64,000 nt of DNA from Clostridia bacterium (GTDB lineage Bacteria > Bacillota > Clostridia > CAKSNL01 > HGM11501). Of the stretch, positions 1 to 64,000 are shown in pieces. The stretch is from the NCBI GenBank assembly GCA_045545475.1, contig JAZQAZ010000030.1, positions 87,764-151,763 of the forward strand, given 5' to 3'. The notes below the pieces were generated by a model that had not been told where the DNA came from, searched no databases, and worked only from the letters and a program-made list of their open reading frames with translations. The first letter of the stretch is position 1. The number at the start of each line of letters is the position of its first letter. The translations under genes and the position numbers were made by a program.

Positions 1-385
1 CACAATGAAATATACTGCAGATATAAGTGCTGGTATAGATATGTCAAAGGTCGAAATTAAAAATGACGATATAGACCATGAAAATAAGAAAATAATTGTA
101 GAGATTCCAAAAGCCATTGTATTCAAACCAAATGTTTATCATGGCGATAAATACATAAAATTCTATGACGAAGAATTTGCTTTATTTAATGTCAATGAGA
201 AAGAAGACCTTTCACGAGCATTAGCAATGGCAGAGAAAGATGCTGAAAATGAAGCCGTAGAAAATGGATTACTTGAATTAGCAGACAAGCAATCAGAAAC
301 ATTAATAAAAGGTATTCTTTCAGATGCGGTAAGTCAATTCGGATATACCATAGAAATCAAATATATTGACAAGGAGAAAAAGTGA
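1..385 (+). CDS. DUF4230-like protein, probably 5'-truncated by the window edge
   Basis: KYTADISAGIDMSKV..KIIVEIPKA and C-terminal 'GLLELADKQSETLIKGIL..GYTIEI' fit DUF4230. The frame is open back to the window start and the usual N-terminal TM segment is missing. Confidence 0.65.
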   Translation, partial: TMKYTADISAGIDMSKVEIKNDDIDHENKKIIVEIPKAIVFKPNVYHGDKYIKFYDEEFALFNVNEKEDLSRALAMAEKDAENEAVENGLLELADKQSETLIKGILSDAVSQFGYTIEIKYIDKEKK

Positions 386-570
386 TGCCAAAATCCAAAT
401 GGATATCATTCTTCCTATGCCTGTTCTTAGGCTACTTAGGAATACATAAGTTCTACGAAGACAGAATTTTATTAGGCGTCTTATATATATGTACAGGCGG
501 ATTATTTGGTATTGGTGTTATAGTAGATTTAATAATACTGCTTTTTAAGCCGAATCCGTATTATCCGTAA
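382..570 (+). CDS. TM2 (NINE) domain small membrane protein
   Basis: KSKWISFFLCLFLGYLGIHKFY..GVLYICTGGLFGIGVIVDLI is the TM2 signature; AAGGAG RBS upstream. Confidence 0.85.
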   Translation: MMPKSKWISFFLCLFLGYLGIHKFYEDRILLGVLYICTGGLFGIGVIVDLIILLFKPNPYYP

Positions 571-583
571 AAGCACATATAAT

Positions 584-630
584 AAAATGAGTGTAACTTG
601 CTTGAGAGCAAGTCACACTCATTTTTATTT
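584..630. terminator. Bidirectional intrinsic terminator
   Basis: AAAATGAGTGTAACTTGCT-n-AGCAAGTCACACTCATTTT inverted repeat between convergent genes. Confidence 0.8.
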
Positions 631-2562
631 TACAAGATTTATTACAGCTGCTTTATATCCCGGAAGTCCATCTATTATCACCTTGTTACCTTCTAAACTT
701 GCCGAAACGCCGATGGCTTCAACCTTTGAATATTCGCCGTCCAGGAGTATTTCAGAATCAATTATCTCATCCGTATTCATATTAAAGAGAGCAACGGAAA
801 GCTCTTTTTCGTCCTTACTTTTTGCCTGAATGGTATAAAGATAGGGATTTTTAAGGCAGCAGGCAGGAATCTTTTTTCCGCAAAGCTCCTCTATCACTTT
901 ATAAAGCTGTGCCTGACGGTAGTAATTTTTGGAATAGTTTACATTATCTCCCGATGAAAACCCCCAAAGGCTCGAAAGGGCGTTATAGCAAAGCACATAG
1001 TATTTTATACCGTCTTCGCCACTATATATATAGCTTCCCGGAGTGTCATCCGGCATAAATTTTGTTAATACTTTCGCTTCCTTCCTGCATTCTACCTTGC
1101 AGGTTGAAACCTTTTTAAGGCCCGTTATGGTGTCTTTTGCTTCGGGATAGTATTCGCCTTCAAAGCCTCTTCCCTCATAGCTTATAAGACCTGTATCAAA
1201 ACCTCGCTCATTTAGCCTTAAAGCACCCTGAATGTCCACAATAACTCCGTTTTTCATATCCTCTTTCTTTATATAACGTGCATTTTCCCCAAAGGCAACA
1301 ATCGGGTAGTCACTACCTTCAAAGACTGTGGGAATGCCGTTTTCCGCAAAGAAACGACCGCCTGAGGTAAAGCTCATTTTTTCAAAATTTCCGTGGCAGA
1401 AAAAGTCAGGAGCCATTTTTGATATGTCAAAGGCGGCAACCTGATGCATTTCTTCAAAAATGCTTACGCCCACACATTTTTTATCCTTGAAGAAACGCCT
1501 TATTCCTTCTCTCAGCGGATTATTTCTTGCGTGGCGTGCCACATAGCCCATTTCATAATTTACCGGTCTTGTATAGTCAAACATATATTTAAGGACACCA
1601 TCTAAATCCCCCGATGTCATAAGCGCCAGGTCGAAAAGCTCAAGATTGGCAGAACCGCACTTGTCCGTGTATCTGGGACGTGGGTAAACATCGCCCTCGG
1701 CAAATACCTCTATTCCCCCTTTCCTGCACCAGGAAGCCTGCATACGGGTGTTTTCTATCTGCGATGTAACACGGAGTGAATTGTTGTGATAAGGCGCTCC
1801 GAAGGTTCGTACGAATGGCTCGGTATTTCCTGCAAACGCCCTTGAAAGCTCCATTACATCCGTACCGGAATAATCCCAGGTGTCCGGGGTTGTGCAAAAG
1901 CCCATTCTTATTTCAGGGTTCACCTTGTCAAGTGCCTTTCTCATTCTTCTTGCGAAATTCAGCATACTTTCACTCTGAACTTCCATCCAGAGCTTGCGGT
2001 TATTCTGATTTTCCCTTGAAAAGATGAAAGCTGCAATTTCCTCTCTCGGTATAAACTTACCGATTTTTTCGGAAAACATTTTAAGATGATGATCACAGCA
2101 GCAAGCGGTATAAAGACTTCCCCTGAAATTAAGTCGGAAATCGTCGTCGAACATTATTATATCGGGACTTAATTTTCCAACCAGGGTAACCACTTTTTCA
2201 AAGTGAGTTAAAAACTTTTCAGAAAGCGGGCAAAAAACGCCGTTTTTCACATCGCCGTTTGAATCTTTAATAAGGTCAAAATTATGAATCAGCCTTACTT
2301 CACCAAACTCGTAACTTAAGGTAGAGCCGTGACCGATTGAGCCCATCCAGACGCCCACCTCAAAGCCTTCCTTTTTAAGCTTGTCTATGTAATAGGCTCC
2401 CTTTTCGGTGTCGGAAAAAAATTCGAAATTAGTCTGAGTGGGAGGATTAAGTCCGCACACGAAAACACGCTCTACCCCTGCCTTTTTAAACTCCTCTAAA
2501 AATATAGGGTAGCTATCTTCATTTAAGGTGCCGATACTTACCGGCACTGCAATCTTATACAC
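625..2562 (-). CDS. Cytoplasmic uncharacterised protein, possibly a GH42/GH151-like TIM-barrel glycoside hydrolase
   Basis: 655-aa ORF; likely GTG start at 2562 behind AAAGGAG. GFEVGVW, FCPLS, DIIMFDDDFR, CCCDHH and RKALDKVNPEIRMG resemble clan-A-type GH barrels with a Cys cluster. No signal peptide. Confidence 0.5.
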   Translation of the reverse strand: MYKIAVPVSIGTLNEDSYPIFLEEFKKAGVERVFVCGLNPPTQTNFEFFSDTEKGAYYIDKLKKEGFEVGVWMGSIGHGSTLSYEFGEVRLIHNFDLIKDSNGDVKNGVFCPLSEKFLTHFEKVVTLVGKLSPDIIMFDDDFRLNFRGSLYTACCCDHHLKMFSEKIGKFIPREEIAAFIFSRENQNNRKLWMEVQSESMLNFARRMRKALDKVNPEIRMGFCTTPDTWDYSGTDVMELSRAFAGNTEPFVRTFGAPYHNNSLRVTSQIENTRMQASWCRKGGIEVFAEGDVYPRPRYTDKCGSANLELFDLALMTSGDLDGVLKYMFDYTRPVNYEMGYVARHARNNPLREGIRRFFKDKKCVGVSIFEEMHQVAAFDISKMAPDFFCHGNFEKMSFTSGGRFFAENGIPTVFEGSDYPIVAFGENARYIKKEDMKNGVIVDIQGALRLNERGFDTGLISYEGRGFEGEYYPEAKDTITGLKKVSTCKVECRKEAKVLTKFMPDDTPGSYIYSGEDGIKYYVLCYNALSSLWGFSSGDNVNYSKNYYRQAQLYKVIEELCGKKIPACCLKNPYLYTIQAKSKDEKELSVALFNMNTDEIIDSEILLDGEYSKVEAIGVSASLEGNKVIIDGLPGYKAAVINLVK

Positions 2563-2582
2563 AAAAACCACTCCTTTGCCAT

Positions 2583-2611
2583 ATATTAACATAGAAAAAA
2601 ATCGGCGTCAA
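2583..2611 (-). promoter_or_regulatory. sigma-A promoter
   Basis: TTGACG-17bp-TAATAT with a TG extension on the minus strand. Confidence 0.55.
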
Positions 2612-2687
2612 GGAATATACTGCTATTTTTTAGCACTATATTACACCTTTACAAGAGATAGGAAAAATCTTCCGGGCAAAACATACA

Positions 2688-2719
2688 TTAAGCCGAGGAG
2701 TTTTGACTCCTCGGCTTAA
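2688..2719 (-). terminator. Hairpin terminator after cassette 1
   Basis: TTAAGCCGAGGAGT/ACTCCTCGGCTTAA perfect inverted repeat. Confidence 0.7.
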
Positions 2720-2731
2720 ATATGATTACAT

Positions 2732-5668
2732 TTATCTTGTAATTGTTATTTCCCTTGTCTCTCCGTTCCACTCTACGTTATAGCCAAGCTGTTCTGATAC
2801 GAATCTTACGGGGATGAAGGTTCTTGAATCCTTTATTACAGGCACCGTTCTTAAGGTGTAACGGATAAGCCCGTAGGAGGGATCATTTACATATACAAGC
2901 TTATAGCCAATCTGAAGTGTAAGGTCAATATTCTCTCCCTTAACTCCGATGGTCTGATTGTCGCCGTTCCAGGAAATTTCAGCACCCATAAGCTCTAAAA
3001 GTCCTCTTAAGGGAATTAATGTTGTGCCGTTTACGATGTAGGGTGCAACATCGATGGTCTTTGTCTTATCTTCTCCGTTTTCCCTGTACTTAATCTCGTT
3101 GGAGCCAACGGTAAGAACATACTTCTCGCCGTCATCTTCACCCTCGTACTGATAGAAGTCAAGCTCCGCTACACTTACACGCTTTGCGAAATATTCGTGC
3201 ACGGTAAACTCGATATATCTTATCTTCATCTCTTCGGGCAGGGGGATTTTCTTTGTAGAAAGATCCTTATCCATCACCATATCTTCTGCAACGGGAATCC
3301 AGTTTTCGTTGTCCGCACTTACCCACACACTTACCTTGAGCCAGCAGCCGTGAAAGTCATTGGTGTCACGGGGAGTATAGGTAATTTCCTTAACCCTTTG
3401 TACCTTTTTCATATCAACAACGAAAATTACCTCTTCACCGGTTTCAAGCTGTTCTGTCTGCCAGAAGGATTTAACGGTTCCGTCAAGTGCCTTGTCGGGA
3501 GTAGAGGTAGCCCAGCTTTCACCCTCATAGCTTATATCAAATAGCTTTTTATCAATTTTATATAAGACTCCCGCTTTTTCAATTTCCCTGAATCTTTCAT
3601 AGTCCACGGTTTCAAAGTCGGGATTTTCGCCAAGAACATTAATTTCCGCCAATGTGCCGTAGCCGCCCACCGCAGAGGTTATTTCGACTCTTATCTTCGA
3701 TGCCTTTATGTTTGAAAGGAAGAAGATTTCCTTATCGCCCACGCTCTGCTCAAAAGAAACATTTTCCTTTATGAGCTTAAGCTCATCCCCGCTTTTTTCT
3801 GCCGCATAGAGGTTTGCAACGATAAAGTTTCCGTTCAACGAATCCTGTCTGGGTGTTAAGTTAACACCTGATATAGTTTTTACAAGACCGAAGTCGATGT
3901 CTATGTTATAGGGAGGATTGTCATGGCCGACAACTGCACCGTCCTTCGCCTCATACTTTGAGTGCCAGTAGGTTTTCTTGTCTCCGTCAAGGGCAAGCTG
4001 AATGGTCTGGTTTCCCATTGTGGAGTTAACCTTAATATCCCAGGTTCCTCTTGCAAGATAAGGAATGCCTGTTTTCGACTCGCCTTCATAAATGGCCGTA
4101 TTATCTGCCTTTCCGTCCTTTAAGAATTCAATTTCAGCGGCAGAGCCGAAGTTTGCATTTGCTGCTGTTATTTCAATTTCGATAACTTTTACTTTTTTAT
4201 TTCCCCAGGTTGCACTTTCGGGCTTGTTGTTTTTGACAACAGACGTATAATTTGTAAAGTTTCCTACATAAATTCTCTCAAAGTTTACACCGTCGGCAGA
4301 ACCCTTTATGTTGTAGGATGAAATTGTTCCTACCGCGTTATCGATTCTGGGTGTGTAAATCCAGCCCGACACGTCAATAGCCTCGGGGAATTCAACCCTT
4401 ATGGTGAAAGGAAGAGGGTCTCTTGATGTAATGGTCGACCCTTCAGCAGTATACTTTGAGTGCCAGTAGGTTGATTTGTCGCCGTCAAATGCCTTGGCAA
4501 CAGGAGTAAATTCGCTGGATGCGGTAATTTTCCAGTCGGCCCCTTTGGGGATTTTAGTACCCGAATAAGATGCCTCGGCATCTTCTATGCTTCCGCCTTT
4601 TTTGGTGTAAAACTCAATTTCAGCCGCTGTGCCGTATCCTGAAATTGATGTGGTTATTTCAATTTTTATCGCCTTCATACTTGTCTTCGGGAAGAAGGCA
4701 TCCGTAGGCTTTGCATCCTTTGCGGGGCCTTCCACATAGGGGAATTTGCCTGTATAAATTTTTTCAAAATTCACTCCGTCCTTAGATGCATAAATGTTGT
4801 AAGTCTTTGCTGTTCCTGTACCATTATCGGTTCTCGGGGTATAACGCCAGCCTTCGATTTCCACGGTTTTGCCAAAGTCAACCGTTATGGTGTGGGGGCA
4901 TTCTTCCTTGCTTACGATTTTTGTTCCCTCTGCCTTGTATGCTGAATGCCAGTAAGTTGACTTGTCACCGTCAAAAGCCTTTGATGCGGCGTTTCCGGTG
5001 CCGTAAGCACTTGATGCACTTATATTCCAGGAACCGTCGTTTTTAAGAAGTTCTCCTGCAAGAGCTGTGCTTGCAGCAGGTGTTTCAGCCTTGGGTGCAG
5101 TTTCCTGTCCCTTAAAGGCTTCGCCGTTTTCGATTGCAGTTCCGCTTGTTCCCTTTAAGAACTCAATCTCCGCCGCAGTTCCGTAGCCTCCACGGCTATT
5201 TGTTACCTCGATTTTTATGGCTTTCATGGTGTATGCACCCCAGGAAGCCTCGGAAGGAGTAAACTCCGCCTTTGTCTTGGTTGCATAATCAAAGGTACCG
5301 GTAAATATTTTATTGAAGTTTTCTCCGTCCTTTGAAGCATAGATATTATACGCTAAAACCGTTCCTGTTTCATTATCCTTACGAGGTGTGTAACGCCAGC
5401 CGGAAATTTCGGTATCCTTGCCGAAATTAATTGTGATAACGTGGGGGCATTCGTCGTGGCTTAAAATTTTGCCGCCTTCTGCCTTATAGTTTGAGTGCCA
5501 ATTGGTGGATAAATCACCGTCGAAAGCATTTTTAATGCTTGTGCCTGTCTGGCTTGTAACAGAAATTTCCCAGGAGGAATCATAGGGAACAGCTTCCGAT
5601 GCACTTACAGCCATGCACATGGACATAACCATAAGAAGAGAAAGTAAAATTGCAAATATTTTCTTCAT
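2732..5668 (-). CDS. Secreted protein with five F5/8 type C (CBM32-like) domains and a C-terminal copper amine oxidase N-terminal-like domain (cassette 1 binding partner)
   Basis: Signal peptide MKKIFAILLSLL..ASA; five repeats of AFDG..T.W(H/Q)..Y.PR..AE(I/L); C-terminal APYIVNGTTLIPLRGLLE..RTFIPVRFVSEQLGYNVEW. Confidence 0.85.
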   Translation of the reverse strand: MKKIFAILLSLLMVMSMCMAVSASEAVPYDSSWEISVTSQTGTSIKNAFDGDLSTNWHSNYKAEGGKILSHDECPHVITINFGKDTEISGWRYTPRKDNETGTVLAYNIYASKDGENFNKIFTGTFDYATKTKAEFTPSEASWGAYTMKAIKIEVTNSRGGYGTAAEIEFLKGTSGTAIENGEAFKGQETAPKAETPAASTALAGELLKNDGSWNISASSAYGTGNAASKAFDGDKSTYWHSAYKAEGTKIVSKEECPHTITVDFGKTVEIEGWRYTPRTDNGTGTAKTYNIYASKDGVNFEKIYTGKFPYVEGPAKDAKPTDAFFPKTSMKAIKIEITTSISGYGTAAEIEFYTKKGGSIEDAEASYSGTKIPKGADWKITASSEFTPVAKAFDGDKSTYWHSKYTAEGSTITSRDPLPFTIRVEFPEAIDVSGWIYTPRIDNAVGTISSYNIKGSADGVNFERIYVGNFTNYTSVVKNNKPESATWGNKKVKVIEIEITAANANFGSAAEIEFLKDGKADNTAIYEGESKTGIPYLARGTWDIKVNSTMGNQTIQLALDGDKKTYWHSKYEAKDGAVVGHDNPPYNIDIDFGLVKTISGVNLTPRQDSLNGNFIVANLYAAEKSGDELKLIKENVSFEQSVGDKEIFFLSNIKASKIRVEITSAVGGYGTLAEINVLGENPDFETVDYERFREIEKAGVLYKIDKKLFDISYEGESWATSTPDKALDGTVKSFWQTEQLETGEEVIFVVDMKKVQRVKEITYTPRDTNDFHGCWLKVSVWVSADNENWIPVAEDMVMDKDLSTKKIPLPEEMKIRYIEFTVHEYFAKRVSVAELDFYQYEGEDDGEKYVLTVGSNEIKYRENGEDKTKTIDVAPYIVNGTTLIPLRGLLELMGAEISWNGDNQTIGVKGENIDLTLQIGYKLVYVNDPSYGLIRYTLRTVPVIKDSRTFIPVRFVSEQLGYNVEWNGETREITITR

Positions 5669-5683
5669 TATCTCATCCTCCTT

Positions 5684-8440
5684 TTAGTTTAAGTGGGAAA
5701 GTACACTGTTTACGGTAGCTTCAGGTGCACCTGACTTACTAACAGTGTAAATTCCGTTTCCGAGATTCTTTACTTCCCAACCGTAACAATCGGAAATAAG
5801 TGTCAAGGGAATCATAAATCTTCCGTTTTCGTAAACAACTGGAGCTGTCAGCGTTTTTGCAACACCGTTTACTCTTACCTCATTTGAGCCAAGAACGCAA
5901 TAAGTAAAGGTGTTGTTGATAATTTCTTTCTTATCCTCGCTCAAATCGTAATGATAGGTGTAGAAGGTGTTGTTCGCACTGTCATACTCTGTCTTGGAAT
6001 GACCGTATTCCATAATTTCATTATACGCATCCTCGGGGACATAGAGCGTACCGTTCATTTCAACGGGAGCTACTCTTATGTCGGATTCTAAAGTATATCT
6101 CTTTGCTCCGCAGGCGATTAACTTTGGACTTCCAGCCTTTAATACGGATGTGGATGTTTCCTTAAGTGCCTTTCTGTCTGCATCGGCTAATGCCGTCTGT
6201 TCAATTTCGGTAAAGAGATAGTTAAGCTTTCCGTAAGGAGCAACGCTGCCGTCTGAATAGAAGTTTAAGTAATCGCTCGATACATCAACAGAGTCAGACC
6301 ACTTAAGCTCCAAGTCAACCACGCCTGTTTCACCGATTACGCTTCTGGGAATTGCAAGCTGCATCATATTACCCTTTATTGTGTAATTTACATTTGCAAC
6401 ATTTGTTTTTCCAAAGGGTCCGTCGCCAAACTTTGATACAACGCCCTTTTCTATGATATAGTCATAGCCTTCCCAGCCTGTTACATAGTTTCTGTCGGTA
6501 TTTAAGTAGAGCGTCATAAAGTTTTCGGAATCACGGATATCCTTTTCACACTCTGCCATAAAGTAGATGTTATCATTGTCAAAGGTTGCCTTTGCACCCT
6601 TTATGGAGTTTACAACCTTTGTGGTATATTCCCATCTTTCTCCGCTCTTGCCGTATTTTCCGTAGCTTGTTACGTTTCTTTCATAGTCCTGATAGGAATT
6701 TACGAAGTAAGGACCAACCTCTGCCCACTGACCTGCATCACCCGCAAGGTCAATGGTCTTCATACCGGAGGCAACAGGTGCCTTTCTTGCACCCTTATAC
6801 TTTCTTACAAGGTCGATTAACATATTGTAGCAATCGTCCTTTAAGGGACCGCGGTTAGGCTCAAAGTCACGGCTGTTTTCATAGTCGAAAAGGTCAACAA
6901 AAGCGTTTTTGTTTCTGCCGTAGGATTCAAAGCGGATTGCATCCCACTCGTTCCATCCGTCAATCATCATAAATTCGGGATCGGCGTCAAGCGCAAATGC
7001 CGCCTGCTCACGGAAGAAGTATGCTTCTCTCATACCCTTTTCGGTATAATCTTCACCGAAGGCTTCGGAAAACGCTCTTCCCTTGCAGTATTCGGAAGAA
7101 AATGCACCAACCTCTTTCTGTCCGTAAATTGTGGACTGATTAATTCCTACGCCCACAACGACATAGCCCACTCTGCCCGTTTCGGGATTTACGTCACGGA
7201 GAGTCTGGGGGAAGTTTTCAAGCCACATCCACTCATCTTTCTTTGCTTCGCCGTTTCTCGGACCGTTGTACTTAACATTGAAAAGAGAATCTATTTCCGT
7301 AAAGAGTGCCTTTTCTGCATCTGTCTTCATAGCGGACTCATAGTTTTTATAATCCGCCCAGCCGTAAAGGAGCGGCGCGCCGTCCTTATAGTACCAGATA
7401 TCGGTATAGTCGTTTTCAACAAAGCAGGTATAGTAAAGTGCCGAAACCGCTCTTGCCGCATTGTCCGGGGAAACTCCGAGATTAAGCATAACACAGAGTT
7501 TTGGTGCGTCAACGCCCGTAGATTTAGCATCACGAAGTGCTTGTGCCAAAGTGTGAATTGTTGTCTGATATGTATTTCCGCCGTTTGAATAGTCAAGGAA
7601 CAAGGAATCAACCCCTGCTATTGCAAACATTTCCGCGTGCTTACGGTAGGTCCAGTAGTCAAAGGAATCATAAAAGCCGAAAACGGGCTCGCCCCAGAAG
7701 TATTTACCCTGAATATCCCACGCCTTGTGGAAATAATCCTCTCTTGAGCCGGGATTTGCCGCAATGATTTCGGGAATTACTGCCGCGTTTCTGTTGGAAG
7801 AATCCACTCTCCAGTTCCAGTAAAGCATACCAACTTCGCGAAGGCCTTCCTTTACGCCGCCAACCTCTTCGTAGGTGGCAACGGCTCTTCCGAAATTGTC
7901 AACTCCAACCCAGGTATCGGAATAGAGGTCAATAATTTTTGAATCGCCAACCTTTGCGGAGGTCACATCCTTTGTAACCTTTTCTTCCGACAAGGTGATT
8001 TCCTTTATTGCGATATAGTTTGTTGTGCCGTTTCCGTATAAACTGTAAAAATAAAGGTCGTGAACGCCCGTCACAGGCTCGATTGCCGCCTTTACGGTTA
8101 CATCGGTGTTTTCAAAGTCGGGCATTATGGTAAGGTTACCGATAATTTTGCCGTTTTCGGGCGAATCTATCATAATAAGATAGGTGTCACCGTTGTTTCC
8201 GCCGGAAACATATAAGGTGTTGTTAAGCCTCATACTTACGGAATTCATTCCCGTAAGGTCAACGCCCTTAAATCCGAAGCTGTCGCCACGGCTAAGCCCC
8301 CTTATAAAAGCGTCATTTGCATCAAAGCTGCCGTTTTTAATTGAAATATCTCCAACCTTTAACGCAGCATCTTTGGCAAAAACACTCATACAGGATAAAA
8401 CCATAATGAGCGAAAGTGCCAGAGCAAGTAGTTTTTTCAT
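5684..8440 (-). CDS. Secreted GH99/GH71-like putative glycosidase: CBM6-like N-domain, TIM barrel, beta-sandwich, amine-oxidase-N-like tail (cassette 1)
   Basis: Signal peptide; FKGVDL..TGVHDLYF (CBM6-like); YWNW..WGEPVFGFY..RKHAEMFAIAGVD..GWNEW..RDFEP; C-terminal NGTLYVP / RFMIPLTLISDCYGWEV. Confidence 0.65.
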   Translation of the reverse strand: MKKLLALALSLIMVLSCMSVFAKDAALKVGDISIKNGSFDANDAFIRGLSRGDSFGFKGVDLTGMNSVSMRLNNTLYVSGGNNGDTYLIMIDSPENGKIIGNLTIMPDFENTDVTVKAAIEPVTGVHDLYFYSLYGNGTTNYIAIKEITLSEEKVTKDVTSAKVGDSKIIDLYSDTWVGVDNFGRAVATYEEVGGVKEGLREVGMLYWNWRVDSSNRNAAVIPEIIAANPGSREDYFHKAWDIQGKYFWGEPVFGFYDSFDYWTYRKHAEMFAIAGVDSLFLDYSNGGNTYQTTIHTLAQALRDAKSTGVDAPKLCVMLNLGVSPDNAARAVSALYYTCFVENDYTDIWYYKDGAPLLYGWADYKNYESAMKTDAEKALFTEIDSLFNVKYNGPRNGEAKKDEWMWLENFPQTLRDVNPETGRVGYVVVGVGINQSTIYGQKEVGAFSSEYCKGRAFSEAFGEDYTEKGMREAYFFREQAAFALDADPEFMMIDGWNEWDAIRFESYGRNKNAFVDLFDYENSRDFEPNRGPLKDDCYNMLIDLVRKYKGARKAPVASGMKTIDLAGDAGQWAEVGPYFVNSYQDYERNVTSYGKYGKSGERWEYTTKVVNSIKGAKATFDNDNIYFMAECEKDIRDSENFMTLYLNTDRNYVTGWEGYDYIIEKGVVSKFGDGPFGKTNVANVNYTIKGNMMQLAIPRSVIGETGVVDLELKWSDSVDVSSDYLNFYSDGSVAPYGKLNYLFTEIEQTALADADRKALKETSTSVLKAGSPKLIACGAKRYTLESDIRVAPVEMNGTLYVPEDAYNEIMEYGHSKTEYDSANNTFYTYHYDLSEDKKEIINNTFTYCVLGSNEVRVNGVAKTLTAPVVYENGRFMIPLTLISDCYGWEVKNLGNGIYTVSKSGAPEATVNSVLSHLN

Positions 8441-8455
8441 ATTTGTTTCCTCCTT

Positions 8456-9325
8456 TTACATTTCAAGTATATATAAATTTCCGCAGACGTCGCTGTAGAG
8501 CAGCACTCCATCATGGAAATCTATCATTTCCGCCTCCGCTTCCATTCCGAGGGTACGGAAGTCAAGAAATTCAACTTGCTTTTTCTCCTTTACGTCAATT
8601 ATGCGAAGTGCGGGAAAGTTTACCTTATCCCCCGTAAAGCCTTCGACGGAGTAAATTTTGCCGTCATTAAAGCATCCGCCCTGAATAAAGCGGTGGCGCT
8701 CCGTATCAAAATATTCTTTAATATCTTCTTTTTTCAAGACAACCTTTTTTATGCCGTATTTTTCGTCAATTTCGCCGTCCGTTACCTTTGGCATATCAAA
8801 GGCAAAATATCTTGTTAAATTATCGCCGTCCTTCATGGTGTAGCCGTAATAAAGCTTCCGTTCTCTGTCAATTACAAAATTCCCGTAGGGGCGTATGTCA
8901 CTTCTTTCGCCCGATGATTTCCAGACTTCATCATCTGCAAAATCAATTGTAATCATCTGAAGGAGAGTTGTTTTGAAGGTTTCACCCTCCCGCTCCAATC
9001 TGTATACAAGGCTTGTTCCCTTAAGGGGATTTTCAGAGGCAGCATAGTTATTATATATGTTTGAATATAGCAGCGGAAACTCATCATCGGGCGAATAATA
9101 TTCGCATCCGAAATTAACCGCATTGGAGTGAGGCACTATTTCCTCTGCCCTGTCAAGATAAAAAGATGCAATAGCAGTAAGCTCTTTTGGCTTCTCTGTC
9201 GATTTGTCAACCTTTTTAAGATCATAAACACCGCAGTGTCCCCTGGAGTTAAAGCGGAAAAGAAGGTCAGAGAAGATGGCGCCGTCCTGATCTCCACATA
9301 TTTTTGCAATATGCCTTATTTTCAT
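8456..9325 (-). CDS. Hypothetical cytoplasmic protein, possibly a beta-propeller
   Basis: ATG 9325 behind AGGAGG; QDGAI, HSNAVNF, QGGCF and EAEMIDF motifs in beta-rich repeats. Confidence 0.5.
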   Translation of the reverse strand: MKIRHIAKICGDQDGAIFSDLLFRFNSRGHCGVYDLKKVDKSTEKPKELTAIASFYLDRAEEIVPHSNAVNFGCEYYSPDDEFPLLYSNIYNNYAASENPLKGTSLVYRLEREGETFKTTLLQMITIDFADDEVWKSSGERSDIRPYGNFVIDRERKLYYGYTMKDGDNLTRYFAFDMPKVTDGEIDEKYGIKKVVLKKEDIKEYFDTERHRFIQGGCFNDGKIYSVEGFTGDKVNFPALRIIDVKEKKQVEFLDFRTLGMEAEAEMIDFHDGVLLYSDVCGNLYILEM

Positions 9326-9345
9326 AAAAGACACCTCCTTAATAT

Positions 9346-9374
9346 ATTATAATGGATAACAAAGCCTTTTTCAA
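9346..9374 (-). promoter_or_regulatory. sigma-A promoter of the cassette-1 operon
   Basis: TTGAAA-17bp-TATAAT on the minus strand. Confidence 0.7.
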
Positions 9375-9478
9375 CAGTATTTTTTTGTCCAAAACCGATA
9401 ACTTTTTGTATAAAACGAACATTTGCCGTATACAAAAACTTTTTCCTTTGGCGTATTTAATTTTATGCATATTTTTTA

Positions 9479-9507
9479 TTGAAAACGGCAAAAAAAAGTG
9501 TTATACT
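9479..9507 (+). promoter_or_regulatory. sigma-A promoter of ddh
   Basis: TTGAAA-17bp-TATACT with an extended TG. Confidence 0.7.
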
Positions 9508-9539
9508 TGAAAAAAGCAAATAAGAAAGGGCTGATTTAT

Positions 9540-10523
9540 ATGACCATTAAAATAGGTATCGCAGGCTACGGCAACCTTGGCAGAGGAGTCGAGTGTGCCG
9601 TCATGCAGAATCCCGATATGTCCCTTTACGGAATTTTCTCAAGAAGAAATCCCGAAACGGTGAAAACTTTAACGGGTGCTCCCGTTTATTCTATGGACGA
9701 TATTTTATCCCATAAAGGTAAAATTGACGTTCTTATAATCTGCGGCGGAAGTGCAACAGACCTTCCGGAGCAGACCCCCTATCTTGCAAAGCACTTTAAT
9801 GTAATTGACAGCTTTGACAACCACGCAAACATCCCCCGCCATTTTGCCAATGTTGATGCATCGGCAAAGGAAGGCTCCACCCTGTCAATGATTTCCGTCG
9901 GCTGGGATCCCGGTATGTTTTCCGTTAACCGCTTATATGCAGAGGCAATCCTTCCCGAAGGCAAGGACTACACCTTCTGGGGCAAGGGCGTAAGCCAGGG
10001 CCATTCCGATGCTGTACGAAGAATTGACGGCGTTATTGATGCAAGACAGTACACGATTCCCGTCGAGAGTGCCTTAAACGGTGCAAGAAGCGGCGAAAAT
10101 CCCGACCTTAGCACAAGAGACAAGCACGAGCGTGAAGTGTTTGTAGTGGCAGAAGAAGGTGCTGATTTGGCACGAATCGAAAACGAAATAAAGACAATGC
10201 CCAACTACTTTGAGCCATATAACACCACCGTTCACTTTATCACTATGGATGAAATGAAGAAAAACCACGCAACACTTCCCCACGGCGGATTTGTTATAAG
10301 AAGCGGAAAGACAGGGCTTTCAAAGGAACACAATCAGATTATTGAATACAGCTTAAAGCTTGATTCCAACCCCGAATTTACCTCCTCCGTTCTTGTTTGC
10401 TATGCAAGAGCGGTGTACCGTATGAGAAACGAGGGCATGACAGGCTGTAAGACCGTTTTTGACGTGGCACCTTCCTATCTTTCACCCAAGACAAACGAAG
10501 AAATAATTTCTCACCTTTTATAA
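9540..10523 (+). CDS. ddh: meso-diaminopimelate D-dehydrogenase
   Basis: IKIGIAGYGNLGRG, CGGSATDLP, SVGWDPG, TFWGKGVSQGHSDA, SNPEFTSSVL; ATG 9540 behind AGAAAGGG. Confidence 0.95.
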   Translation: MTIKIGIAGYGNLGRGVECAVMQNPDMSLYGIFSRRNPETVKTLTGAPVYSMDDILSHKGKIDVLIICGGSATDLPEQTPYLAKHFNVIDSFDNHANIPRHFANVDASAKEGSTLSMISVGWDPGMFSVNRLYAEAILPEGKDYTFWGKGVSQGHSDAVRRIDGVIDARQYTIPVESALNGARSGENPDLSTRDKHEREVFVVAEEGADLARIENEIKTMPNYFEPYNTTVHFITMDEMKKNHATLPHGGFVIRSGKTGLSKEHNQIIEYSLKLDSNPEFTSSVLVCYARAVYRMRNEGMTGCKTVFDVAPSYLSPKTNEEIISHLL

Positions 10524-10533
10524 GGAGGCTCAT

Positions 10534-11529
10534 ATGAAGGTTTTAAGGTTTACCGATTCGCCCATAAAGGTTTTCGGCGTTCCCTTCTTTAATGAAAACC
10601 AAAGGCTTGAAAGGCTTCCCGACAGCATAATAAAGGAGCTTCCTAATCTTTCTCATCTTGGCAAAAGATGCCCGGGGGCACGCCTTTGCTTTCGCACCGA
10701 TGCCGAAAGCTTTGATGTTAAGATAACCTTTAAGACATTGTCTCCCGACATCGGCATGAGCATCTATGCCTGCCAGAGTGCGGCGGTTTTGACAGGCGAC
10801 CGAAAAAGCTTTCGTTTTGAGGGCCTTATTTTCCCGCCCGATTATAACACGAAAACCTTTGGAAGAACGGTAAGAAAGTCTGCCGCTATGGAGGATGTTA
10901 CTATCTTTCTTCCGAGGAATGAAGTAATAGAGGACATCTCTCTTTCCTTCCCCGACGAAGCGGTGGTTTTAGCTCCTACACCCTACGATTACGGACCTAT
11001 CCTCTTTTACGGTTCTTCAATCACCGAAGGCGGATGCTGTCAGAACATATTTAACGGCTACAATGCAATTTTGTCAAACCGCTTGAATATGGATTATTAT
11101 AATTTCGGATTTTCAGGAAATGCAAAGGGCGAGCTTATCATAGCGGATTATATAAACACCATACCGATGAAGGCGTTTGTATATGACTATGACCATAACG
11201 CTCCCACGGTTGACCATTTAAGGGAAACTCACGAGCCGTTTTTCCTTCGTATCCGTGAGAAAAACCCTGACCTTCCCATAATTATGATGACACGTCCCGG
11301 TAAAACCGATTTATATGACGAACGTCGTGCAATCGTTAAGGCGACCTATGAAAACGCCCTTTCCCGCGGGGATAAAAATGTATATTTCATAGACGGGCAG
11401 ACCTTTTTCGGAGAAAACGACCGAAACCTTTGCACCGCCGACAACATTCACCCCAATGACCTGGGATTCTACCGTATGGCAAATGTAATTGAGCCTGTTA
11501 TAAAAAAAGCCCTCGGCATACAATTATAA
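10534..11529 (+). CDS. SGNH/GDSL hydrolase (esterase) with N-terminal extension
   Basis: FYGSSITEG, NFGFSGN, DHN and DNIHPND blocks. Confidence 0.85.
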   Translation: MKVLRFTDSPIKVFGVPFFNENQRLERLPDSIIKELPNLSHLGKRCPGARLCFRTDAESFDVKITFKTLSPDIGMSIYACQSAAVLTGDRKSFRFEGLIFPPDYNTKTFGRTVRKSAAMEDVTIFLPRNEVIEDISLSFPDEAVVLAPTPYDYGPILFYGSSITEGGCCQNIFNGYNAILSNRLNMDYYNFGFSGNAKGELIIADYINTIPMKAFVYDYDHNAPTVDHLRETHEPFFLRIREKNPDLPIIMMTRPGKTDLYDERRAIVKATYENALSRGDKNVYFIDGQTFFGENDRNLCTADNIHPNDLGFYRMANVIEPVIKKALGIQL

Positions 11530-11556
11530 TAACACCGCCAAATGTTTTTGTCTTTG

Positions 11557-11598
11557 CACAAAATTAAAAAACTATAACACAAAATTAAAAAATTATAA
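11557..11598 (+). repeat. 21-bp tandem duplication in the Dabb promoter region
   Basis: CACAAAATTAAAAAA(C/T)TATAA x2, 20/21 identical. Confidence 0.75.
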
Positions 11599-11616
11599 TA
11601 TATAAAGGAGATAGCT

Positions 11617-11916
11617 ATGGTAAAGCACATTATAATATGGACACTTAAAGAAATGTCCGATGAAGAAAAAGTAAAGGTAAAAAAGGACATCAAGGAAAAT
11701 CTGGAAGGTCTTAAGGGTAAAATTCCGGGCCTATTTGAAATCACCGTTTACACAGAGGCACTTCCCTCCTCAAACGCCGATCTTATTCTTGATTCAACCT
11801 TCCTTGATGAAGCTTCATTAAAGGGCTATGCAATTCATCCCGACCACGTTTATGTGGCAGATACCTTTGTCCGCCCCAATGTTCAGATAAGAAGCTGTAT
11901 AGACTACGAAATATAA
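11617..11916 (+). CDS. Dabb family stress-responsive A/B barrel protein
   Basis: MVKHIIIW.LK..LEGLKGKIPG..DLILDSTF..Y..HPDH..R.CIDY. Confidence 0.9.
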   Translation: MVKHIIIWTLKEMSDEEKVKVKKDIKENLEGLKGKIPGLFEITVYTEALPSSNADLILDSTFLDEASLKGYAIHPDHVYVADTFVRPNVQIRSCIDYEI

Positions 11917-11917
11917 T

Positions 11918-11960
11918 AAACCAAACCACCGCAAGGCAAAGCCTGCGGTGGTTTAGTTTT
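11918..11960 (+). terminator. Intrinsic terminator
   Basis: AAACCAAACCACCGCAAGGC-AAA-GCCTGCGGTGGTTTAGTTTT. Confidence 0.75.
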
Positions 11961-11992
11961 AATCAGCGTTCTTCTTTAAGCTCTGCTGTACC

Positions 11993-12080
11993 TGTCATTC
12001 TGAGTGGAGCGTCAGCGACCGAAGAATCTCTGTTCAACCGGTGCAGGAAACAGAGATCCTTCACTGCGTTCAGGAGGACA
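11993..12080. repeat. Inverted pair of TGTC/CGTC-type REP palindromes (REPIN/BIME-like)
   Basis: TGTCATTCTGAG..GAAGAATCTC (11993-12030) and inverted GAGATCCTTC..CAGGAGGACA (12053-12080); same family as 21859-22144. Confidence 0.8.
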
Positions 12081-12265
12081 GCGGGGTGGTTCAGGAGGAC
12101 ATTTGTGGCTCAGTAGGATAATGGGGTGGATTAGGAGGACAATGGGGTGGTTCAGGAAGACAATGGGGTGGATTAGGAGGACAATGGGGTGGATCAGTAG
12201 GATAATGGGGTGGTTCAAGATGACATTTGGGGCTCAGGAGGACAATGGGATAGTCCGAAATGACA
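12070..12265 (+). repeat. Tandem array of about 9-10 units of 19-21 bp derived from the REP end
   Basis: Consensus TCAGGAGGACA-ATGGGGTGG(A/T); units start at 12070, 12091, 12110, 12131, 12152, 12173, 12194, 12215, 12234, plus a degenerate last unit. Confidence 0.85.
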
Positions 12266-12342
12266 ATAATTTTAGTTCGCTGTTTACTTTTATAACCATA
12301 TTATCGATTTATGAAACGACTCCCGCGAAACTGGCGTTACAC

Positions 12343-12376
12343 AAAAAAACTCCGAGGCTAAGCCTCGGAGTTTTTT
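12343..12376 (-). terminator. Intrinsic terminator of the giant SLH gene
   Basis: AAAAAAACTCCGAGGCT-A-AGCCTCGGAGTTTTTT. Confidence 0.85.
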
Positions 12377-12378
12377 AA

Positions 12379-15300
12379 TTATTTACCTAAGTTCAGAAGT
12401 CTCTGAAGCATTGTTACAGCTTCTGCCTTTGTAGCGTTAGCCTTAGGTGCGAATGTACCGTCGGGATAACCGTTGATAATCTTCTTATCAGCTGCCCAGT
12501 TAACCTGGTAGTTTGCATAAGTAGCTATTTCAGCCTGATCTGCAAAGCCGGCTTCCTTAGAAATTGTCCAATCGTGACCCATGAGAGTTGCATAACGGTA
12601 AATCATTGTAGCCATCTGCTCACGAGTGATGTTTTCATAGGGTGAGAATGTGGTTTCTGTTGTACCGTTTGTAATACCGCTCTTAACTGCCCAAGCTACT
12701 GCATTTGTGAACCAGTCGCCAACACCAACGTCGGTGAAGTTGTGTGCACCGTCTGTGGTCTGTCCGGACATTAAGTAGAGAATCTGACAGAACTCAGCTC
12801 TTGTGATGTTCTTGTCGGGTTCGAACTTGCCTTCAGCTGTACCGTTTATGAAGTAAGCTACATACATTTCGCCAATGGTCTTTTCAGCCCAGTGACCCTG
12901 AATATCGGAAAGTTCGCTTGCACTTCTGATTCTTCTGTAATAGGGATAAAGTGTTACGTTTTCAATTATACCGGTATTTGCATAAGGTACGGTAAATGCC
13001 TCGTCAAGATACCAACCCATGAAGTCGTAGCCTTCCTTAGCTGCGGGAGCTGCTATTACTGTGCCGGTTGCCACCTTCTGAGTGCCGATGCCAACCAATG
13101 TGATTGTGTGCTGGTTAACATTTGCACCTGTTCCAACACCGCCACCGATAAGGCCTGTGCCGGAAGAAGAAGAATCGTCCTTACCGCCGCCGAGAGAAGG
13201 TTTCTTAGTGCCTTCGTCATCGCCGCCGGATTCCTTTGCTTCCCAAACTGCTGTGAATGTTACATCCTCTGCAACCATTGTGAATGTTTTGCCTGCCTTA
13301 TAGGTTTCGCCGTCGCTGGAAGCCTTCCAACCAACAAATGTGCTTCCTGTAAGCTTTAATTTGCTTGCAGGTAACTTGAAGGTTTCGCCTTCTGTGTAAA
13401 GGTCTGCTTCAGGAAGTGTTCCTGTTGCACCGTTTACATCCTCATATGTTACTGTGAATACGTCAACGCCTGCAGCAACTGCAAGGATTTCAATGTTGCC
13501 CTTTACGTTCTTAACAACTATTTCACCTGTAGCAGAATCGTAAGTGTAGTCCTGACCTTCCTTAAGTTCTGCACCATCCATAACAACGGTGATTTCTTCG
13601 GGAAGTTCTTCTCCTTCATCAGGAGTAAGAGTAATTACAGCATTTTCACCATAAGCAACCTTTGTGTCTTCGATTTCAGCTTCGAGCTTCTTAAGGTCAG
13701 CTGTAATCTTAGCATAACCTGCTTCGATTGCAGCAAATTCAACTGTTACTGTTGCATCGCCGAAGAGATCGTCGATTTCAAATTCCTGAGAAGCGGAACC
13801 TGTGTAAGTAATGTTACCGTCAAGGAGATTTTCTGTTACAACCTTTTCGGTAAATGCTATTTCACCAACTGTGCAGTGGCTCTTTGTTGCACTTGCGAAG
13901 GTTGAGTGAATTTCAAACTTGATACCGTCGATATAACCTACATCATTGAGAACAATTCTGTCAGTTACATCTGCTCTTACGAATTCGCCTTCTGAAAGAA
14001 GTACATCAAAGGTTTCACCACCGTCGGTCGAACCCCAAACCTTATACTTTCTTGCCTTCTGACCTGCATCGTATGCAGAGCCGTCAGAGTTAAGTCTTCT
14101 TGTATGACTCATTTCAGAAATCATCATAGGCTCATCGAATACGGCTGTAATCCAGTAAGGACCGTCGGAAAGCAGATGAGTGGGGTTGGGAGAACCTGTT
14201 GTCTTGGTCTCATATTCAGAATGCCAGTATGTCTTGTCATCTCCGTCAAAGGCCTTACTTGCAGGTTCCATTGCATTGATTGCATCAAATACCCAATCCT
14301 TCTTATCGGTAACACGAACATACTTAACTGTATCTTCGCCCTTACCTTCAAGTGTCCAGCCAGCGGGCTCATAGCCTGCTGCGCCTTCAGCTACGAATAC
14401 AAGGTTTTCGTGTCTTCCTACCATGGAGCCTGATGCAACTTCTTCTTCAACCTCTTCACCTGTTGCCATATCAGTGTATCTTACAACAGCCTTGAGTGTT
14501 CCGTTTGCACCTGCTTCATAGTTTACTTCATATTCTTCAGCTTCAGCAATTGTTACGGGAACGAGTATGTCCTTACCTACGGCAAAGCCTACGGAAAGAA
14601 CTATTTCGTCGCCTGCATCGTAACCGCCGTCGATGAAGAAGTACTTGGAAATTGTGAAGGATTCTTCGTCACAGAAGTAGTAAGCGGAATTTACGGGTAC
14701 TAAAACGTCTTCTCCGTCTTCTTCTGTTACGATAGAGATTGTGCCGAGTGTGATGGAGTCATTCCATTCAACATTGAATGTAAGGTCTTCAAGTGTTGCC
14801 AGGCTGTATGTTGCTGCACCGGGCTTGATGTCTGCTGCCTTAAGGTCTGCATTTGCGCTGGAAGGCTCATAGAGACAGATTTCTTCAACACCGATGGGTT
14901 CCCATGCACCGTTCTTTGTGGGATAGATTCTTACATATCTAGCACTTACGTTTGTTGGTACTCCATCAATGATAAGCTTCATGTCTTCGTAAGCATTTCT
15001 GCTGTAATTAAGACTGTCAAGGTTGCCTGTACCAAAGGTCTGAACATCAGACTTAACCCAGTTAATACCGTCATTGGATACAGCCATATAACCTTCCTTG
15101 ATAGAAGTGAAGTACTGTCTTACGCCCTTATCCTGCCATACTCTGTTATAAATTCTTACACCGGAGAACTCATGAGGAATCTTATAGTCAACCTCGAAGT
15201 AACCGGGGCCTTCGTTCCATGTTCCTGCTGTTCCGTAGAAGAGAGCATGGGGAGCAATTGTAAGGTCAATTGTCTCATAGTCATTGTTCTTAAGAACGCT

Positions 15301-18300
15301 ACCGTCAGACTTTGTTGTTATCTTTCTGTCTGTGATGCTTGAAATGCCGTCACCCTTTACTGTACCAACAATAACACGTGCTTCATGCTCATAATGATAA
15401 GGTGTTACTTCCTGTGCGAAGATTTTCTTGGAGAAGTCCATATACTTAACAGTAACTGAACCAACCTTACCTGTGGAGGTTTCGATTGCAAGAATCACGT
15501 TGCCTTCAGCTGTGATTGTGTTAAGGGTCTCTGCCTTAATTACGATTGTATCTGTTTCAGCATCATACTCATACTGAGAAGCTGTAAGTGTTGCAGAACC
15601 AAGAACAACCTTGGAGATTGTTGCATCGCCGATATCCTCGATGGAAATTTCGATTTCCTCATCTGTTGCATTAATGTCCTTCTTAACAGTCGCATCGCTT
15701 AATACTGCGAGAGCGGGCTTTAAGAAGTGGATTGTATCAGCAGTGGGATAGTTTGCACTGGGTATATTGATTCTGATGTAACGGAAGGTGGAATTCTGGT
15801 TAAACTTCATTACATAAGCACCAGCTGCACCGGCTGCTGTACCTGTGTAAAGTTCTGTCCATGTTGCATAGTCATCAGAACCGGAAATTATTACCTTGCC
15901 CCAGTCAGCGTTGTTTGCACGGGACTGATAACGGATACCGCCAACTTCTTTCACGTCTGTTCCCATATCAACATCGATATAGTGATTTCTGGTATCGGGA
16001 GTTGCACTTCCGTTTACAGAAGTATATGCACCGTGATAGTTCTGCTGGTGCTGTACATTCTTTGCAGCCTTAACGAAGGTGTTTACGGGATGCAGGCCGG
16101 GATTTGCCGCATTGTTTCTTACCTTCCATGTAGCACCTGTTGCAACTTCGTCAGCAAGGAACGTTGTTGTAACATCAGAGCTTACCTGATACCACTGGGC
16201 ATAAATCTTAACTGTGTATACCTTTGTTGTATCATCTTCAAAGGTTACTGTAACGGGCTGTTCATAACCAACAGTCTCGTCAGCACTGAGCTTTGCATAA
16301 ACATCTGCTGCAGGCTTGAAGTGGTATCTCAAAATTGTGATTTCTGTGGGATTCTGTGCGAATTCAACAGCAGTAGTTCCAACAGCAACGTTCTTTACAG
16401 TCTTACCTGTTGCATTTGTGAGGGTAAGTGTTCCGGAACCGTTGTAGTTATCTCCGCTTGTCAGCCAGTATTCCGCAACAGAAAGGTCTTTTACGTTTAA
16501 CTTAACCTTTGCAGTTTCGCCGGATTCGAAGGAGATTTCAGCTTCGTATTCGCCAACCTCAAGGCTTTCAAGATATTCCTTCTTGAAGGTGATGCCCCTT
16601 GTTCCGTCAAGAACATAGTCTGTATCAGCAGTGATTGTATCAGAGCCAACCTTTACGCCTGTTACGGCATAGGTGTTGTCAGAGTTGAATGTTCTTGTTG
16701 CATCTTCAATGTCTTCAGAAAGGTCAACGTTGATGTCGCCGCCGATTACTCTTGTGGAAGCAGCAATGAATACGATTTCGTGAGTGAACATAAAGCTGTG
16801 TGAATTCATATTCTGATAACTGTCAACGTCAACTCTTGCATAACGGTATGTTGCATTGTCCTGAAGGTCAACCTGTGCTGTCTTTGAGTTGTTGCCGGAA
16901 ATGCTTCCGAGCTTTTCCCATGTAACAAGGTCGTTTGAACCGTAGAGGCTTACATCTACCATATTATAGTTCTTATCTGTGATGCGCACGCCGGCAAACT
17001 TTGTTGCCTTGCCGAAGTCAACCCATGTTGAGTAGGGACCTACTGCACGGGCAAAGTGCTGTTCGCCCTTTTCTGCACCTGTTTCATCATAATATGTTGA
17101 TGTCCAGGACTGGGAGTTTGTAGCATCGCCGTAGTTACCGTTGAACCAGTTTGCAGCTGCATGAGCAAGGGATGCACCGCCGTTTGTTGTTATCTGCCAG
17201 CCTGTGGGTGTGATTCCGTCAGCATCTGCTGCTGCAAGAGCACCGTTTACTGCTCTCCAGGTATAGTTTGCATTAAGAACGATTTCCTTGGTTGTGCCGT
17301 CGGAAAGAGATACTTCAACAACGTGCTTTCCGGGGCCGTTATTTGTGATTTCACGAACGAAGAAACCATTGAAGGTGTTTTCTGTTACTTCGTCACCTAC
17401 TGCGATGCCGAGAGTAGCATTTGCTTTTCTGAACTTGTAGTAATTGCCGCCGTTATTGTGGCTTGTGATACTGTTCTGAGTGGATGAGTAGAGCCACTTT
17501 CTGTATTCTTCGCTCTTATAGTAGTTACCGCCGAGGGTAAGTGTGATTGTGCCGTCACCGTTTGTAACTGCCTTCCACTCGTCAGCAGTGTTTGTAACTT
17601 CTTCACCGTTATACTTAACGCCTGTAACTGTTACATCGTTAGCAGCTGTGTAAAGCTTGTATTCAAGTGTTGCATAACCAAGCTTACCGCTTGCAGAATC
17701 GGTAGGATCGATGCTTCTTACAAGACCTGCTAAAGCTGCTTCTGCCTTTTCAAGGTCTGAAACATTGATTGTTGCCTTATCTGTATCAGAAAGTGCATCG
17801 TAAATTTCACGAAGGTCTGCTACTGCATCAGCATCGTCAGCTGTTACTTCGGAAGCGGGAAGCTCTGCAATCATATCGTTGAGCTCAGCTCCTGCGAGTG
17901 CAAGCCAAGCAGCTTCTGCATCCGTTAATACATCATAGTTTTCTACTGCAGCCTGAACAGCGGGAGCTAATGCATCATAAGCCTTACGAGCAGCGTCGAT
18001 TGCAGTTTTGCTTTCCATTGTGATGGGTGTGCCGATTGCATTAATTAAGGTTTCAACAGCTTCAGCCTGAGCTGCAAGTGCTGCTGTGATTTCAGAAGGA
18101 GTCTTTGTATCAACGCCTGCCACAGAATTAAGAAGTCTTACTTCTTCAAGTGCCCAGTGCTTACTCTGAGATACTGTGCAGTGAACCTTAATATAACGTG
18201 CCTTTATGTTAAACTGAGTTCCGCCGAACTTAACTTCAGGAATTGCAGATATAACAGCAGGAGATACTGTTATCTTGTCAGAAGAAATCCAGTTTTCGCC

Positions 18301-21300
18301 GTCTTCAGAAACGTAGATATAACCTTCCTTGAAGTTCTGGTCACCGTTTACTCTCTGATAGAGACGGATTCCTGAGAATTCATAAACCTTACCAAGGTCA
18401 TAGTAGAGATATACAGAATCGCCGTTATAGGGTGTTGATTCCTTAGCACCTATGCAGAAGTCGTGGTGAAGCTGTCTTGTAGGAACGCCGCCACCGGGAG
18501 TACCAAGGCTTATGAACTCATCACGGGTGATATAGTCACCGTCCATAATTATGCCGCCGCGCTCTGTTCCGTGCTTTACTGTGTCAGCTGCGCCTTCCTT
18601 AACAACATAAGTTGCAGCAGTACCCATGGGATAACCCATAGAAACTTCGTCATTGGGGAAGGTAACCTTGGGAGCAACGGGCTTTAATACCTGAAGCTCT
18701 GTAATGTTTGTATAGGATGTATTTCCGTCAATGCCGGAAACAACGATAAACTTAATACCCTTGAACTTGTTGTTTCTTCCCTGTGCGAGATAAGCTTCCT
18801 TATATTCTTCCTTGGTTCCGGAAGTGAAGCCGAGCTTTGTTTCGCCAAGAATGTCAACCCAGGTGGTTCCGTCGTAAGTACCCTGCATCTTTATAGTGTT
18901 TGCAGAAGCACCGCCCTGTACTGTTCTGGGGAATACTCTTACGCCGCCAACTTCCATTTCCTTATCGAAGATAATGGTAACGGACTTGTCGCCGTCAACT
19001 GCTGAATGCCAGCAGTTACCCATATCACCGTAATAGGTTCCGTCGTAAAGCTTTGTTACATTGTGAGTTGCACTGAACTGGCTTCCTGCGGTCCAGGTCC
19101 AGTCAGAAGCGTTGGTGTAGTAGTCATCAAGAACTTCTTCGCTAAACAATTCCTCGAATTCCGATACTGTAAGAGCTTCCTTGCCCGCAACGGGATCGAT
19201 AAGTCTTAATTCTGATGCTGACCAGTGAACATTTCCGTCACTAAGACCAGTCTGAGTTGCTTCAACCTTTACATAACGAGCCTTAACGTTACGAACTTCA
19301 CCTTCGGCTGTTGCTGTCGCATCAAATAAGCCTGTAGTTGTATCAAGTGCTGTGGAAAGCTCAGCCTGTACCCAGTCTGTTCCGTTGTCGGATACATAGA
19401 GATAACCCTTTGACATTGTCTGGTTTGCCCATACGGCACCCGAGGTATTCTTTCTGGGATATACTCTGATACCGGAGAAGGTCTGCTCTGCACCAAGGTC
19501 AACTATAAGCCATGCAGTCTTGCCTTCAGCGGGGTATAATGCATTATTTATTTCAGCATGGTTGTTTGCTTCGGGACGGATACCATCTGTAAGAAGACCA
19601 AGGTTTGCCATGGTCTTGCCTGCTGTGGAGCCACTTGTTACATTCCATAAGGGATAAGTTGTAAAGTCATCATCTTCGAAGGGAGATGTGTAAGCTACGG
19701 GCTTTAATATCTGAAGCTCAACAATGTTGGTGTGAGCGGTTGTGCTTCCGCTTGCATTCTTTTCAACAACGTAGCGGATGCCCTTAAACTTATTGTTAAG
19801 CTCGCCGCTTAAGAGGTTTGTGCCCTGCCATACGCCATCTTCTGTTGTAACGTCATTATCTGTGCCCGAATTAAGACCGGTCTTCAAATCATCGGCAGCA
19901 ACAAACCAGTTTACACCGTCATAGGTTGCTTCAATTCTTACAACGCCGGGGTTACCGCCGTACTGAATTGCTCCGTTTGTGGAGTCGTGACGACCGTAAA
20001 CTCTGAAACCGCCAACATCAATTGCGGTTTTGAACATTACCGTAATTGTTCTCTGCGCTTCTGTAACGGGGCTTGTTGCAGAAGAATGCCAGTAGTTAAG
20101 GTTATCGTTAGACGGGTGTTCGCCGGTTGTCTCACGCCAATCTCCTACGTTATCTATAACACCGTCAAATGCTTCTGTAACTTCGCAGCCTACCTGCCAT
20201 ACGGATCCTGCTTCCATAGATTCGAAGTATGTAGAAGGATCGTAATAAGCTACCTTACAATCTTCTGCAACAAGTGTATCAAGTCCACCATCAGCATCAA
20301 GCATAACGATTTCTTCAATATCAAACTGACCGTGAGCATTTACAGCTAATACACGGAACTTGATATAACGCGCTTCAATGTTTACAGCTTCGCCATCAAA
20401 TTTGAAGTCGAAATCACCGTACTGAGGTGTAACCTCTGTTGTACGGGTTGTACTTGCCTTATCAAGGTCTCCCCAAGTTTCGCCGTCTTCAGAAACCTGA
20501 ATTTCAAGTGTTGTTGCCTTTCTTGCCTTCATACCTCTCGCCTTCTGGCTGTCCATAAGTCTGATACCGGAGAAGGTTTTCACAGCGCCCAGGTCAATCT
20601 GAAGGGTTGTTGCATTGGTACCCTGATTTGAAATCCAGCCCATTGCACCTTCGGTAGCACCGCCGATGGCAGGATATACGTCAAATCCGCTGTTTGTGGA
20701 GGCACCGGTCTTTACGCCTTCGGTATAAAGTCCGTTATAGGTGGATGCAATTTCATACTGATGGCTGCCTGCTGTCTTTGTAACAGTTGCGCCTGTAAGC
20801 TCTGTAAGATATGTAACACCGTCGCCTTCAGCGGGAACAAGAGCTTTCGCTGTTACGCCTTCTACATTTGTTGCAGAAAAGTCCTCGGATGTGAGGGTGT
20901 CGTTTGCATCGTTTTCGTCAAGAAGAACGATTTCTTCTGCTTCCCATTCCCATTTGTTAACTGCGGTTACAACAAATTTGAAGTAACGTGCAGTCACATT
21001 TACAGCTGTAGAATTTTTCTTGAATGCAAAGTCTCTGTATTTAGACGCAAAGTCTTCATTTGTTGCATTGTCAAGAGCATACCAAAGCACACCGTCAGAA
21101 GATACTGACAGCGAAAGAGTCTTTATCTTTCTTGCATCTAAGTATCTTGCTCTTGAAGAGTCGTAAATACGGATACCGGAGATAGTCTTTGCTTCGCCCA
21201 TATCAACGGTTATAACATTCTCATTGATACGGCCCAACATACCTGTTGGTATACCGCCGGCATCCCAGATGCTTTCTTCATCATTGGTGGTGTACTTACC

Positions 21301-21591
21301 GTCAACGAGAGCTGCAGGGGTACCTTCTAGGTTACCTACGTTTGTTATTGACTCGCCGTCAAACTCGCTGAAATAGGTAACGCCGTCACCTTCAGCAGGT
21401 GTAAACGCTGCTGTAACGTTGGCAAGAAGCTCAACTTCCTCCTCCCCGTAAATTTCAACTAATTCGTCTTCGGAAACTTCCTCTATTACAGGAATTTCCA
21501 GCACCTCTTCTGCGAAAGAGGTGATTGCTGCCGCAGGTGCCAATGTCATGATCATGCACAATACGAGCAGTACAGATAAGATTTTTCTCAT
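12379..21591 (-). CDS. 3070-aa cell-surface protein: about 10 F5/8C-like domains, helical FIVAR/GA-like repeats, X2/Ig-like spacers, InlB-B-like repeats and three C-terminal SLH domains
   Basis: Signal peptide; repeated DLG...FSGIR..S.DG..W..A(R/K)Y(I/V)K units; SDIQGHWAE..FEPDKNITRAEF, FSPYENITREQMA and FAPKANATKAEA (SLH x3); KEGYDFMGWYLD (B-repeat); GGGAGG RBS. Confidence 0.85.
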   Translation of the reverse strand: MRKILSVLLVLCMIMTLAPAAAITSFAEEVLEIPVIEEVSEDELVEIYGEEEVELLANVTAAFTPAEGDGVTYFSEFDGESITNVGNLEGTPAALVDGKYTTNDEESIWDAGGIPTGMLGRINENVITVDMGEAKTISGIRIYDSSRARYLDARKIKTLSLSVSSDGVLWYALDNATNEDFASKYRDFAFKKNSTAVNVTARYFKFVVTAVNKWEWEAEEIVLLDENDANDTLTSEDFSATNVEGVTAKALVPAEGDGVTYLTELTGATVTKTAGSHQYEIASTYNGLYTEGVKTGASTNSGFDVYPAIGGATEGAMGWISNQGTNATTLQIDLGAVKTFSGIRLMDSQKARGMKARKATTLEIQVSEDGETWGDLDKASTTRTTEVTPQYGDFDFKFDGEAVNIEARYIKFRVLAVNAHGQFDIEEIVMLDADGGLDTLVAEDCKVAYYDPSTYFESMEAGSVWQVGCEVTEAFDGVIDNVGDWRETTGEHPSNDNLNYWHSSATSPVTEAQRTITVMFKTAIDVGGFRVYGRHDSTNGAIQYGGNPGVVRIEATYDGVNWFVAADDLKTGLNSGTDNDVTTEDGVWQGTNLLSGELNNKFKGIRYVVEKNASGSTTAHTNIVELQILKPVAYTSPFEDDDFTTYPLWNVTSGSTAGKTMANLGLLTDGIRPEANNHAEINNALYPAEGKTAWLIVDLGAEQTFSGIRVYPRKNTSGAVWANQTMSKGYLYVSDNGTDWVQAELSTALDTTTGLFDATATAEGEVRNVKARYVKVEATQTGLSDGNVHWSASELRLIDPVAGKEALTVSEFEELFSEEVLDDYYTNASDWTWTAGSQFSATHNVTKLYDGTYYGDMGNCWHSAVDGDKSVTIIFDKEMEVGGVRVFPRTVQGGASANTIKMQGTYDGTTWVDILGETKLGFTSGTKEEYKEAYLAQGRNNKFKGIKFIVVSGIDGNTSYTNITELQVLKPVAPKVTFPNDEVSMGYPMGTAATYVVKEGAADTVKHGTERGGIIMDGDYITRDEFISLGTPGGGVPTRQLHHDFCIGAKESTPYNGDSVYLYYDLGKVYEFSGIRLYQRVNGDQNFKEGYIYVSEDGENWISSDKITVSPAVISAIPEVKFGGTQFNIKARYIKVHCTVSQSKHWALEEVRLLNSVAGVDTKTPSEITAALAAQAEAVETLINAIGTPITMESKTAIDAARKAYDALAPAVQAAVENYDVLTDAEAAWLALAGAELNDMIAELPASEVTADDADAVADLREIYDALSDTDKATINVSDLEKAEAALAGLVRSIDPTDSASGKLGYATLEYKLYTAANDVTVTGVKYNGEEVTNTADEWKAVTNGDGTITLTLGGNYYKSEEYRKWLYSSTQNSITSHNNGGNYYKFRKANATLGIAVGDEVTENTFNGFFVREITNNGPGKHVVEVSLSDGTTKEIVLNANYTWRAVNGALAAADADGITPTGWQITTNGGASLAHAAANWFNGNYGDATNSQSWTSTYYDETGAEKGEQHFARAVGPYSTWVDFGKATKFAGVRITDKNYNMVDVSLYGSNDLVTWEKLGSISGNNSKTAQVDLQDNATYRYARVDVDSYQNMNSHSFMFTHEIVFIAASTRVIGGDINVDLSEDIEDATRTFNSDNTYAVTGVKVGSDTITADTDYVLDGTRGITFKKEYLESLEVGEYEAEISFESGETAKVKLNVKDLSVAEYWLTSGDNYNGSGTLTLTNATGKTVKNVAVGTTAVEFAQNPTEITILRYHFKPAADVYAKLSADETVGYEQPVTVTFEDDTTKVYTVKIYAQWYQVSSDVTTTFLADEVATGATWKVRNNAANPGLHPVNTFVKAAKNVQHQQNYHGAYTSVNGSATPDTRNHYIDVDMGTDVKEVGGIRYQSRANNADWGKVIISGSDDYATWTELYTGTAAGAAGAYVMKFNQNSTFRYIRINIPSANYPTADTIHFLKPALAVLSDATVKKDINATDEEIEISIEDIGDATISKVVLGSATLTASQYEYDAETDTIVIKAETLNTITAEGNVILAIETSTGKVGSVTVKYMDFSKKIFAQEVTPYHYEHEARVIVGTVKGDGISSITDRKITTKSDGSVLKNNDYETIDLTIAPHALFYGTAGTWNEGPGYFEVDYKIPHEFSGVRIYNRVWQDKGVRQYFTSIKEGYMAVSNDGINWVKSDVQTFGTGNLDSLNYSRNAYEDMKLIIDGVPTNVSARYVRIYPTKNGAWEPIGVEEICLYEPSSANADLKAADIKPGAATYSLATLEDLTFNVEWNDSITLGTISIVTEEDGEDVLVPVNSAYYFCDEESFTISKYFFIDGGYDAGDEIVLSVGFAVGKDILVPVTIAEAEEYEVNYEAGANGTLKAVVRYTDMATGEEVEEEVASGSMVGRHENLVFVAEGAAGYEPAGWTLEGKGEDTVKYVRVTDKKDWVFDAINAMEPASKAFDGDDKTYWHSEYETKTTGSPNPTHLLSDGPYWITAVFDEPMMISEMSHTRRLNSDGSAYDAGQKARKYKVWGSTDGGETFDVLLSEGEFVRADVTDRIVLNDVGYIDGIKFEIHSTFASATKSHCTVGEIAFTEKVVTENLLDGNITYTGSASQEFEIDDLFGDATVTVEFAAIEAGYAKITADLKKLEAEIEDTKVAYGENAVITLTPDEGEELPEEITVVMDGAELKEGQDYTYDSATGEIVVKNVKGNIEILAVAAGVDVFTVTYEDVNGATGTLPEADLYTEGETFKLPASKLKLTGSTFVGWKASSDGETYKAGKTFTMVAEDVTFTAVWEAKESGGDDEGTKKPSLGGGKDDSSSSGTGLIGGGVGTGANVNQHTITLVGIGTQKVATGTVIAAPAAKEGYDFMGWYLDEAFTVPYANTGIIENVTLYPYYRRIRSASELSDIQGHWAEKTIGEMYVAYFINGTAEGKFEPDKNITRAEFCQILYLMSGQTTDGAHNFTDVGVGDWFTNAVAWAVKSGITNGTTETTFSPYENITREQMATMIYRYATLMGHDWTISKEAGFADQAEIATYANYQVNWAADKKIINGYPDGTFAPKANATKAEAVTMLQRLLNLGK

Positions 21592-21705
21592 GATGTTTCC
21601 TCCCTTTGCTTCTTATCATTTTGATAGTATTTTTTTGCACGATTTCAAGATGCGGGGATTCGTCAGGCGACAATCCACGCATTATGATATCATACTGTAT
21701 CATAT

Positions 21706-21735
21706 ATAATACATCAAAATGCCCCTCTATGTCAA
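21706..21735 (-). promoter_or_regulatory. sigma-A promoter of the giant SLH gene
   Basis: TTGACA-18bp-TATTAT on the minus strand, with an A/T-rich upstream tract. Confidence 0.6.
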
Positions 21736-21858
21736 CAAAAAAAAACTTTTTCGAAATATTTTTTTCATCTGTTTGTAAAGAAAGAGAGTGTTTTTAGCGA
21801 AATGCACAAACTTTTCTTTTTTTTATGTGCAATTCGACGGAGGAAAGGGGTAAAAAGA

Positions 21859-22144
21859 GAGATTCTTCGTCCTGCGGACTCAGAATGACATAGGGGGGCA
21901 CTGTCATTCTGAGCGAAGCGTCAGCGTAGCGAAGAATCTCACGCTTCACTGTCATTCTGACGACGGCGTTTTGCAAAAAAAAAAAACGCCTACGGAAGAA
22001 TCTCTCATCAGGCACTGCACAGGAGATCCTTCGGGCAGCGCCCTCAGGATGACATAGGGGGGGCACTGTCATTCTGAGCGGAGCGAAGAATCTCACTCCA
22101 AGCACCGTGCAGGAGATCCTTCGGGCAGAGCCCTCAGGATGACA
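21859..22144. repeat. Cluster of six TGTC/CGTC-type REP palindromes (BIME-like)
   Basis: Units 21859-21890(-), 21902-21940(+), 21950-22004(+), 22023-22054(-), 22067-22094(+), 22113-22144(-); consensus TGTCAT(T/C)CTGAG..CGAAG(A/G)ATCTC. Confidence 0.9.
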
Positions 22145-22158
22145 CGGAGGTGCATAAC

Positions 22159-22186
22159 AAAAAAGGAGGGATTACTCCCTCCTTTT
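22159..22186 (-). terminator. Intrinsic terminator after cassette 2
   Basis: AAAAAAGGAGGGA-TTAC-TCCCTCCTTTT. Confidence 0.75.
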
Positions 22187-22187
22187 A

Positions 22188-24674
22188 TCATTTTGATATT
22201 GTAACAGTCTGCGTCTCGCCGTTCCATTCCACGTTATATCCGAGAATTTCAGATACGAATCTTACAGGTATAAAGGTACGGTTTTCCGATATTACCGGCG
22301 GATTCAAAAGAGTATACATCATTTTACCCTTGGGATAACGTGTATCAGACACCCAGACCACATTGTTCCATATTTGAAGTTCAATCGTCAGAACTTCTGT
22401 CTTAAGGGTTATCTTTTCCTTTGTACCATCCCAGATAATTTCTGCTCCCATTTCCTCAACAAGACCTCTTAAAGGGATAAGCGTGGAGCCGTTTACAATG
22501 TAGGGTGCAACATCAAGCACCTTTTCGCTCTCGGTTTTCTCCTTGCCCTTAACAGCCTTGATTGTTTTATCTCCTATTTTGAGAACATAAGTCTCTCCGG
22601 CCGCTTCCGTTCTTTCTTTTCTTGCCGTCCCCGATTCATAGAAGGAAATATCCGTTGCAGAAACTCTGCCTGCATTGTACTCGATTATTTCGATGTCGAA
22701 ATATTTCACTTCTATTTCCTCGTCGAACACAACGACCTTTTCAGACACATCATCTGCAAAGGTTACTGTCTTTTCCTCAAACTCAAGTCCGTCGGTTGAC
22801 CAGCGGAGGATTGCTTTATACCACAAGCCGTGTTTATCTTCACTTCTTCTGGGAAGATAGTGAAATTCCTTAATCTTATATATCTCTCTGAATTCAACCT
22901 CAATAGTTACGGGACGTGTACCTGTGGTTTCTGTCTGCCAGACGGTATCCGCCTTTCCGTCAAAAGCTCTGTTTATAGTATTATTGTTCCACACGGGCTC
23001 TACGCAGTAGCCCGTAGTCTCCTCTATAGGAATCTGATAGAGCCTATGAAGTACCTCATAGGCCTGATAAGCGGAAAGAGCCACGGTTTCAAGATCATCT
23101 CTTCCCTTTACCGCGGAAAACTCCGCAAAGCTTCCTATGTTGCCGTTTCCTTCCTTTATTATAAGGCGGATTCTTTTAGCTTCAATGTTTCCCACAAGAC
23201 GGAAGTTTCTTATTGCACCGAATGCTGCCGTCTGCGAAAAAGCGATTGATTCGTTTTCAAGTATGGTGTAAAACGCTCCGTCGTCCGTATCTGAAGCCTG
23301 GAGGTCAAAAAGTTTAATGTCGCCGGAATGGGAATCCACCCTGGGAAGAATTACAAACTCAGAAACGGATGTCAGCTCAGGCAAAGTAAAATCGATGGTA
23401 TAAGGAGGCTTCTGAAGGTTTTTAGCCGTTCCGTTTTCCACCTCATAATAAGAGTGCCATATTGTCTTTTGTTTACCGTCAATTAAGTTCTTCGCAGGAG
23501 CACCCTTAAATTCCGATGTGGCTTCAACCGTCCATCCGGATTTCGGCACTTCATTTTCTACGGTGAAATCAGCCGTCGGTGTTGCAGGCTTTTCTTCCTT
23601 AGGTTCTTCCTTTGCCGATTCGCCTTTTTCGCTTCCTTTAATAAATTCAAGCTCTCCGCAGGTGGCATAGCCTGTTCCGTAGGAATCGGTTATTTCAATT
23701 TTTACGCCCAGAAGCTCCATATCCCCCCAGGAAAGTGTCTGTGATGCATGACGCATAGCATCGGACGAAAGCTTGTATTTAAATATTTCCTTATATTCTT
23801 CTCCGTCGGTTGTTCCGTAAACGGTCATCGCCTTAACAGTTCCGGATTCAGAGTCGCTTCGGGGTGTATAGATAAGTCCCGACACGGTGATGGGGCTTAC
23901 AAAGTTTACTGTGATATAGTGGGGCCATTTTTCAACCTCCCCAAGTTTTCCGTCAACCACGGTATAGTGGGTATGCCAGAAGGTAGAAGGATTTCCGTCA
24001 AATATCTTCTTTATTGTTCCGCCAATGTCAGAGGAAGTTTCCACAAGCCACGACGCATCATAGGGGATTTTTTCATAGGCAGGAGCTTCCTCTTCCTTTT
24101 TGCCGTCAGCGGTAATTGTACCGGGAGTTATAACGGCGTTTTCAGCCTTTGCCTCTCCACCCGATAAAAACTTAAGTTCACCGCAGGAGGCATAGCCTGT
24201 TCCGTAGGAATTGGTTACTTCTATTTTTATGGCTGTCATTTCCTTATCGCCCCAGGAAACAGTCTTGGAATCGAAACGTTCGGCATCACTTCCAAGCTTA
24301 TATTCCGCAATCTTTGTAAAAATTTCCCCGTCGGTTGATGAATATACATTCATCGCCTTAACGGTTCCGGAGTCAGAGTCACTTCGGGGTGTATAGATAA
24401 GTCCCGACACCGTAATGGGGCTTATAAAGTTTACGGTTATATAGTGAGGCCATTTTTCAACGTCCGAAAGCTTTCCGTCAACCACCGAGTATCTGGTATG
24501 CCAGAAGGTTGCCGCATTACCGTCGAAAATTTTATTTATTGTTCCGCCAATGTCGGAGGAAGTTTCCACAAGCCATGACGCATCATAGGGGATTTCCGTT
24601 TCCGCCGCAGAGACGGGAACGAAAAGAGATATAGCCATTAAGAAAACGAGAGTTGCTGCAAATATTTTTTTCAT
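22188..24674 (-). CDS. Secreted protein with four F5/8C (CBM32-like) domains and an amine-oxidase-N-like tail (cassette 2 partner)
   Basis: ATG 24674 behind AGGAGG; FDG..TFWHT..YTPRSDS repeats; C-terminal APYIVNGSTLIPLRG..RTFIPVRFVSEILGYNVEW. Confidence 0.85.
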   Translation of the reverse strand: MKKIFAATLVFLMAISLFVPVSAAETEIPYDASWLVETSSDIGGTINKIFDGNAATFWHTRYSVVDGKLSDVEKWPHYITVNFISPITVSGLIYTPRSDSDSGTVKAMNVYSSTDGEIFTKIAEYKLGSDAERFDSKTVSWGDKEMTAIKIEVTNSYGTGYASCGELKFLSGGEAKAENAVITPGTITADGKKEEEAPAYEKIPYDASWLVETSSDIGGTIKKIFDGNPSTFWHTHYTVVDGKLGEVEKWPHYITVNFVSPITVSGLIYTPRSDSESGTVKAMTVYGTTDGEEYKEIFKYKLSSDAMRHASQTLSWGDMELLGVKIEITDSYGTGYATCGELEFIKGSEKGESAKEEPKEEKPATPTADFTVENEVPKSGWTVEATSEFKGAPAKNLIDGKQKTIWHSYYEVENGTAKNLQKPPYTIDFTLPELTSVSEFVILPRVDSHSGDIKLFDLQASDTDDGAFYTILENESIAFSQTAAFGAIRNFRLVGNIEAKRIRLIIKEGNGNIGSFAEFSAVKGRDDLETVALSAYQAYEVLHRLYQIPIEETTGYCVEPVWNNNTINRAFDGKADTVWQTETTGTRPVTIEVEFREIYKIKEFHYLPRRSEDKHGLWYKAILRWSTDGLEFEEKTVTFADDVSEKVVVFDEEIEVKYFDIEIIEYNAGRVSATDISFYESGTARKERTEAAGETYVLKIGDKTIKAVKGKEKTESEKVLDVAPYIVNGSTLIPLRGLVEEMGAEIIWDGTKEKITLKTEVLTIELQIWNNVVWVSDTRYPKGKMMYTLLNPPVISENRTFIPVRFVSEILGYNVEWNGETQTVTISK

Positions 24675-24687
24675 TTTTCCGCCTCCT

Positions 24688-27438
24688 TTAATTGATGTGC
24701 GAAAGCACAGCATTTACTGTGTCAACAGGTGTTGTTCCCTTTGTGCAGAGGGTATATACTCCGTCTCCCAGTCCTTTTACCTCATAGCCATAGCATTCGG
24801 ATATGAATGAAAGAGGAATGTAAATAATTCCGTCAACCGCAGTGATGGGTGCTGAAAGCTTAACGGGAGCACCGTCAACCTTTGCCTCCAGAGTGCCCAA
24901 TGTGCTGTATGTCCACTTATAGTTTACTACCTCGGTAAGCTCATCATTCATCTCAAAGTGATAGGTACGAAGTACATTGTAGAAGGAGTTGTAATCCGTC
25001 TTTGTTCTGCCGTATCCCATTATTTCGTTAAATGTATCTTCAGGGACATAGAGTGTGCCATTCATTTCCATGGCACGCACATTTCTGTTCTTTTCGTACA
25101 CAGGCATCTTTCCGCCTGCAACAATCATGTTTTCCGCACCCGCCTTAAGAATAGCAGTATCGGAAAGACTTGCACGCTGGGAAGAAGTTACGGCAGTCTG
25201 TGCTGTTTCTGTGAAGAGATAATTAAAGCGTCCGTAGGGTGCTACAGATCCATCCGAATAGAAATTCATGAAGTCATCCTTGCCGGATACGGAGTCTGTC
25301 CACTTAAATTCAAAGTCAACCACACCGGTTTCTCCGATTAAGCTTCTTATAATTTTAACGGTCATGCAGGCTCCTGAAATTTTGTATTCTGCATCGCCGA
25401 TTTTTTCCATCGCCCAGACATTTCCCGCATTTTTGTAAACTACGCCTTTTTCTATCAAGAAGTCATAGCCTTCCCAACCGGTATTATACATTCTGTCGGT
25501 ATTGATATAAAGGTTAAGGAAACCTTTATCATGCTCTTTTATATCTTTCTCGCAGGTAACAAGGAAGTAGAGGTTTTCCGCATCGAAAGTAACCTTTGCA
25601 CTCTTTACGGAATTGTTTACGGTTGTTTTGTAAACATAAGGCTCGAAGTTTGTACCTGCTTTAGCTAAGCCTTCCGAATCTCGCTCATAGTTCTGATTTG
25701 CATTAAGGAACTCAGGAGTAACGCCATCCCACTGGGAAACATCTCCCGCAAGGTCGATGGTCTTCATTCCGCCTGCAACAGGAGCAGGACGCACACCTTT
25801 ATATTTTCTTATAAAGTCAACCATCAGGTTGTAATAGTCATCCTTAAGTGCTCCACGGCTGGGCTCAAAATCACGGCTGTTTTCATCGTCAAATGTATCA
25901 ACAAAAGCATTGGGATTTCCGTACCAATCTTCAAAGCGTATAGCTGTCTGCTCGTTCCATCCGTCTATGTAGATAAACTCCGGCTCTGCACTAAGTGCCA
26001 ACGCCGCCTGCTCACGGAAGAAGTATGCCTTTCTTGCACCCTCTTTGGTATAGTCCTCTCCGAATACTTCGGAATAGCCTCTTCCCTTTGCGTAGTCATT
26101 GGATGCAGCACCGCCAAGGCCCATTGCCGCATTGGTAAGGGTGTTTATGGAGCAACCCACTGCTACAAATTCAGGTCTTCCGGTCTCGTCGGGATTCCTT
26201 AGTTTCTGAGGAAAGTGCTCAAGCCAGAACCATTCATTGGGTTTAACCTCACTGTCTCTCGTTCCGCCGTAACGGAAGGTGAAAAAGTCGTGAATTTCGG
26301 AAACCAGTGCAAGCTGTGCACTGTCCTTTGAATTTGCCTGTGCCGTGCCATATTCCTTACGGGTATTGGCAAAAATCAACGGCTTTCCGTCAAGGTAATA
26401 CCATATATCAGAATAATCGTTTTCAACAAAGCAATTCATATATATGGCTGCCGGCTGTGTAAAGCTGTACTGATTAGGCATTACTATGGAACCGAGTACA
26501 GAAATTTCCGGAATATCAAGACCTGTTGCCTTAGCATCGCGAAAGGCTTTTACCAAAACTTTCATAGGTTCAAAGAAAAGATAACCTGAATTTGTGCAGT
26601 CGAAGAAAATAACATCTACTCCTGCGTGAGAAAGCATTTCAGCATGCTTGCGGTATACAAAGTAGTCATAGCTTGTGTAAAATCCCAGTGCGGGCTCCGA
26701 CCAGTAGTAAATCCCCTCTTTGTCCCACGCTTTGTGGAAGTAATCGTATCTTGATTCCGGAGCATTTTTAATGACATCGGAAATTACATGTGCACGTCTG
26801 TTTTCAGCACTTGATGTGAACCAATCCCAGTACATAATACCAACCTGTCTCGTGTCGGTCTTAACTGCACCTGTTTCGGAAAAGTCCGCAACCTTTCGAC
26901 CATATGAATCCGTTGCCGCCCAGGTATCGGCATAAAGGTCAACTACAGCACTGTCAGGAATCTGCATAGACTTATTATCCCTTACATATTCCTCCTTGGA
27001 AAAGGTAACCTCATAAAGCTCGGTCGCTCCTCTTCCGTCACCATAGAGGGATACGAAGTATACGTCATGAGTACCGCTTATCTCTTTTATAAGGGGTGCC
27101 TTGAAGAGTCCTGTTCTGTTTTCGCCCATAACAACATGGGCCAAAACATCTCCCGTCAAGGGATCGTCGGCCTTTACCAAAAATGTGTCTCCGTTACTTG
27201 AGCCTGACACATAGTTTTTCGCATTTATCGAAACCGACTTTACCTCCGCAAGTTCAACACCCTTAAATCCGAAGTAGTTGTCCTTTTTCGTATAGCGAAG
27301 GCAAGCTTCATTTTTAGTAGCCCCCGAAAGCAATTCTGCCTCTGTTGCCTTGTAGGTTTTATCCCCTTCTGAAGCAAAAACCGTCATTAACGAAAAGCTC
27401 ATGCATATTGCCAGAATTAATGCAAATATCTTTTTCAA
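24688..27438 (-). CDS. Secreted GH99/GH71-like putative glycosidase (cassette 2), paralogue of 5684-8440
   Basis: TTG start 27438 behind AAGGAAGG; DTWAATDSYGR, YWDW, RKHAEMLSHAGVD, GWNEQ, RDFEP; same domain order. Confidence 0.65.
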   Translation of the reverse strand: MKKIFALILAICMSFSLMTVFASEGDKTYKATEAELLSGATKNEACLRYTKKDNYFGFKGVELAEVKSVSINAKNYVSGSSNGDTFLVKADDPLTGDVLAHVVMGENRTGLFKAPLIKEISGTHDVYFVSLYGDGRGATELYEVTFSKEEYVRDNKSMQIPDSAVVDLYADTWAATDSYGRKVADFSETGAVKTDTRQVGIMYWDWFTSSAENRRAHVISDVIKNAPESRYDYFHKAWDKEGIYYWSEPALGFYTSYDYFVYRKHAEMLSHAGVDVIFFDCTNSGYLFFEPMKVLVKAFRDAKATGLDIPEISVLGSIVMPNQYSFTQPAAIYMNCFVENDYSDIWYYLDGKPLIFANTRKEYGTAQANSKDSAQLALVSEIHDFFTFRYGGTRDSEVKPNEWFWLEHFPQKLRNPDETGRPEFVAVGCSINTLTNAAMGLGGAASNDYAKGRGYSEVFGEDYTKEGARKAYFFREQAALALSAEPEFIYIDGWNEQTAIRFEDWYGNPNAFVDTFDDENSRDFEPSRGALKDDYYNLMVDFIRKYKGVRPAPVAGGMKTIDLAGDVSQWDGVTPEFLNANQNYERDSEGLAKAGTNFEPYVYKTTVNNSVKSAKVTFDAENLYFLVTCEKDIKEHDKGFLNLYINTDRMYNTGWEGYDFLIEKGVVYKNAGNVWAMEKIGDAEYKISGACMTVKIIRSLIGETGVVDFEFKWTDSVSGKDDFMNFYSDGSVAPYGRFNYLFTETAQTAVTSSQRASLSDTAILKAGAENMIVAGGKMPVYEKNRNVRAMEMNGTLYVPEDTFNEIMGYGRTKTDYNSFYNVLRTYHFEMNDELTEVVNYKWTYSTLGTLEAKVDGAPVKLSAPITAVDGIIYIPLSFISECYGYEVKGLGDGVYTLCTKGTTPVDTVNAVLSHIN

Positions 27439-27615
27439 AATTATCCCTTCCTTTGATTTTTTTATAATATTATTATACATTATCCTGCGTTTTTTGTCTT
27501 TATCATCAATTCCGACGTATTTATCATTTATTCCACAAAAAATTTTTCTTTTCTTTTTGGGAAATTTGTGGTATTATATATTAATGGAAGAAATTTTGAA
27601 AGGAGAAGTGTCCTT

Positions 27616-29808
27616 ATGAGCGAAGAATTAAAGGCCCGTCAGGTGGATCAGCTCATCACCGATACCTTAAGAACCAACTATATGCCCTACGCCATGAGCG
27701 TTATTGTGTCACGTGCAATTCCGGAGATTGACGGACTCAAGCCCTCCCACAGAAAGCTACTCTATACAATGTATAAAATGGGCTTGCTTACAGGAGTAAG
27801 AACAAAAAGCTCCAACGTTGTGGGCCAGACGATGAAATTAAATCCCCATGGTGATATGGCAATATATGATACATTGGTAAGACTTACAAGAGGTAATGCC
27901 TCACTTTTATATCCTTTTGTGGATTCCAAAGGATCCTTTGGTAAAAAATACAGCCGTGATATGGCATCTGCCGCAGCACGTTATACAGAAGTTAAGCTCG
28001 CCCCCATTTCGGCGGAACTTTTTTCTGACATTGATAAAAACAACGTTGACTTTGTGGATAACTTCGATGCCACAATGAAGGAGCCCGTTCTCCTTCCCGT
28101 TACTTTCCCGAATATACTGGCAAACCCCAATTTAGGTATTGCCGTTGGTATGGCAAGTAACATCTGCTCCTTTAACTTAAAGGAGCTTTGCGATACAACC
28201 ATCGCCCTTATGAAGGATAAAAATGCCGATATTACGGAAACTCTGCTTGCTCCTGATTTTCCCGGCGGCGGACAGATTTTATACGACAAGGAGCTTTTCC
28301 GTTCCATTTACGAAACAGGAAGAGGAAGCTTTAAGGTTCGTTCCAAATGGCGTTATGATAAGAAAAATCAGTGCATTGAGGTTTATGAAATTCCCTATAC
28401 CACCCAGGCAGAGCTTATCATAGAAGCAATCGCAAAGCTTGTGAAGGACGGAAAGGCAAAAGAAATATCCGACCTTCGTGACGAAACGGATTTAAGCGGT
28501 CTTAAAATCACCATTGATGTAAAGCGCGGCACAGACCCGGATAAATTAATGGCACTTTTATTCTCCAAAACACCGCTTGAGGACAGCTTTGGATGTAACT
28601 TCAACATTCTTGTAAAAAACCGCCCCATGGTACTGGGGGTTCGCGCAATACTGCTTGAATGGCTCGCCTTCAGAATGGAGTGCGTAAAGAGAAGAATTTT
28701 ATTTGACATTGACAAGAAAAATTCAACACTCCATCTCTTATACGGCTTAAGAAAGATTTTACTTGACCTTGACAAAGCAATTAAAATTGTTCGTGACACC
28801 GAAAACGATGCAGACGTTGTTCCCAATCTTATGCAGGGCTTCGGCATCGACGAAACCCAGGCAAACTTTGTTGCGGAAATCAAGCTCCGCAATATGAACA
28901 AGGAATACATCTTAAAGAAAATCGCAGACGTTGATGAGCTTGAAAAGGAAATCGCCGACCTTACGGAAACCGTAAAGAGCGATGCGAAAATCAAGAAGCT
29001 TATCGCAAATGAGCTTAAGGATGTTGCCGCAAAATACGGTGAGGAGAGAAAGAGCGAAATCATCCAGGCAGATGATGTTCCCGTGGTTGAGGCAGTAAGC
29101 GAGGTTGAAGACTACAACTTGAAAATGTTCTTAACCAGAGACAACTACTTAAAGAAGGTTACGCTTGTTTCCCTACGAAGTGCCGCTGACCACAAGCTTA
29201 AGGACGGCGACGAAATCATTTCAGAGCAGGAATCCACCAACAGAAGCGACCTTTTACTCTTCTCGGATAAAGCTGTTGTTTACAAGATGAAGATTTCAGA
29301 CCTTCCCGACTGCAAGGCAAGCTCCTTCGGCGAATATATCCCGAACTTAATTGAGCTTGACGAAGGTGAGAAGATTATAAAGATTGTGGCAACGGACAAT
29401 TACGAAGGCATTATGCTCTTTGCCTTTGAAAACGGTAAGGTTGCAAAGGTTCCCTTAAAGAGCTATGAAACAAAGACTAACCGTAAAAAGCTTATAAATG
29501 CATATTCCGATGCCTCCCCCATCGTGGGAATTATCTATACCCCCACCGAAACCGATGTGCTTGCTGAGACCAGCAACGCAAAGCTTCTTTGCTTCAATAC
29601 AGAAGCTGTCAGCTTGAAGACCACCCGTGATACACAGGGCGTGAAGGCACTTACTCTTAAGAAAAATGCAACTCTTAAATCAATTTGTCTTGCATCCGAA
29701 TCAAAGGTTGCCGACCCCAAAAAGTATTACACCAAAAATATTCCCGCCGCAGGCTTTTTCCTAAAAGCCTCGGACAAGGCTCCCCAGATGTCACTGTTTG
29801 ATGAATAA
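27616..29808 (+). CDS. Type IIA topoisomerase subunit A (ParC/GyrA-like)
   Basis: NYMPYAMSVIVSRAIP..DGLKP, NPHGD, AARYTE (catalytic Tyr), GIAVGMA, PDFPGG; ATG 27616 behind AGGAG. No GyrA-box seen, so more likely ParC-type. Confidence 0.9.
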   Translation: MSEELKARQVDQLITDTLRTNYMPYAMSVIVSRAIPEIDGLKPSHRKLLYTMYKMGLLTGVRTKSSNVVGQTMKLNPHGDMAIYDTLVRLTRGNASLLYPFVDSKGSFGKKYSRDMASAAARYTEVKLAPISAELFSDIDKNNVDFVDNFDATMKEPVLLPVTFPNILANPNLGIAVGMASNICSFNLKELCDTTIALMKDKNADITETLLAPDFPGGGQILYDKELFRSIYETGRGSFKVRSKWRYDKKNQCIEVYEIPYTTQAELIIEAIAKLVKDGKAKEISDLRDETDLSGLKITIDVKRGTDPDKLMALLFSKTPLEDSFGCNFNILVKNRPMVLGVRAILLEWLAFRMECVKRRILFDIDKKNSTLHLLYGLRKILLDLDKAIKIVRDTENDADVVPNLMQGFGIDETQANFVAEIKLRNMNKEYILKKIADVDELEKEIADLTETVKSDAKIKKLIANELKDVAAKYGEERKSEIIQADDVPVVEAVSEVEDYNLKMFLTRDNYLKKVTLVSLRSAADHKLKDGDEIISEQESTNRSDLLLFSDKAVVYKMKISDLPDCKASSFGEYIPNLIELDEGEKIIKIVATDNYEGIMLFAFENGKVAKVPLKSYETKTNRKKLINAYSDASPIVGIIYTPTETDVLAETSNAKLLCFNTEAVSLKTTRDTQGVKALTLKKNATLKSICLASESKVADPKKYYTKNIPAAGFFLKASDKAPQMSLFDE

Positions 29809-29845
29809 TAAAAAGCTGTGAACCGTCGGTTCACAGCTTTTTATT
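29807..29845. terminator. Bidirectional intrinsic terminator
   Basis: AATAAAAAGCTGTGAACCG-T-CGGTTCACAGCTTTTTATT. Confidence 0.9.
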
Positions 29846-32240
29846 AGCCTTTATATATTTCTTCTGCATAGCGGACAGCTTCCATTGCGTCCTTTGCATA
29901 TCTGTCGGCACCTATTGATGATGCATAGTCTTCTGTTAAAACCGCACCGCCCACCATAACTTTGCAGGAAGGGAGTTCCTTACGAATGAGTTTTATTGTC
30001 TCCTCCATATAAGGAACAGTTGTGGTCATAAGGGCACTTAATCCGACAAGCGGAGCATTTTTCTCCTTTGCCGTACTGACAATTTCTAAAGGTTCTACAT
30101 CCTTTCCCAGGTCAGTTACGTCAAATCCGTAGTTTTCAAGAAGCAGCTTAACGATATTCTTTCCGATGTCGTGGATGTCTCCCTTAACCGTGGCTATCAC
30201 AACGGGGCATTTTTTATTCATATCGCTTTTTTCAGCTTCCATCTTTTCCTTAACCTTGGAAAATGCACATTTCGCCGCCTCCGCACTCATTAAAAGACCG
30301 GGCAGGTAAACCTTCTTTTCCTCGAAACCCTTACCTACTATATCAAGAGCAGGGATAATTTCCTTTTCCACCACCGAAAGAGGCTTCTCAGTTGTAAGAA
30401 GTTCGGCCGTAAGCGACGCTGCACTGTCGGTGAGGCCTTTTATTATGGCGTCGGAAAGTGCCGAAGCACCGGAAAGCTTTGCTTCATCCGCTTTTCCTGC
30501 AGTTTCCTCAATTTTATGACTTTCCGAAAAGCCGATGTATTCTGTACAGTTTTCATCCATGTCTGAAAGTGCCTTGTACGCATAATAGGTTCTCATCATG
30601 GGTATCGAAAAAGGATTCATTATAGCCGCAGAAAGTCCGTTTGAGAGAGCCATCGCAAAAAACGTTGCATTTATTCCGTCACGCTCCGGAAGTCCGAAAG
30701 ACACGTTGGAAACACCCAAAGATGTATGACAACCAAGCTTTTCTCTTATTATTTTAAGTGCTTTAAGAGTTTCCTTTGCGGCAGAAGAATCCGCACTCAC
30801 CGTCATTGCAAGGGTGTCAAAAACAATATCCTTTTTGTCAATGCCGTATTCCTTTGCCCTTTTTATAATTTTTTCAGCTATCGCCACTCTTCCCTCCGCC
30901 GTTTCGGGGATTCCGTTTCCGTCAAGTGTCAGAGCAACTAAAAGACCACCGTATTTTTTTACCAGCGGAAAGATTTTTTCCATGCTTTCTTCCTTACCAT
31001 TGACGGAATTTATCATGGCCTTTCCGTTATATATTCTCAAAGCTTTTTCCATAGCATCCGGGTCCGATGTATCAATCTGAAGCGGCAGATTTGTCACCGC
31101 CTGGATGGCGCAAACCGCAGATGTAAGCATTGCTTCTTCGTCGATTTCCGGAAGTCCCGTATTTACATCAAGAATTTTTGCTCCTGCCTCTTCCTGAGAA
31201 AGTGCCTCCTTTAAGATGTAATCCATATCGTTTTCGCGTAAAGCCTGCTTAAGACGCTTTTTACCGGTGGGATTGATTCTCTCCCCGATTAAAACAGGTT
31301 CGTTTCCGAAATATACTGCATGAGTATAGGAGGATGCACAGGTCAATTTTTTTTCTTCAATGTAAACAGGCGTAATGTCCTTCGTCGCTTCTTTAAGTGC
31401 CTTTATATATTCAGGAGTTGTTCCGCAGCATCCGCCTACGATTCTTACACCTTTTTCGACAGCCTTTTTCATCTCTTCGGCAAATTCAGATGGTGTTACA
31501 TCGTAAACTGTTTTTCCGTTTACGCTTTTTGGAAGACCTGCGTTAGGTTTCAGAATAATCGGAGCGGAGGAAACTTTAAGCATTTTTTCGTATATCTCAG
31601 AAAGTGCTTTTGGGCCAAGGGAACAGTTCATGCCGTAAGCCGCAGCTCCCATACCTTCAAGCAATGCACTCATGGCTTCGGGATTCGCACCTGTCATTAA
31701 AAGGCCGTCTTCTCCATAGGCATTGGAGCAGAAAACAGGAAGATGGGAATTCTCCTTTGCCGCAAGCATTGCTGCCTTTGTTTCATAGCTGTCATTCATG
31801 GTTTCAATCATAATTAAGTCAACACCGTATTTTTCGCCTAAGGCTACCGTTTTTGAAAAAATTGAAACAGCCTCGGAAAATTCAATATCTCCGTAAGGCT
31901 TTAACAGTCTTCCAAGAGGCCCTATATCAAGAGCCACATACTTTTCATGGTTACCCTTTGACTCAAGGGCCGCATCTCTTGCGATTCTGATTGCGGAGGA
32001 AACCAGTTCCTCTAATTCAGTATCGGAAAATTTAAGGCTGTTGGCACCGAAGGTGTTGGTATTTACCACGTTGCTTCCCGCCTCAAAATAGTCCTTATGT
32101 ATTTTCTTTATGGCATCGGGGTGTGTAATGTTCCATCTTTCGGGAAGTTCACCAGGCATAAGCCCTTCCTTTTGCAAAAGGGTTCCCATCCCGCCGTCAA
32201 GATATAAGATGTTATCTTTTATATAATCAAGAATTTTCAT
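29844..32240 (-). CDS. metH: Cobalamin-dependent methionine synthase (Hcy-binding, pterin-binding and B12-binding modules; no reactivation domain)
   Basis: LDGGMGT, NTNTFGAN, GGCCGTTP, IGERINPTG, GDIHDIGKNIV, LSALMTT. Confidence 0.9.
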   Translation of the reverse strand: MKILDYIKDNILYLDGGMGTLLQKEGLMPGELPERWNITHPDAIKKIHKDYFEAGSNVVNTNTFGANSLKFSDTELEELVSSAIRIARDAALESKGNHEKYVALDIGPLGRLLKPYGDIEFSEAVSIFSKTVALGEKYGVDLIMIETMNDSYETKAAMLAAKENSHLPVFCSNAYGEDGLLMTGANPEAMSALLEGMGAAAYGMNCSLGPKALSEIYEKMLKVSSAPIILKPNAGLPKSVNGKTVYDVTPSEFAEEMKKAVEKGVRIVGGCCGTTPEYIKALKEATKDITPVYIEEKKLTCASSYTHAVYFGNEPVLIGERINPTGKKRLKQALRENDMDYILKEALSQEEAGAKILDVNTGLPEIDEEAMLTSAVCAIQAVTNLPLQIDTSDPDAMEKALRIYNGKAMINSVNGKEESMEKIFPLVKKYGGLLVALTLDGNGIPETAEGRVAIAEKIIKRAKEYGIDKKDIVFDTLAMTVSADSSAAKETLKALKIIREKLGCHTSLGVSNVSFGLPERDGINATFFAMALSNGLSAAIMNPFSIPMMRTYYAYKALSDMDENCTEYIGFSESHKIEETAGKADEAKLSGASALSDAIIKGLTDSAASLTAELLTTEKPLSVVEKEIIPALDIVGKGFEEKKVYLPGLLMSAEAAKCAFSKVKEKMEAEKSDMNKKCPVVIATVKGDIHDIGKNIVKLLLENYGFDVTDLGKDVEPLEIVSTAKEKNAPLVGLSALMTTTVPYMEETIKLIRKELPSCKVMVGGAVLTEDYASSIGADRYAKDAMEAVRYAEEIYKG

Positions 32241-33127
32241 ATATGTTCCTCTATTCCTAAAATTGCAGAAAGATTTTCTCGGATTTTGGCCGCAACAAAC
32301 GGCTTATTCATGGAATAAACATGCACATTCATCACATTGTTAGCATAAAGGTCAATAATCTGATCGGTTGCATAGGCTATTCCCGCCTGACACATAGCAT
32401 CCGGATTATTTCCGAACTTGTCCACAATGCTGATAAATCGGCGTGGCATAAAGGAGCCGGAAAGCTTTACGGCACGCTCAACCTGATTTGCATTGGTAAT
32501 CGGCATAATTCCCGCAATTACGGGAACGGTTATGCCTGCTTCTCTTATTTTATAAAGGAAATTATACAAAAGGTTGTTGTCAAAAAACATCTGCGTGGTT
32601 AAAAATTCGCACCCCGCATCAACTTTTTCCTTTAAATATTTTATATCATCCTTCTGATTAAGACTTTCCGGATGTACCTCGGGATAACAGGCTCCGCCGA
32701 TACAGAAATCGGCACCACTATCTTTAAGCTCACGAACCAGATCCACCGCATTTTTATAATGCCATGTATTTCTGTCGCTTGCTTTAAGCTCTTCCGTCAA
32801 ATCCCCTCTTAAGGCAAGAACATTTTCTATTCCCGCATTTTTCATGTCAAGGATTCGCTCCCTGACAGTTTCCTTGGTAGAAGAAACACAGGTAAGATGA
32901 GCAATCATTGATACACCGAGCTTTTCCTTTATGCTTTGTGCAATTTCAAGGGTGTACTTACTGGTACCGCCGCCCGCTCCGTAAGTAACACTCATGAAGG
33001 AAGGACGAAGGCACGCTATTTCCTCCGTCGCCTTTTTCACGCTTTCAAAAGCCGTATCAGTTTTGGGCGGAAAAACTTCAAATGATAAACGAGGTTTTTC
33101 CTCTTTAAATATTTCTCTAAGCTTCAT
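32237..33127 (-). CDS. metF: 5,10-methylenetetrahydrofolate reductase
   Basis: SFEVFPPK, SVTYGAGG, AHLTCV, LALRGD, ACYPEVH, TQMFFDN; ATG 33127. Confidence 0.95.
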   Translation of the reverse strand: MKLREIFKEEKPRLSFEVFPPKTDTAFESVKKATEEIACLRPSFMSVTYGAGGGTSKYTLEIAQSIKEKLGVSMIAHLTCVSSTKETVRERILDMKNAGIENVLALRGDLTEELKASDRNTWHYKNAVDLVRELKDSGADFCIGGACYPEVHPESLNQKDDIKYLKEKVDAGCEFLTTQMFFDNNLLYNFLYKIREAGITVPVIAGIMPITNANQVERAVKLSGSFMPRRFISIVDKFGNNPDAMCQAGIAYATDQIIDLYANNVMNVHVYSMNKPFVAAKIRENLSAILGIEEHI

Positions 33128-33158
33128 ATTATCAGCTCTTTTCCATAGATTCTTTTTT

Positions 33159-33187
33159 ATAATAACATAAAGACAAGCTCTTTTCAA
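33159..33187 (-). promoter_or_regulatory. sigma-A promoter of metF-metH
   Basis: TTGAAA-17bp-TATTAT with a TG extension. Confidence 0.6.
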
Positions 33188-33190
33188 CAT

Positions 33191-33226
33191 AAAAATAAAA
33201 AGAAACTGCGGCATTGCCGCAGTTTC
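33191..33226 (-). terminator. Intrinsic terminator
   Basis: GAAACTGCGGCA/TGCCGCAGTTTC stem followed by a T-run on the minus strand. Confidence 0.8.
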
Positions 33227-33235
33227 CGATAAAAC

Positions 33236-34771
33236 TTATTTCTTTATAACTATTGTCTGCTCAGCCTGGTTCCATTCGCAGTTAAGACCAAGTGTCTTTG
33301 TAAGGAAGATAACGGGAACCATTGCTGTTCCGTCAGCAGCTGTATGAGTGGGCTTTGCAAGAAGAAGTCTTACGCCGCCTGATGCAAGATAGTTTGAGTT
33401 CTTCTTAAAGTTATATGTAACGCCGTTATATGTAACTGTAATGTCTTCACCGGATTCAGCATATGATCCGCCAAGAGCTTCAACGGTATACTTGAAGGGA
33501 AGCATTGTAGCACCGCCTATAATATAGGGTGCTGTTGCAGTTCCTGCTGTACCATTTGCATTTACGCTTGTGCTTCCGAGCTTAAGGACAATCTTGCCTG
33601 AGCCGGGTGCTGTATCAGCAGTTGTTGTTGTCTTAACAATCTGAGTCTGAACAACCTTTTCAATAGGACCGAAGAAATCAACTTCTGCAGCCATGCAGTA
33701 TCTTGTGCTTTCTTCAATAATAACTCTTACAGCCTTAACAGTTACGTTCTTACCGAAACCGAAAATTCTCTCTTTGGGGTCGTTTCCGGAATATGTGTTT
33801 ACAGCTGTGCAAGCTTCAACGTACTTTTTACCGTCTGTGGAATAAAGAACTCTCACCTTTAACCAGTAACCGCCTGTGCTGTCCTGTCTGGGGGTGTAGC
33901 TGATACCGGAAATTTCTGTCTTCTTTGTGAATGTGAAGTCAAGTGTGAAGGGAGCCTTGTCATATCCTGTGATTGTAGAACCTTCTGCTGTATACGCACT
34001 GTGCCAGTATGTCTTTATGTCACCGTCAAGCATCTTGGGAGAAGATCCGCCCTGACCGTCACTTGTTGCTTTTACAGAAACGCCTGACTTGTCAATCTTT
34101 TCGCCAACTGTCTGCACCGCAGTTGTCTTTGTGACAGCTGCAGAAGGAGCAGGTGTAGTAGTTGCAGTTGTTGTCTGAGTAGTAGCTGCACCCTTCTTAT
34201 TTGAAATGGTCTTTGCAGCAGCTTCGTCTGTAATTAAAGCAAGCTCACCGATTTCCCATTCGCCCCAGTTATCATTACTCTTCTGAGAAGAAAGAGAAAC
34301 ATACTTAGCTGTGATTTCTTTTCCGAAATAATAATCGTCGAACCAGTACTGGCTGTTTGCACTTCTTGTGTTTGCAACTTCTGTCCAGTTCTTACCGTCA
34401 GAAGAAATCTTTATAAGAAGAACCTCTGCTCTTCTGTGCTCTTTACCGTTCATGTTGGGGTCAGCATTTGTACCTTCCGCACCTGCTACGCAGTTTTTAC
34501 TCATCCAGGAACGGATACCGGAGAACTTCTGTTCGGAGGAGAAAGCTATCTGGATTGTACCCTTAAGCTTTGCACCGAAGTCGTTTCTTGTGCCGTCAAC
34601 AAGATTAGCGGTAGTTCCGGAATATGCTCCCTTTTCTCCGCCTTCATATGTAATTGTTGCACCTGTTATTTTCTTTGCACCCTTCATATCTTCTGTGCCG
34701 ATTTCAGCAGCAAATACGGATGCACTCATTATCATAACAAATGCTAAGATTAATGCTATAGTCTTTTTCAT
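33236..34771 (-). CDS. Secreted protein with two F5/8C-like domains, Thr-rich linkers and an amine-oxidase-N-like tail
   Basis: Signal peptide; FSGIRSW..SSDGKNW; LDGDIKTYWHSAY..YTPRQD; APYIIGGATMLPF..AMVPVIFL..LGLNCEW. Confidence 0.8.
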   Translation of the reverse strand: MKKTIALILAFVMIMSASVFAAEIGTEDMKGAKKITGATITYEGGEKGAYSGTTANLVDGTRNDFGAKLKGTIQIAFSSEQKFSGIRSWMSKNCVAGAEGTNADPNMNGKEHRRAEVLLIKISSDGKNWTEVANTRSANSQYWFDDYYFGKEITAKYVSLSSQKSNDNWGEWEIGELALITDEAAAKTISNKKGAATTQTTTATTTPAPSAAVTKTTAVQTVGEKIDKSGVSVKATSDGQGGSSPKMLDGDIKTYWHSAYTAEGSTITGYDKAPFTLDFTFTKKTEISGISYTPRQDSTGGYWLKVRVLYSTDGKKYVEACTAVNTYSGNDPKERIFGFGKNVTVKAVRVIIEESTRYCMAAEVDFFGPIEKVVQTQIVKTTTTADTAPGSGKIVLKLGSTSVNANGTAGTATAPYIIGGATMLPFKYTVEALGGSYAESGEDITVTYNGVTYNFKKNSNYLASGGVRLLLAKPTHTAADGTAMVPVIFLTKTLGLNCEWNQAEQTIVIKK

Positions 34772-34807
34772 TTATGTTTCCTCCTTATATGCATTATGGT
34801 ATAGTAT

Positions 34808-34837
34808 ATTATAGCACAACAAGCCACCGTTTCACAA
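34808..34837 (-). promoter_or_regulatory. Extended -10 promoter
   Basis: TTGTGA-18bp-TATAAT with TGn directly before the -10. Confidence 0.55.
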
Positions 34838-34910
34838 TCTTTTTTTGTCTTTTTCCTCCACTTTTCTCGCTTTTCGTCATTTTGCACAAACCAAAACGTT
34901 TGTTTTTGTG

Positions 34911-34945
34911 AAAAATGACACTCGCATATATGTTGCGAGTGTCAT
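34911..34945 (-). terminator. Intrinsic terminator after cassette 3
   Basis: ATGACACTCGCA/TGCGAGTGTCAT stem with a T-run on the minus strand. Confidence 0.75.
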
Positions 34946-34951
34946 CTGCAG

Positions 34952-37690
34952 TTATTTTTCTATGGTAATTGTTCTGGTCTCTCCATCCCAATTAACTGTA
35001 TATCCGAGACGTTCTGATACAAATCTTAAAGGAATGAATGTTCTTGAGTTCTCGATTCTGGGAGCAACGGGAGAGGTGTATCTCACACCGTTTACCCAAA
35101 CACGGTTGTTTTCTATCTGGAACTCAATTGTCGTTCCGTCAGCCGATACTGTAATTTTTTTGTTTTCTCCATGCCATGTAACGGTAGCACCCATTTCCTC
35201 AAAGAGCCCCCTGAGAGGAATCATAGTAGTTCCGTTTACAATGAAAGGCTCCACATCAATCGTCTTGACTCTGCTCTCTTCGCCTTTTGATACCACTATG
35301 TCCTTTGAACCAATCTGAAGCGTATATCTTTCTTTTTCTCCGGAGAGACGGGCAAGCTGAGTGTTTTCACTTTCGTAGAACTGAATATCCGCACAGGTGG
35401 CATGAGCACTTGCCTTTCCTCCGCCGTCATTGATTGTAACTAAGATGTCTATACGGAAATATCTTGTGGTAATCGGCTCATAGAAGGGAATCCTCATAAA
35501 GTTGAAAGACTTATACTGGGTGGGATTAAGAACGTAGCTATCCACAAAGTCATAATTTTCGCCGTCCGCTGATGTGCTTATTTCAAACTCAACCCAGTGT
35601 CCGCTTAAAAAGCCCTGGCCTCTGGGCATAAAGCCGAAGCCGGAAAGAGTATATTCCTTTCCAAGGTCATACTCAAGATAAGCAGGCATTACCTTTTTAT
35701 TGAATCCCTCGGTTGAGCCGTCCTCGTTTCTGTACTGGGTGTGCCATACGGAATATTCATTCTGGTCAATGGTCTTTATTGCCGTGGAGTGCAAATCGTT
35801 GGCGTTTTCAAAGGGATAGGGCTGCTCGCTTGATGCAGTAACCTTAACCTCGCTTCTGTCTATGGGAAGCAATTTATAGTCGCCGTAGTTATCTCTCATT
35901 TCCGCCGCAGTTACAGTCTCTCTGTAAAGAGTGGGCTTAAGTACACGGATTTCCGATGCAACGGCATAGTTGCTCATAGAGTCTACGATAACAAGCTTTA
36001 TGGCCTTCGCTTTAACATTTCTGCTCATTACTATTTCGCAGGGCGTTCTTCTCTGATCCTTTGTTGTGGTTCCGCCATAGGAGAAGGCAAAATCCTCAAC
36101 TGCGGGATAGAAGTTTTCACCGTCGTCTGACACATAAAGGCTTACTATTTTAAATATACCCGCACTGCTCTGGGATTCGTCTCTGGGGTAATATCTGATG
36201 CCGGAAACCTCGGTTTCCTCAGGGAAGGTTATGATATAGTCAAAGGGATTCATATCGTGGGAAACGATTTTTCCATCCTCAACCACATAAGCAGAATGCC
36301 AGAAGGTTTTAAGATCTCCATCCATGGCAAGCTCAGGCTTTGTCATTGCACTGGATGCTGTTACCTTCCAGTCTGTGCCCGGTGTCATTTCATCCTCTTC
36401 ATACTCTGCCTTTACTGTTTCAACAGGCTTTGTTTCTTCCTTGGTTTCTTCCTTTTTATCGGAAGCTGATGCTCCGCCAACACCTGTATTTGCATCAATT
36501 TCTGTTGCGGTAAGCTTAACCGCCGATACTTCGGCTACCTTTAATTTTTCGTCACTCTTAAGAAGTGAAAGCTCTGCCATTGTGCCGAAGTCCTGCTGTC
36601 CTTTTGTAATGGTAAGTCTTACAGACTTTACACCTACGTTAGAGTCGAACTTTATTGTTCTTCCGCCTTCGCGGTCGGAAAATGCGGGATTGTAGGTAAG
36701 CGTTACTTCTCCAAGCTTTTTATAGTTTGCACCGTCAGCCGATATTTCAATTTCCATTTCCTTAACAACACCTGCGGTGCTTCCGCCAAGTCTGGGATAG
36801 TAGCGGATACCGGAAATTTCCGTTACATCCGGAAGCGTAAGCTCAAAGGTATAGGGCATGGGGTCTTTCGCCGTTATTGTAGAGCCTTCTGCCGTATATC
36901 CCGAATGCCAGATGGTATCAATGTTTCCGTCGATGGCGTTTTCGGCTTTTTGTGCCACGCTGGAAGCTTCCGCCATCCAGCCCGATTTATCGGTGATTTC
37001 GTCCTTTACCTTGCCGCTGTCGGCACCTGCACTGCCTACCGCCGCAGAACCTGTTTCTTTTGCGATATTCTCTGTTTCAACTCCGTTTTCCGTTGCGGGG
37101 ATTACGGTTTTTGTAAGCTTTACTGCATTTACATTTTCCGTCTTAAGGCTATCCTTCTTTGAAAGAAGGGAAAGCTCCGCCATTGTGCCGAAATCGCTGT
37201 AGCCCTTTATTACGTCAAACTTAAGGGACTTTATCTTTACATTTGCCGTAAAGTCAACGGTTTTTCCGCCTTCACGGTCGGAATACGCAGGATTGTACTG
37301 AAACTTAACCTGTCCCATTTCGGTGTAATTTTCACCGTCTTCGGAAATGTAGATTACGATATCGTAAAAGGTTCCCGCAACGCTTCCGCCAAGACGGGGA
37401 TAATAACGTAATCCGGATATTTCCGTGGCTTCAGGCAGAGTAAGAGTAATTGTATATGGCATTGGATCCTTTGCCGTAACCTGTCCGCCCTCTGCTGTGT
37501 AGCCCGAATGCCATATGGTATTTATATCACCGTCGATGGCGTTTTCAATTTTCTGAATCTGGCTTGTTGCCTTTATCTGCCAGCCTTCCTTTGGAAGTTC
37601 GTCATCTGCTGCAAAGGATGTAAGGGCGAAAACAGATGAAAAAATCAAGGATAATGCAAATATCAAAGATAATATTTTTTTCATTTCCAT
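34952..37690 (-). CDS. Secreted protein with four F5/8C (CBM32-like) domains and an amine-oxidase-N-like tail (cassette 3 partner)
   Basis: AIDG..TIWHSGY..YYPRLGG repeats; C-terminal PFIVNGTTMIPLRGLFE..RTFIPLRFVSERLGY. Confidence 0.85.
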   Translation of the reverse strand: MEMKKILSLIFALSLIFSSVFALTSFAADDELPKEGWQIKATSQIQKIENAIDGDINTIWHSGYTAEGGQVTAKDPMPYTITLTLPEATEISGLRYYPRLGGSVAGTFYDIVIYISEDGENYTEMGQVKFQYNPAYSDREGGKTVDFTANVKIKSLKFDVIKGYSDFGTMAELSLLSKKDSLKTENVNAVKLTKTVIPATENGVETENIAKETGSAAVGSAGADSGKVKDEITDKSGWMAEASSVAQKAENAIDGNIDTIWHSGYTAEGSTITAKDPMPYTFELTLPDVTEISGIRYYPRLGGSTAGVVKEMEIEISADGANYKKLGEVTLTYNPAFSDREGGRTIKFDSNVGVKSVRLTITKGQQDFGTMAELSLLKSDEKLKVAEVSAVKLTATEIDANTGVGGASASDKKEETKEETKPVETVKAEYEEDEMTPGTDWKVTASSAMTKPELAMDGDLKTFWHSAYVVEDGKIVSHDMNPFDYIITFPEETEVSGIRYYPRDESQSSAGIFKIVSLYVSDDGENFYPAVEDFAFSYGGTTTKDQRRTPCEIVMSRNVKAKAIKLVIVDSMSNYAVASEIRVLKPTLYRETVTAAEMRDNYGDYKLLPIDRSEVKVTASSEQPYPFENANDLHSTAIKTIDQNEYSVWHTQYRNEDGSTEGFNKKVMPAYLEYDLGKEYTLSGFGFMPRGQGFLSGHWVEFEISTSADGENYDFVDSYVLNPTQYKSFNFMRIPFYEPITTRYFRIDILVTINDGGGKASAHATCADIQFYESENTQLARLSGEKERYTLQIGSKDIVVSKGEESRVKTIDVEPFIVNGTTMIPLRGLFEEMGATVTWHGENKKITVSADGTTIEFQIENNRVWVNGVRYTSPVAPRIENSRTFIPLRFVSERLGYTVNWDGETRTITIEK

Positions 37691-37698
37691 ACCCCTCC

Positions 37699-40350
37699 TT
37701 ATATAAGCTCTGCAGCACGGAGTGCCGCATCGGTATCTATATCGGTTCCGAAGGCATAAATTCCGTTTCCTAAGTTTCTGACATCATAACCAAAGGTATC
37801 GAAAAGGAATGTTACGGGAACGTATGCAATTCCGTCAACGTCAAGCACAGGCTTTGTCAGCGTAATATCGACACCGTCAACCACACCTGTAAGTGTGCCA
37901 ACGGTTGTATAGCAGAATCCTTCCTTTGAATCGATTTTAAAGAAGTTTCTGTAGGACTCATAAATCGTCCTTGTTGTGCCGTAGCCCACTACATCCTTAA
38001 GCATTGTGTAGGGAACGTAAGCCGTTCCGTCAATTTCTCTTACGCCGTAGGCAGTATTTGCTTCAAAAGCATCCATAATTCCGCCTCTTACAACAGCCTT
38101 GCCCGATCCCGCTTTTACAACGGTTGTGTTTTTAAGAGCTTCTCTGTCGGAATCTGTTACAGCCTTCTCTTCTATTTCAGAATAAACATAGTTGAATCTG
38201 CTTGCGGGAGCACATATTCCTGTAATATAGAAATTAAGAATGTCGGAATCGTCGGAGTTATCCGCCCACTTGAATTCGATGTCTGTGATGTCCCCCATTC
38301 CGATTAAACTTTTAGCCGCCTTTATCTGAAGCTGTTTTCCACTGAGTACCTGTTCTGCTTTGCCCACAAGATTCCATGTTCCGTTAAAGCTGTAAACATC
38401 GGTATTTACAATTTTGTAATCATAGCCTTCCCAACCTGTCGCACGGTTACGGTCGGCATCGATATAAAGTGCCATCCAGTTATTTCCCGAAGGCGTGGTT
38501 ATATCACTTTCGCAAGTAGCTGTAAACCAGATAAATTCATCGTTTCTTGCAACCTTGCTTGTTTTTATATTGTTTCTTGCCGTCTTATTTACATAGTGAT
38601 TTTTTCCATAGCCTACCGCATCACGGTCGTATACTCCGCGTACATTGTAAAATGTGGGTGCCACATTATCCCAGGATGCGGGATTTGCCATGTCAATTGT
38701 GGTTTTTTCGCTTGCAGTTGGTGCGGGGCGAACACCCTTCCACTTACGGATAGCGTCAACCATCAGCATAAATCCGCTGTCACGGTTTCCGCCCTTTGCA
38801 AGGGCAAGGTCACGGGTGTTAACCTGGTCAAAGTGGTCAATAAAGGAATTTTTGAATTTACCTGAGTAGTTTTCCTGTCTTCCTACGGTCCATTCGTTCC
38901 AGCTTGAAATAAGCATAATTCTTGCATCAGTTTCGAGGGCACCTGATACCTGTTCTTCAAAAAAGTAGTTATACTTATATGCATCGGAATCCCATATATG
39001 GCCGAAGGTTTCGGTGTAGTTTTTGCCTCTTGCTGTTTTATAACCCATGGGAACAAGCTGTTCAGTTTCGATGGACTTGTTGCAGCCGCCTGCCACGGTT
39101 ACGGTTTCGGCATTTCCAGAAGAGTCCACACCATAGGTCTTCATAGGATACTTTTCAATGATAGACCATTTATCGGTTTTATCGGTAAGAGTATCGTTCC
39201 AGTCTCCCTCGATTCCTCGGAAGGTGAAGAAGTCAAGAATTTCTTCGGTTAATTTAACATCCTCGGGGTCATTTTCGTTAAGATAATGCTCCATTGACTC
39301 CTGATGTACCATCAAAAGGGGTTTACCCTCGTGATAATACCACAAATCTTCGTAGTAGCCGGGTTTGTAGAAGGTGCGGTACATATAGAAAAGCATAGTT
39401 TTTGCATTTTCCGTGGGGTACGCCATATTACCTGCCAGAGTAAACTTTGGTACATCCACGCCATCTGCCTTAGCGTCACGGAACGCCTGACAAAACGCTT
39501 CCATATTGCGGCGGAAAACCGCGATTCCGTTGGTGTCGTCAAAGAACAAAAAGTCTACCCCTGCCTCGGATAAAAGCTCCGCATCCTTTCTGTATACCCA
39601 GTAGTCGTTACCTGCATAGAATCCGTATAATGGCTCATCCCAGAAATACTCTGTCTTACCCTTTGGCCATGCAGGATGAAGATATCCGTCTTCCTTGTAT
39701 GCATCGGGAAACTCTAGCTGGAAGGTTGTGTTGTTTATAACTGCTTCGTTATCCTCATATCCTGTGTTCCATATCCAGTAAAACAGGCCTACTTCCTTTC
39801 CTTCCTTTACGCCGCCGACTTCAGAATAGTCGGCAACGGCACGACCAAGCTCGCTTGTTCCTGCCCAGGTGTCGGAAAAGTCGTCAATTACCGGAGCAGA
39901 TACGGGTGTGTAGCCTTCTCTTTCGGTAATTCTTTCGTCGGACAAGGATATTTCAAAAATATCCGATGCGCCTGCAGGGCCGTAGGTTGAAATTATGTAT
40001 AAGTCGTGCTTTCCCGTAACAGAAACGTTACAGCCAAACTCATTTTTTCCTTCTTTATAAAGGTCAATCTCACCGATAATTTCGCCCGTGGGCTTGTCGA
40101 TTCTCACCTCAAAAAGGTCACCGCTCCAGCCCGAGGTCCAGTTTGCCTCCGCCGTCATTCTTACGGACTTTACATTTGTAAAGTCAACAGAGGGGAAATA
40201 CACATAGTTCCCCTTTTGCATTTCGAGAATACCGGAGGTTAATTTTGCTCCTTCCATTTTTTCAATGGTAAGAGGAGTTGTTGCACCGAATGCATTGATG
40301 GTCGATATCGCCATAACAATGCAAAGGGCAATAGCAAGTACTTTTTTCAT
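37699..40350 (-). CDS. Secreted GH99/GH71-like putative glycosidase (cassette 3)
   Basis: ATG 40350 behind AAGGAG; DTWAGTSELGR, FYWIW, RKDAELLSEAGVD, SWNEW; same domain order as the other paralogues. Confidence 0.6.
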   Translation of the reverse strand: MKKVLAIALCIVMAISTINAFGATTPLTIEKMEGAKLTSGILEMQKGNYVYFPSVDFTNVKSVRMTAEANWTSGWSGDLFEVRIDKPTGEIIGEIDLYKEGKNEFGCNVSVTGKHDLYIISTYGPAGASDIFEISLSDERITEREGYTPVSAPVIDDFSDTWAGTSELGRAVADYSEVGGVKEGKEVGLFYWIWNTGYEDNEAVINNTTFQLEFPDAYKEDGYLHPAWPKGKTEYFWDEPLYGFYAGNDYWVYRKDAELLSEAGVDFLFFDDTNGIAVFRRNMEAFCQAFRDAKADGVDVPKFTLAGNMAYPTENAKTMLFYMYRTFYKPGYYEDLWYYHEGKPLLMVHQESMEHYLNENDPEDVKLTEEILDFFTFRGIEGDWNDTLTDKTDKWSIIEKYPMKTYGVDSSGNAETVTVAGGCNKSIETEQLVPMGYKTARGKNYTETFGHIWDSDAYKYNYFFEEQVSGALETDARIMLISSWNEWTVGRQENYSGKFKNSFIDHFDQVNTRDLALAKGGNRDSGFMLMVDAIRKWKGVRPAPTASEKTTIDMANPASWDNVAPTFYNVRGVYDRDAVGYGKNHYVNKTARNNIKTSKVARNDEFIWFTATCESDITTPSGNNWMALYIDADRNRATGWEGYDYKIVNTDVYSFNGTWNLVGKAEQVLSGKQLQIKAAKSLIGMGDITDIEFKWADNSDDSDILNFYITGICAPASRFNYVYSEIEEKAVTDSDREALKNTTVVKAGSGKAVVRGGIMDAFEANTAYGVREIDGTAYVPYTMLKDVVGYGTTRTIYESYRNFFKIDSKEGFCYTTVGTLTGVVDGVDITLTKPVLDVDGIAYVPVTFLFDTFGYDVRNLGNGIYAFGTDIDTDAALRAAELI

Positions 40351-40391
40351 ATTTTTACTCCTTCCATATGTAAACAGCCGTCGGCTGTTTT

Positions 40392-41372
40392 TTACATTCC
40401 GAACCACTTATTAACCAGCATAAATATAAGAGGAATGGTAAGGCATGACAAAAGGTGTGAAACCACCGCCATGCCTGCCGCCTTTGATGTGTCTTTTCCG
40501 TAGGCACTGGGAATTACAACGGTATTTAAGCCAAGAGGCATTGAAAGTGCACAAACGGCACAGACAAACACCGTTTCATCAAAGGGAATAAACTTAGCAA
40601 GTCCCAAAAATGCCAATGGGATAATTATGAGCCTTATAAAGGTTACCGCATAAATTTTAACATCGGTAAAGGTTTTCTTCATATCAATGGAAGAAACCGT
40701 GATACCCGTAAGAAGCATTGCAACGGGGCTCATACAGTCGCCCGATACCGTAATTACACTTGTTATAAAACCGGGAAGTCGTAAACCCTCTCCGCTCCAG
40801 GGCATCGGCACCGTGCTTAAAAGCCCTATTATCATACCGATTATCATAGCGATGAACATAGGATTCAAAAAGGATTTAAGGCTTTCTGTAAGACTCCTCT
40901 TTTCGCCGCTTCCGCCGATTAAAAGTGCAGGCACGCCCCAGAGATAAATCATTATCCATAAGGGCAAGGTGAAAATTATGTAATTTAAGAAGAGCTCTTC
41001 GGGAAAAAGTGCCTTAACCACGGCGTTACCCATAAAGCCGAAGTTTGCAAAGGCCAGGCCGTAGGTAAAAATGTTCTGCTCATATTTATCCTTTGTTAAA
41101 AGCTTTGAAATAAATGTGGCAATGGGCATCATAATGAGTATCATTATAAAGCTTATGCCGAAAACCTTTCCCGCCTCCCCTATTTTATTTACGGTGAAGT
41201 TGTTTATGAAGGTTCCCATTACAAGAGCAGGAACAAAAAGGTTGTTTTCAAGCTTTGACAAAACCGTTGCCGAATTGTCGGGTATGATTTTAAATTTTCC
41301 CAAAATATAGCCTATTACAATAAAGGCGAAAAGAAATGCTGTCTGATTTAATGTTGATAAAAATCCGTCCAT
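40392..41372 (-). CDS. AEC family (auxin efflux carrier/malate permease-like) transporter
   Basis: About 10 TM segments; FANFGFMG, NPMFIA, PVAMLLTG, SMPLGLN. Confidence 0.9.
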   Translation of the reverse strand: MDGFLSTLNQTAFLFAFIVIGYILGKFKIIPDNSATVLSKLENNLFVPALVMGTFINNFTVNKIGEAGKVFGISFIMILIMMPIATFISKLLTKDKYEQNIFTYGLAFANFGFMGNAVVKALFPEELFLNYIIFTLPLWIMIYLWGVPALLIGGSGEKRSLTESLKSFLNPMFIAMIIGMIIGLLSTVPMPWSGEGLRLPGFITSVITVSGDCMSPVAMLLTGITVSSIDMKKTFTDVKIYAVTFIRLIIIPLAFLGLAKFIPFDETVFVCAVCALSMPLGLNTVVIPSAYGKDTSKAAGMAVVSHLLSCLTIPLIFMLVNKWFGM

Positions 41373-41406
41373 AATCTGCTTCCTTTCATTTAAACGTGTA
41401 CCTTTT

Positions 41407-41435
41407 ATTATAATTTAATTTATATATTTTGTCAA
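41407..41435 (-). promoter_or_regulatory. Perfect-consensus sigma-A promoter (AEC + cassette 3)
   Basis: TTGACA-17bp-TATAAT on the minus strand. Confidence 0.85.
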
Positions 41436-41532
41436 TATTATGATAACACGGCCGTTTCCTTCGGTCAATGTATAAAATGGACTATTGGTTGTGTTTTTTG
41501 AACTTTTCTTATTATAACATAATTTTCTCCAT

Positions 41533-41572
41533 TACGCAAGTGCGTATACGCAAAAATGTAAAATATTTTACA
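41533..41572. promoter_or_regulatory. Palindromic operator-like sites upstream of the XRE regulator
   Basis: TACGCA-AG-TGCGTA-TACGCA (41533-41552) and perfect 16-bp TGTAAAATATTTTACA (41557-41572). Confidence 0.5.
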
Positions 41573-41597
41573 ATATCTTTGTAAAGGAGGCCTTTTA

Positions 41598-41840
41598 ATG
41601 GACGTCAAAGATATAATAGTAAAAAGATTTACCGAGCTTTGCTCTGCCAGAAACATGAAAATCAACGAGCTTGCTAATATTTCAGGTGTTACTCCGTCAA
41701 CCGCTTACAGTATGATGGACCCTTCCCGCAGAGATGTATCAATAAGAACCATCAAAAAGTTTTGCGATGGATTGGAAATAACTTTAGGAGAGTTCTTTTC
41801 AACAAAAGATTTTGACGATCTTGAACAGGAAATAAAATAG
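41598..41840 (+). CDS. XRE/Cro-like helix-turn-helix regulator
   Basis: INELANISGVTPSTAYSM..TIKKFCDGLEITLGEFF; AAAGGAGG RBS. Confidence 0.9.
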   Translation: MDVKDIIVKRFTELCSARNMKINELANISGVTPSTAYSMMDPSRRDVSIRTIKKFCDGLEITLGEFFSTKDFDDLEQEIK

Positions 41841-42110
41841 GTTGTTTTGATATGAATTTACCAATCAGAAAAAGAACAAGATTAAAAGGTTATGACTATT
41901 CCGCTCCCGGAGAGTATTTTGTTACCATATGTACAGCTCAGAAAACGCATTTATTCGGAGAAATCAAAAACTCAGAAATGCATTTAAGCTCAATTGGCAA
42001 AATAGTTAATAGAGAAATCCTCGGTATAGCATCGCATTATGAAAACATCCGTATAGACAATTATGTTATTATGCCTAACCACATCCATATGATTATTGTT
42101 GTTGAACAAA

Positions 42111-42135
42111 CGGAAGGGATAAATCCCTTCCCTAC
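42111..42135 (-). repeat. GTAG-type REP inside the RAYT ORF
   Basis: Reverse complement is GTAGGGAAGGGATTTATCCCTTCCG. Confidence 0.85.
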
Positions 42136-42196
42136 GATAAAAAAATATGATATACCCAATGTGGTTGGAAAATTCAAGGCCGGAGTTACAAAAATT

Positions 42197-42221
42197 GTAG
42201 GGAATGCATTTATGCATTCCG
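42197..42221 (+). repeat. Second GTAG-type REP inside the RAYT ORF
   Basis: GTAGGGAATGCATTTATGCATTCCG. Confidence 0.85.
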
Positions 42222-42351
42222 CCAAAAAAACAATTTGGCAGCCATCCTTTCACGATCACATAATACATGGCGAAAAAGATCGCCTGAAAATTTCTGAATA
42301 CATTAATACAAACCCTTTAAAATGGGAATTAGATTGCTTTTATAACGATAG

Positions 42352-42380
42352 AAGACCGTAGCAAATGCTACGGTCTTTTC
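42352..42380. terminator. Bidirectional terminator between RAYT and cassette 4
   Basis: AAGACCGTAGCA-AA-TGCTACGGTCTTTT. Confidence 0.75.
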
Positions 42381-42381
42381 C

Positions 42382-45087
42382 TTATTTCTCTATTGTTATT
42401 GTCTGTGTATCGCCGTCCCAGGAAACTTTATAGCCAAGCTGTTCGGATACAAATCTTAACGGAATAAAGGTTCTTGAATTATTTATTCTGGGTGCAACGA
42501 TTACGCCGTGTCTTACGTCATTTACATAAACTCTTGTATTTTCTATCTGGAAAATCATTTCTGTTTTTCCGTCGGAAACGGTGATTTTTTCCTCGTCGCC
42601 GTTCCAGGAAACAGTTGCTCCCATCTCCTCAAAGAGACCTCGGAGGGGAATCATTGTTGTTCCGTCAACAATGTAGGGTGCAACGTCAATAACCTTTGTC
42701 TTTTGCTCTCCGCCCTGCTTTACGGAAATTTCATTGGAGCCAATTTTAAGGACGTATGCTTCTTTTTCGCTTTCCAGTCTTGCCTTCTGAACGTTTTCCG
42801 TTTCAAAGAAGCTTACATCGCCCGCCGATGCGTGGGACGACTGAATTTCTCCGTTGTCGTTAAGAGTTCTGAATATTTCAATCTGGAAATATCTTGCTTT
42901 TACCGATTCAGGGAAGGCAAGCATATGATAGTTATAGCTATTTGCCTGGGTATCGTTGAAAAGGAAGGTGTCGATTTTTTCAAAATTATTTCCGTCAACG
43001 GAATACCATATTTCAAATTCAACCCAGTGACCGCTTCTGAAGCCGCTTCCTCGGGGCATATAGCCGAGGGCACTTATCTCATATTCTTTGCCGAGGTCAA
43101 ATTCAAGTAATGCGGGCATAACTTTCTGATTGTAGGCTGAGCCGTCCTCATTTGTATATCTTGTGTGCCAGAGCGAATAAACGCTTTCGTCAAGAAGCTT
43201 TGAAGCATAAAGGCTGTGAGTGGGGTTTTCGCTGGACGCTGTTACCTTAACATCCTTTTCGTCGATTGCAACAAGGGCGTAATCGCCGGGATTTGCCGCA
43301 ATATCGGATACCGTTACGGTTTTAAGTCTCTCTAAAGGCTTTAACACCCTTATTTCTGCCGCAACGCCGAAGTTTGATGCCGCATGGGTTATAGTAAGTC
43401 TTACCGCCTTTGCCTTTATGTTTTTATTAAAAGAAACCTGGCAGGGTGTTCTGTCGCCAAAGCCTGAGTTTTCGCCGTAGTACATTGTATAATCGGTTAC
43501 AACAGGAACGAAGTTTTCACCGTCATCAGAAACAGATGCCGTCACGATATAGAATATACCGCTGGAGGCTTCTGGCTTCTGTCTGGGGTAATAACGAACA
43601 CCCGAAACTTCCTTTTCCTCGGGGAAGGTTATGGTAAAGTCAAAGGGAGGTGTATCTTGAGAAACGATTGAGCCGCCCTCTGCCTTATATGCTGAGTGCC
43701 AGTAGGTGTTCATTTTACCGTCAATGGCGTTTTCCGCCTTTACCATTACGCTGGAGGCTTCCGCCGTCCAGTTTTCGGGGACATATTCATCAATTTCGTA
43801 TGTAACATCCGTAGAGGAAGCTGAAGCCTGAGGCGTGGTTGTGTCCGTTGCAGGCTTTTCTTCCTTCTTTTCTTCTGTTATTTTAACCCCGGTAATATCA
43901 GCCGCCTTTAAGGCTGCATCGCTCTTTAAGAGATGAAGCTCCGCACAGGTAGAAAATCCGCCGTGACCGTTTGTCACAGTAAGTCTCAGTGCTTTTATTG
44001 TAACATTAGAATCAAACTTTGTAGCCCTTCCTCCCTCACGGTCGGAATATGCTCCGTTATAGGTATACTTCACATTTCCGAGAGAGGTGAAGTTTTCACC
44101 GTCAGCAGATATTTCAACCCCTGCTTCAAGAATTGTGCCTGCAACCGCACCGCCAAGGCGGGGATAATAGCGAAAGCCCGATACTTCCAGAGTATAAGGA
44201 AGTGTAAGGGTTAAAACGTGGGGATAAGGGTCGATTTCCGTTATGGTAGAACCCTCTGCCTTGTAGCTTGAGTGCCAGATAGTATCAATATTTCCGTCCA
44301 CCACATACTTTGCAGAGCCTACACCGGTTGTCGCTTCCGCAACCCAGAAATCCATATCGGTTACTTCATCGTCGTGCTCTTTTTTAGTTTCTTCCTCTTT
44401 CTTGACATCGCCCACTCCTGCAGAAGCACCTGCTACACTTGCCTTGGGTGATGCGTTTTCTGATGCAATATGCTCGGTTGGCTTTCCGTCCAGCGTTGCG
44501 ATTATTACCTTTTCCTTTAAGTCAACATCCTTTATGCTAACCTGTTTAAGGGAACTATCGCTCTTAAGAAGGGAAAGTTCTGCCATTGTGCCGAAATCCG
44601 TATATGCACGAAGGACATTTAATTTAATGGACTTAACCTTGATATTGCCCGTAAAGTTTACTGTTTTTCCGCCCTCACGGTCGGAATATGCACCGTTATA
44701 CTGAAACTTAACTTCGCCCACTTCTTCATAATCCGTTCCGTTTTCAGATGCGTAAATCATCACATCGTAAAACGTGCCAGATACCGCACCGCCAAGGCGG
44801 GGGTAATAGCGAAGACCGGATATTTCAGTTACTTCGGGAAGGGTAAGTTCAATAATGAAGGGCGGTCTGTCCTGACCTGTTATTGTTCCGCCGTCAGCGG
44901 TGTAGCTTGAGTGCCAGTAGGTATTTATATCACCGTCGATAGCATTTTTAATGGGGATTATTTCGCTGGATGCGGAAATAGTCCAGCCGTCTTTTGAAAT
45001 TTCATCGTCCGCCGCAAAGGATAATGCCACGGAAAAGAGTGAAACAATAATGGAAACTGCCGCAATTATTGATAATAATTTTTTCAT
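42382..45087 (-). CDS. Secreted protein with four F5/8C (CBM32-like) domains and an amine-oxidase-N-like tail (cassette 4 partner)
   Basis: ATG 45087 behind AAGGAGG; close paralogue of 34952-37690 (YYPRLGG, YSDREGG, WHT.Y.NEDGS). Confidence 0.85.
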   Translation of the reverse strand: MKKLLSIIAAVSIIVSLFSVALSFAADDEISKDGWTISASSEIIPIKNAIDGDINTYWHSSYTADGGTITGQDRPPFIIELTLPEVTEISGLRYYPRLGGAVSGTFYDVMIYASENGTDYEEVGEVKFQYNGAYSDREGGKTVNFTGNIKVKSIKLNVLRAYTDFGTMAELSLLKSDSSLKQVSIKDVDLKEKVIIATLDGKPTEHIASENASPKASVAGASAGVGDVKKEEETKKEHDDEVTDMDFWVAEATTGVGSAKYVVDGNIDTIWHSSYKAEGSTITEIDPYPHVLTLTLPYTLEVSGFRYYPRLGGAVAGTILEAGVEISADGENFTSLGNVKYTYNGAYSDREGGRATKFDSNVTIKALRLTVTNGHGGFSTCAELHLLKSDAALKAADITGVKITEEKKEEKPATDTTTPQASASSTDVTYEIDEYVPENWTAEASSVMVKAENAIDGKMNTYWHSAYKAEGGSIVSQDTPPFDFTITFPEEKEVSGVRYYPRQKPEASSGIFYIVTASVSDDGENFVPVVTDYTMYYGENSGFGDRTPCQVSFNKNIKAKAVRLTITHAASNFGVAAEIRVLKPLERLKTVTVSDIAANPGDYALVAIDEKDVKVTASSENPTHSLYASKLLDESVYSLWHTRYTNEDGSAYNQKVMPALLEFDLGKEYEISALGYMPRGSGFRSGHWVEFEIWYSVDGNNFEKIDTFLFNDTQANSYNYHMLAFPESVKARYFQIEIFRTLNDNGEIQSSHASAGDVSFFETENVQKARLESEKEAYVLKIGSNEISVKQGGEQKTKVIDVAPYIVDGTTMIPLRGLFEEMGATVSWNGDEEKITVSDGKTEMIFQIENTRVYVNDVRHGVIVAPRINNSRTFIPLRFVSEQLGYKVSWDGDTQTITIEK

Positions 45088-45100
45088 GTTTTCCGCCTCC

Positions 45101-47758
45101 TTATATAAGCTCTGCTGCACGAAGTGCCGCATCAGTATCAATTTCTTCGCCGAAAGCATAAATTCCGTTACCTAAGTTTCTTACGTCAAAGCCGAACAAA
45201 TCAAACATAAGCATTACGGGAACATAAGCTATTCCGTCAACGTCAACCACCGGGTGCTTAATCTTGATTTTTGCACCGTCAATCGTTGCCTCAAAGGTGC
45301 CGACGGTTGTATAAGCCATACCCTCTTTTGCATCAATCTTAAAGAAGTTACGTTCTCTTTCATAGGTCAAAAGTGTGGTACCGTAGCCTATTGCATCCTT
45401 AAGCATTGTATAGGGAACGTAAGCCGTTCCGTCAATTTCTCTTACACCGTAAGCGGTATTTGCCTCAAAAGCGTCCATAACGCCGCCACGGATAACCGCC
45501 TTGTTAGAGCCTATTTTCACAACGGTTGTGTTTTTAAGGGCTTCTCTGTCTTCTTCAGTTACAGCCTTCTCTTCTATTTCGGAATAAACATAGTTAAATC
45601 TTCCGGTGGGTGCTGTTAAACCTATTATATAGAAATTAAGAATGTCCGAATCGTCGGAATTGTCCGCCCATTTAAATTCGATATCGGTTACATTTCCTAT
45701 TCCGACCAATGCTTTTGCCACCTTAATCTGAAGCTGTTTGCCTGAAAGCACCTGCTCTGATGAGCCGATGGCATTCCAGGTGCCGTTAAAGCTATAAACA
45801 TCGGTATTTACTATTTTATAATCGTAGCCTTCCCAGCCGGTTGCACGGTTTCTGTCAGCGTCGATATAAAGCGCCATCCAGTTATTGCCCTCGGGAGCAG
45901 TTATATCGCTTTCGCAAATGGCAGTAAACCAGATAAATTCATCGTTTCTTGCCGCCTTGGAAGTTTTTATATTGTTTCTTGCAGTTTTGTTTTCATAGTG
46001 ATATTCTGCATAACCTGCAATATCTCTGTGGTATACGCCCTTTACATTGTAGAACGTGGGTGCGACATTATCCCAGGATGCGGGATTTGCCATATCAATG
46101 GTGGTTTTCTCACTTGCAGTGGGTGCGGGACGAACGCCCTTCCACTTGCGGATAGCGTCAACCATCAGCATAAAGCCGTGGTCCTTGTTTTCGTCAACGG
46201 AAATGCCGAGGTCACGGGTTCCGGGAGAATCAAAATGGTCAACGAAGGAGTTTTTGAACTTGCCGATATAGTTTTCGTTTCTTACAGCCGTCCACTCGTT
46301 CCAGCTTGAAAGAATCATAATTCTTGCATCTGTCATAAGTGCACCGGATACCTGCTCTTCAAAGAAGAGGTTATAAACGGAGGCTCCGGACTTCCAGATA
46401 TGTCCGTGGGTTTCGGTGTAGTTTTTGCCTCTTACAAGATGAGGAAGGCTCATAGGCGTAAGGGATGCATCAACGATTGATGCATTTCTTGCGGCAGATA
46501 CGGAAACTGTTTCGGCCTTGCCTTCAGAATCCACGCCAAAGGTTATCTGGGGATAACGGTCGGTAAATGTCCACTTCGTGGGTTTTCTGTCTTTCGTATG
46601 GCTCCAGTCACCCTCACTTCCGCGGAAGGTGAAGAAATTCATAATTTCGTTGTAAAGCTTAACGTCTTCGGGATCGTCCTTATCCAAAAAGTGTGTGAGT
46701 GCTTCTTCGCTCGCCATAATTAATGGCTTGCCCTCGTGATAGTACCACAAATCCTCGTAAAGCCCCTGTTTGTAGAAGGTTAAATAGAGGTATTCAACCA
46801 TATACTTTGTGTCGATAACGGGATATGAAAGGCTGCTTAAAATTGTGAACTTGGGAACGTCAACGCCGCTCTTTTTCGCATCGGAGAAAGCCTCTAAAAA
46901 TACGCCCATATTCCTTCTGAATATGCCTCTTCCGTTACTGTCGTCAAAATACAAAAAGTCAACGCCAGCCTCAGAAAGAAGTTCTGCATCCTTTCTGTAT
47001 ACCCAGTAGTCAACGCCCGTATAGTAGCCGTATAAAGGCTCGCCCCAGAAGTAGTTGGTTTTACCTAAGGGCCATGCGGGGTGAAGGTATCCGTCTTCTT
47101 TATAGGCGTCGGGATACAACTTTTGGTATGTTGTGTTATTTATAACGTTTACGGTATCTTCCTGGTTTACGTTCCATATCCAGTAGAAAAGTCCCACTTC
47201 CTTGCCTTCCTTAACGCCGCCAACCTCGGAATAGTCGGCAACTGCACGGCCAAGGCCGCTTGTTCCTGCCCAGGTATCCGAATAATCGTCTACTATTAAA
47301 TCTTCGGACACGGGAACATAAGCTTCCTTTTCGGGAAGGCTTTCTTCAGAAAGCATTACCTTGCTTACCCAGGATGCTCCCGCAGAGCCATAGGTTGCAA
47401 TTATGTAAAGGTCGTGAACACCTTCTTTATTTATATTGCAACCGAATGTAGCCTCATCTTCCGAATCCATATCAATATAGCCGATGATTTCACCCTTAGG
47501 AGAGTCAATTCTCACTTCGAAAATTTCTCCGTTCCAGTAGCTTGACCAGTTGGCTTTACCGTAGATACTTACGGATTTTTTGCCCGTTAAATCAACATCC
47601 TCAAAAAGAAGATATTCACCTGCCGCCATGCCTACCTTTCCCGTAGCAGGCTTGGTTTTGCCTTCGGACATTTTATCGATTGTAAGCTCTTCGGCACAGA
47701 TTCCCATAACCGAGAAAAGCATTACAAAGGATAAAAGCAATGTTAATACTCTCTTCAT
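45101..47758 (-). CDS. Secreted GH99/GH71-like putative glycosidase (cassette 4)
   Basis: Close paralogue of 37699-40350 (DTWAGTSGLGR, RKDAELLSEAGVD, SWNEW, near-identical C-terminal half). Confidence 0.6.
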   Translation of the reverse strand: MKRVLTLLLSFVMLFSVMGICAEELTIDKMSEGKTKPATGKVGMAAGEYLLFEDVDLTGKKSVSIYGKANWSSYWNGEIFEVRIDSPKGEIIGYIDMDSEDEATFGCNINKEGVHDLYIIATYGSAGASWVSKVMLSEESLPEKEAYVPVSEDLIVDDYSDTWAGTSGLGRAVADYSEVGGVKEGKEVGLFYWIWNVNQEDTVNVINNTTYQKLYPDAYKEDGYLHPAWPLGKTNYFWGEPLYGYYTGVDYWVYRKDAELLSEAGVDFLYFDDSNGRGIFRRNMGVFLEAFSDAKKSGVDVPKFTILSSLSYPVIDTKYMVEYLYLTFYKQGLYEDLWYYHEGKPLIMASEEALTHFLDKDDPEDVKLYNEIMNFFTFRGSEGDWSHTKDRKPTKWTFTDRYPQITFGVDSEGKAETVSVSAARNASIVDASLTPMSLPHLVRGKNYTETHGHIWKSGASVYNLFFEEQVSGALMTDARIMILSSWNEWTAVRNENYIGKFKNSFVDHFDSPGTRDLGISVDENKDHGFMLMVDAIRKWKGVRPAPTASEKTTIDMANPASWDNVAPTFYNVKGVYHRDIAGYAEYHYENKTARNNIKTSKAARNDEFIWFTAICESDITAPEGNNWMALYIDADRNRATGWEGYDYKIVNTDVYSFNGTWNAIGSSEQVLSGKQLQIKVAKALVGIGNVTDIEFKWADNSDDSDILNFYIIGLTAPTGRFNYVYSEIEEKAVTEEDREALKNTTVVKIGSNKAVIRGGVMDAFEANTAYGVREIDGTAYVPYTMLKDAIGYGTTLLTYERERNFFKIDAKEGMAYTTVGTFEATIDGAKIKIKHPVVDVDGIAYVPVMLMFDLFGFDVRNLGNGIYAFGEEIDTDAALRAAELI

Positions 47759-47780
47759 AAAATCCCTTCCTTTTATGTAA

Positions 47781-48677
47781 TTATAAATTAAACAAAATTA
47801 CTGCAGCCGCACCAAGTGCCGCACCCACTATCTGGGTTTTTGTAAATTTTTCCTTATAGAAAATTACGGAGATCAGGAACACAAGTAGCAGCTTTGTTCC
47901 CGTGATAATCACGCTTGACCTTGAAATTAAGAACATTGTGTTTATAATGAGCGATGTCATATTTGTAAGGCCGTTAAAGGCACCTGCTCCGATTGCATAA
48001 AGATTACCCTTTGCATAAAGCGGCTTTAGCCCGTTTTTCTCCTTTATAAGACCGATTGCAATTAAGGCCACTGCAGAAAAGCCAAGAGCCATAACCATAA
48101 ATTCGTTGTCATACTGTGCCGAAAAAACCTTCTGCTGAATTCTCTGCACCACGCCGTACATACCGGAGCCCACAAAGGATAATATAATGCAGATAAGCCA
48201 ATACACTGTGACAGGCTTCTTTTCGCCCTGTCCCCTGCCCTTTATAAGATAAATGGAAATAGCCAGCACAGCAAAGCCGATATATGTAAATACGGAAGAA
48301 TCCTCGGTTTCGCCCTGAATGATAAGCCCGTAGAGGATTTTGAAAACCAGGGCATATGACAAAATCAGGTTTGAAAGTGCATATGAGCCTTTGGAGAAAG
48401 CCTCATAGGTTAAAACCGATGCCATTCCGTATAAAAATCCGCCAAGGATGGAAAACATTAAAATTTCAGGCTTAAATGTAAAAACACCGTCCGTAAGCAA
48501 ATCCTTTATAAGGAAGAATGCCATGGAAAACAAAGATACAATACCCGTGAAAACAAATCCTCCGCTGTATTTCCTGCCGTGTTTTTTTACTACCAGTCCT
48601 TCACCTATGCTTGTGGAAACACAGGCAAGCATCACCAAGTAGGGTATATAATTCACCTTTATCACCTCATATATCAT
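47781..48677 (-). CDS. DMT/EamA-like membrane transporter
   Basis: About 10 hydrophobic segments in two halves; ISVIFYKEKFTKTQIVGAALG C-terminal motif. Confidence 0.75.
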   Translation of the reverse strand: MIYEVIKVNYIPYLVMLACVSTSIGEGLVVKKHGRKYSGGFVFTGIVSLFSMAFFLIKDLLTDGVFTFKPEILMFSILGGFLYGMASVLTYEAFSKGSYALSNLILSYALVFKILYGLIIQGETEDSSVFTYIGFAVLAISIYLIKGRGQGEKKPVTVYWLICIILSFVGSGMYGVVQRIQQKVFSAQYDNEFMVMALGFSAVALIAIGLIKEKNGLKPLYAKGNLYAIGAGAFNGLTNMTSLIINTMFLISRSSVIITGTKLLLVFLISVIFYKEKFTKTQIVGAALGAAAVILFNL

Positions 48678-48792
48678 AGTATAGGAAAAATCTTCGTTTG
48701 TAAATGGAAAAATTCCCTTTTTATACTTAAAAAAGGTGTTTTTTCTTGATTTTTATATATTGGGGGTGTATAATTTTCACGAGGTGAGTTTT

Positions 48793-49602
48793 ATGAGTGA
48801 GCTTATTCATACCCCCGGGCTTGAGCCTGACTACTCGGAAAGTCTTACTGTTTACAACTTTATCTATGAGACAGAGTTTCATAAGCTTAAACAACCACTT
48901 TTCACAAAAGAATACAAGGTTTTCCTGGTTACAAACGGAAGCGGAACATTGACGGTCAACGAAAAAAGCTTCCCTCTTTTTGAAAGCTGTGTTTTCTTTG
49001 TGTATGAAGAAACCGCCTTTGAGCTTTCCGGCTCCTCCGACTTTGAATATATGCATATATCCTTCAAGGGCGAACATATCCCCGAAATGCTGAAAAGCTT
49101 CAACATTTCCCCCGACGAGCCTGTTTATTACAACCTTGCACCCTTAAAGGAGTTTTGGTTTTCCTCCCATCAGAGGGCGAGAAAGGCATATTATATCGCC
49201 ATTACCAAGGGAACGCTGTTTTACACCATTTCCTTTTTAACGCCTGAGCATAAAAATCCCGACTTTAAGGACAAGGATTTATACGGTCTTATTTTCAGCT
49301 ATATAAACGCCCACTATACCGAGCTTGATTTCTGCCTTAAAAAGGTGGCATACACCTTTTCCTATACTCCGAAATATCTTTCTGCTGTGTTTTACAAGGA
49401 AAAGGGGCTTTGCTTTAAGGACTATCTTGCACAAAAGAGGATAAACCACGCCCTTTCCCTGATTGAACGTGACAATTTAACGTCAATATCTGAAATTGCT
49501 ACCCTATCCGGCTTTTCCGACCCGTTATATTTTTCAAAGGTATTTAAGAAAGTCACCAAATATACCCCCTCGGACTTTATCGCTAATCATAAAAAGAAGT
49601 AG
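48793..49602 (+). CDS. AraC family transcriptional regulator
   Basis: C-terminal double HTH (PKYLSAVF..RINHALSL..ISEIATLSGFSDPLYFSKVFKK..TPSDF); ATG 48793 behind GAGGTG. Confidence 0.9.
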   Translation: MSELIHTPGLEPDYSESLTVYNFIYETEFHKLKQPLFTKEYKVFLVTNGSGTLTVNEKSFPLFESCVFFVYEETAFELSGSSDFEYMHISFKGEHIPEMLKSFNISPDEPVYYNLAPLKEFWFSSHQRARKAYYIAITKGTLFYTISFLTPEHKNPDFKDKDLYGLIFSYINAHYTELDFCLKKVAYTFSYTPKYLSAVFYKEKGLCFKDYLAQKRINHALSLIERDNLTSISEIATLSGFSDPLYFSKVFKKVTKYTPSDFIANHKKK

Positions 49603-49623
49603 GGAAGGGATTTATCCCTTCCG
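49599..49623 (+). repeat. Dispersed GTAG-type REP overlapping the AraC stop codon
   Basis: GTAGGGAAGGGATTTATCCCTTCCG, 25/25 identical to the reverse complement of 42111-42135. Confidence 0.85.
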
Positions 49624-49644
49624 CTTATGTGGTTTATAACATAT

Positions 49645-49681
49645 AAAAAGGAGCCGAAAGCAGAAGCTTTCGGCACTTTTT
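49645..49681. terminator. Bidirectional terminator
   Basis: AAAAAGGAGCCGAAAGC-AGAA-GCTTTCGGCACTTTTT. Confidence 0.75.
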
Positions 49682-49682
49682 A

Positions 49683-52600
49683 TTACTTAAAGAATCTTAT
49701 AACGGGGGATGTTATAATTCCCGTGGGTTTAACCATATAGTCATAGGTAAAGTTTGTTCCTGCAGCATAGTAGCAGCCCGGGTCTCTCCATATTTCGTCG
49801 CTGGAATTATGAAGTGCACCGAAGGTGTTGAAGCGATTTCCGTAAAGTACAAATTCCACCTTGTGATGGCCTTTCTTGATTTCGGTCATTACGTTGTAGG
49901 GCATAATTACGATGTTGCCAAGGTCAACTCCGTCAAGGATAACCTTTACGAATTCGCCTCTGTAGTAGTTTGTGATAAATTCAACTTTGCAGTCTTCCTC
50001 TGCGTCAAATTCCGCAAAGTAGGAAACGTTTCCGCCGTAGAATGGCATTCTGTAGTTTGTAATTGAGCCGAAGGAAATTTTTTCCTTGTTTTCGCATATG
50101 GTCTTAGTTGCACCCTCAAGCTCAACACCGAAATCTCCTATCAGGAAGTAGTTTTCAAGGCTTACTCTCTTTCCGATGGGGGCAGTTACCACAATTTCGT
50201 TTGTTCCCTTTTTAATCATGGGAATTTTTGCTGTGTGAATGTCCTTATCAACGAAATATCCGTCTTTTACGATTTTTATTTCTTCGCCGTTTACCTTAAG
50301 GGAATCCATTTCCTCAAAGGCTATGCGACAGGGTGTGTCAATTTCACTTTCCACCTTGAAGGTAAGTGTAACTTCCTCGTTTTTACTGTCCTCGGGATAT
50401 ACCCAGGGCTGTGTTCCGCATCCGTCAGCACGGCGGATTCCCAGAGGCTTACGAAGTGCGGTATCAAGACGGAGCATTTCTTCGGGAGTTGTTATCTCGG
50501 TTTCACCCATTTTAGCGGTTGCAATGTCCATAATATAAACATTGTCCTCGTGGCGGCGATAGGAAACCTTTTCCGTTATTCTCATTTCCTTTATAAATTC
50601 AAGAGGCTTTGCCTCTTCCGTAAAGGAGCCTTCCTCAGAAGGTGTAAGCATAAACAAAAGTGAATCGTAAATATACATGGTTTTAGGAATTACGGTATAG
50701 CCGTCCTTTGCCACGTAGGTACATTCCTTCATTTCGCCTGTTAATGCATCAAGAAGCACGGGCTTATAGTTACCCTTTATCTTTACTCTTATGCCTTCAG
50801 CTTCAACGGTGTCACGGAAGTTCTGACGCTGAATCTTTCTGTATATGGGATTTGCCTTTTTATAGAGGGACTCTCTTCTTCCGTTTGCGATGAAGAGGTA
50901 TTTTACGTCCCCGTCCTTTCTCATATTGTAAAGGTAGCGGTCGGAGCCTGCACCGTCATCCTTTCTTATTTCAATATCACGCTGATCCTTTAAGGCATTT
51001 AATATATCAATCTTGTTAAAGTCAACCTTAGTGGAAAGAGCAGTAAGTGAAGCTACGCCTTCCTTTTCCTGGCCGTCTATATAGATGGGGGCATCCCCTG
51101 CGATTATTACCTTTCCGCCGCGAGAAGCAAAGTCCTTAAGGATTGAAAGCGTGGTGCTTCTTATTGTCTTAAGTGCGGGAAGCACAACGGCGTCATATTC
51201 CATTTCGCCCACTTTAAGTCCGCCTGCACTCTCCTTTACCTGAGTGGGAAGGAGTGATTCTGAGATATAGTCAAAGTCCATCTGACCGAAAAGAAGCCAC
51301 TCTGTAATATTGTCAAAGTTTGCCTCAAGCTTTGTCATTTCATCGGAGGACAAATCGTTGGGACCGTATGCAAGCCAAGCACTTTCAACGGGGTGGATTA
51401 CAGCAACCTTAACGTCAGCCTTACCCTTGGTAAGTGCGGTATTTACTCTTGCAAAATAGTTTTCAATCCAGGGATATTCCTTATACCAGGGTGCCTGATA
51501 GTTAAAGGTTGCGGGATAGTCTCGCTTTGCCATACCCTTCATTGATACCCAGGAAAGATGGGGAACTCTCACAGTTACGCCGAGAGCCGCCTGCCAGTCG
51601 CCTGAAATTTTATAGGTTCTGAAATCGCAGTCCCAGTCGGTTACGCCGTAAAGCTCGGAAACCTGTGACTCTCTGCCGTACTGATTTTTAACGGACTGTG
51701 CCTGCTTTGCGGTGGTGTATTCACGAAGGTCGCAAAGCATATCAATTCCGGGGATTCCGAAATGGGACAAGCTTCGCATAACTTCGCCGCAGGAATTTGT
51801 CTGAGTTTTTAAAAGTGGCTCTGATAACATATGCCCCGTAAGGCTTATATCGTGATCATCACACCAGGTGCCAATCTGCTTTGCATAGGCGTTGGCAAAA
51901 CGCTCCGCCGTGTGGTCGTGATAGCAGTATCTTACATAAGAGGGTTTATTATCGGGGAGATTCCACACAACTTCGGGAAGGCGGGGAATAAGCGAAAAGC
52001 CGTACATTTTATTAAAGGTTTCATCAAAATCATATGTCCAGGGAAGGGATAACGCTTTAGGCTCGTGGGAGAAGGCTAAAACCTCTTTTCCCGCAAAGTG
52101 TGGCTCGTCCGTAAAAATGGCGTGGACGGTTTTACCGAAGCTTTCGCCGATTTCCCGGTTATATGCCTCGTGAGTTATATTTATAAACTCTGCCATAGCC
52201 TCATCATTCATAGAGTCAACATAGCCCTGGTCATTGTGCCAGCCGCCGCCAAAGTGGTGCTTTACGAAGGCATACCATTTTTTTCCTTCGGCCTCGGTGT
52301 CGGCATCTATCATTTTATAGCTTTTTAATGTACCGTCTGAATTAAGCACCACATCATAGGCCGCAAGAAGGTAGGGTTTACCGGTTTCGATTGCCTCTTC
52401 ATAGGATACATATTCCTCTTTGGCAGGAGTGAATACTATGTATTTCATACGGTATTTCATATTCTTGGTAACATAACCTCCTGCCTGACCGGATGCCCAG
52501 CGGTCCTCATCGTAAAGCCAGGGAAGAAGGCCGATTTCCTCGCCCTTCTTAACGCAGGATTTTATAAGATGCATAAATTCATCGCTCAGATATTTTGTTG

Positions 52601-52790
52601 CCATACCACTACGAACGTGCATATGATAGCCGCCGAAGCCCATTTCCTTGAAGATTTCAATCTGGCGAAGTAACTCTTCCTCGGAAAGCTGACAATTCCA
52701 GGACCAGAAGGGTGCTCCCCTGTATTCAGAGCCGGGGTTTTTAAAAAGCTCGGACGATAAATTTTTTTCCTTATTACCCTTGTATAACAT
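49683..52790 (-). CDS. GH106-like cytoplasmic glycoside hydrolase (alpha-L-rhamnosidase-like fold)
   Basis: FKNP..YRGAPFWSWN, GFGGYHMH.RSG, WLYDEDRWASG, IFTDEP, TGHMLSE, PGIDML, SELYG. Confidence 0.7.
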   Translation of the reverse strand: MLYKGNKEKNLSSELFKNPGSEYRGAPFWSWNCQLSEEELLRQIEIFKEMGFGGYHMHVRSGMATKYLSDEFMHLIKSCVKKGEEIGLLPWLYDEDRWASGQAGGYVTKNMKYRMKYIVFTPAKEEYVSYEEAIETGKPYLLAAYDVVLNSDGTLKSYKMIDADTEAEGKKWYAFVKHHFGGGWHNDQGYVDSMNDEAMAEFINITHEAYNREIGESFGKTVHAIFTDEPHFAGKEVLAFSHEPKALSLPWTYDFDETFNKMYGFSLIPRLPEVVWNLPDNKPSYVRYCYHDHTAERFANAYAKQIGTWCDDHDISLTGHMLSEPLLKTQTNSCGEVMRSLSHFGIPGIDMLCDLREYTTAKQAQSVKNQYGRESQVSELYGVTDWDCDFRTYKISGDWQAALGVTVRVPHLSWVSMKGMAKRDYPATFNYQAPWYKEYPWIENYFARVNTALTKGKADVKVAVIHPVESAWLAYGPNDLSSDEMTKLEANFDNITEWLLFGQMDFDYISESLLPTQVKESAGGLKVGEMEYDAVVLPALKTIRSTTLSILKDFASRGGKVIIAGDAPIYIDGQEKEGVASLTALSTKVDFNKIDILNALKDQRDIEIRKDDGAGSDRYLYNMRKDGDVKYLFIANGRRESLYKKANPIYRKIQRQNFRDTVEAEGIRVKIKGNYKPVLLDALTGEMKECTYVAKDGYTVIPKTMYIYDSLLFMLTPSEEGSFTEEAKPLEFIKEMRITEKVSYRRHEDNVYIMDIATAKMGETEITTPEEMLRLDTALRKPLGIRRADGCGTQPWVYPEDSKNEEVTLTFKVESEIDTPCRIAFEEMDSLKVNGEEIKIVKDGYFVDKDIHTAKIPMIKKGTNEIVVTAPIGKRVSLENYFLIGDFGVELEGATKTICENKEKISFGSITNYRMPFYGGNVSYFAEFDAEEDCKVEFITNYYRGEFVKVILDGVDLGNIVIMPYNVMTEIKKGHHKVEFVLYGNRFNTFGALHNSSDEIWRDPGCYYAAGTNFTYDYMVKPTGIITSPVIRFFK

Positions 52791-52801
52791 ATTATGCCTC
52801 C

Positions 52802-53596
52802 TCAGATTTTTATTTTAAGAAGTTTTTCTGCATTTTTATAAAACATCTTTTCGTTGTCTTTCTTCGAAAAGCCCATAGCAATTAATTTTTTAACCGTCCC
52901 CTCGGGGTTATGCATCGGAAAGTCGGAGCCGAATAAAACCTTGTCCGTTCCGTGATTTTTTATAATCCGCTTTGCCTGCTCACTATCCATAAAGTCGATG
53001 GAGCTTGAAGCATCGAAGTAAAGGTTTTCATATTTTCCGACCAGCGCTTCCTCTGCCCTGTCCCATACGCTGTAGCCGCCAAGGTGTGCCGCAATTACCG
53101 TTAAATCGGGGTATTTTTCACATATATTGGCAACTCTTTCGGGCGCGGACAAATCAGACTTTGTGTCACCAACGTGAAATAAAATAGGAAGTCTTCCCCT
53201 TGCCGCCTCGTAAATGGAAAGTGCCTTCTCTTCATCAATGGCAAAGCCCTGAAAATCCGTGTGAAGCTTTATTCCAAGAAGCCCAAGCTTAATGATTCTA
53301 TCCACTTCGCCTTTTATATCCTCATAGTCTGCGTGCATCGTTCCGAAGCCTACGAATTCTTCGTTTTCCGAAACTAAAGATGCTATGTAGCTATTTATAT
53401 GCTCAACCTGGTCAGCCCTTGTGGCTGTGGAGTGGATAAGGCATTTTGTGATTATGCCTTTTTTAAGCTCCTTTTTAATGTTTTCCACACTTCCTATGCT
53501 GTACATTGAAACACCGTAATAATTTCCCGTAGAAAGGGTTGCCTTTTCGGCTATCTTTTCGGGAAAAACGTGGACGTGTGCGTCAAAAATCTTCAT
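52802..53596 (-). CDS. Amidohydrolase_2 family TIM-barrel metallohydrolase
   Basis: DAHVH, GIKLH, LFHVG, AAHLGG, FGSDFP. Confidence 0.9.
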   Translation of the reverse strand: MKIFDAHVHVFPEKIAEKATLSTGNYYGVSMYSIGSVENIKKELKKGIITKCLIHSTATRADQVEHINSYIASLVSENEEFVGFGTMHADYEDIKGEVDRIIKLGLLGIKLHTDFQGFAIDEEKALSIYEAARGRLPILFHVGDTKSDLSAPERVANICEKYPDLTVIAAHLGGYSVWDRAEEALVGKYENLYFDASSSIDFMDSEQAKRIIKNHGTDKVLFGSDFPMHNPEGTVKKLIAMGFSKKDNEKMFYKNAEKLLKIKI

Positions 53597-53624
53597 AATG
53601 TCACCCTCTTTTAAGAATATCCTA

Positions 53625-53653
53625 ATTATAGTCTTGTCTTTTTATTTTGTCAA
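53625..53653 (-). promoter_or_regulatory. Perfect-consensus sigma-A promoter for amidohydrolase-GH106
   Basis: TTGACA-17bp-TATAAT; the -35 overlaps the TGA stop of the upstream AraC gene. Confidence 0.8.
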
Positions 53654-54447
53654 TTATTTATCTTCTTTTTAAGGTCTTTTTTCGGGGGTGTTCCGTGGGC
53701 CTCCTTATAGGCTCTGTAAAAGGAGGAATAGTCCTTATACCCCGCCTTTATTGCCGCTTCGCCCAAAGTATATTCCCCGTCCTCGCTTAATTCCTCCACA
53801 TACCGGAGACGCTTTGTTCTTATATATTCGTTTACCGTGTGCCCCGTCGCTTCCTTAAATATTCTGGTTAAGTGATATTTCGTTATGAAAAAGCTTTCTG
53901 CAATTTCCTCCAGAGAAAGCTTTTCCGTGAAATGCTCGTTTATATAGGCAACGATTTCCTTAACCCTTTTTTTACCCGTATTTTCCGTGGAAAAGCAGTC
54001 GTTTTTATGGGCAAGATATAAAAGCTGCACCACCAGAGACCTTATATAAGGATCGTCATAATCGGAAAGGCCCTCGCGCATAAGGCCGATAATATCACTT
54101 ATTCCTGCACTCTTCGCTGTTTTTGCGCTTATCTTGTTTTTTTCTCCGCAGCTTCTTTCCCAGAAAATATCCCTGTAATGCTCGCAGGAGTGGCGGACGA
54201 AAAAATCTTCATCAAACTGTATTACCATTCTTAAATAATCCGACTCCGACTTGTGATGAACACGGTGCATTTCCCCGGGGCGTATGAAAATCATATCACC
54301 CTCCGAAAGGGGGTAGTCCGCACCCTCAACGGCATATGCCGCATCGCCCTTTTCAAAAATATAAATTTCGTAAAAATCGTGGTCGTGAAGCCTGAAAAAT
54401 GTACTGTCTATCTTTTTTGTATATTCCTCGCTTGCCTGAAAAAACAT
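53650..54447 (-). CDS. AraC family regulator with cupin sensor domain
   Basis: HDHDFYEIY..PGEMH; YINEHFTEKLSLEEIA..YHLTRIFK..GYKDYSSFYRAY. Confidence 0.92.
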   Translation of the reverse strand: MFFQASEEYTKKIDSTFFRLHDHDFYEIYIFEKGDAAYAVEGADYPLSEGDMIFIRPGEMHRVHHKSESDYLRMVIQFDEDFFVRHSCEHYRDIFWERSCGEKNKISAKTAKSAGISDIIGLMREGLSDYDDPYIRSLVVQLLYLAHKNDCFSTENTGKKRVKEIVAYINEHFTEKLSLEEIAESFFITKYHLTRIFKEATGHTVNEYIRTKRLRYVEELSEDGEYTLGEAAIKAGYKDYSSFYRAYKEAHGTPPKKDLKKKINN

Positions 54448-54483
54448 TTTACCGCCTCCTTTACGGAAATTTTACCACAAAAG

Positions 54484-54517
54484 AGCAATATTTGCAATAA
54501 AAAAAGCAACATTTGCA
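54484..54517 (+). promoter_or_regulatory. Putative AraC-type binding site (direct repeats, 21-bp period)
   Basis: AGCAATATTTGCA (54484) and AGCAACATTTGCA (54505), upstream of TGcTATTAT at 54539-54547. Confidence 0.6.
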
Positions 54518-54567
54518 CTGTTAATTTAAATAAAATTGTGCTATTATGGTAAAAGGAGGTGTATGTA

Positions 54568-56580
54568 ATGTACGCAAATTATATGATATCGGGTTTTTCC
54601 GACGAAATTTCAAGTGACATTGATGTTCAGTTTACCGCCCTTAACAAAATGGGTATAAAATTTTTCGAGCCCAGAGGCGTAAACGGCAAAAACATTTCAT
54701 CTTTAACCGATGAAGAGCTTACCGCTTTAAAGGGAAAGATGGGACAGTACAGAATAAAGGCTTCTTCCATCGGTTCCCCCATCGGCAAGATTAAAATAAC
54801 CGACGATTTTGAGCCTCATTTTGAAACCTTTAAGCGAACATGCTACATAGCACGCTTTTTAGGTGCACCCACCATAAGAATGTTTTCATTTTTTATTCCC
54901 GACGGCGAGTATGACAAATACCGTGACGAGGTTTTAAGAAGACTCCGCCTTATGGTAGACTATGCCGCAAGGGAAAAGGTTTTACTTCTCCACGAAAACG
55001 AAAAAGGAATTTACGGCGAAACGGACGAGCGTTGTTTAGATATCCTTTCTTCCATCAACTCACCCTATTTCAAGGCAGTTTTCGATCCTGCAAACTTCGT
55101 TCAGGCACACGTTGACACAAAGAAGGCTTTTGCCCTTCTTAAAGACTATGTAACCTATATGCACATAAAGGATGCAAAGGAAGACGGCAGTGTTGTTCCC
55201 GCAGGATATGGTGAGGGAAATGTTTCCTATATTTTGGGAGAGCTTGAAAAGATGGGCTATTACGGCTTTTTAAGCTTGGAGCCCCACCTTGGTGCATTTA
55301 CGGGACTTTCCGACATTGACGACACCGCAAACGAAACGGTAAGTAAGGAAAAGAGCGATGAGGCTAAATTCGCTCTTGCTTATGAATCACTTAAAAATGC
55401 TTTGAGGAAGGCAGGTCACAATATGAATAAGGTAAAAATGGGTATTATCGGCTTTGGTAATATGGGTATGCAGCACGCAAGAAACATCACAGAGGGAAAA
55501 GTTCCCAAGATGGAGCTTGCCGCAATCTGCGATATAGACCCCGAAAAGGCGGCAAAGGCAAAGGCAGACTATAATGTTCCCACATTTACGGATGCCGAGG
55601 AAATGATGAAATCCGGCCTTTGCGATTCAGTTTTAATCGCAATCCCCCACTATGACCACTCCCCCTATGCGATTATGGCGTTTAACTACGGCTTGAACGT
55701 ACTTACAGAAAAGCCCGCAGGCGTTCACACCAAGCAGGTACTGGAAATGAACGAGGCTGCCAAAAAGAGCGGTAACGTTTTCGGAATTATGTTCAACCAG
55801 AGAACCAACCCCATGTATCAGAAGCTTCGTGAAATGATAAAATCCGGTGAGCTTGGTCACATCAAGAGAATTTCCTGGATAGTTACCGACTGGTACCGTT
55901 CCAATGCATATCACAAGAGTGCAACCTGGCGTTCAACCTGGGACAAAGAAGGCGGCGGAACACTTGTTAATCAGAACCCCCATCAGCTTGACCTGTGGCA
56001 GTGGATGTTCGGTATGCCCGATACAGTTTACGCTGACTGCTCCTTCGGTAAGTATCACGATATTGATGTTGACGACGAGGTTACTGCATACCTTACATAT
56101 AAAAACGGCACAACCGGTACATATATAACCTCCACAGCCGAGGCTCCCGGTACAAACCGTCTTGAAATTGCCTGCGACGCGGGTAAAATCGTTATCGAAA
56201 GCGGCAAAATGATATTTAAGAAATTAAAGCAGGCAGAACCCGAATTTGATAAGACAAACACCGTTCCCTTCGCCTGCCCCGAATACCAGGATGTTCTTAT
56301 GGATGTTTCCGGAAGCGGACCTCAGCACGTCGGTATCTTAAACGACTATGCAGAAGCTGTGCTTAACGGCACTCCCTTACTTGCTCCCGGTGAGGAGGGC
56401 ATAAACGGAGTTACCCTTGCAAGTGCAATGTACTTATCCACCTGGAGAGGCGTTGAGACCATCGACCTCAATAACTTCCCCCATCAGGAATTTTATGAGA
56501 GACTGATGGAAAAGGCAGCCAATGCCAAAGAAAAGAAAGGCGTTAAGAGCCAGACCGTTGACATTGACGGCACATATTGA
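54568..56580 (+). CDS. Fusion of a sugar-phosphate isomerase/epimerase (AP_endonuc_2) domain and a Gfo/Idh/MocA oxidoreductase
   Basis: N-half ISGFSDEI, HENEKGIYG, FDPANF, HIKD, LSLEPH; C-half MGIIGFGNMG, PHYDH, EKP, GGGTLVNQNPH; ATG 54568 behind AGGAGG. Confidence 0.85.
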   Translation: MYANYMISGFSDEISSDIDVQFTALNKMGIKFFEPRGVNGKNISSLTDEELTALKGKMGQYRIKASSIGSPIGKIKITDDFEPHFETFKRTCYIARFLGAPTIRMFSFFIPDGEYDKYRDEVLRRLRLMVDYAAREKVLLLHENEKGIYGETDERCLDILSSINSPYFKAVFDPANFVQAHVDTKKAFALLKDYVTYMHIKDAKEDGSVVPAGYGEGNVSYILGELEKMGYYGFLSLEPHLGAFTGLSDIDDTANETVSKEKSDEAKFALAYESLKNALRKAGHNMNKVKMGIIGFGNMGMQHARNITEGKVPKMELAAICDIDPEKAAKAKADYNVPTFTDAEEMMKSGLCDSVLIAIPHYDHSPYAIMAFNYGLNVLTEKPAGVHTKQVLEMNEAAKKSGNVFGIMFNQRTNPMYQKLREMIKSGELGHIKRISWIVTDWYRSNAYHKSATWRSTWDKEGGGTLVNQNPHQLDLWQWMFGMPDTVYADCSFGKYHDIDVDDEVTAYLTYKNGTTGTYITSTAEAPGTNRLEIACDAGKIVIESGKMIFKKLKQAEPEFDKTNTVPFACPEYQDVLMDVSGSGPQHVGILNDYAEAVLNGTPLLAPGEEGINGVTLASAMYLSTWRGVETIDLNNFPHQEFYERLMEKAANAKEKKGVKSQTVDIDGTY

Positions 56581-56594
56581 TGGGAGGAATTAAA

Positions 56595-57365
56595 ATGGAT
56601 AAAAGAATAGGTGCACAGCTATATACCTTAAGAGATTTCTGCAAAACTGCAGAAGACCTTGATTCCACCCTTGAAAGAGTAAGTGCAATTGGCTATAAAA
56701 TCCTTCAGGTTTCCGGCGTCGGCCCCATCCCCGCTAAGGAAATAAGGGAAATTGCAGATAAATACAACCTTGAAATTAAGGTTACTCACAGAGGGTTTCC
56801 CGAATTCACCAAAAACATCGACGCTTTGGTTGAGTTTCATAAAACATTGGGTGCCGATTTTGCAGGCCTCGGTATGATTCCCACCGAATATCTTAAGTCA
56901 AAAGAAGCCTTAATGGAATTTATAAAGGTTATGAGCGATGCGGCAGTTGAGCTTTCCAAAAACGGTCTTGGTTTATCCTATCACAACCACGCAGTAGAAT
57001 TTGCAAAGCTTGACGGAGAATATGTTTTCGATACCATACTTAACAATACCCCCGAATGTCTTAAGTTTATGGTGGACGTTCACTGGGTTGCTGTAGGCGG
57101 TGTGGACCCCGCAAAATGGCTCCTTCACTGCAAGGACAGATTGAGCGGTGTTCACTTCAAGGACTATAAAATTCTTTCAGGCACAAACACTCCCAGATTT
57201 GCGGAGGTTATGGAAGGCAACTTAAACTGGGATGAAATTTTTGATGCCTGTGAAAAGGCAAACGCTCCCTACGCTTTTGTTGAGCAGGACGATTGCTATG
57301 GCGCTGACCCCTTCCTCTGCATGGAAACCAGCTATAAAAATCTTACAAAGAAGGGATTTATTTGA
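56595..57365 (+). CDS. Sugar-phosphate isomerase/epimerase (IolE/AP_endonuc_2 family)
   Basis: IGAQLYTLR, YHNHAVEF, DVHWV, HFKD, VEQD; ATG 56595 behind GGAGG. Confidence 0.9.
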   Translation: MDKRIGAQLYTLRDFCKTAEDLDSTLERVSAIGYKILQVSGVGPIPAKEIREIADKYNLEIKVTHRGFPEFTKNIDALVEFHKTLGADFAGLGMIPTEYLKSKEALMEFIKVMSDAAVELSKNGLGLSYHNHAVEFAKLDGEYVFDTILNNTPECLKFMVDVHWVAVGGVDPAKWLLHCKDRLSGVHFKDYKILSGTNTPRFAEVMEGNLNWDEIFDACEKANAPYAFVEQDDCYGADPFLCMETSYKNLTKKGFI

Positions 57366-58342
57366 TTAAGAATATTTGTATCGTCGGCTACGGCTGCATA
57401 GCACCCGTACATGCCGCGGCACTTTTAAAACTCCCCGAAGAAGTGAATATTTACGCCATCTGCGATATTGTCAGGGAAAGAGCAGATAAGGGTGCAGAAA
57501 AATACGGTGCAAAGGCATATTACAGCATAGACGAGGCCCTTAAAGATGAGGCGATAGATGTTTTTCACATCTGCACGCCCCACTATCTTCACTTCCCTAT
57601 GACCGAAAAGTGCCTTGCCAAGGGCAAAATGGTGGTTTCGGAAAAGCCCCTTGTTATGACAAAGGATGAGCTTTCAAAGGTTTCAGCCTTTAAGGATTCT
57701 GATCTTTACTGCATTTTCCAGAACCGTACCAATAACTCCGTTCAAAAGCTTAAGGAAATAATCGATTCTGATAAAACCCTGGGCAAGCTTACGGGAATCC
57801 GTGCCATTATGACCTGGAAGAGAACCGCAGCATATTACAGAAGCGGCCCCTGGAGAGGAAAAATTGCAACCGAAGGCGGTGGCGTACTTATAAATCAGTC
57901 CATCCACACCCTTGACTTAATGTGCTTATTTGGCGGAAAGGTAGTATCTGCCGAGGCGAAGATGTCAAACCACTCCTTAAAAGGAGAAATTGAGGTTGAG
58001 GACACGGTGGAGGCTTATGTAAAGTTTGAAAACGGTGCATCGGGCATATTCTACGCCACCAACGCAAATGCTTTTGACTCCCCCACCATACTTGACATTT
58101 CCTTTGAAAACGCCTCCTTCCGCTATATTGACGGAAAACTTTATAGGGGCGGAGAGCTTCTTGCCTCCGATACCGCAGATGCTCCCGGCAAGGCTTGCTG
58201 GGGAAGCGGCCACGAAAGAGAATTTTTCAACATATACAAAGGAAATTCTCCCCTTAAATACAAGGATGTTGAAAACACCTTAAAAACCGTTTTCGCCTTT
58301 TACGAAAGTGCGAAAAATGACGGAAAGGAGATTATTTTATGA
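57362..58342 (+). CDS. Gfo/Idh/MocA family oxidoreductase
   Basis: IVGYGCIA, ICTPHYLH, SEKP, GGGVLINQSIHTLD. Confidence 0.9.
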   Translation: MIKNICIVGYGCIAPVHAAALLKLPEEVNIYAICDIVRERADKGAEKYGAKAYYSIDEALKDEAIDVFHICTPHYLHFPMTEKCLAKGKMVVSEKPLVMTKDELSKVSAFKDSDLYCIFQNRTNNSVQKLKEIIDSDKTLGKLTGIRAIMTWKRTAAYYRSGPWRGKIATEGGGVLINQSIHTLDLMCLFGGKVVSAEAKMSNHSLKGEIEVEDTVEAYVKFENGASGIFYATNANAFDSPTILDISFENASFRYIDGKLYRGGELLASDTADAPGKACWGSGHEREFFNIYKGNSPLKYKDVENTLKTVFAFYESAKNDGKEIIL

Positions 58343-59376
58343 AAATGACCATGCGCTGGTACGGCCACGACGATCCCGTTACGCTGTCCCACATCAGGCA
58401 GATCCCCAATGTTACCGGCATTGTTTCTGCAATTTACGATATTCCCGTTGGAGAGGTGTGGCCCTTAGACCGTATCTTAAAGCTTAAAGAGGATATTGAA
58501 AAGGAAGGTTTAGAGCTTTCCGTTATCGAAAGCGTTCCCGTTCACGAGGACATCAAGATGGGTACGGGCAAGCGTGACTACTACATAAAAAACTATGCAG
58601 AAACCTTAAGAAATTTAGGCAAGGCAGGAATTGACTGTGTATGCTACAACTTTATGCCCGTTTTCGACTGGACGAGAACCGAGCTTAAGCATTTGAATCC
58701 CGACGGTTCAAATTCCCTTTCCTATGTGCATGAAACTGCAATGGCCATGGACCCCCTAAAGGGCGATTTATCCCTTCCCGGCTGGGACTCCTCCTACACC
58801 AAGGACGAGATGCAGTCGCTCTTAAAGACCTATGCAAATATTTCTGAAGAGGATTTATGGGCAAACCTTAAATATTTCCTTGACGGCGTTATGCCTGCGG
58901 CAGAGGAAGCGGGAGTTAATATGGCAATCCATCCCGACGATCCTCCCTTCCCCATTTTCGGACTTCCCAGGGTTATCACCAACAAGGAAAACTTAATCCG
59001 CTTCTTAAAGCTTTACGATAAGCCCTGCAACGGCCTTACCCTTTGCACAGGCTCACTTGGCGTACTTGAGTCCAATGACATAATCGATATGATTCATACC
59101 TTCCCCGACAGAATCCACTTTGCTCACATAAGAAACATCAAGAGAGAAAATGAGTGCGATTTCACCGAAACCGCCCACAAGACGGAGTGCGGCTCCCTTG
59201 ACATTTACGGCATTGTAAGAGCATACTGTGAAGAAAAGTGGGACGGTTACGTTCGTCCCGACCACGGCAGAATGATATGGGGCGAGGAAGGCAGATTTGG
59301 CTATGGCTTATTTGACAGAGCCCTTGGTGCCACATACCTTTCCGGTTTATTTGAAGCCGTTGAAAAAACTTTATAA
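58339..59376 (+). CDS. uxuA: Mannonate dehydratase
   Basis: MKMTMRWYG, IESVPVHEDIK, CYNFMPVFDWTRT, AIHPDDPP, RPDHGR, DRALG. Confidence 0.97.
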   Translation: MKMTMRWYGHDDPVTLSHIRQIPNVTGIVSAIYDIPVGEVWPLDRILKLKEDIEKEGLELSVIESVPVHEDIKMGTGKRDYYIKNYAETLRNLGKAGIDCVCYNFMPVFDWTRTELKHLNPDGSNSLSYVHETAMAMDPLKGDLSLPGWDSSYTKDEMQSLLKTYANISEEDLWANLKYFLDGVMPAAEEAGVNMAIHPDDPPFPIFGLPRVITNKENLIRFLKLYDKPCNGLTLCTGSLGVLESNDIIDMIHTFPDRIHFAHIRNIKRENECDFTETAHKTECGSLDIYGIVRAYCEEKWDGYVRPDHGRMIWGEEGRFGYGLFDRALGATYLSGLFEAVEKTL

Positions 59377-59390
59377 GAAGGAATGATATT

Positions 59391-60245
59391 ATGACTAAAT
59401 TACCTTTTGAAACAGACCTTTCATCGTCTGTTGCGGTTATCACAGGCGGTGCAGGCGTTATCTGCTCATCCTTTGCAAAAACCGTGGCAAAGGCAGGAGC
59501 AAAGGTTGCCGTTCTTGACTTAAACGGCGATGCGGCAAAGGCACTTGCCGACGAGATAAATTCAGACGGCGGATGTGCAATAGGCTTATCTGCCAACGTG
59601 CTTGATAAAAATAGTCTTCTTGAAGCAAAGAAGGCTGTAAACGATGCTTTCGGCAAGGTTGACATTCTGATAAACGGTGCAGGCGGAAACAACCCCAGAG
59701 GAACAACCTCGGCAGAGTATTACGAAATGGGCGACGAGGACAAGGAAGACCTTGTTTCCTTCTTTGACTTAGACCCCACGGGAATCGAATTTGTGTTTAA
59801 CTTAAACTTCTTAGGCACACTTCTTCCCACCCAGGTCTTTGCCAAGGATATGGTCGGAAACAAAAGAGCAACCATCGTAAACATATCTTCGATGAACGCT
59901 TTTACTCCCCTTACGAAAATCCCTGCATATTCAGGTGCCAAGGCTGCGGTTTCGAACTTCACACAGTGGCTCTCAGTTCACTTTTCAAAGGTGGGCATAA
60001 GAGTAAACGCAATTGCACCGGGCTTTTTCCTAACCAATCAGAACAGAGGGCTTCTTCTTAAGGAAGACGGAAGCTTAACACCCCGCTCCGAAAAGATTTT
60101 ATCCCAGACTCCTTTCGGAAGATTCGGCGATGTATCCGAGCTTTCGGGAACCTTATTATACCTTTTAACCTACGAAGCATCAAGTTTTGTATCGGGAATT
60201 GTAATTCCCGTTGACGGCGGCTTCTCCGCATACTCAGGTGTATAA
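59391..60245 (+). CDS. uxuB: SDR-family D-mannonate oxidoreductase (fructuronate reductase)
   Basis: TGGAGVI, LINGAGGNNP, PLTKIPAYSGAKAA, NAIAPGFF, VDGGFSAYSGV; adjacent to uxuA. Confidence 0.85.
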   Translation: MTKLPFETDLSSSVAVITGGAGVICSSFAKTVAKAGAKVAVLDLNGDAAKALADEINSDGGCAIGLSANVLDKNSLLEAKKAVNDAFGKVDILINGAGGNNPRGTTSAEYYEMGDEDKEDLVSFFDLDPTGIEFVFNLNFLGTLLPTQVFAKDMVGNKRATIVNISSMNAFTPLTKIPAYSGAKAAVSNFTQWLSVHFSKVGIRVNAIAPGFFLTNQNRGLLLKEDGSLTPRSEKILSQTPFGRFGDVSELSGTLLYLLTYEASSFVSGIVIPVDGGFSAYSGV

Positions 60246-60246
60246 C

Positions 60247-60282
60247 AAAAAAGTGTAACGGCTTTGCCGTTACTCTTTTTTT
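60247..60282. terminator. Bidirectional terminator
   Basis: AAAAAAGTGTAACGGC-TTT-GCCGTTACTCTTTTTTT. Confidence 0.8.
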
Positions 60283-61420
60283 ATTTTATCAAACCTTTTT
60301 CAATTTTTAATGAAAGTATTTTTCTCACGCTTTCGTCTATTCGCTCTTCCGTGATTTCGCCCGAAGCAACTGCCGCGATTATGGCGTTATGGGCAACTGT
60401 CAGGTCCTTGGGCATTAAAATCATGTCACAGCCTGCCAGTATTGCCTTTACCGTTGCTTCCTCTGTTGTATATTGGTTTGCAATCGCACCCATGTTCATT
60501 GCATCCGTAATGACAATTCCCTTATAGCCAAGCTCGCCTTTGAGCATTCCTTCTACTACTTCGGAAGAAAGTGTGGCAGGCAGCTTATCCTTTGTGGCAT
60601 TTACCATTGTAATATGTGCCACCATGATAAAGTCAACACCTGCTGAAATGCCCTTGGCAAACGGAATAAATTCAGCCTGCCTTAATTCCTCCAAAGTCCT
60701 TGTACTTGCGGCATAGCCTGAATGACTGTCGCTATATGTGCTTCCGTGTCCCGGGAAATGCTTAAGTGTTGCAGAAACACCGTTTTCCTCCATTCCCTTT
60801 ACTTCCTCAAAAACCATTGTGGCCACATTTTCAGGGTCAGTTCCAAAGGAACGGTTTCCTATAACGGAGTTTCCCTCGTTTACCAAAACATCTGCAACAG
60901 GTGCAAAATCCACATTAAATCCGAGATACGAAAGCTCGCTTCCCAATGTCTTTCCGACGTCATAAGCCTTTTCAGGATTTTTACTTTCCCCGATTTCCCG
61001 CATGGGAGGATGATAAGTAACCCCCATCAAAGAATTGCTTCCAAGTCTCGAAACTATTCCGCCCTCCTCGTCAACACCCGTAAAAAGAGGAATTTTTGAA
61101 TAATTTTGCGTATTTTCAATCATTTCCTTCGTTTGCGTTGCATTTTTCAGATTTGCGGAAAAGTAAATTATTCCGCCCACAGGCTTCTCTGAAAGAGCCT
61201 TCTTTGTAGCTTCTCCTGCCTGAATTACCGTTCCGACTCCGGTTATGGCTTCGGGAGTTACAAACATCAATTGATAAACTTTGTCAGAAAGCGTCATTTC
61301 TTCCATAAGCTGACAAACCTTATCCGGCTCTTTAACCTCACTCTCAATAGTCTCCTCATGTTCGCCACACCCCGGAATCGTGATGAGAAGAGCCATTATT
61401 GCAGCAATGATACGTTTCAT
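60281..61420 (-). CDS. GH3 beta-N-acetylglucosaminidase (NagZ-type), predicted lipoprotein
   Basis: ATG 61420 behind AGGAGG; lipobox-like IPGC; DEEGG.VSRL, FAPVAD, KHFPGHGSTYSDSH, ITDAM. Confidence 0.85.
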   Translation of the reverse strand: MKRIIAAIMALLITIPGCGEHEETIESEVKEPDKVCQLMEEMTLSDKVYQLMFVTPEAITGVGTVIQAGEATKKALSEKPVGGIIYFSANLKNATQTKEMIENTQNYSKIPLFTGVDEEGGIVSRLGSNSLMGVTYHPPMREIGESKNPEKAYDVGKTLGSELSYLGFNVDFAPVADVLVNEGNSVIGNRSFGTDPENVATMVFEEVKGMEENGVSATLKHFPGHGSTYSDSHSGYAASTRTLEELRQAEFIPFAKGISAGVDFIMVAHITMVNATKDKLPATLSSEVVEGMLKGELGYKGIVITDAMNMGAIANQYTTEEATVKAILAGCDMILMPKDLTVAHNAIIAAVASGEITEERIDESVRKILSLKIEKGLIK

Positions 61421-61421
61421 A

Positions 61422-62354
61422 TTATTCCTCCTTAAGAGAGTCAATCATTGAAATTACCTCGTCGGGATTTACCGATGAAAACAGAGCATTTCTTATTTTT
61501 GCCGCACCTCTGATGGTTTTTAAATACCATGCAAGGTGTTTTCTTGATTCCAAAATACCTCTTACCTCGCCTTTCTTTTCCATGGCAAGGAGCAAGTGGC
61601 GTTTGCAAATTTCTATCCTTTCACCTGCCGTTGCCACCGGCAAAAGATTACCGGTTGTAAAATAATGGTCGATTTCCCTGAATAAGAATGGGTTTCCGAG
61701 ACAGCCTCTCCCGACCATAATTTCATCCACAAGAGTTTCTTTTATCATATTTTCTGCATCAATGGCAGAAAATATATCTCCGTTTCCCACCACAGGAATT
61801 TTAACGCTTTCCTTCACACGCCTTATGGCGGAAAGATTTGCCTTTCCCGAATAAAGCTGTTCCTTGGTTCTTCCGTGAATATAAATTTTATCGGCACCGG
61901 CATTTTCCATTGCCTTTGCAAATTCAGGGGAGGTTTCACTCTCTATCCCCATGCGAAATTTAACGCTTACAGGAAGGCTGACTTTCTTTTTTACCGCCGT
62001 TACGATTTCACCTGCAAGAGTGGGATTTTTCATTAAAGCACAACCGTCCCCGTTTCCTTCAATTTTAGGCATGGGACATCCCATATTTATATTTACTTCC
62101 GTGGCATAGGGTGTAACTTTATCTGCCGCTTCAGCCAAAATTTCCGGTTCGTGGCCAAATAGCTGTACTATCATTTTCCCTTCATCTTCTCCGGGAAGAA
62201 GAGCAAGAGTTTTCCTGTCGTTATAGTGCATTGCCTTGGCACTTATCATTTCAGTAAAAGGAATCGCCTTTCCGAAAGACGATACTATCTTTCTGAAAAC
62301 CTCATCGGCAACACCCGCCATAGGTGCAAGATAAACCTTTGTATTATAAGTCAA
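61422..62354 (-). CDS. dusB: tRNA-dihydrouridine synthase B
   Basis: LAPMAG, QLFG, NINMGCP, SVKFR.G, IHGRT, GNGDI, MVGRG.LGNP, RKHLAWY. Confidence 0.92.
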   Translation of the reverse strand: MTYNTKVYLAPMAGVADEVFRKIVSSFGKAIPFTEMISAKAMHYNDRKTLALLPGEDEGKMIVQLFGHEPEILAEAADKVTPYATEVNINMGCPMPKIEGNGDGCALMKNPTLAGEIVTAVKKKVSLPVSVKFRMGIESETSPEFAKAMENAGADKIYIHGRTKEQLYSGKANLSAIRRVKESVKIPVVGNGDIFSAIDAENMIKETLVDEIMVGRGCLGNPFLFREIDHYFTTGNLLPVATAGERIEICKRHLLLAMEKKGEVRGILESRKHLAWYLKTIRGAAKIRNALFSSVNPDEVISMIDSLKEE

Positions 62355-63417
62355 GCCTTAAATCCTCCGATTTAATAAGTTTCATTTTTCTCATCACTTC
62401 CGAGAAGAAAAGAGATATAATTGCGGGCAAAATAAAGTGCATAAGGATAATAAGTGCAATTGCCACAAGGGGAGTAAACGCCGCATATCCCGAAGCATTT
62501 ACTGCCGTCATTGCTGAAAATGACTGAATCGGGCCAACCAGTCCCGCTGTTCCCATTCCGGAACCCATGGGATTGGAAATCATGCCGATAGATGTTGAGA
62601 TAGGTCCCAGGATAGCACTTGCAAGAATTACCGGAAGCCAAATAATCGGCTTTTTGACTATATTCGGCATCTGAAGCATGCTTGTACCAAGTCCCTGAGC
62701 AATGAGTCCTCCCATTTTATTTTCACGGTAACTTATAACCGCAAATCCTATCATGTTGGCACAGCAACCCACCGTTGCCGCACCTGCCGCAAGGCCGGAT
62801 AATCCCATGGTTATGCCTATTGCCGCAGAGCTTATGGGAAGAGTTAAGAAGATACCCATAAGTACCGAAACTATGATACCGCCTGTGATGGGAAATTCTG
62901 CCACGTTAATGTTTACAAGGTTTCCGAGCCACAGCATAAAAGCTGAAATGGGAGGTCCGAGTATAATTCCCAGTGCAGAGCCCGAAAGAATTGAAACAAG
63001 CGGAGTTACTATTATATCCACCGGTGTTTTTCCTGACACCAGGCCACCAAGTTCAATTGCCACATATGCCGCAACAAAAGCTCCGAGCGGTTCTCCAACA
63101 GCACCAAGGTTTATCGCTCCGCCCGAATAGAATGTACCTTTAATAATTGCTCCTGCATAAGAGCCTACAAATCCGGCAACAGCAGCACCCACAACCAAAA
63201 GAGGTGCTTTTTTCTGCAGTTTTACTGCAACACCCACTCCGATACCTGCACCTGTAAGGATAGATGCAGCCTGCCCGATTACTATGAGATAATGTCCGAT
63301 AACGCCGGGAATGTATGCACCGATCTGCTTTAAGATTGTTCCGATTATGAGTGTGGCAAAAAGTCCCAACGCCATTCCGGAAAGTCCGTCAATAAATAAC
63401 CTTTTTAAAAATTTCAT
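62344..63417 (-). CDS. PTS EIIC-like (PTS_EIIC_2) membrane protein
   Basis: LSGMALGLFATLIIG, GEPLGAF, PISSAAI, GTSMLQMPNI, GMGTAGLVGP; alternative start at 63441. Confidence 0.85.
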   Translation of the reverse strand: MKFLKRLFIDGLSGMALGLFATLIIGTILKQIGAYIPGVIGHYLIVIGQAASILTGAGIGVGVAVKLQKKAPLLVVGAAVAGFVGSYAGAIIKGTFYSGGAINLGAVGEPLGAFVAAYVAIELGGLVSGKTPVDIIVTPLVSILSGSALGIILGPPISAFMLWLGNLVNINVAEFPITGGIIVSVLMGIFLTLPISSAAIGITMGLSGLAAGAATVGCCANMIGFAVISYRENKMGGLIAQGLGTSMLQMPNIVKKPIIWLPVILASAILGPISTSIGMISNPMGSGMGTAGLVGPIQSFSAMTAVNASGYAAFTPLVAIALIILMHFILPAIISLFFSEVMRKMKLIKSEDLRLDL

Positions 63418-63587
63418 TATGTAAATCCTTTCTTTTTTCATCCTCTTTTTTAAGAGGGGTTATTTTTGTCTTAAAGAGTCCAATGAGTTTTTTCTTAAAT
63501 TATATCCGAAATATGCCATAAATACAAGATTTTTTTAATTTTGCTGTCGCTTTTATCAAAATTTTTATAAAACTATTTAAAAAAGAC

Positions 63588-63615
63588 TTGTATTTTTAAA
63601 AAAATATGATAGAAT
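63588..63615 (+). promoter_or_regulatory. sigma-A promoter of the ferredoxin gene
   Basis: TTGTAT-16bp-TAGAAT with a TG extension. Confidence 0.55.
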
Positions 63616-63658
63616 GTAATGAAATAAGGTCTTAGACCTTTGGAGGAGGTGTACTATA

Positions 63659-63829
63659 ATGGCTTTCAAAATTACTGATGCTTGCATCGCTTGCGGTGCT
63701 TGCGCAGGACAGTGTCCCGTTGAGGCTATCACAGAAGGCGACGGTATCTATGTAATCGATCCCGAAACTTGTGCTGAATGTGGCGCTTGCGCAGAACAGT
63801 GCCCCGTAGAGGCTATCGTAGAAGAATAA
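63659..63829 (+). CDS. fdx: Clostridial 2[4Fe-4S] ferredoxin, 56 aa (below the ORF-track cutoff)
   Basis: Translated by hand: MAFKITDACIACGACAGQCPVEAITEGDGIYVIDPETCAECGACAEQCPVEAIVEE; two CxxCxxCxxxCP motifs; GGAGGAGG RBS. Confidence 0.97.
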   Translation: MAFKITDACIACGACAGQCPVEAITEGDGIYVIDPETCAECGACAEQCPVEAIVEE

Positions 63830-63841
63830 TTTTTTCTTAAT

Positions 63842-63872
63842 AAAAAAGCACCGCCGTTCGGCAGTGCTTTTT
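63842..63872 (+). terminator. Ferredoxin terminator
   Basis: AAAAAAGCACCGCCG-TT-CGGCAGTGCTTTTT. Confidence 0.8.
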
Positions 63873-63917
63873 AGGGAGAAGCCGGTTTTGGCTTGTTATT
63901 TTCCGCTGATAGTGCGC

Positions 63918-63956
63918 AAAAAAACGCAGACATACGCCAGTATGACTGCGTTTTTT
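63918..63956. terminator. Second hairpin, probably the terminator of a convergent gene beyond the window
   Basis: AAAAAAACGCAGACATAC-GCCA-GTATGACTGCGTTTTTT. Confidence 0.55.
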
Positions 63957-64000
63957 AACTTCTCTAAGGCGAAAAATTCCTAACCCAAAACTGCGAATGC

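Follow-up and report, generated by a model that had tools for sequence, protein, structure and literature searches.

A two-gene design, in which a gene for a secreted enzyme-like protein is followed by one for a secreted lectin-like partner, recurs as 42 enzyme–lectin pairs in the host genome and takes up 8.2% of its 2.74 Mb. Four of these pairs lie in the 64,000-nucleotide stretch of DNA analyzed here (the window), so that the four cassettes counted in a preliminary description of this DNA were correct for the window but far fewer than the genome holds. The cassette is real and is probably an undescribed module that, we infer, captures and cleaves glycans. Literature searches found no description of an enzyme–lectin pair system of this kind, in agreement with the preliminary description, which had not recognized it as a described system, and a preprint on Hadza gut Clostridia makes no mention of copper amine, discoidin, CBM32, GH99, or stalk.

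We consider it reasonably probable that the two genes of each cassette are transcribed together and serve an uncultured gut Clostridia lineage in foraging for extracellular glycans. The first gene would encode a secreted, putative endo-acting glycosidase, with a CBM6-like domain and a beta-sandwich on either side of its barrel, and the second a secreted multivalent lectin with 2–5 F5/8C (CBM32-type) domains. Through the Cu-amine-oxidase-N 'stalk' domain at the C terminus of each, both proteins would be retained jointly at the cell envelope, either by attaching to a shared envelope component or by oligomerization. The lectin would then hold a complex glycan, the enzyme would cut it, and exo-glycosidases encoded nearby could finish its breakdown. 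Duplication and diversification of the whole unit, fastest in the lectin body, would have given rise to 42 specificities in the genome, many pairs being placed under their own AraC-type regulator.

Cassette layout in the window

An open reading frame (ORF) check confirmed the four previously proposed cassettes, all on the minus strand (Table 1). The enzyme-like gene precedes its partner in each, as had been described, with gaps of 15, 13, 8, and 13 bp in cassettes 1 to 4, read from the translations using likely starts rather than ORF ends. A terminator had been proposed directly after every partner; a hairpin (−24 to −30 kcal/mol) indeed follows within ~20 nt of the partner stop in all four cassettes, but its T-run is clear in only two of them (2 and 3), cassettes 1 and 4 having weaker ones. 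The signal peptides suggested for both proteins were recovered as signal-peptide-like N-termini in all 84 proteins of the 42 pairs, as called by a crude hydrophobicity rule.

Domain analysis identified every window partner as a multi-F5/8C protein, with 4–5 F5_F8_type_C stretches above the Pfam gathering score in all four (E 7e-52 to 1e-81; 175–271 bits; cut-off 28.2). The copper-amine-oxidase-like C terminus ascribed to both proteins is strong in 4/4 partners (Cu_amine_oxidN1, PF07833; E 3e-28 to 2e-36; 98–125 bits) and weak in the enzymes, three of which pass the cut-off of 24.2 (32.9, 32.0, 21.2, and 25.1 bits). An HMM iterated on the genome nevertheless placed the stalk domain in 42/42 enzymes, where it forms a divergent and longer version of the tail (~165 aa versus ~125 aa in the partners). 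Besides the genome-wide count and this divergent enzyme tail, two features went beyond the preliminary description: a weak CBM_6-like N-terminal domain in three of the four enzymes (Pfam) and a fifth F5/8C gene with a stalk, located behind cassette 3.

Table 1. Positions of the cassette genes, their parts, and neighboring features in the window
Feature	Position	Strand	Details
292-aa ORF	8456..9334	-	no known family; 15 bp upstream of enzyme 1
Enzyme-like gene 1	5684..8440	-	918 aa; signal peptide, CBM6-like domain, GH99/GH71-like barrel, beta-sandwich, divergent stalk tail
Enzyme 1, CBM_6-like N-terminal domain	7988..8305	-	aa 46-151; Pfam 24.9 bits, below the cut-off of 28.9
Enzyme 1, central region	6191..7963	-	aa 160-750; barrel + beta-sandwich (predicted fold); Pfam-blank
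Enzyme 1, W496-N497-E498	6947..6955	-	invariant in 41/41 paralogues
Enzyme 1, C-terminal tail	5687..6190	-	aa 751-918; divergent Cu_amine_oxidN1-like domain at aa 788-892
Partner 1	2732..5668	-	978 aa; signal peptide, 5 F5/8C, canonical Cu_amine_oxidN1 at aa 868-976
Terminator-like hairpin after partner 1	2688..2719	-	14 pairs
Enzyme-like gene 2	24688..27480	-	ORF 930 aa; likely start 27438
Partner 2	22188..24713	-	ORF 841 aa; likely start 24674; 4 F5/8C + stalk
Hairpin after partner 2	22158..22186	-	with T-run
Enzyme-like gene 3	37699..40407	-	ORF 902 aa; likely start 40350
Partner 3	34952..37690	-	912 aa; 4 F5/8C + stalk
Hairpin after partner 3	34910..34950	-	with T-run
Unpaired extra lectin gene	33236..34771	-	511 aa; 2 F5/8C + stalk; own hairpin + T-run
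Membrane transporter gene, Mem_trans (AEC-type)	40392..41372	-	directly upstream of enzyme 3
Enzyme-like gene 4	45101..47758	-	885 aa
Partner 4	42382..45159	-	ORF 925 aa; likely start 45087; 4 F5/8C + stalk
Hairpin after partner 4	42351..42377	-	weak T-run
Membrane transporter gene, EamA-type	47781..48677	-	22 bp upstream of enzyme 4
AraC-family regulator	48736..49602	+	divergent from the EamA/enzyme 4/partner 4 unit

Operon 1 may begin with the 292-aa ORF ahead of enzyme 1, which is preceded by a promoter-like site (11/12) at 9374–9346. Expression evidence for cassette 1 is weak. It consists of RNA contigs of 85–696 nt, 95–100% alike, from four libraries of one study, in which DNA carry-over is possible. 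Both genes and the upstream ORF are represented by short fragments, the uncovered parts being uninformative, and none of these short contigs in the four libraries bridges the 5669–5683 junction. The RNA-library shares are small (0.07–0.14) and measure neither habitat nor expression level.

The barrel of the enzyme-like protein

The other window enzymes are paralogues of enzyme 1 (50, 37, and 35% identity for enzymes 2 to 4). The central regions of all four yielded no Pfam match even at E 10, Glyco_hydro_99 included, NCBIfam likewise matched none of the four enzymes, and the single sequence of enzyme 1 matched nothing in the PDB. A model of its residues 160–750 (pLDDT 90.6, pTM 0.93) predicts a (beta/alpha)8 barrel over model residues ~1–400, followed by a beta-sandwich at ~420–591. 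The preliminary description had placed the barrel in the GH99/GH71 fold group, and comparison of the model with known structures supports this placement. In VIA-align, the barrel scored highest against the GH99 enzyme MANEA (6zdc; Z 19.2, 278 residues aligned, rmsd 4.6) and 5ngw (Z 17.2), followed by GH71 (15.7 and 14.7 for 8yfh and 9fnf), with generic barrels at ≤12.4; the best Foldseek matches were likewise GH99 (BxGH99 and BtGH99, E ~1e-7) and GH71 (E 2.5e-7).

A 40-sequence family profile matched BtGH99 (4acy) with E 3.6e-4 over profile positions 79–370, and its significant sequence matches in the PDB were GH99 entries only. The barrel family and BtGH99 have G.YSS.D..(I/V)(L/I)RKH, GKPL, and (W/F)NEW in common, and the WNE-type motif noted earlier in the enzymes aligns in the profile alignment with the F-N-E of the GH99 NEWHEG motif. 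The Pfam GH99 model also gave sub-threshold matches on the barrel in two of six long homologues scanned.

The first Glu of NEWHEG is kept in 41/41 paralogues, as are, in model numbering, W337-N338-E339, D119, D124, N127, D357, R365, D366, and D376; of these, N338, E339, D357, R365, D366, and D376 are also invariant in 40 distant family members. E498 of enzyme 1 is the candidate catalytic Glu. The position of the second Glu is occupied by A (22), T (12), V (4), S (2), or N (1) in the 41 paralogues. In BxGH99 both Glu residues (E333 and E336) act in catalysis. Because the second catalytic Glu of GH99 is missing in 41/41 paralogues, the barrel is not GH99 proper, and GH99 chemistry is therefore not transferable to it. 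At the level of sequence, on which CAZy families are based, family-level similarity to GH99 was not found, the profile search alone producing a match. We place the barrel as a distant and unnamed relative of both GH99 and GH71.

The same residues bear on whether the barrel acts as an enzyme at all. The pairs might mainly serve colonization, by attaching the cell to mucus of the host or to particles of food, or serve to vary its surface, with a barrel that binds without catalysis, a role that the multivalent lectin domains, the huge and fast-diverging paralogue family, and the secretion of both products would suit. We regard this as improbable, since the invariant acidic and polar constellation, preserved in all 41 paralogues and in distant members, is as expected of a kept active site, and homologues occur in Bacteroidota SusC/SusD loci and beside exo-glycosidases. 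The product of gene 1 is probably a secreted glycosidase and, we infer, an endo-acting one.

Pairing, stalk domains, and genomic context

Across the genome, an F5/8C gene with a stalk comes next after the enzyme-like gene, in the same orientation, in 42/42 cases; since every one of these paralogues has the same neighbor in the same orientation, chance is ruled out. Duplication during assembly was considered as a source of the repeats and rejected, because the barrels are ≤85% identical, the pairs are spread over 22 contigs, and completeness of the genome is 95%, with contamination at 0.4%. Distances between barrels follow those between partner bodies (Mantel r 0.59, reached in 0/2000 permutations), and the nearest neighbors by barrel and by partner body agree in 25/41 cases, a pattern which indicates at the sequence level that the pairs are duplicated as whole units. 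Divergence is greatest in the partner body, at 29% mean identity versus 45% for the barrel.

The preliminary description took the pair to be obligate. This stands, as near-obligate pairing, for the stalk-bearing clade, in which the 42 pairs of this genome are joined by 29 of 31 stalk-bearing genes with a partner in the loci fetched from other genomes. It does not extend to the wider barrel family, which is present in ~2,000 sequence clusters from several phyla: a partner accompanied 0/68 stalk-less homologues in the fetched loci, so that the wider family, unlike the stalk-bearing clade, mostly occurs without the partner. Pairing is therefore an invention of that clade rather than a property of the enzyme family.

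Stalk-less homologues of Bacteroidota sit in SusC/SusD loci, and a gene for an F5/8C lipoprotein-like protein lies between SusD and the barrel gene in two of 12 loci scanned (L047 and L053), which came from Bacteroidota, Planctomycetota, and Sedimentisphaerales. Among 120 long homologues listed (1219–3480 aa; word-based domain search), F5/8C occurs in the same chain as the barrel in 16, as checked on P0065, P0135, P0228, P0288, P0293, and P0348, while other anchoring modules comprise dockerins (4), SLH domains (2), and T9SS tails (10). A sulfatase fusion, looked for as a signature of the GH99-related family GH195 (see below), turned up in none of these 120 by the same word-based search and counts only weakly against membership of that family.

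Within the system, conservation is highest in the partner tails (54% mean identity and 23 invariant columns over 26 sequences), and the same stalk domain is found in 29 other secreted proteins of the genome, including a PrsA-like PPIase and a rhamnogalacturonase-like protein. Both observations bear on a stronger version of the model, raised in the preliminary description as heterodimerization, in which the divergent enzyme tail would bind specifically to the canonical stalk of the cognate partner, giving a defined 1:1 complex with a cohesin/dockerin-like logic. In favor of such cognate pairs, the two tails belong to distinct subtypes and are always found together, and tail–tail distances remain correlated once barrel and partner-body distances are removed (partial Mantel r 0.28, 0/2000). 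Strong conservation of the partner tail nevertheless suits one shared target better than 42 private targets, and the stalk is not exclusive to the pairs; we therefore consider cognate binding rather unlikely. The residual correlation of r 0.28 may be mere shared history. Complex prediction for the tails of enzyme 1 and partner 1 gave 0.24 and 0.22 (mark 0.32) without controls, speaking neither for nor against binding. As for attachment to the wall, LPXTG is absent from all 84 proteins of the 42 pairs, and in the homologue P0288 the stalk precedes Big_3 and three SLH domains, which argues against the stalk itself being a wall anchor.

The surroundings of the pairs are consistent with a two-gene unit for foraging on external glycans. 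Among the flanking ORFs scanned (129/218), we identified GH20 (4), GH106-like (2), GH43 (2), GH42, GH95, GH29, GH78, and GH28 genes together with a glucuronyl esterase and a GDSL esterase. What counts against it is that sugar transporters were few in the same 129/218 ORFs, namely one ABC set (Bmp/BPD_transp_2) and one EamA, to which the window adds one EamA and one Mem_trans gene. A divergent AraC gene lies directly upstream of 11/42 pairs, and 17/42 have one within three genes upstream or two downstream; AraC-like genes make up 82/2342 (3.5%) of the genome background. Genomes of the same family differ in copy number, with 3 to 53 candidates each.

These features also weigh on the idea that the pairs remodel the cell's own envelope. 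In its favor, the genome encodes SLH-anchored giant proteins, which imply a secondary wall polymer. Housekeeping wall turnover, however, would be poorly served by 42 diverged copies that each have a multi-lectin partner, and the AraC regulators proper to many pairs, the neighboring fucosidase, hexosaminidase, or rhamnosidase genes, and the copy-number range within the family all point away from it, so that we give this idea very little weight.

Comparison with known systems

Much less is understood about the capture and opening of complex glycans by Gram-positive gut bacteria than about the Sus paradigm in Bacteroidota, and here a single uncultured Clostridia lineage spends 8% of a small genome on one two-gene design. 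Its barrel domain is without a Pfam or NCBIfam model despite its ~2,000 clusters, and, if active, would either define a new CAZy family or substantially expand an existing one. The 42 natural pairs of one genome represent a ready panel for new glycosidase specificities and permit a test of the role of Cu_amine_oxidN1, a widespread and unexplained domain of Firmicute surface proteins.

Among described families, GH99 (endo-alpha-1,2-mannosidase/mannanase; 4acy, 4ad1, and human MANEA 6zdc) is the best structural match of the barrel. The two share G.YSS.D..RKH, GKPL, and NEW, and the first Glu of NEWHEG is invariant in the barrel; they differ in sequence (13–15% identity) and in the CBM6-like domain, C-terminal beta-sandwich, and stalk tail that the barrel protein adds. 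The second structural neighbor group is GH71 (alpha-1,3-glucanase; 8yfh and 9fnf), a mostly fungal family to which neither profile nor Pfam searches gave a sequence match despite the Z scores of 15.7 and 14.7. The recently named GH195, an endo C6-sulfate alpha-1,3-mannanase of marine Bacteroidota described as extracellular, encoded in polysaccharide utilization loci (PULs), and distantly related to GH99 (Microbiome 2026, PMC13063451), has the profile expected for the barrel, which by this description could belong to GH195.

The pairs resemble Bacteroidota PULs in the proposed combination of surface capture and endo-cleavage and in the many paralogous loci per genome with regulators of their own; such loci contain homologues of the barrel, in two cases adjacent to an F5/8C protein. 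Unlike PULs, the pairs have no SusC/SusD (none was found in the window with Pfam) and no outer membrane, and form a two-gene unit with a shared C-terminal Cu_amine_oxidN1. A Gram-positive PUL (gpPUL) is defined by a regulator, a transporter, and a glycoside hydrolase, whereas a transporter is mostly not adjacent to the pairs (129/218 flanking ORFs scanned). The gpPULs of Roseburia and Eubacterium rectale (PMC5320581) are Firmicute loci with a regulator and glycoside hydrolases; the AraC regulators near 17/42 of the pairs may recall them, but an obligate enzyme–lectin pair and a 42-fold expansion lie outside the gpPUL concept.

A wider reading, which we offer tentatively as possible rather than probable, is that a Gram-positive foraging system in the role of a PUL is built from the pair as its elementary unit. 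It would combine a new glycoside hydrolase family of the GH99/GH71 superfamily having non-GH99 catalysis, an obligate multivalent CBM32-type lectin, and two complementary stalk subtypes that hold both at the envelope as a new assembly module, in up to ~50 copies per genome, for host, plant, or microbial glycans.

Cellulosomes offer the remaining parallel. Pfam found no Dockerin_1 or Cohesin in the eight window proteins, no scaffoldin was identified, and dockerins were confined to distant homologues. Both systems nevertheless consist of secreted enzymes and binding modules with a common C-terminal module, which in the pairs would likewise serve assembly or anchoring, and some homologues of the barrel bear dockerins in its place.

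Paired barrel and F5/8C genes in the window and its genome

The preliminary description had proposed four pairs of an enzyme-like gene and a multi-F5/8C partner gene, all on the minus strand, and the coordinates, Pfam domains, paralogy and hairpins together confirm this observation (table). In each pair, an upstream ORF of 885-930 aa is followed, across a gap of 8-15 bp (likely starts, read off the translations), by a downstream ORF of 841-978 aa, with a strong hairpin 3′ of the downstream gene in all four cassettes. Pfam analysis revealed 4-5 F5_F8_type_C stretches in each downstream protein (E 7e-52 to 1e-81), together with a strong C-terminal Cu_amine_oxidN1 domain, here called the stalk (E 3e-28 to 2e-36). 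Among the four upstream proteins, which as paralogues share 35-50% identity with the first, three have a weak N-terminal CBM_6-like match and three a weak C-terminal Cu_amine_oxidN1 match above the cut-off; their ~600 central residues had no Pfam match.

Other genes lie among the cassettes. The 3070-aa protein combines nine F5/8C stretches, CBM_X2, Flg_new repeats and three SLH domains and is predicted to be a giant S-layer-anchored multi-lectin; elsewhere, the genome encodes two further giants with F5/8C domains, of 2668 and 2256 aa. Neither the 655-aa nor the 292-aa ORF flanking cassette 1 matched Pfam, NCBIfam or PDB sequences, and the 655-aa type, which by eye has no signal peptide, occurs in four copies in the genome.

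Coordinates of features in the window, its genome and comparison loci
Feature	Sequence	Position	Strand	Basis
Cassette 1, enzyme-like gene	window	5684-8440	-	
Cassette 1, partner gene	window	2732-5668	-	
Cassette 2	window	22188-27438	-	
Cassette 3	window	34952-40350	-	
Cassette 4	window	42382-47758	-	
Extra F5/8C + stalk gene, fifth in the span	window	33236-34771		Pfam
F5/8C/SLH protein, 3070 aa	window	12379-21591	-	Pfam
655-aa ORF beside cassette 1	window	625-2592	-	
292-aa ORF beside cassette 1	window	8456-9334	-	
IS200-like Y1 transposase gene, directly behind cassette 4	window	41852-42361	+	
Glycyl-radical set	G000 (window's genome), C3	30143-35522		
Same set, within locus	L080	8920-14187		
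Long partner (locus L081)	G000, C8	32009-35923		
Long partner (locus L102)	G000, C37	21393-25415		
Long partner (locus L103)	G000, C38	43808-46987		
CotH kinase-like gene, Bacteroidales PUL-like locus	L047	8767-9997		
CotH kinase-like gene, Bacteroidales PUL-like locus	L053	4628-6259		

In the genome (2.74 Mb, 50 contigs, 95% complete, 0.4% contamination), the barrel protein has 42 full-length copies, all paralogues. Reading along the same strand, the first lectin-type gene after each of the 42 encodes an F5/8C protein; it is the immediate neighbour in 41 pairs, a xylose-isomerase-like gene intervening in the other, and a contig end truncates one partner. Together, the 84 pair genes total 223,765 bp (8.2% of the genome) across 22 contigs. 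The feature is real and its scale striking, with 42 enzyme-lectin units occupying 8% of a small genome. Partners carry two (6 proteins), three (6), four (23) or five (7) F5/8C domains by our own HMM. A signal-peptide-like N-terminus was recognized by a crude rule in 84/84 pair products, and LPXTG was absent from all 84. A long partner subtype (1059-1340 aa) has two F5/8C domains and the stalk after an N-terminal region of about 800-1000 residues without a Pfam match, which may hide a further domain or enzyme.

Our HMM assigned the stalk to 112 ORFs, comprising 42 enzymes, 41 partners and 29 others, among them a PrsA-like PPIase and a rhamnogalacturonase-like beta-helix protein; the stalk is therefore a general module of the organism's secretome. 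PMC4137172 describes this domain as often present in cell-wall hydrolases. In P0288, a barrel homologue, the stalk precedes Big_3 and three SLH domains and so is not necessarily what anchors the protein. The stalk could act as a spacer or oligomerisation module, and in the pairs it would either co-anchor enzyme and partner or bind the two directly to each other.

Fold and family of the enzyme-like protein

Neither a single-sequence PDB search nor NCBIfam gave a match for the enzyme-like protein, and Pfam gave none for its central region with the threshold relaxed to E 10. An AlphaFold2 model of enzyme 1 (residues 160-750, 36 homologues as input) was confident (pLDDT 90.6, pTM 0.93) and comprised a (beta/alpha)8 barrel with a beta-sandwich on its C-terminal side. 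In a Foldseek search of the PDB, the best matches (E about 1e-7) were GH99 endo-alpha-mannosidases from Bacteroides, and GH71 was also near the top. A second, Foldseek-independent structure search scored human MANEA (GH99) at Z 19.2, the unnamed 'glycoside hydrolase-like protein' 5ngw at 17.2 and GH71 at 15.7 and 14.7, ahead of a generic-barrel plateau at Z 12.4 or less. When a profile of 40 diverse barrel members was searched against the PDB, GH99 entries alone fell below E 0.05, led by BtGH99 4acy (E 3.6e-4, profile positions 79-370), with which the family shares the motifs P..G.YSS.D..(I/V)(L/I)RKH, GKPL and (W/F)NEW. In a scan of six long homologues, the Pfam GH99 model matched the barrel of two, below threshold. 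Fold, profile and sub-threshold matches thus support distant homology of the barrel to the GH99/GH71 group, as had been suggested from its motif.

Membership of GH99 proper is ruled out by the catalytic motif, which reads WNEW.(A/T/V).R where GH99 has NEWHEG. Its first Glu is invariant in 41/41 paralogues, whereas no paralogue has an acidic residue in place of the second (A 22, T 12, V 4, S 2, N 1; n=41). Seven further residues are invariant in all 41 (D278, D283, N286, D516, R524, D525 and D535, enzyme 1 numbering), several of them also across 40 distant family members. This set fits a conserved, predicted active site retaining only the first Glu of the GH99 motif.

The barrel family comprises 1967 clusters at 50% identity (E up to 1e-3), named 'hypothetical' or 'stalk domain-containing' in their sources, and is unnamed in Pfam and NCBIfam. 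It is possibly new to CAZy, or it may belong to GH195, a new family that a 2026 paper (PMC13063451) calls 'distantly related' to GH99 and that acts in marine Bacteroidota as an endo C6-sulfate alpha-1,3-mannanase.

Distribution and evolution of the pairs

Among 77 loci fetched from other genomes, the expected conservation of the pair held for stalk-bearing barrel genes, which an F5/8C gene follows in 29/31, and failed for stalk-less ones, with such a partner in 0/68. One exception lies at a contig end; the other precedes a truncated 741-aa ORF that has no Pfam match and resembles the long partner subtype. Within the same family, each of 13 further genomes has the barrel, with 3 to 53 candidates per genome; of 27 other families sampled within the class, just one has it (both E up to 1e-20). 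Pairing and distribution together identify the pair as a clade-specific invention, hugely multiplied.

In a scan of 58 proteins in 12 loci, stalk-less homologues from Bacteroidota adjoin SusC/SusD pairs, and two loci (L047 and L053) share the order SusC, SusD, BT_3987-like_N + F5/8C protein, barrel gene and, directly 3′, a CotH kinase-like gene. Among 120 long homologues listed of 125 (E up to 1e-5), 16 carry F5/8C domains on the same chain, so barrel and F5/8C recur together, in cis or in trans. The 120 also include dockerin (4), SLH (2) and T9SS tails (10), many with DUF5722 and none with a sulfatase domain; known anchoring or assembly modules occupy elsewhere the C-terminal place that belongs to the stalk here. 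A widespread Bacteroidota fusion of about 1290 aa joins DUF5722 (aa about 290-700) to the barrel/beta-sandwich (aa about 705-1282) in P0321, P0333 and about 55 others (hhalign probability 100, E 7e-117).

Across 41 complete pairs, barrel and partner-body distances were correlated (Mantel r 0.59; 0/2000 permutations as high) and nearest neighbours coincided in 25/41, which indicates that pairs were copied as units. Mean pairwise identity was lowest in the partner body (29%) and the enzyme N-terminal domain (31%), intermediate in the enzyme tail (39%) and the barrel (45%), and highest in the partner tail (54%); by this measure, the putative binding parts evolve most rapidly and the partner's stalk most slowly. 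With barrel and partner body regressed out, distances between tails were still correlated (r 0.28, 0/2000), a residue that incompletely removed shared history can explain.

Genomic context, function and known systems

An AraC-family gene lies directly upstream and divergent at 11/42 pairs, and within three genes upstream or two downstream at 17/42; the genome has 82 AraC-like ORFs among 2342. These 82, like the 112 stalk ORFs, are unusually many for 2.74 Mb. A Pfam scan of 129/218 ORFs flanking the 38 pairs outside the window identified GH20 (four), GH106-like (two) and GH43 (two) glycosidases, GH42, GH95, GH29, GH78, GH28 and BNR/sialidase-like proteins, glucuronyl and GDSL esterases, sugar-acid and inositol-type enzymes, and one ABC transporter set. 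Together, these enzymes suggest complex heteroglycans of host and plant type, without singling out a substrate. One pair is immediately preceded, on its own strand, by genes for a radical-SAM activase and two PFL-like (glycyl-radical) enzymes, which may process a released sugar such as a deoxyhexose.

In four metatranscriptome libraries of one study, short contigs 95-100% alike to cassette 1 touched both of its genes and the upstream ORF, and none spanned the gene junction. They are at best a weak hint of expression, DNA carry-over being a possible source.

The likeliest function, which we hold to be moderately probable, is to capture glycans at the cell envelope and cleave them in endo mode, each unit being a module of niche expansion; catalysis, ligands, localisation and the role of the stalk are predicted. 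No description of a paired, expanded enzyme-lectin system was found in one targeted preprint or in literature, outside most subscription journals, on GH99-like families, gpPULs and CBM32, the Pfam name and the combination of domains. The barrel resembles GH99 in fold and by distant sequence relation, with half of the catalytic motif kept, and GH71 in fold only. The cassettes are probably a form of glycan utilisation loci. The eight pair proteins of the window differ from cellulosomes in having no cohesin or dockerin. Some of the pair loci resemble Gram-positive PULs in carrying regulators and glycosidases, but transporters were few among the 129 flanking ORFs scanned, and in predicted function the pair resembles the surface endo-glycanase and surface glycan-binding protein of Bacteroidota PULs.
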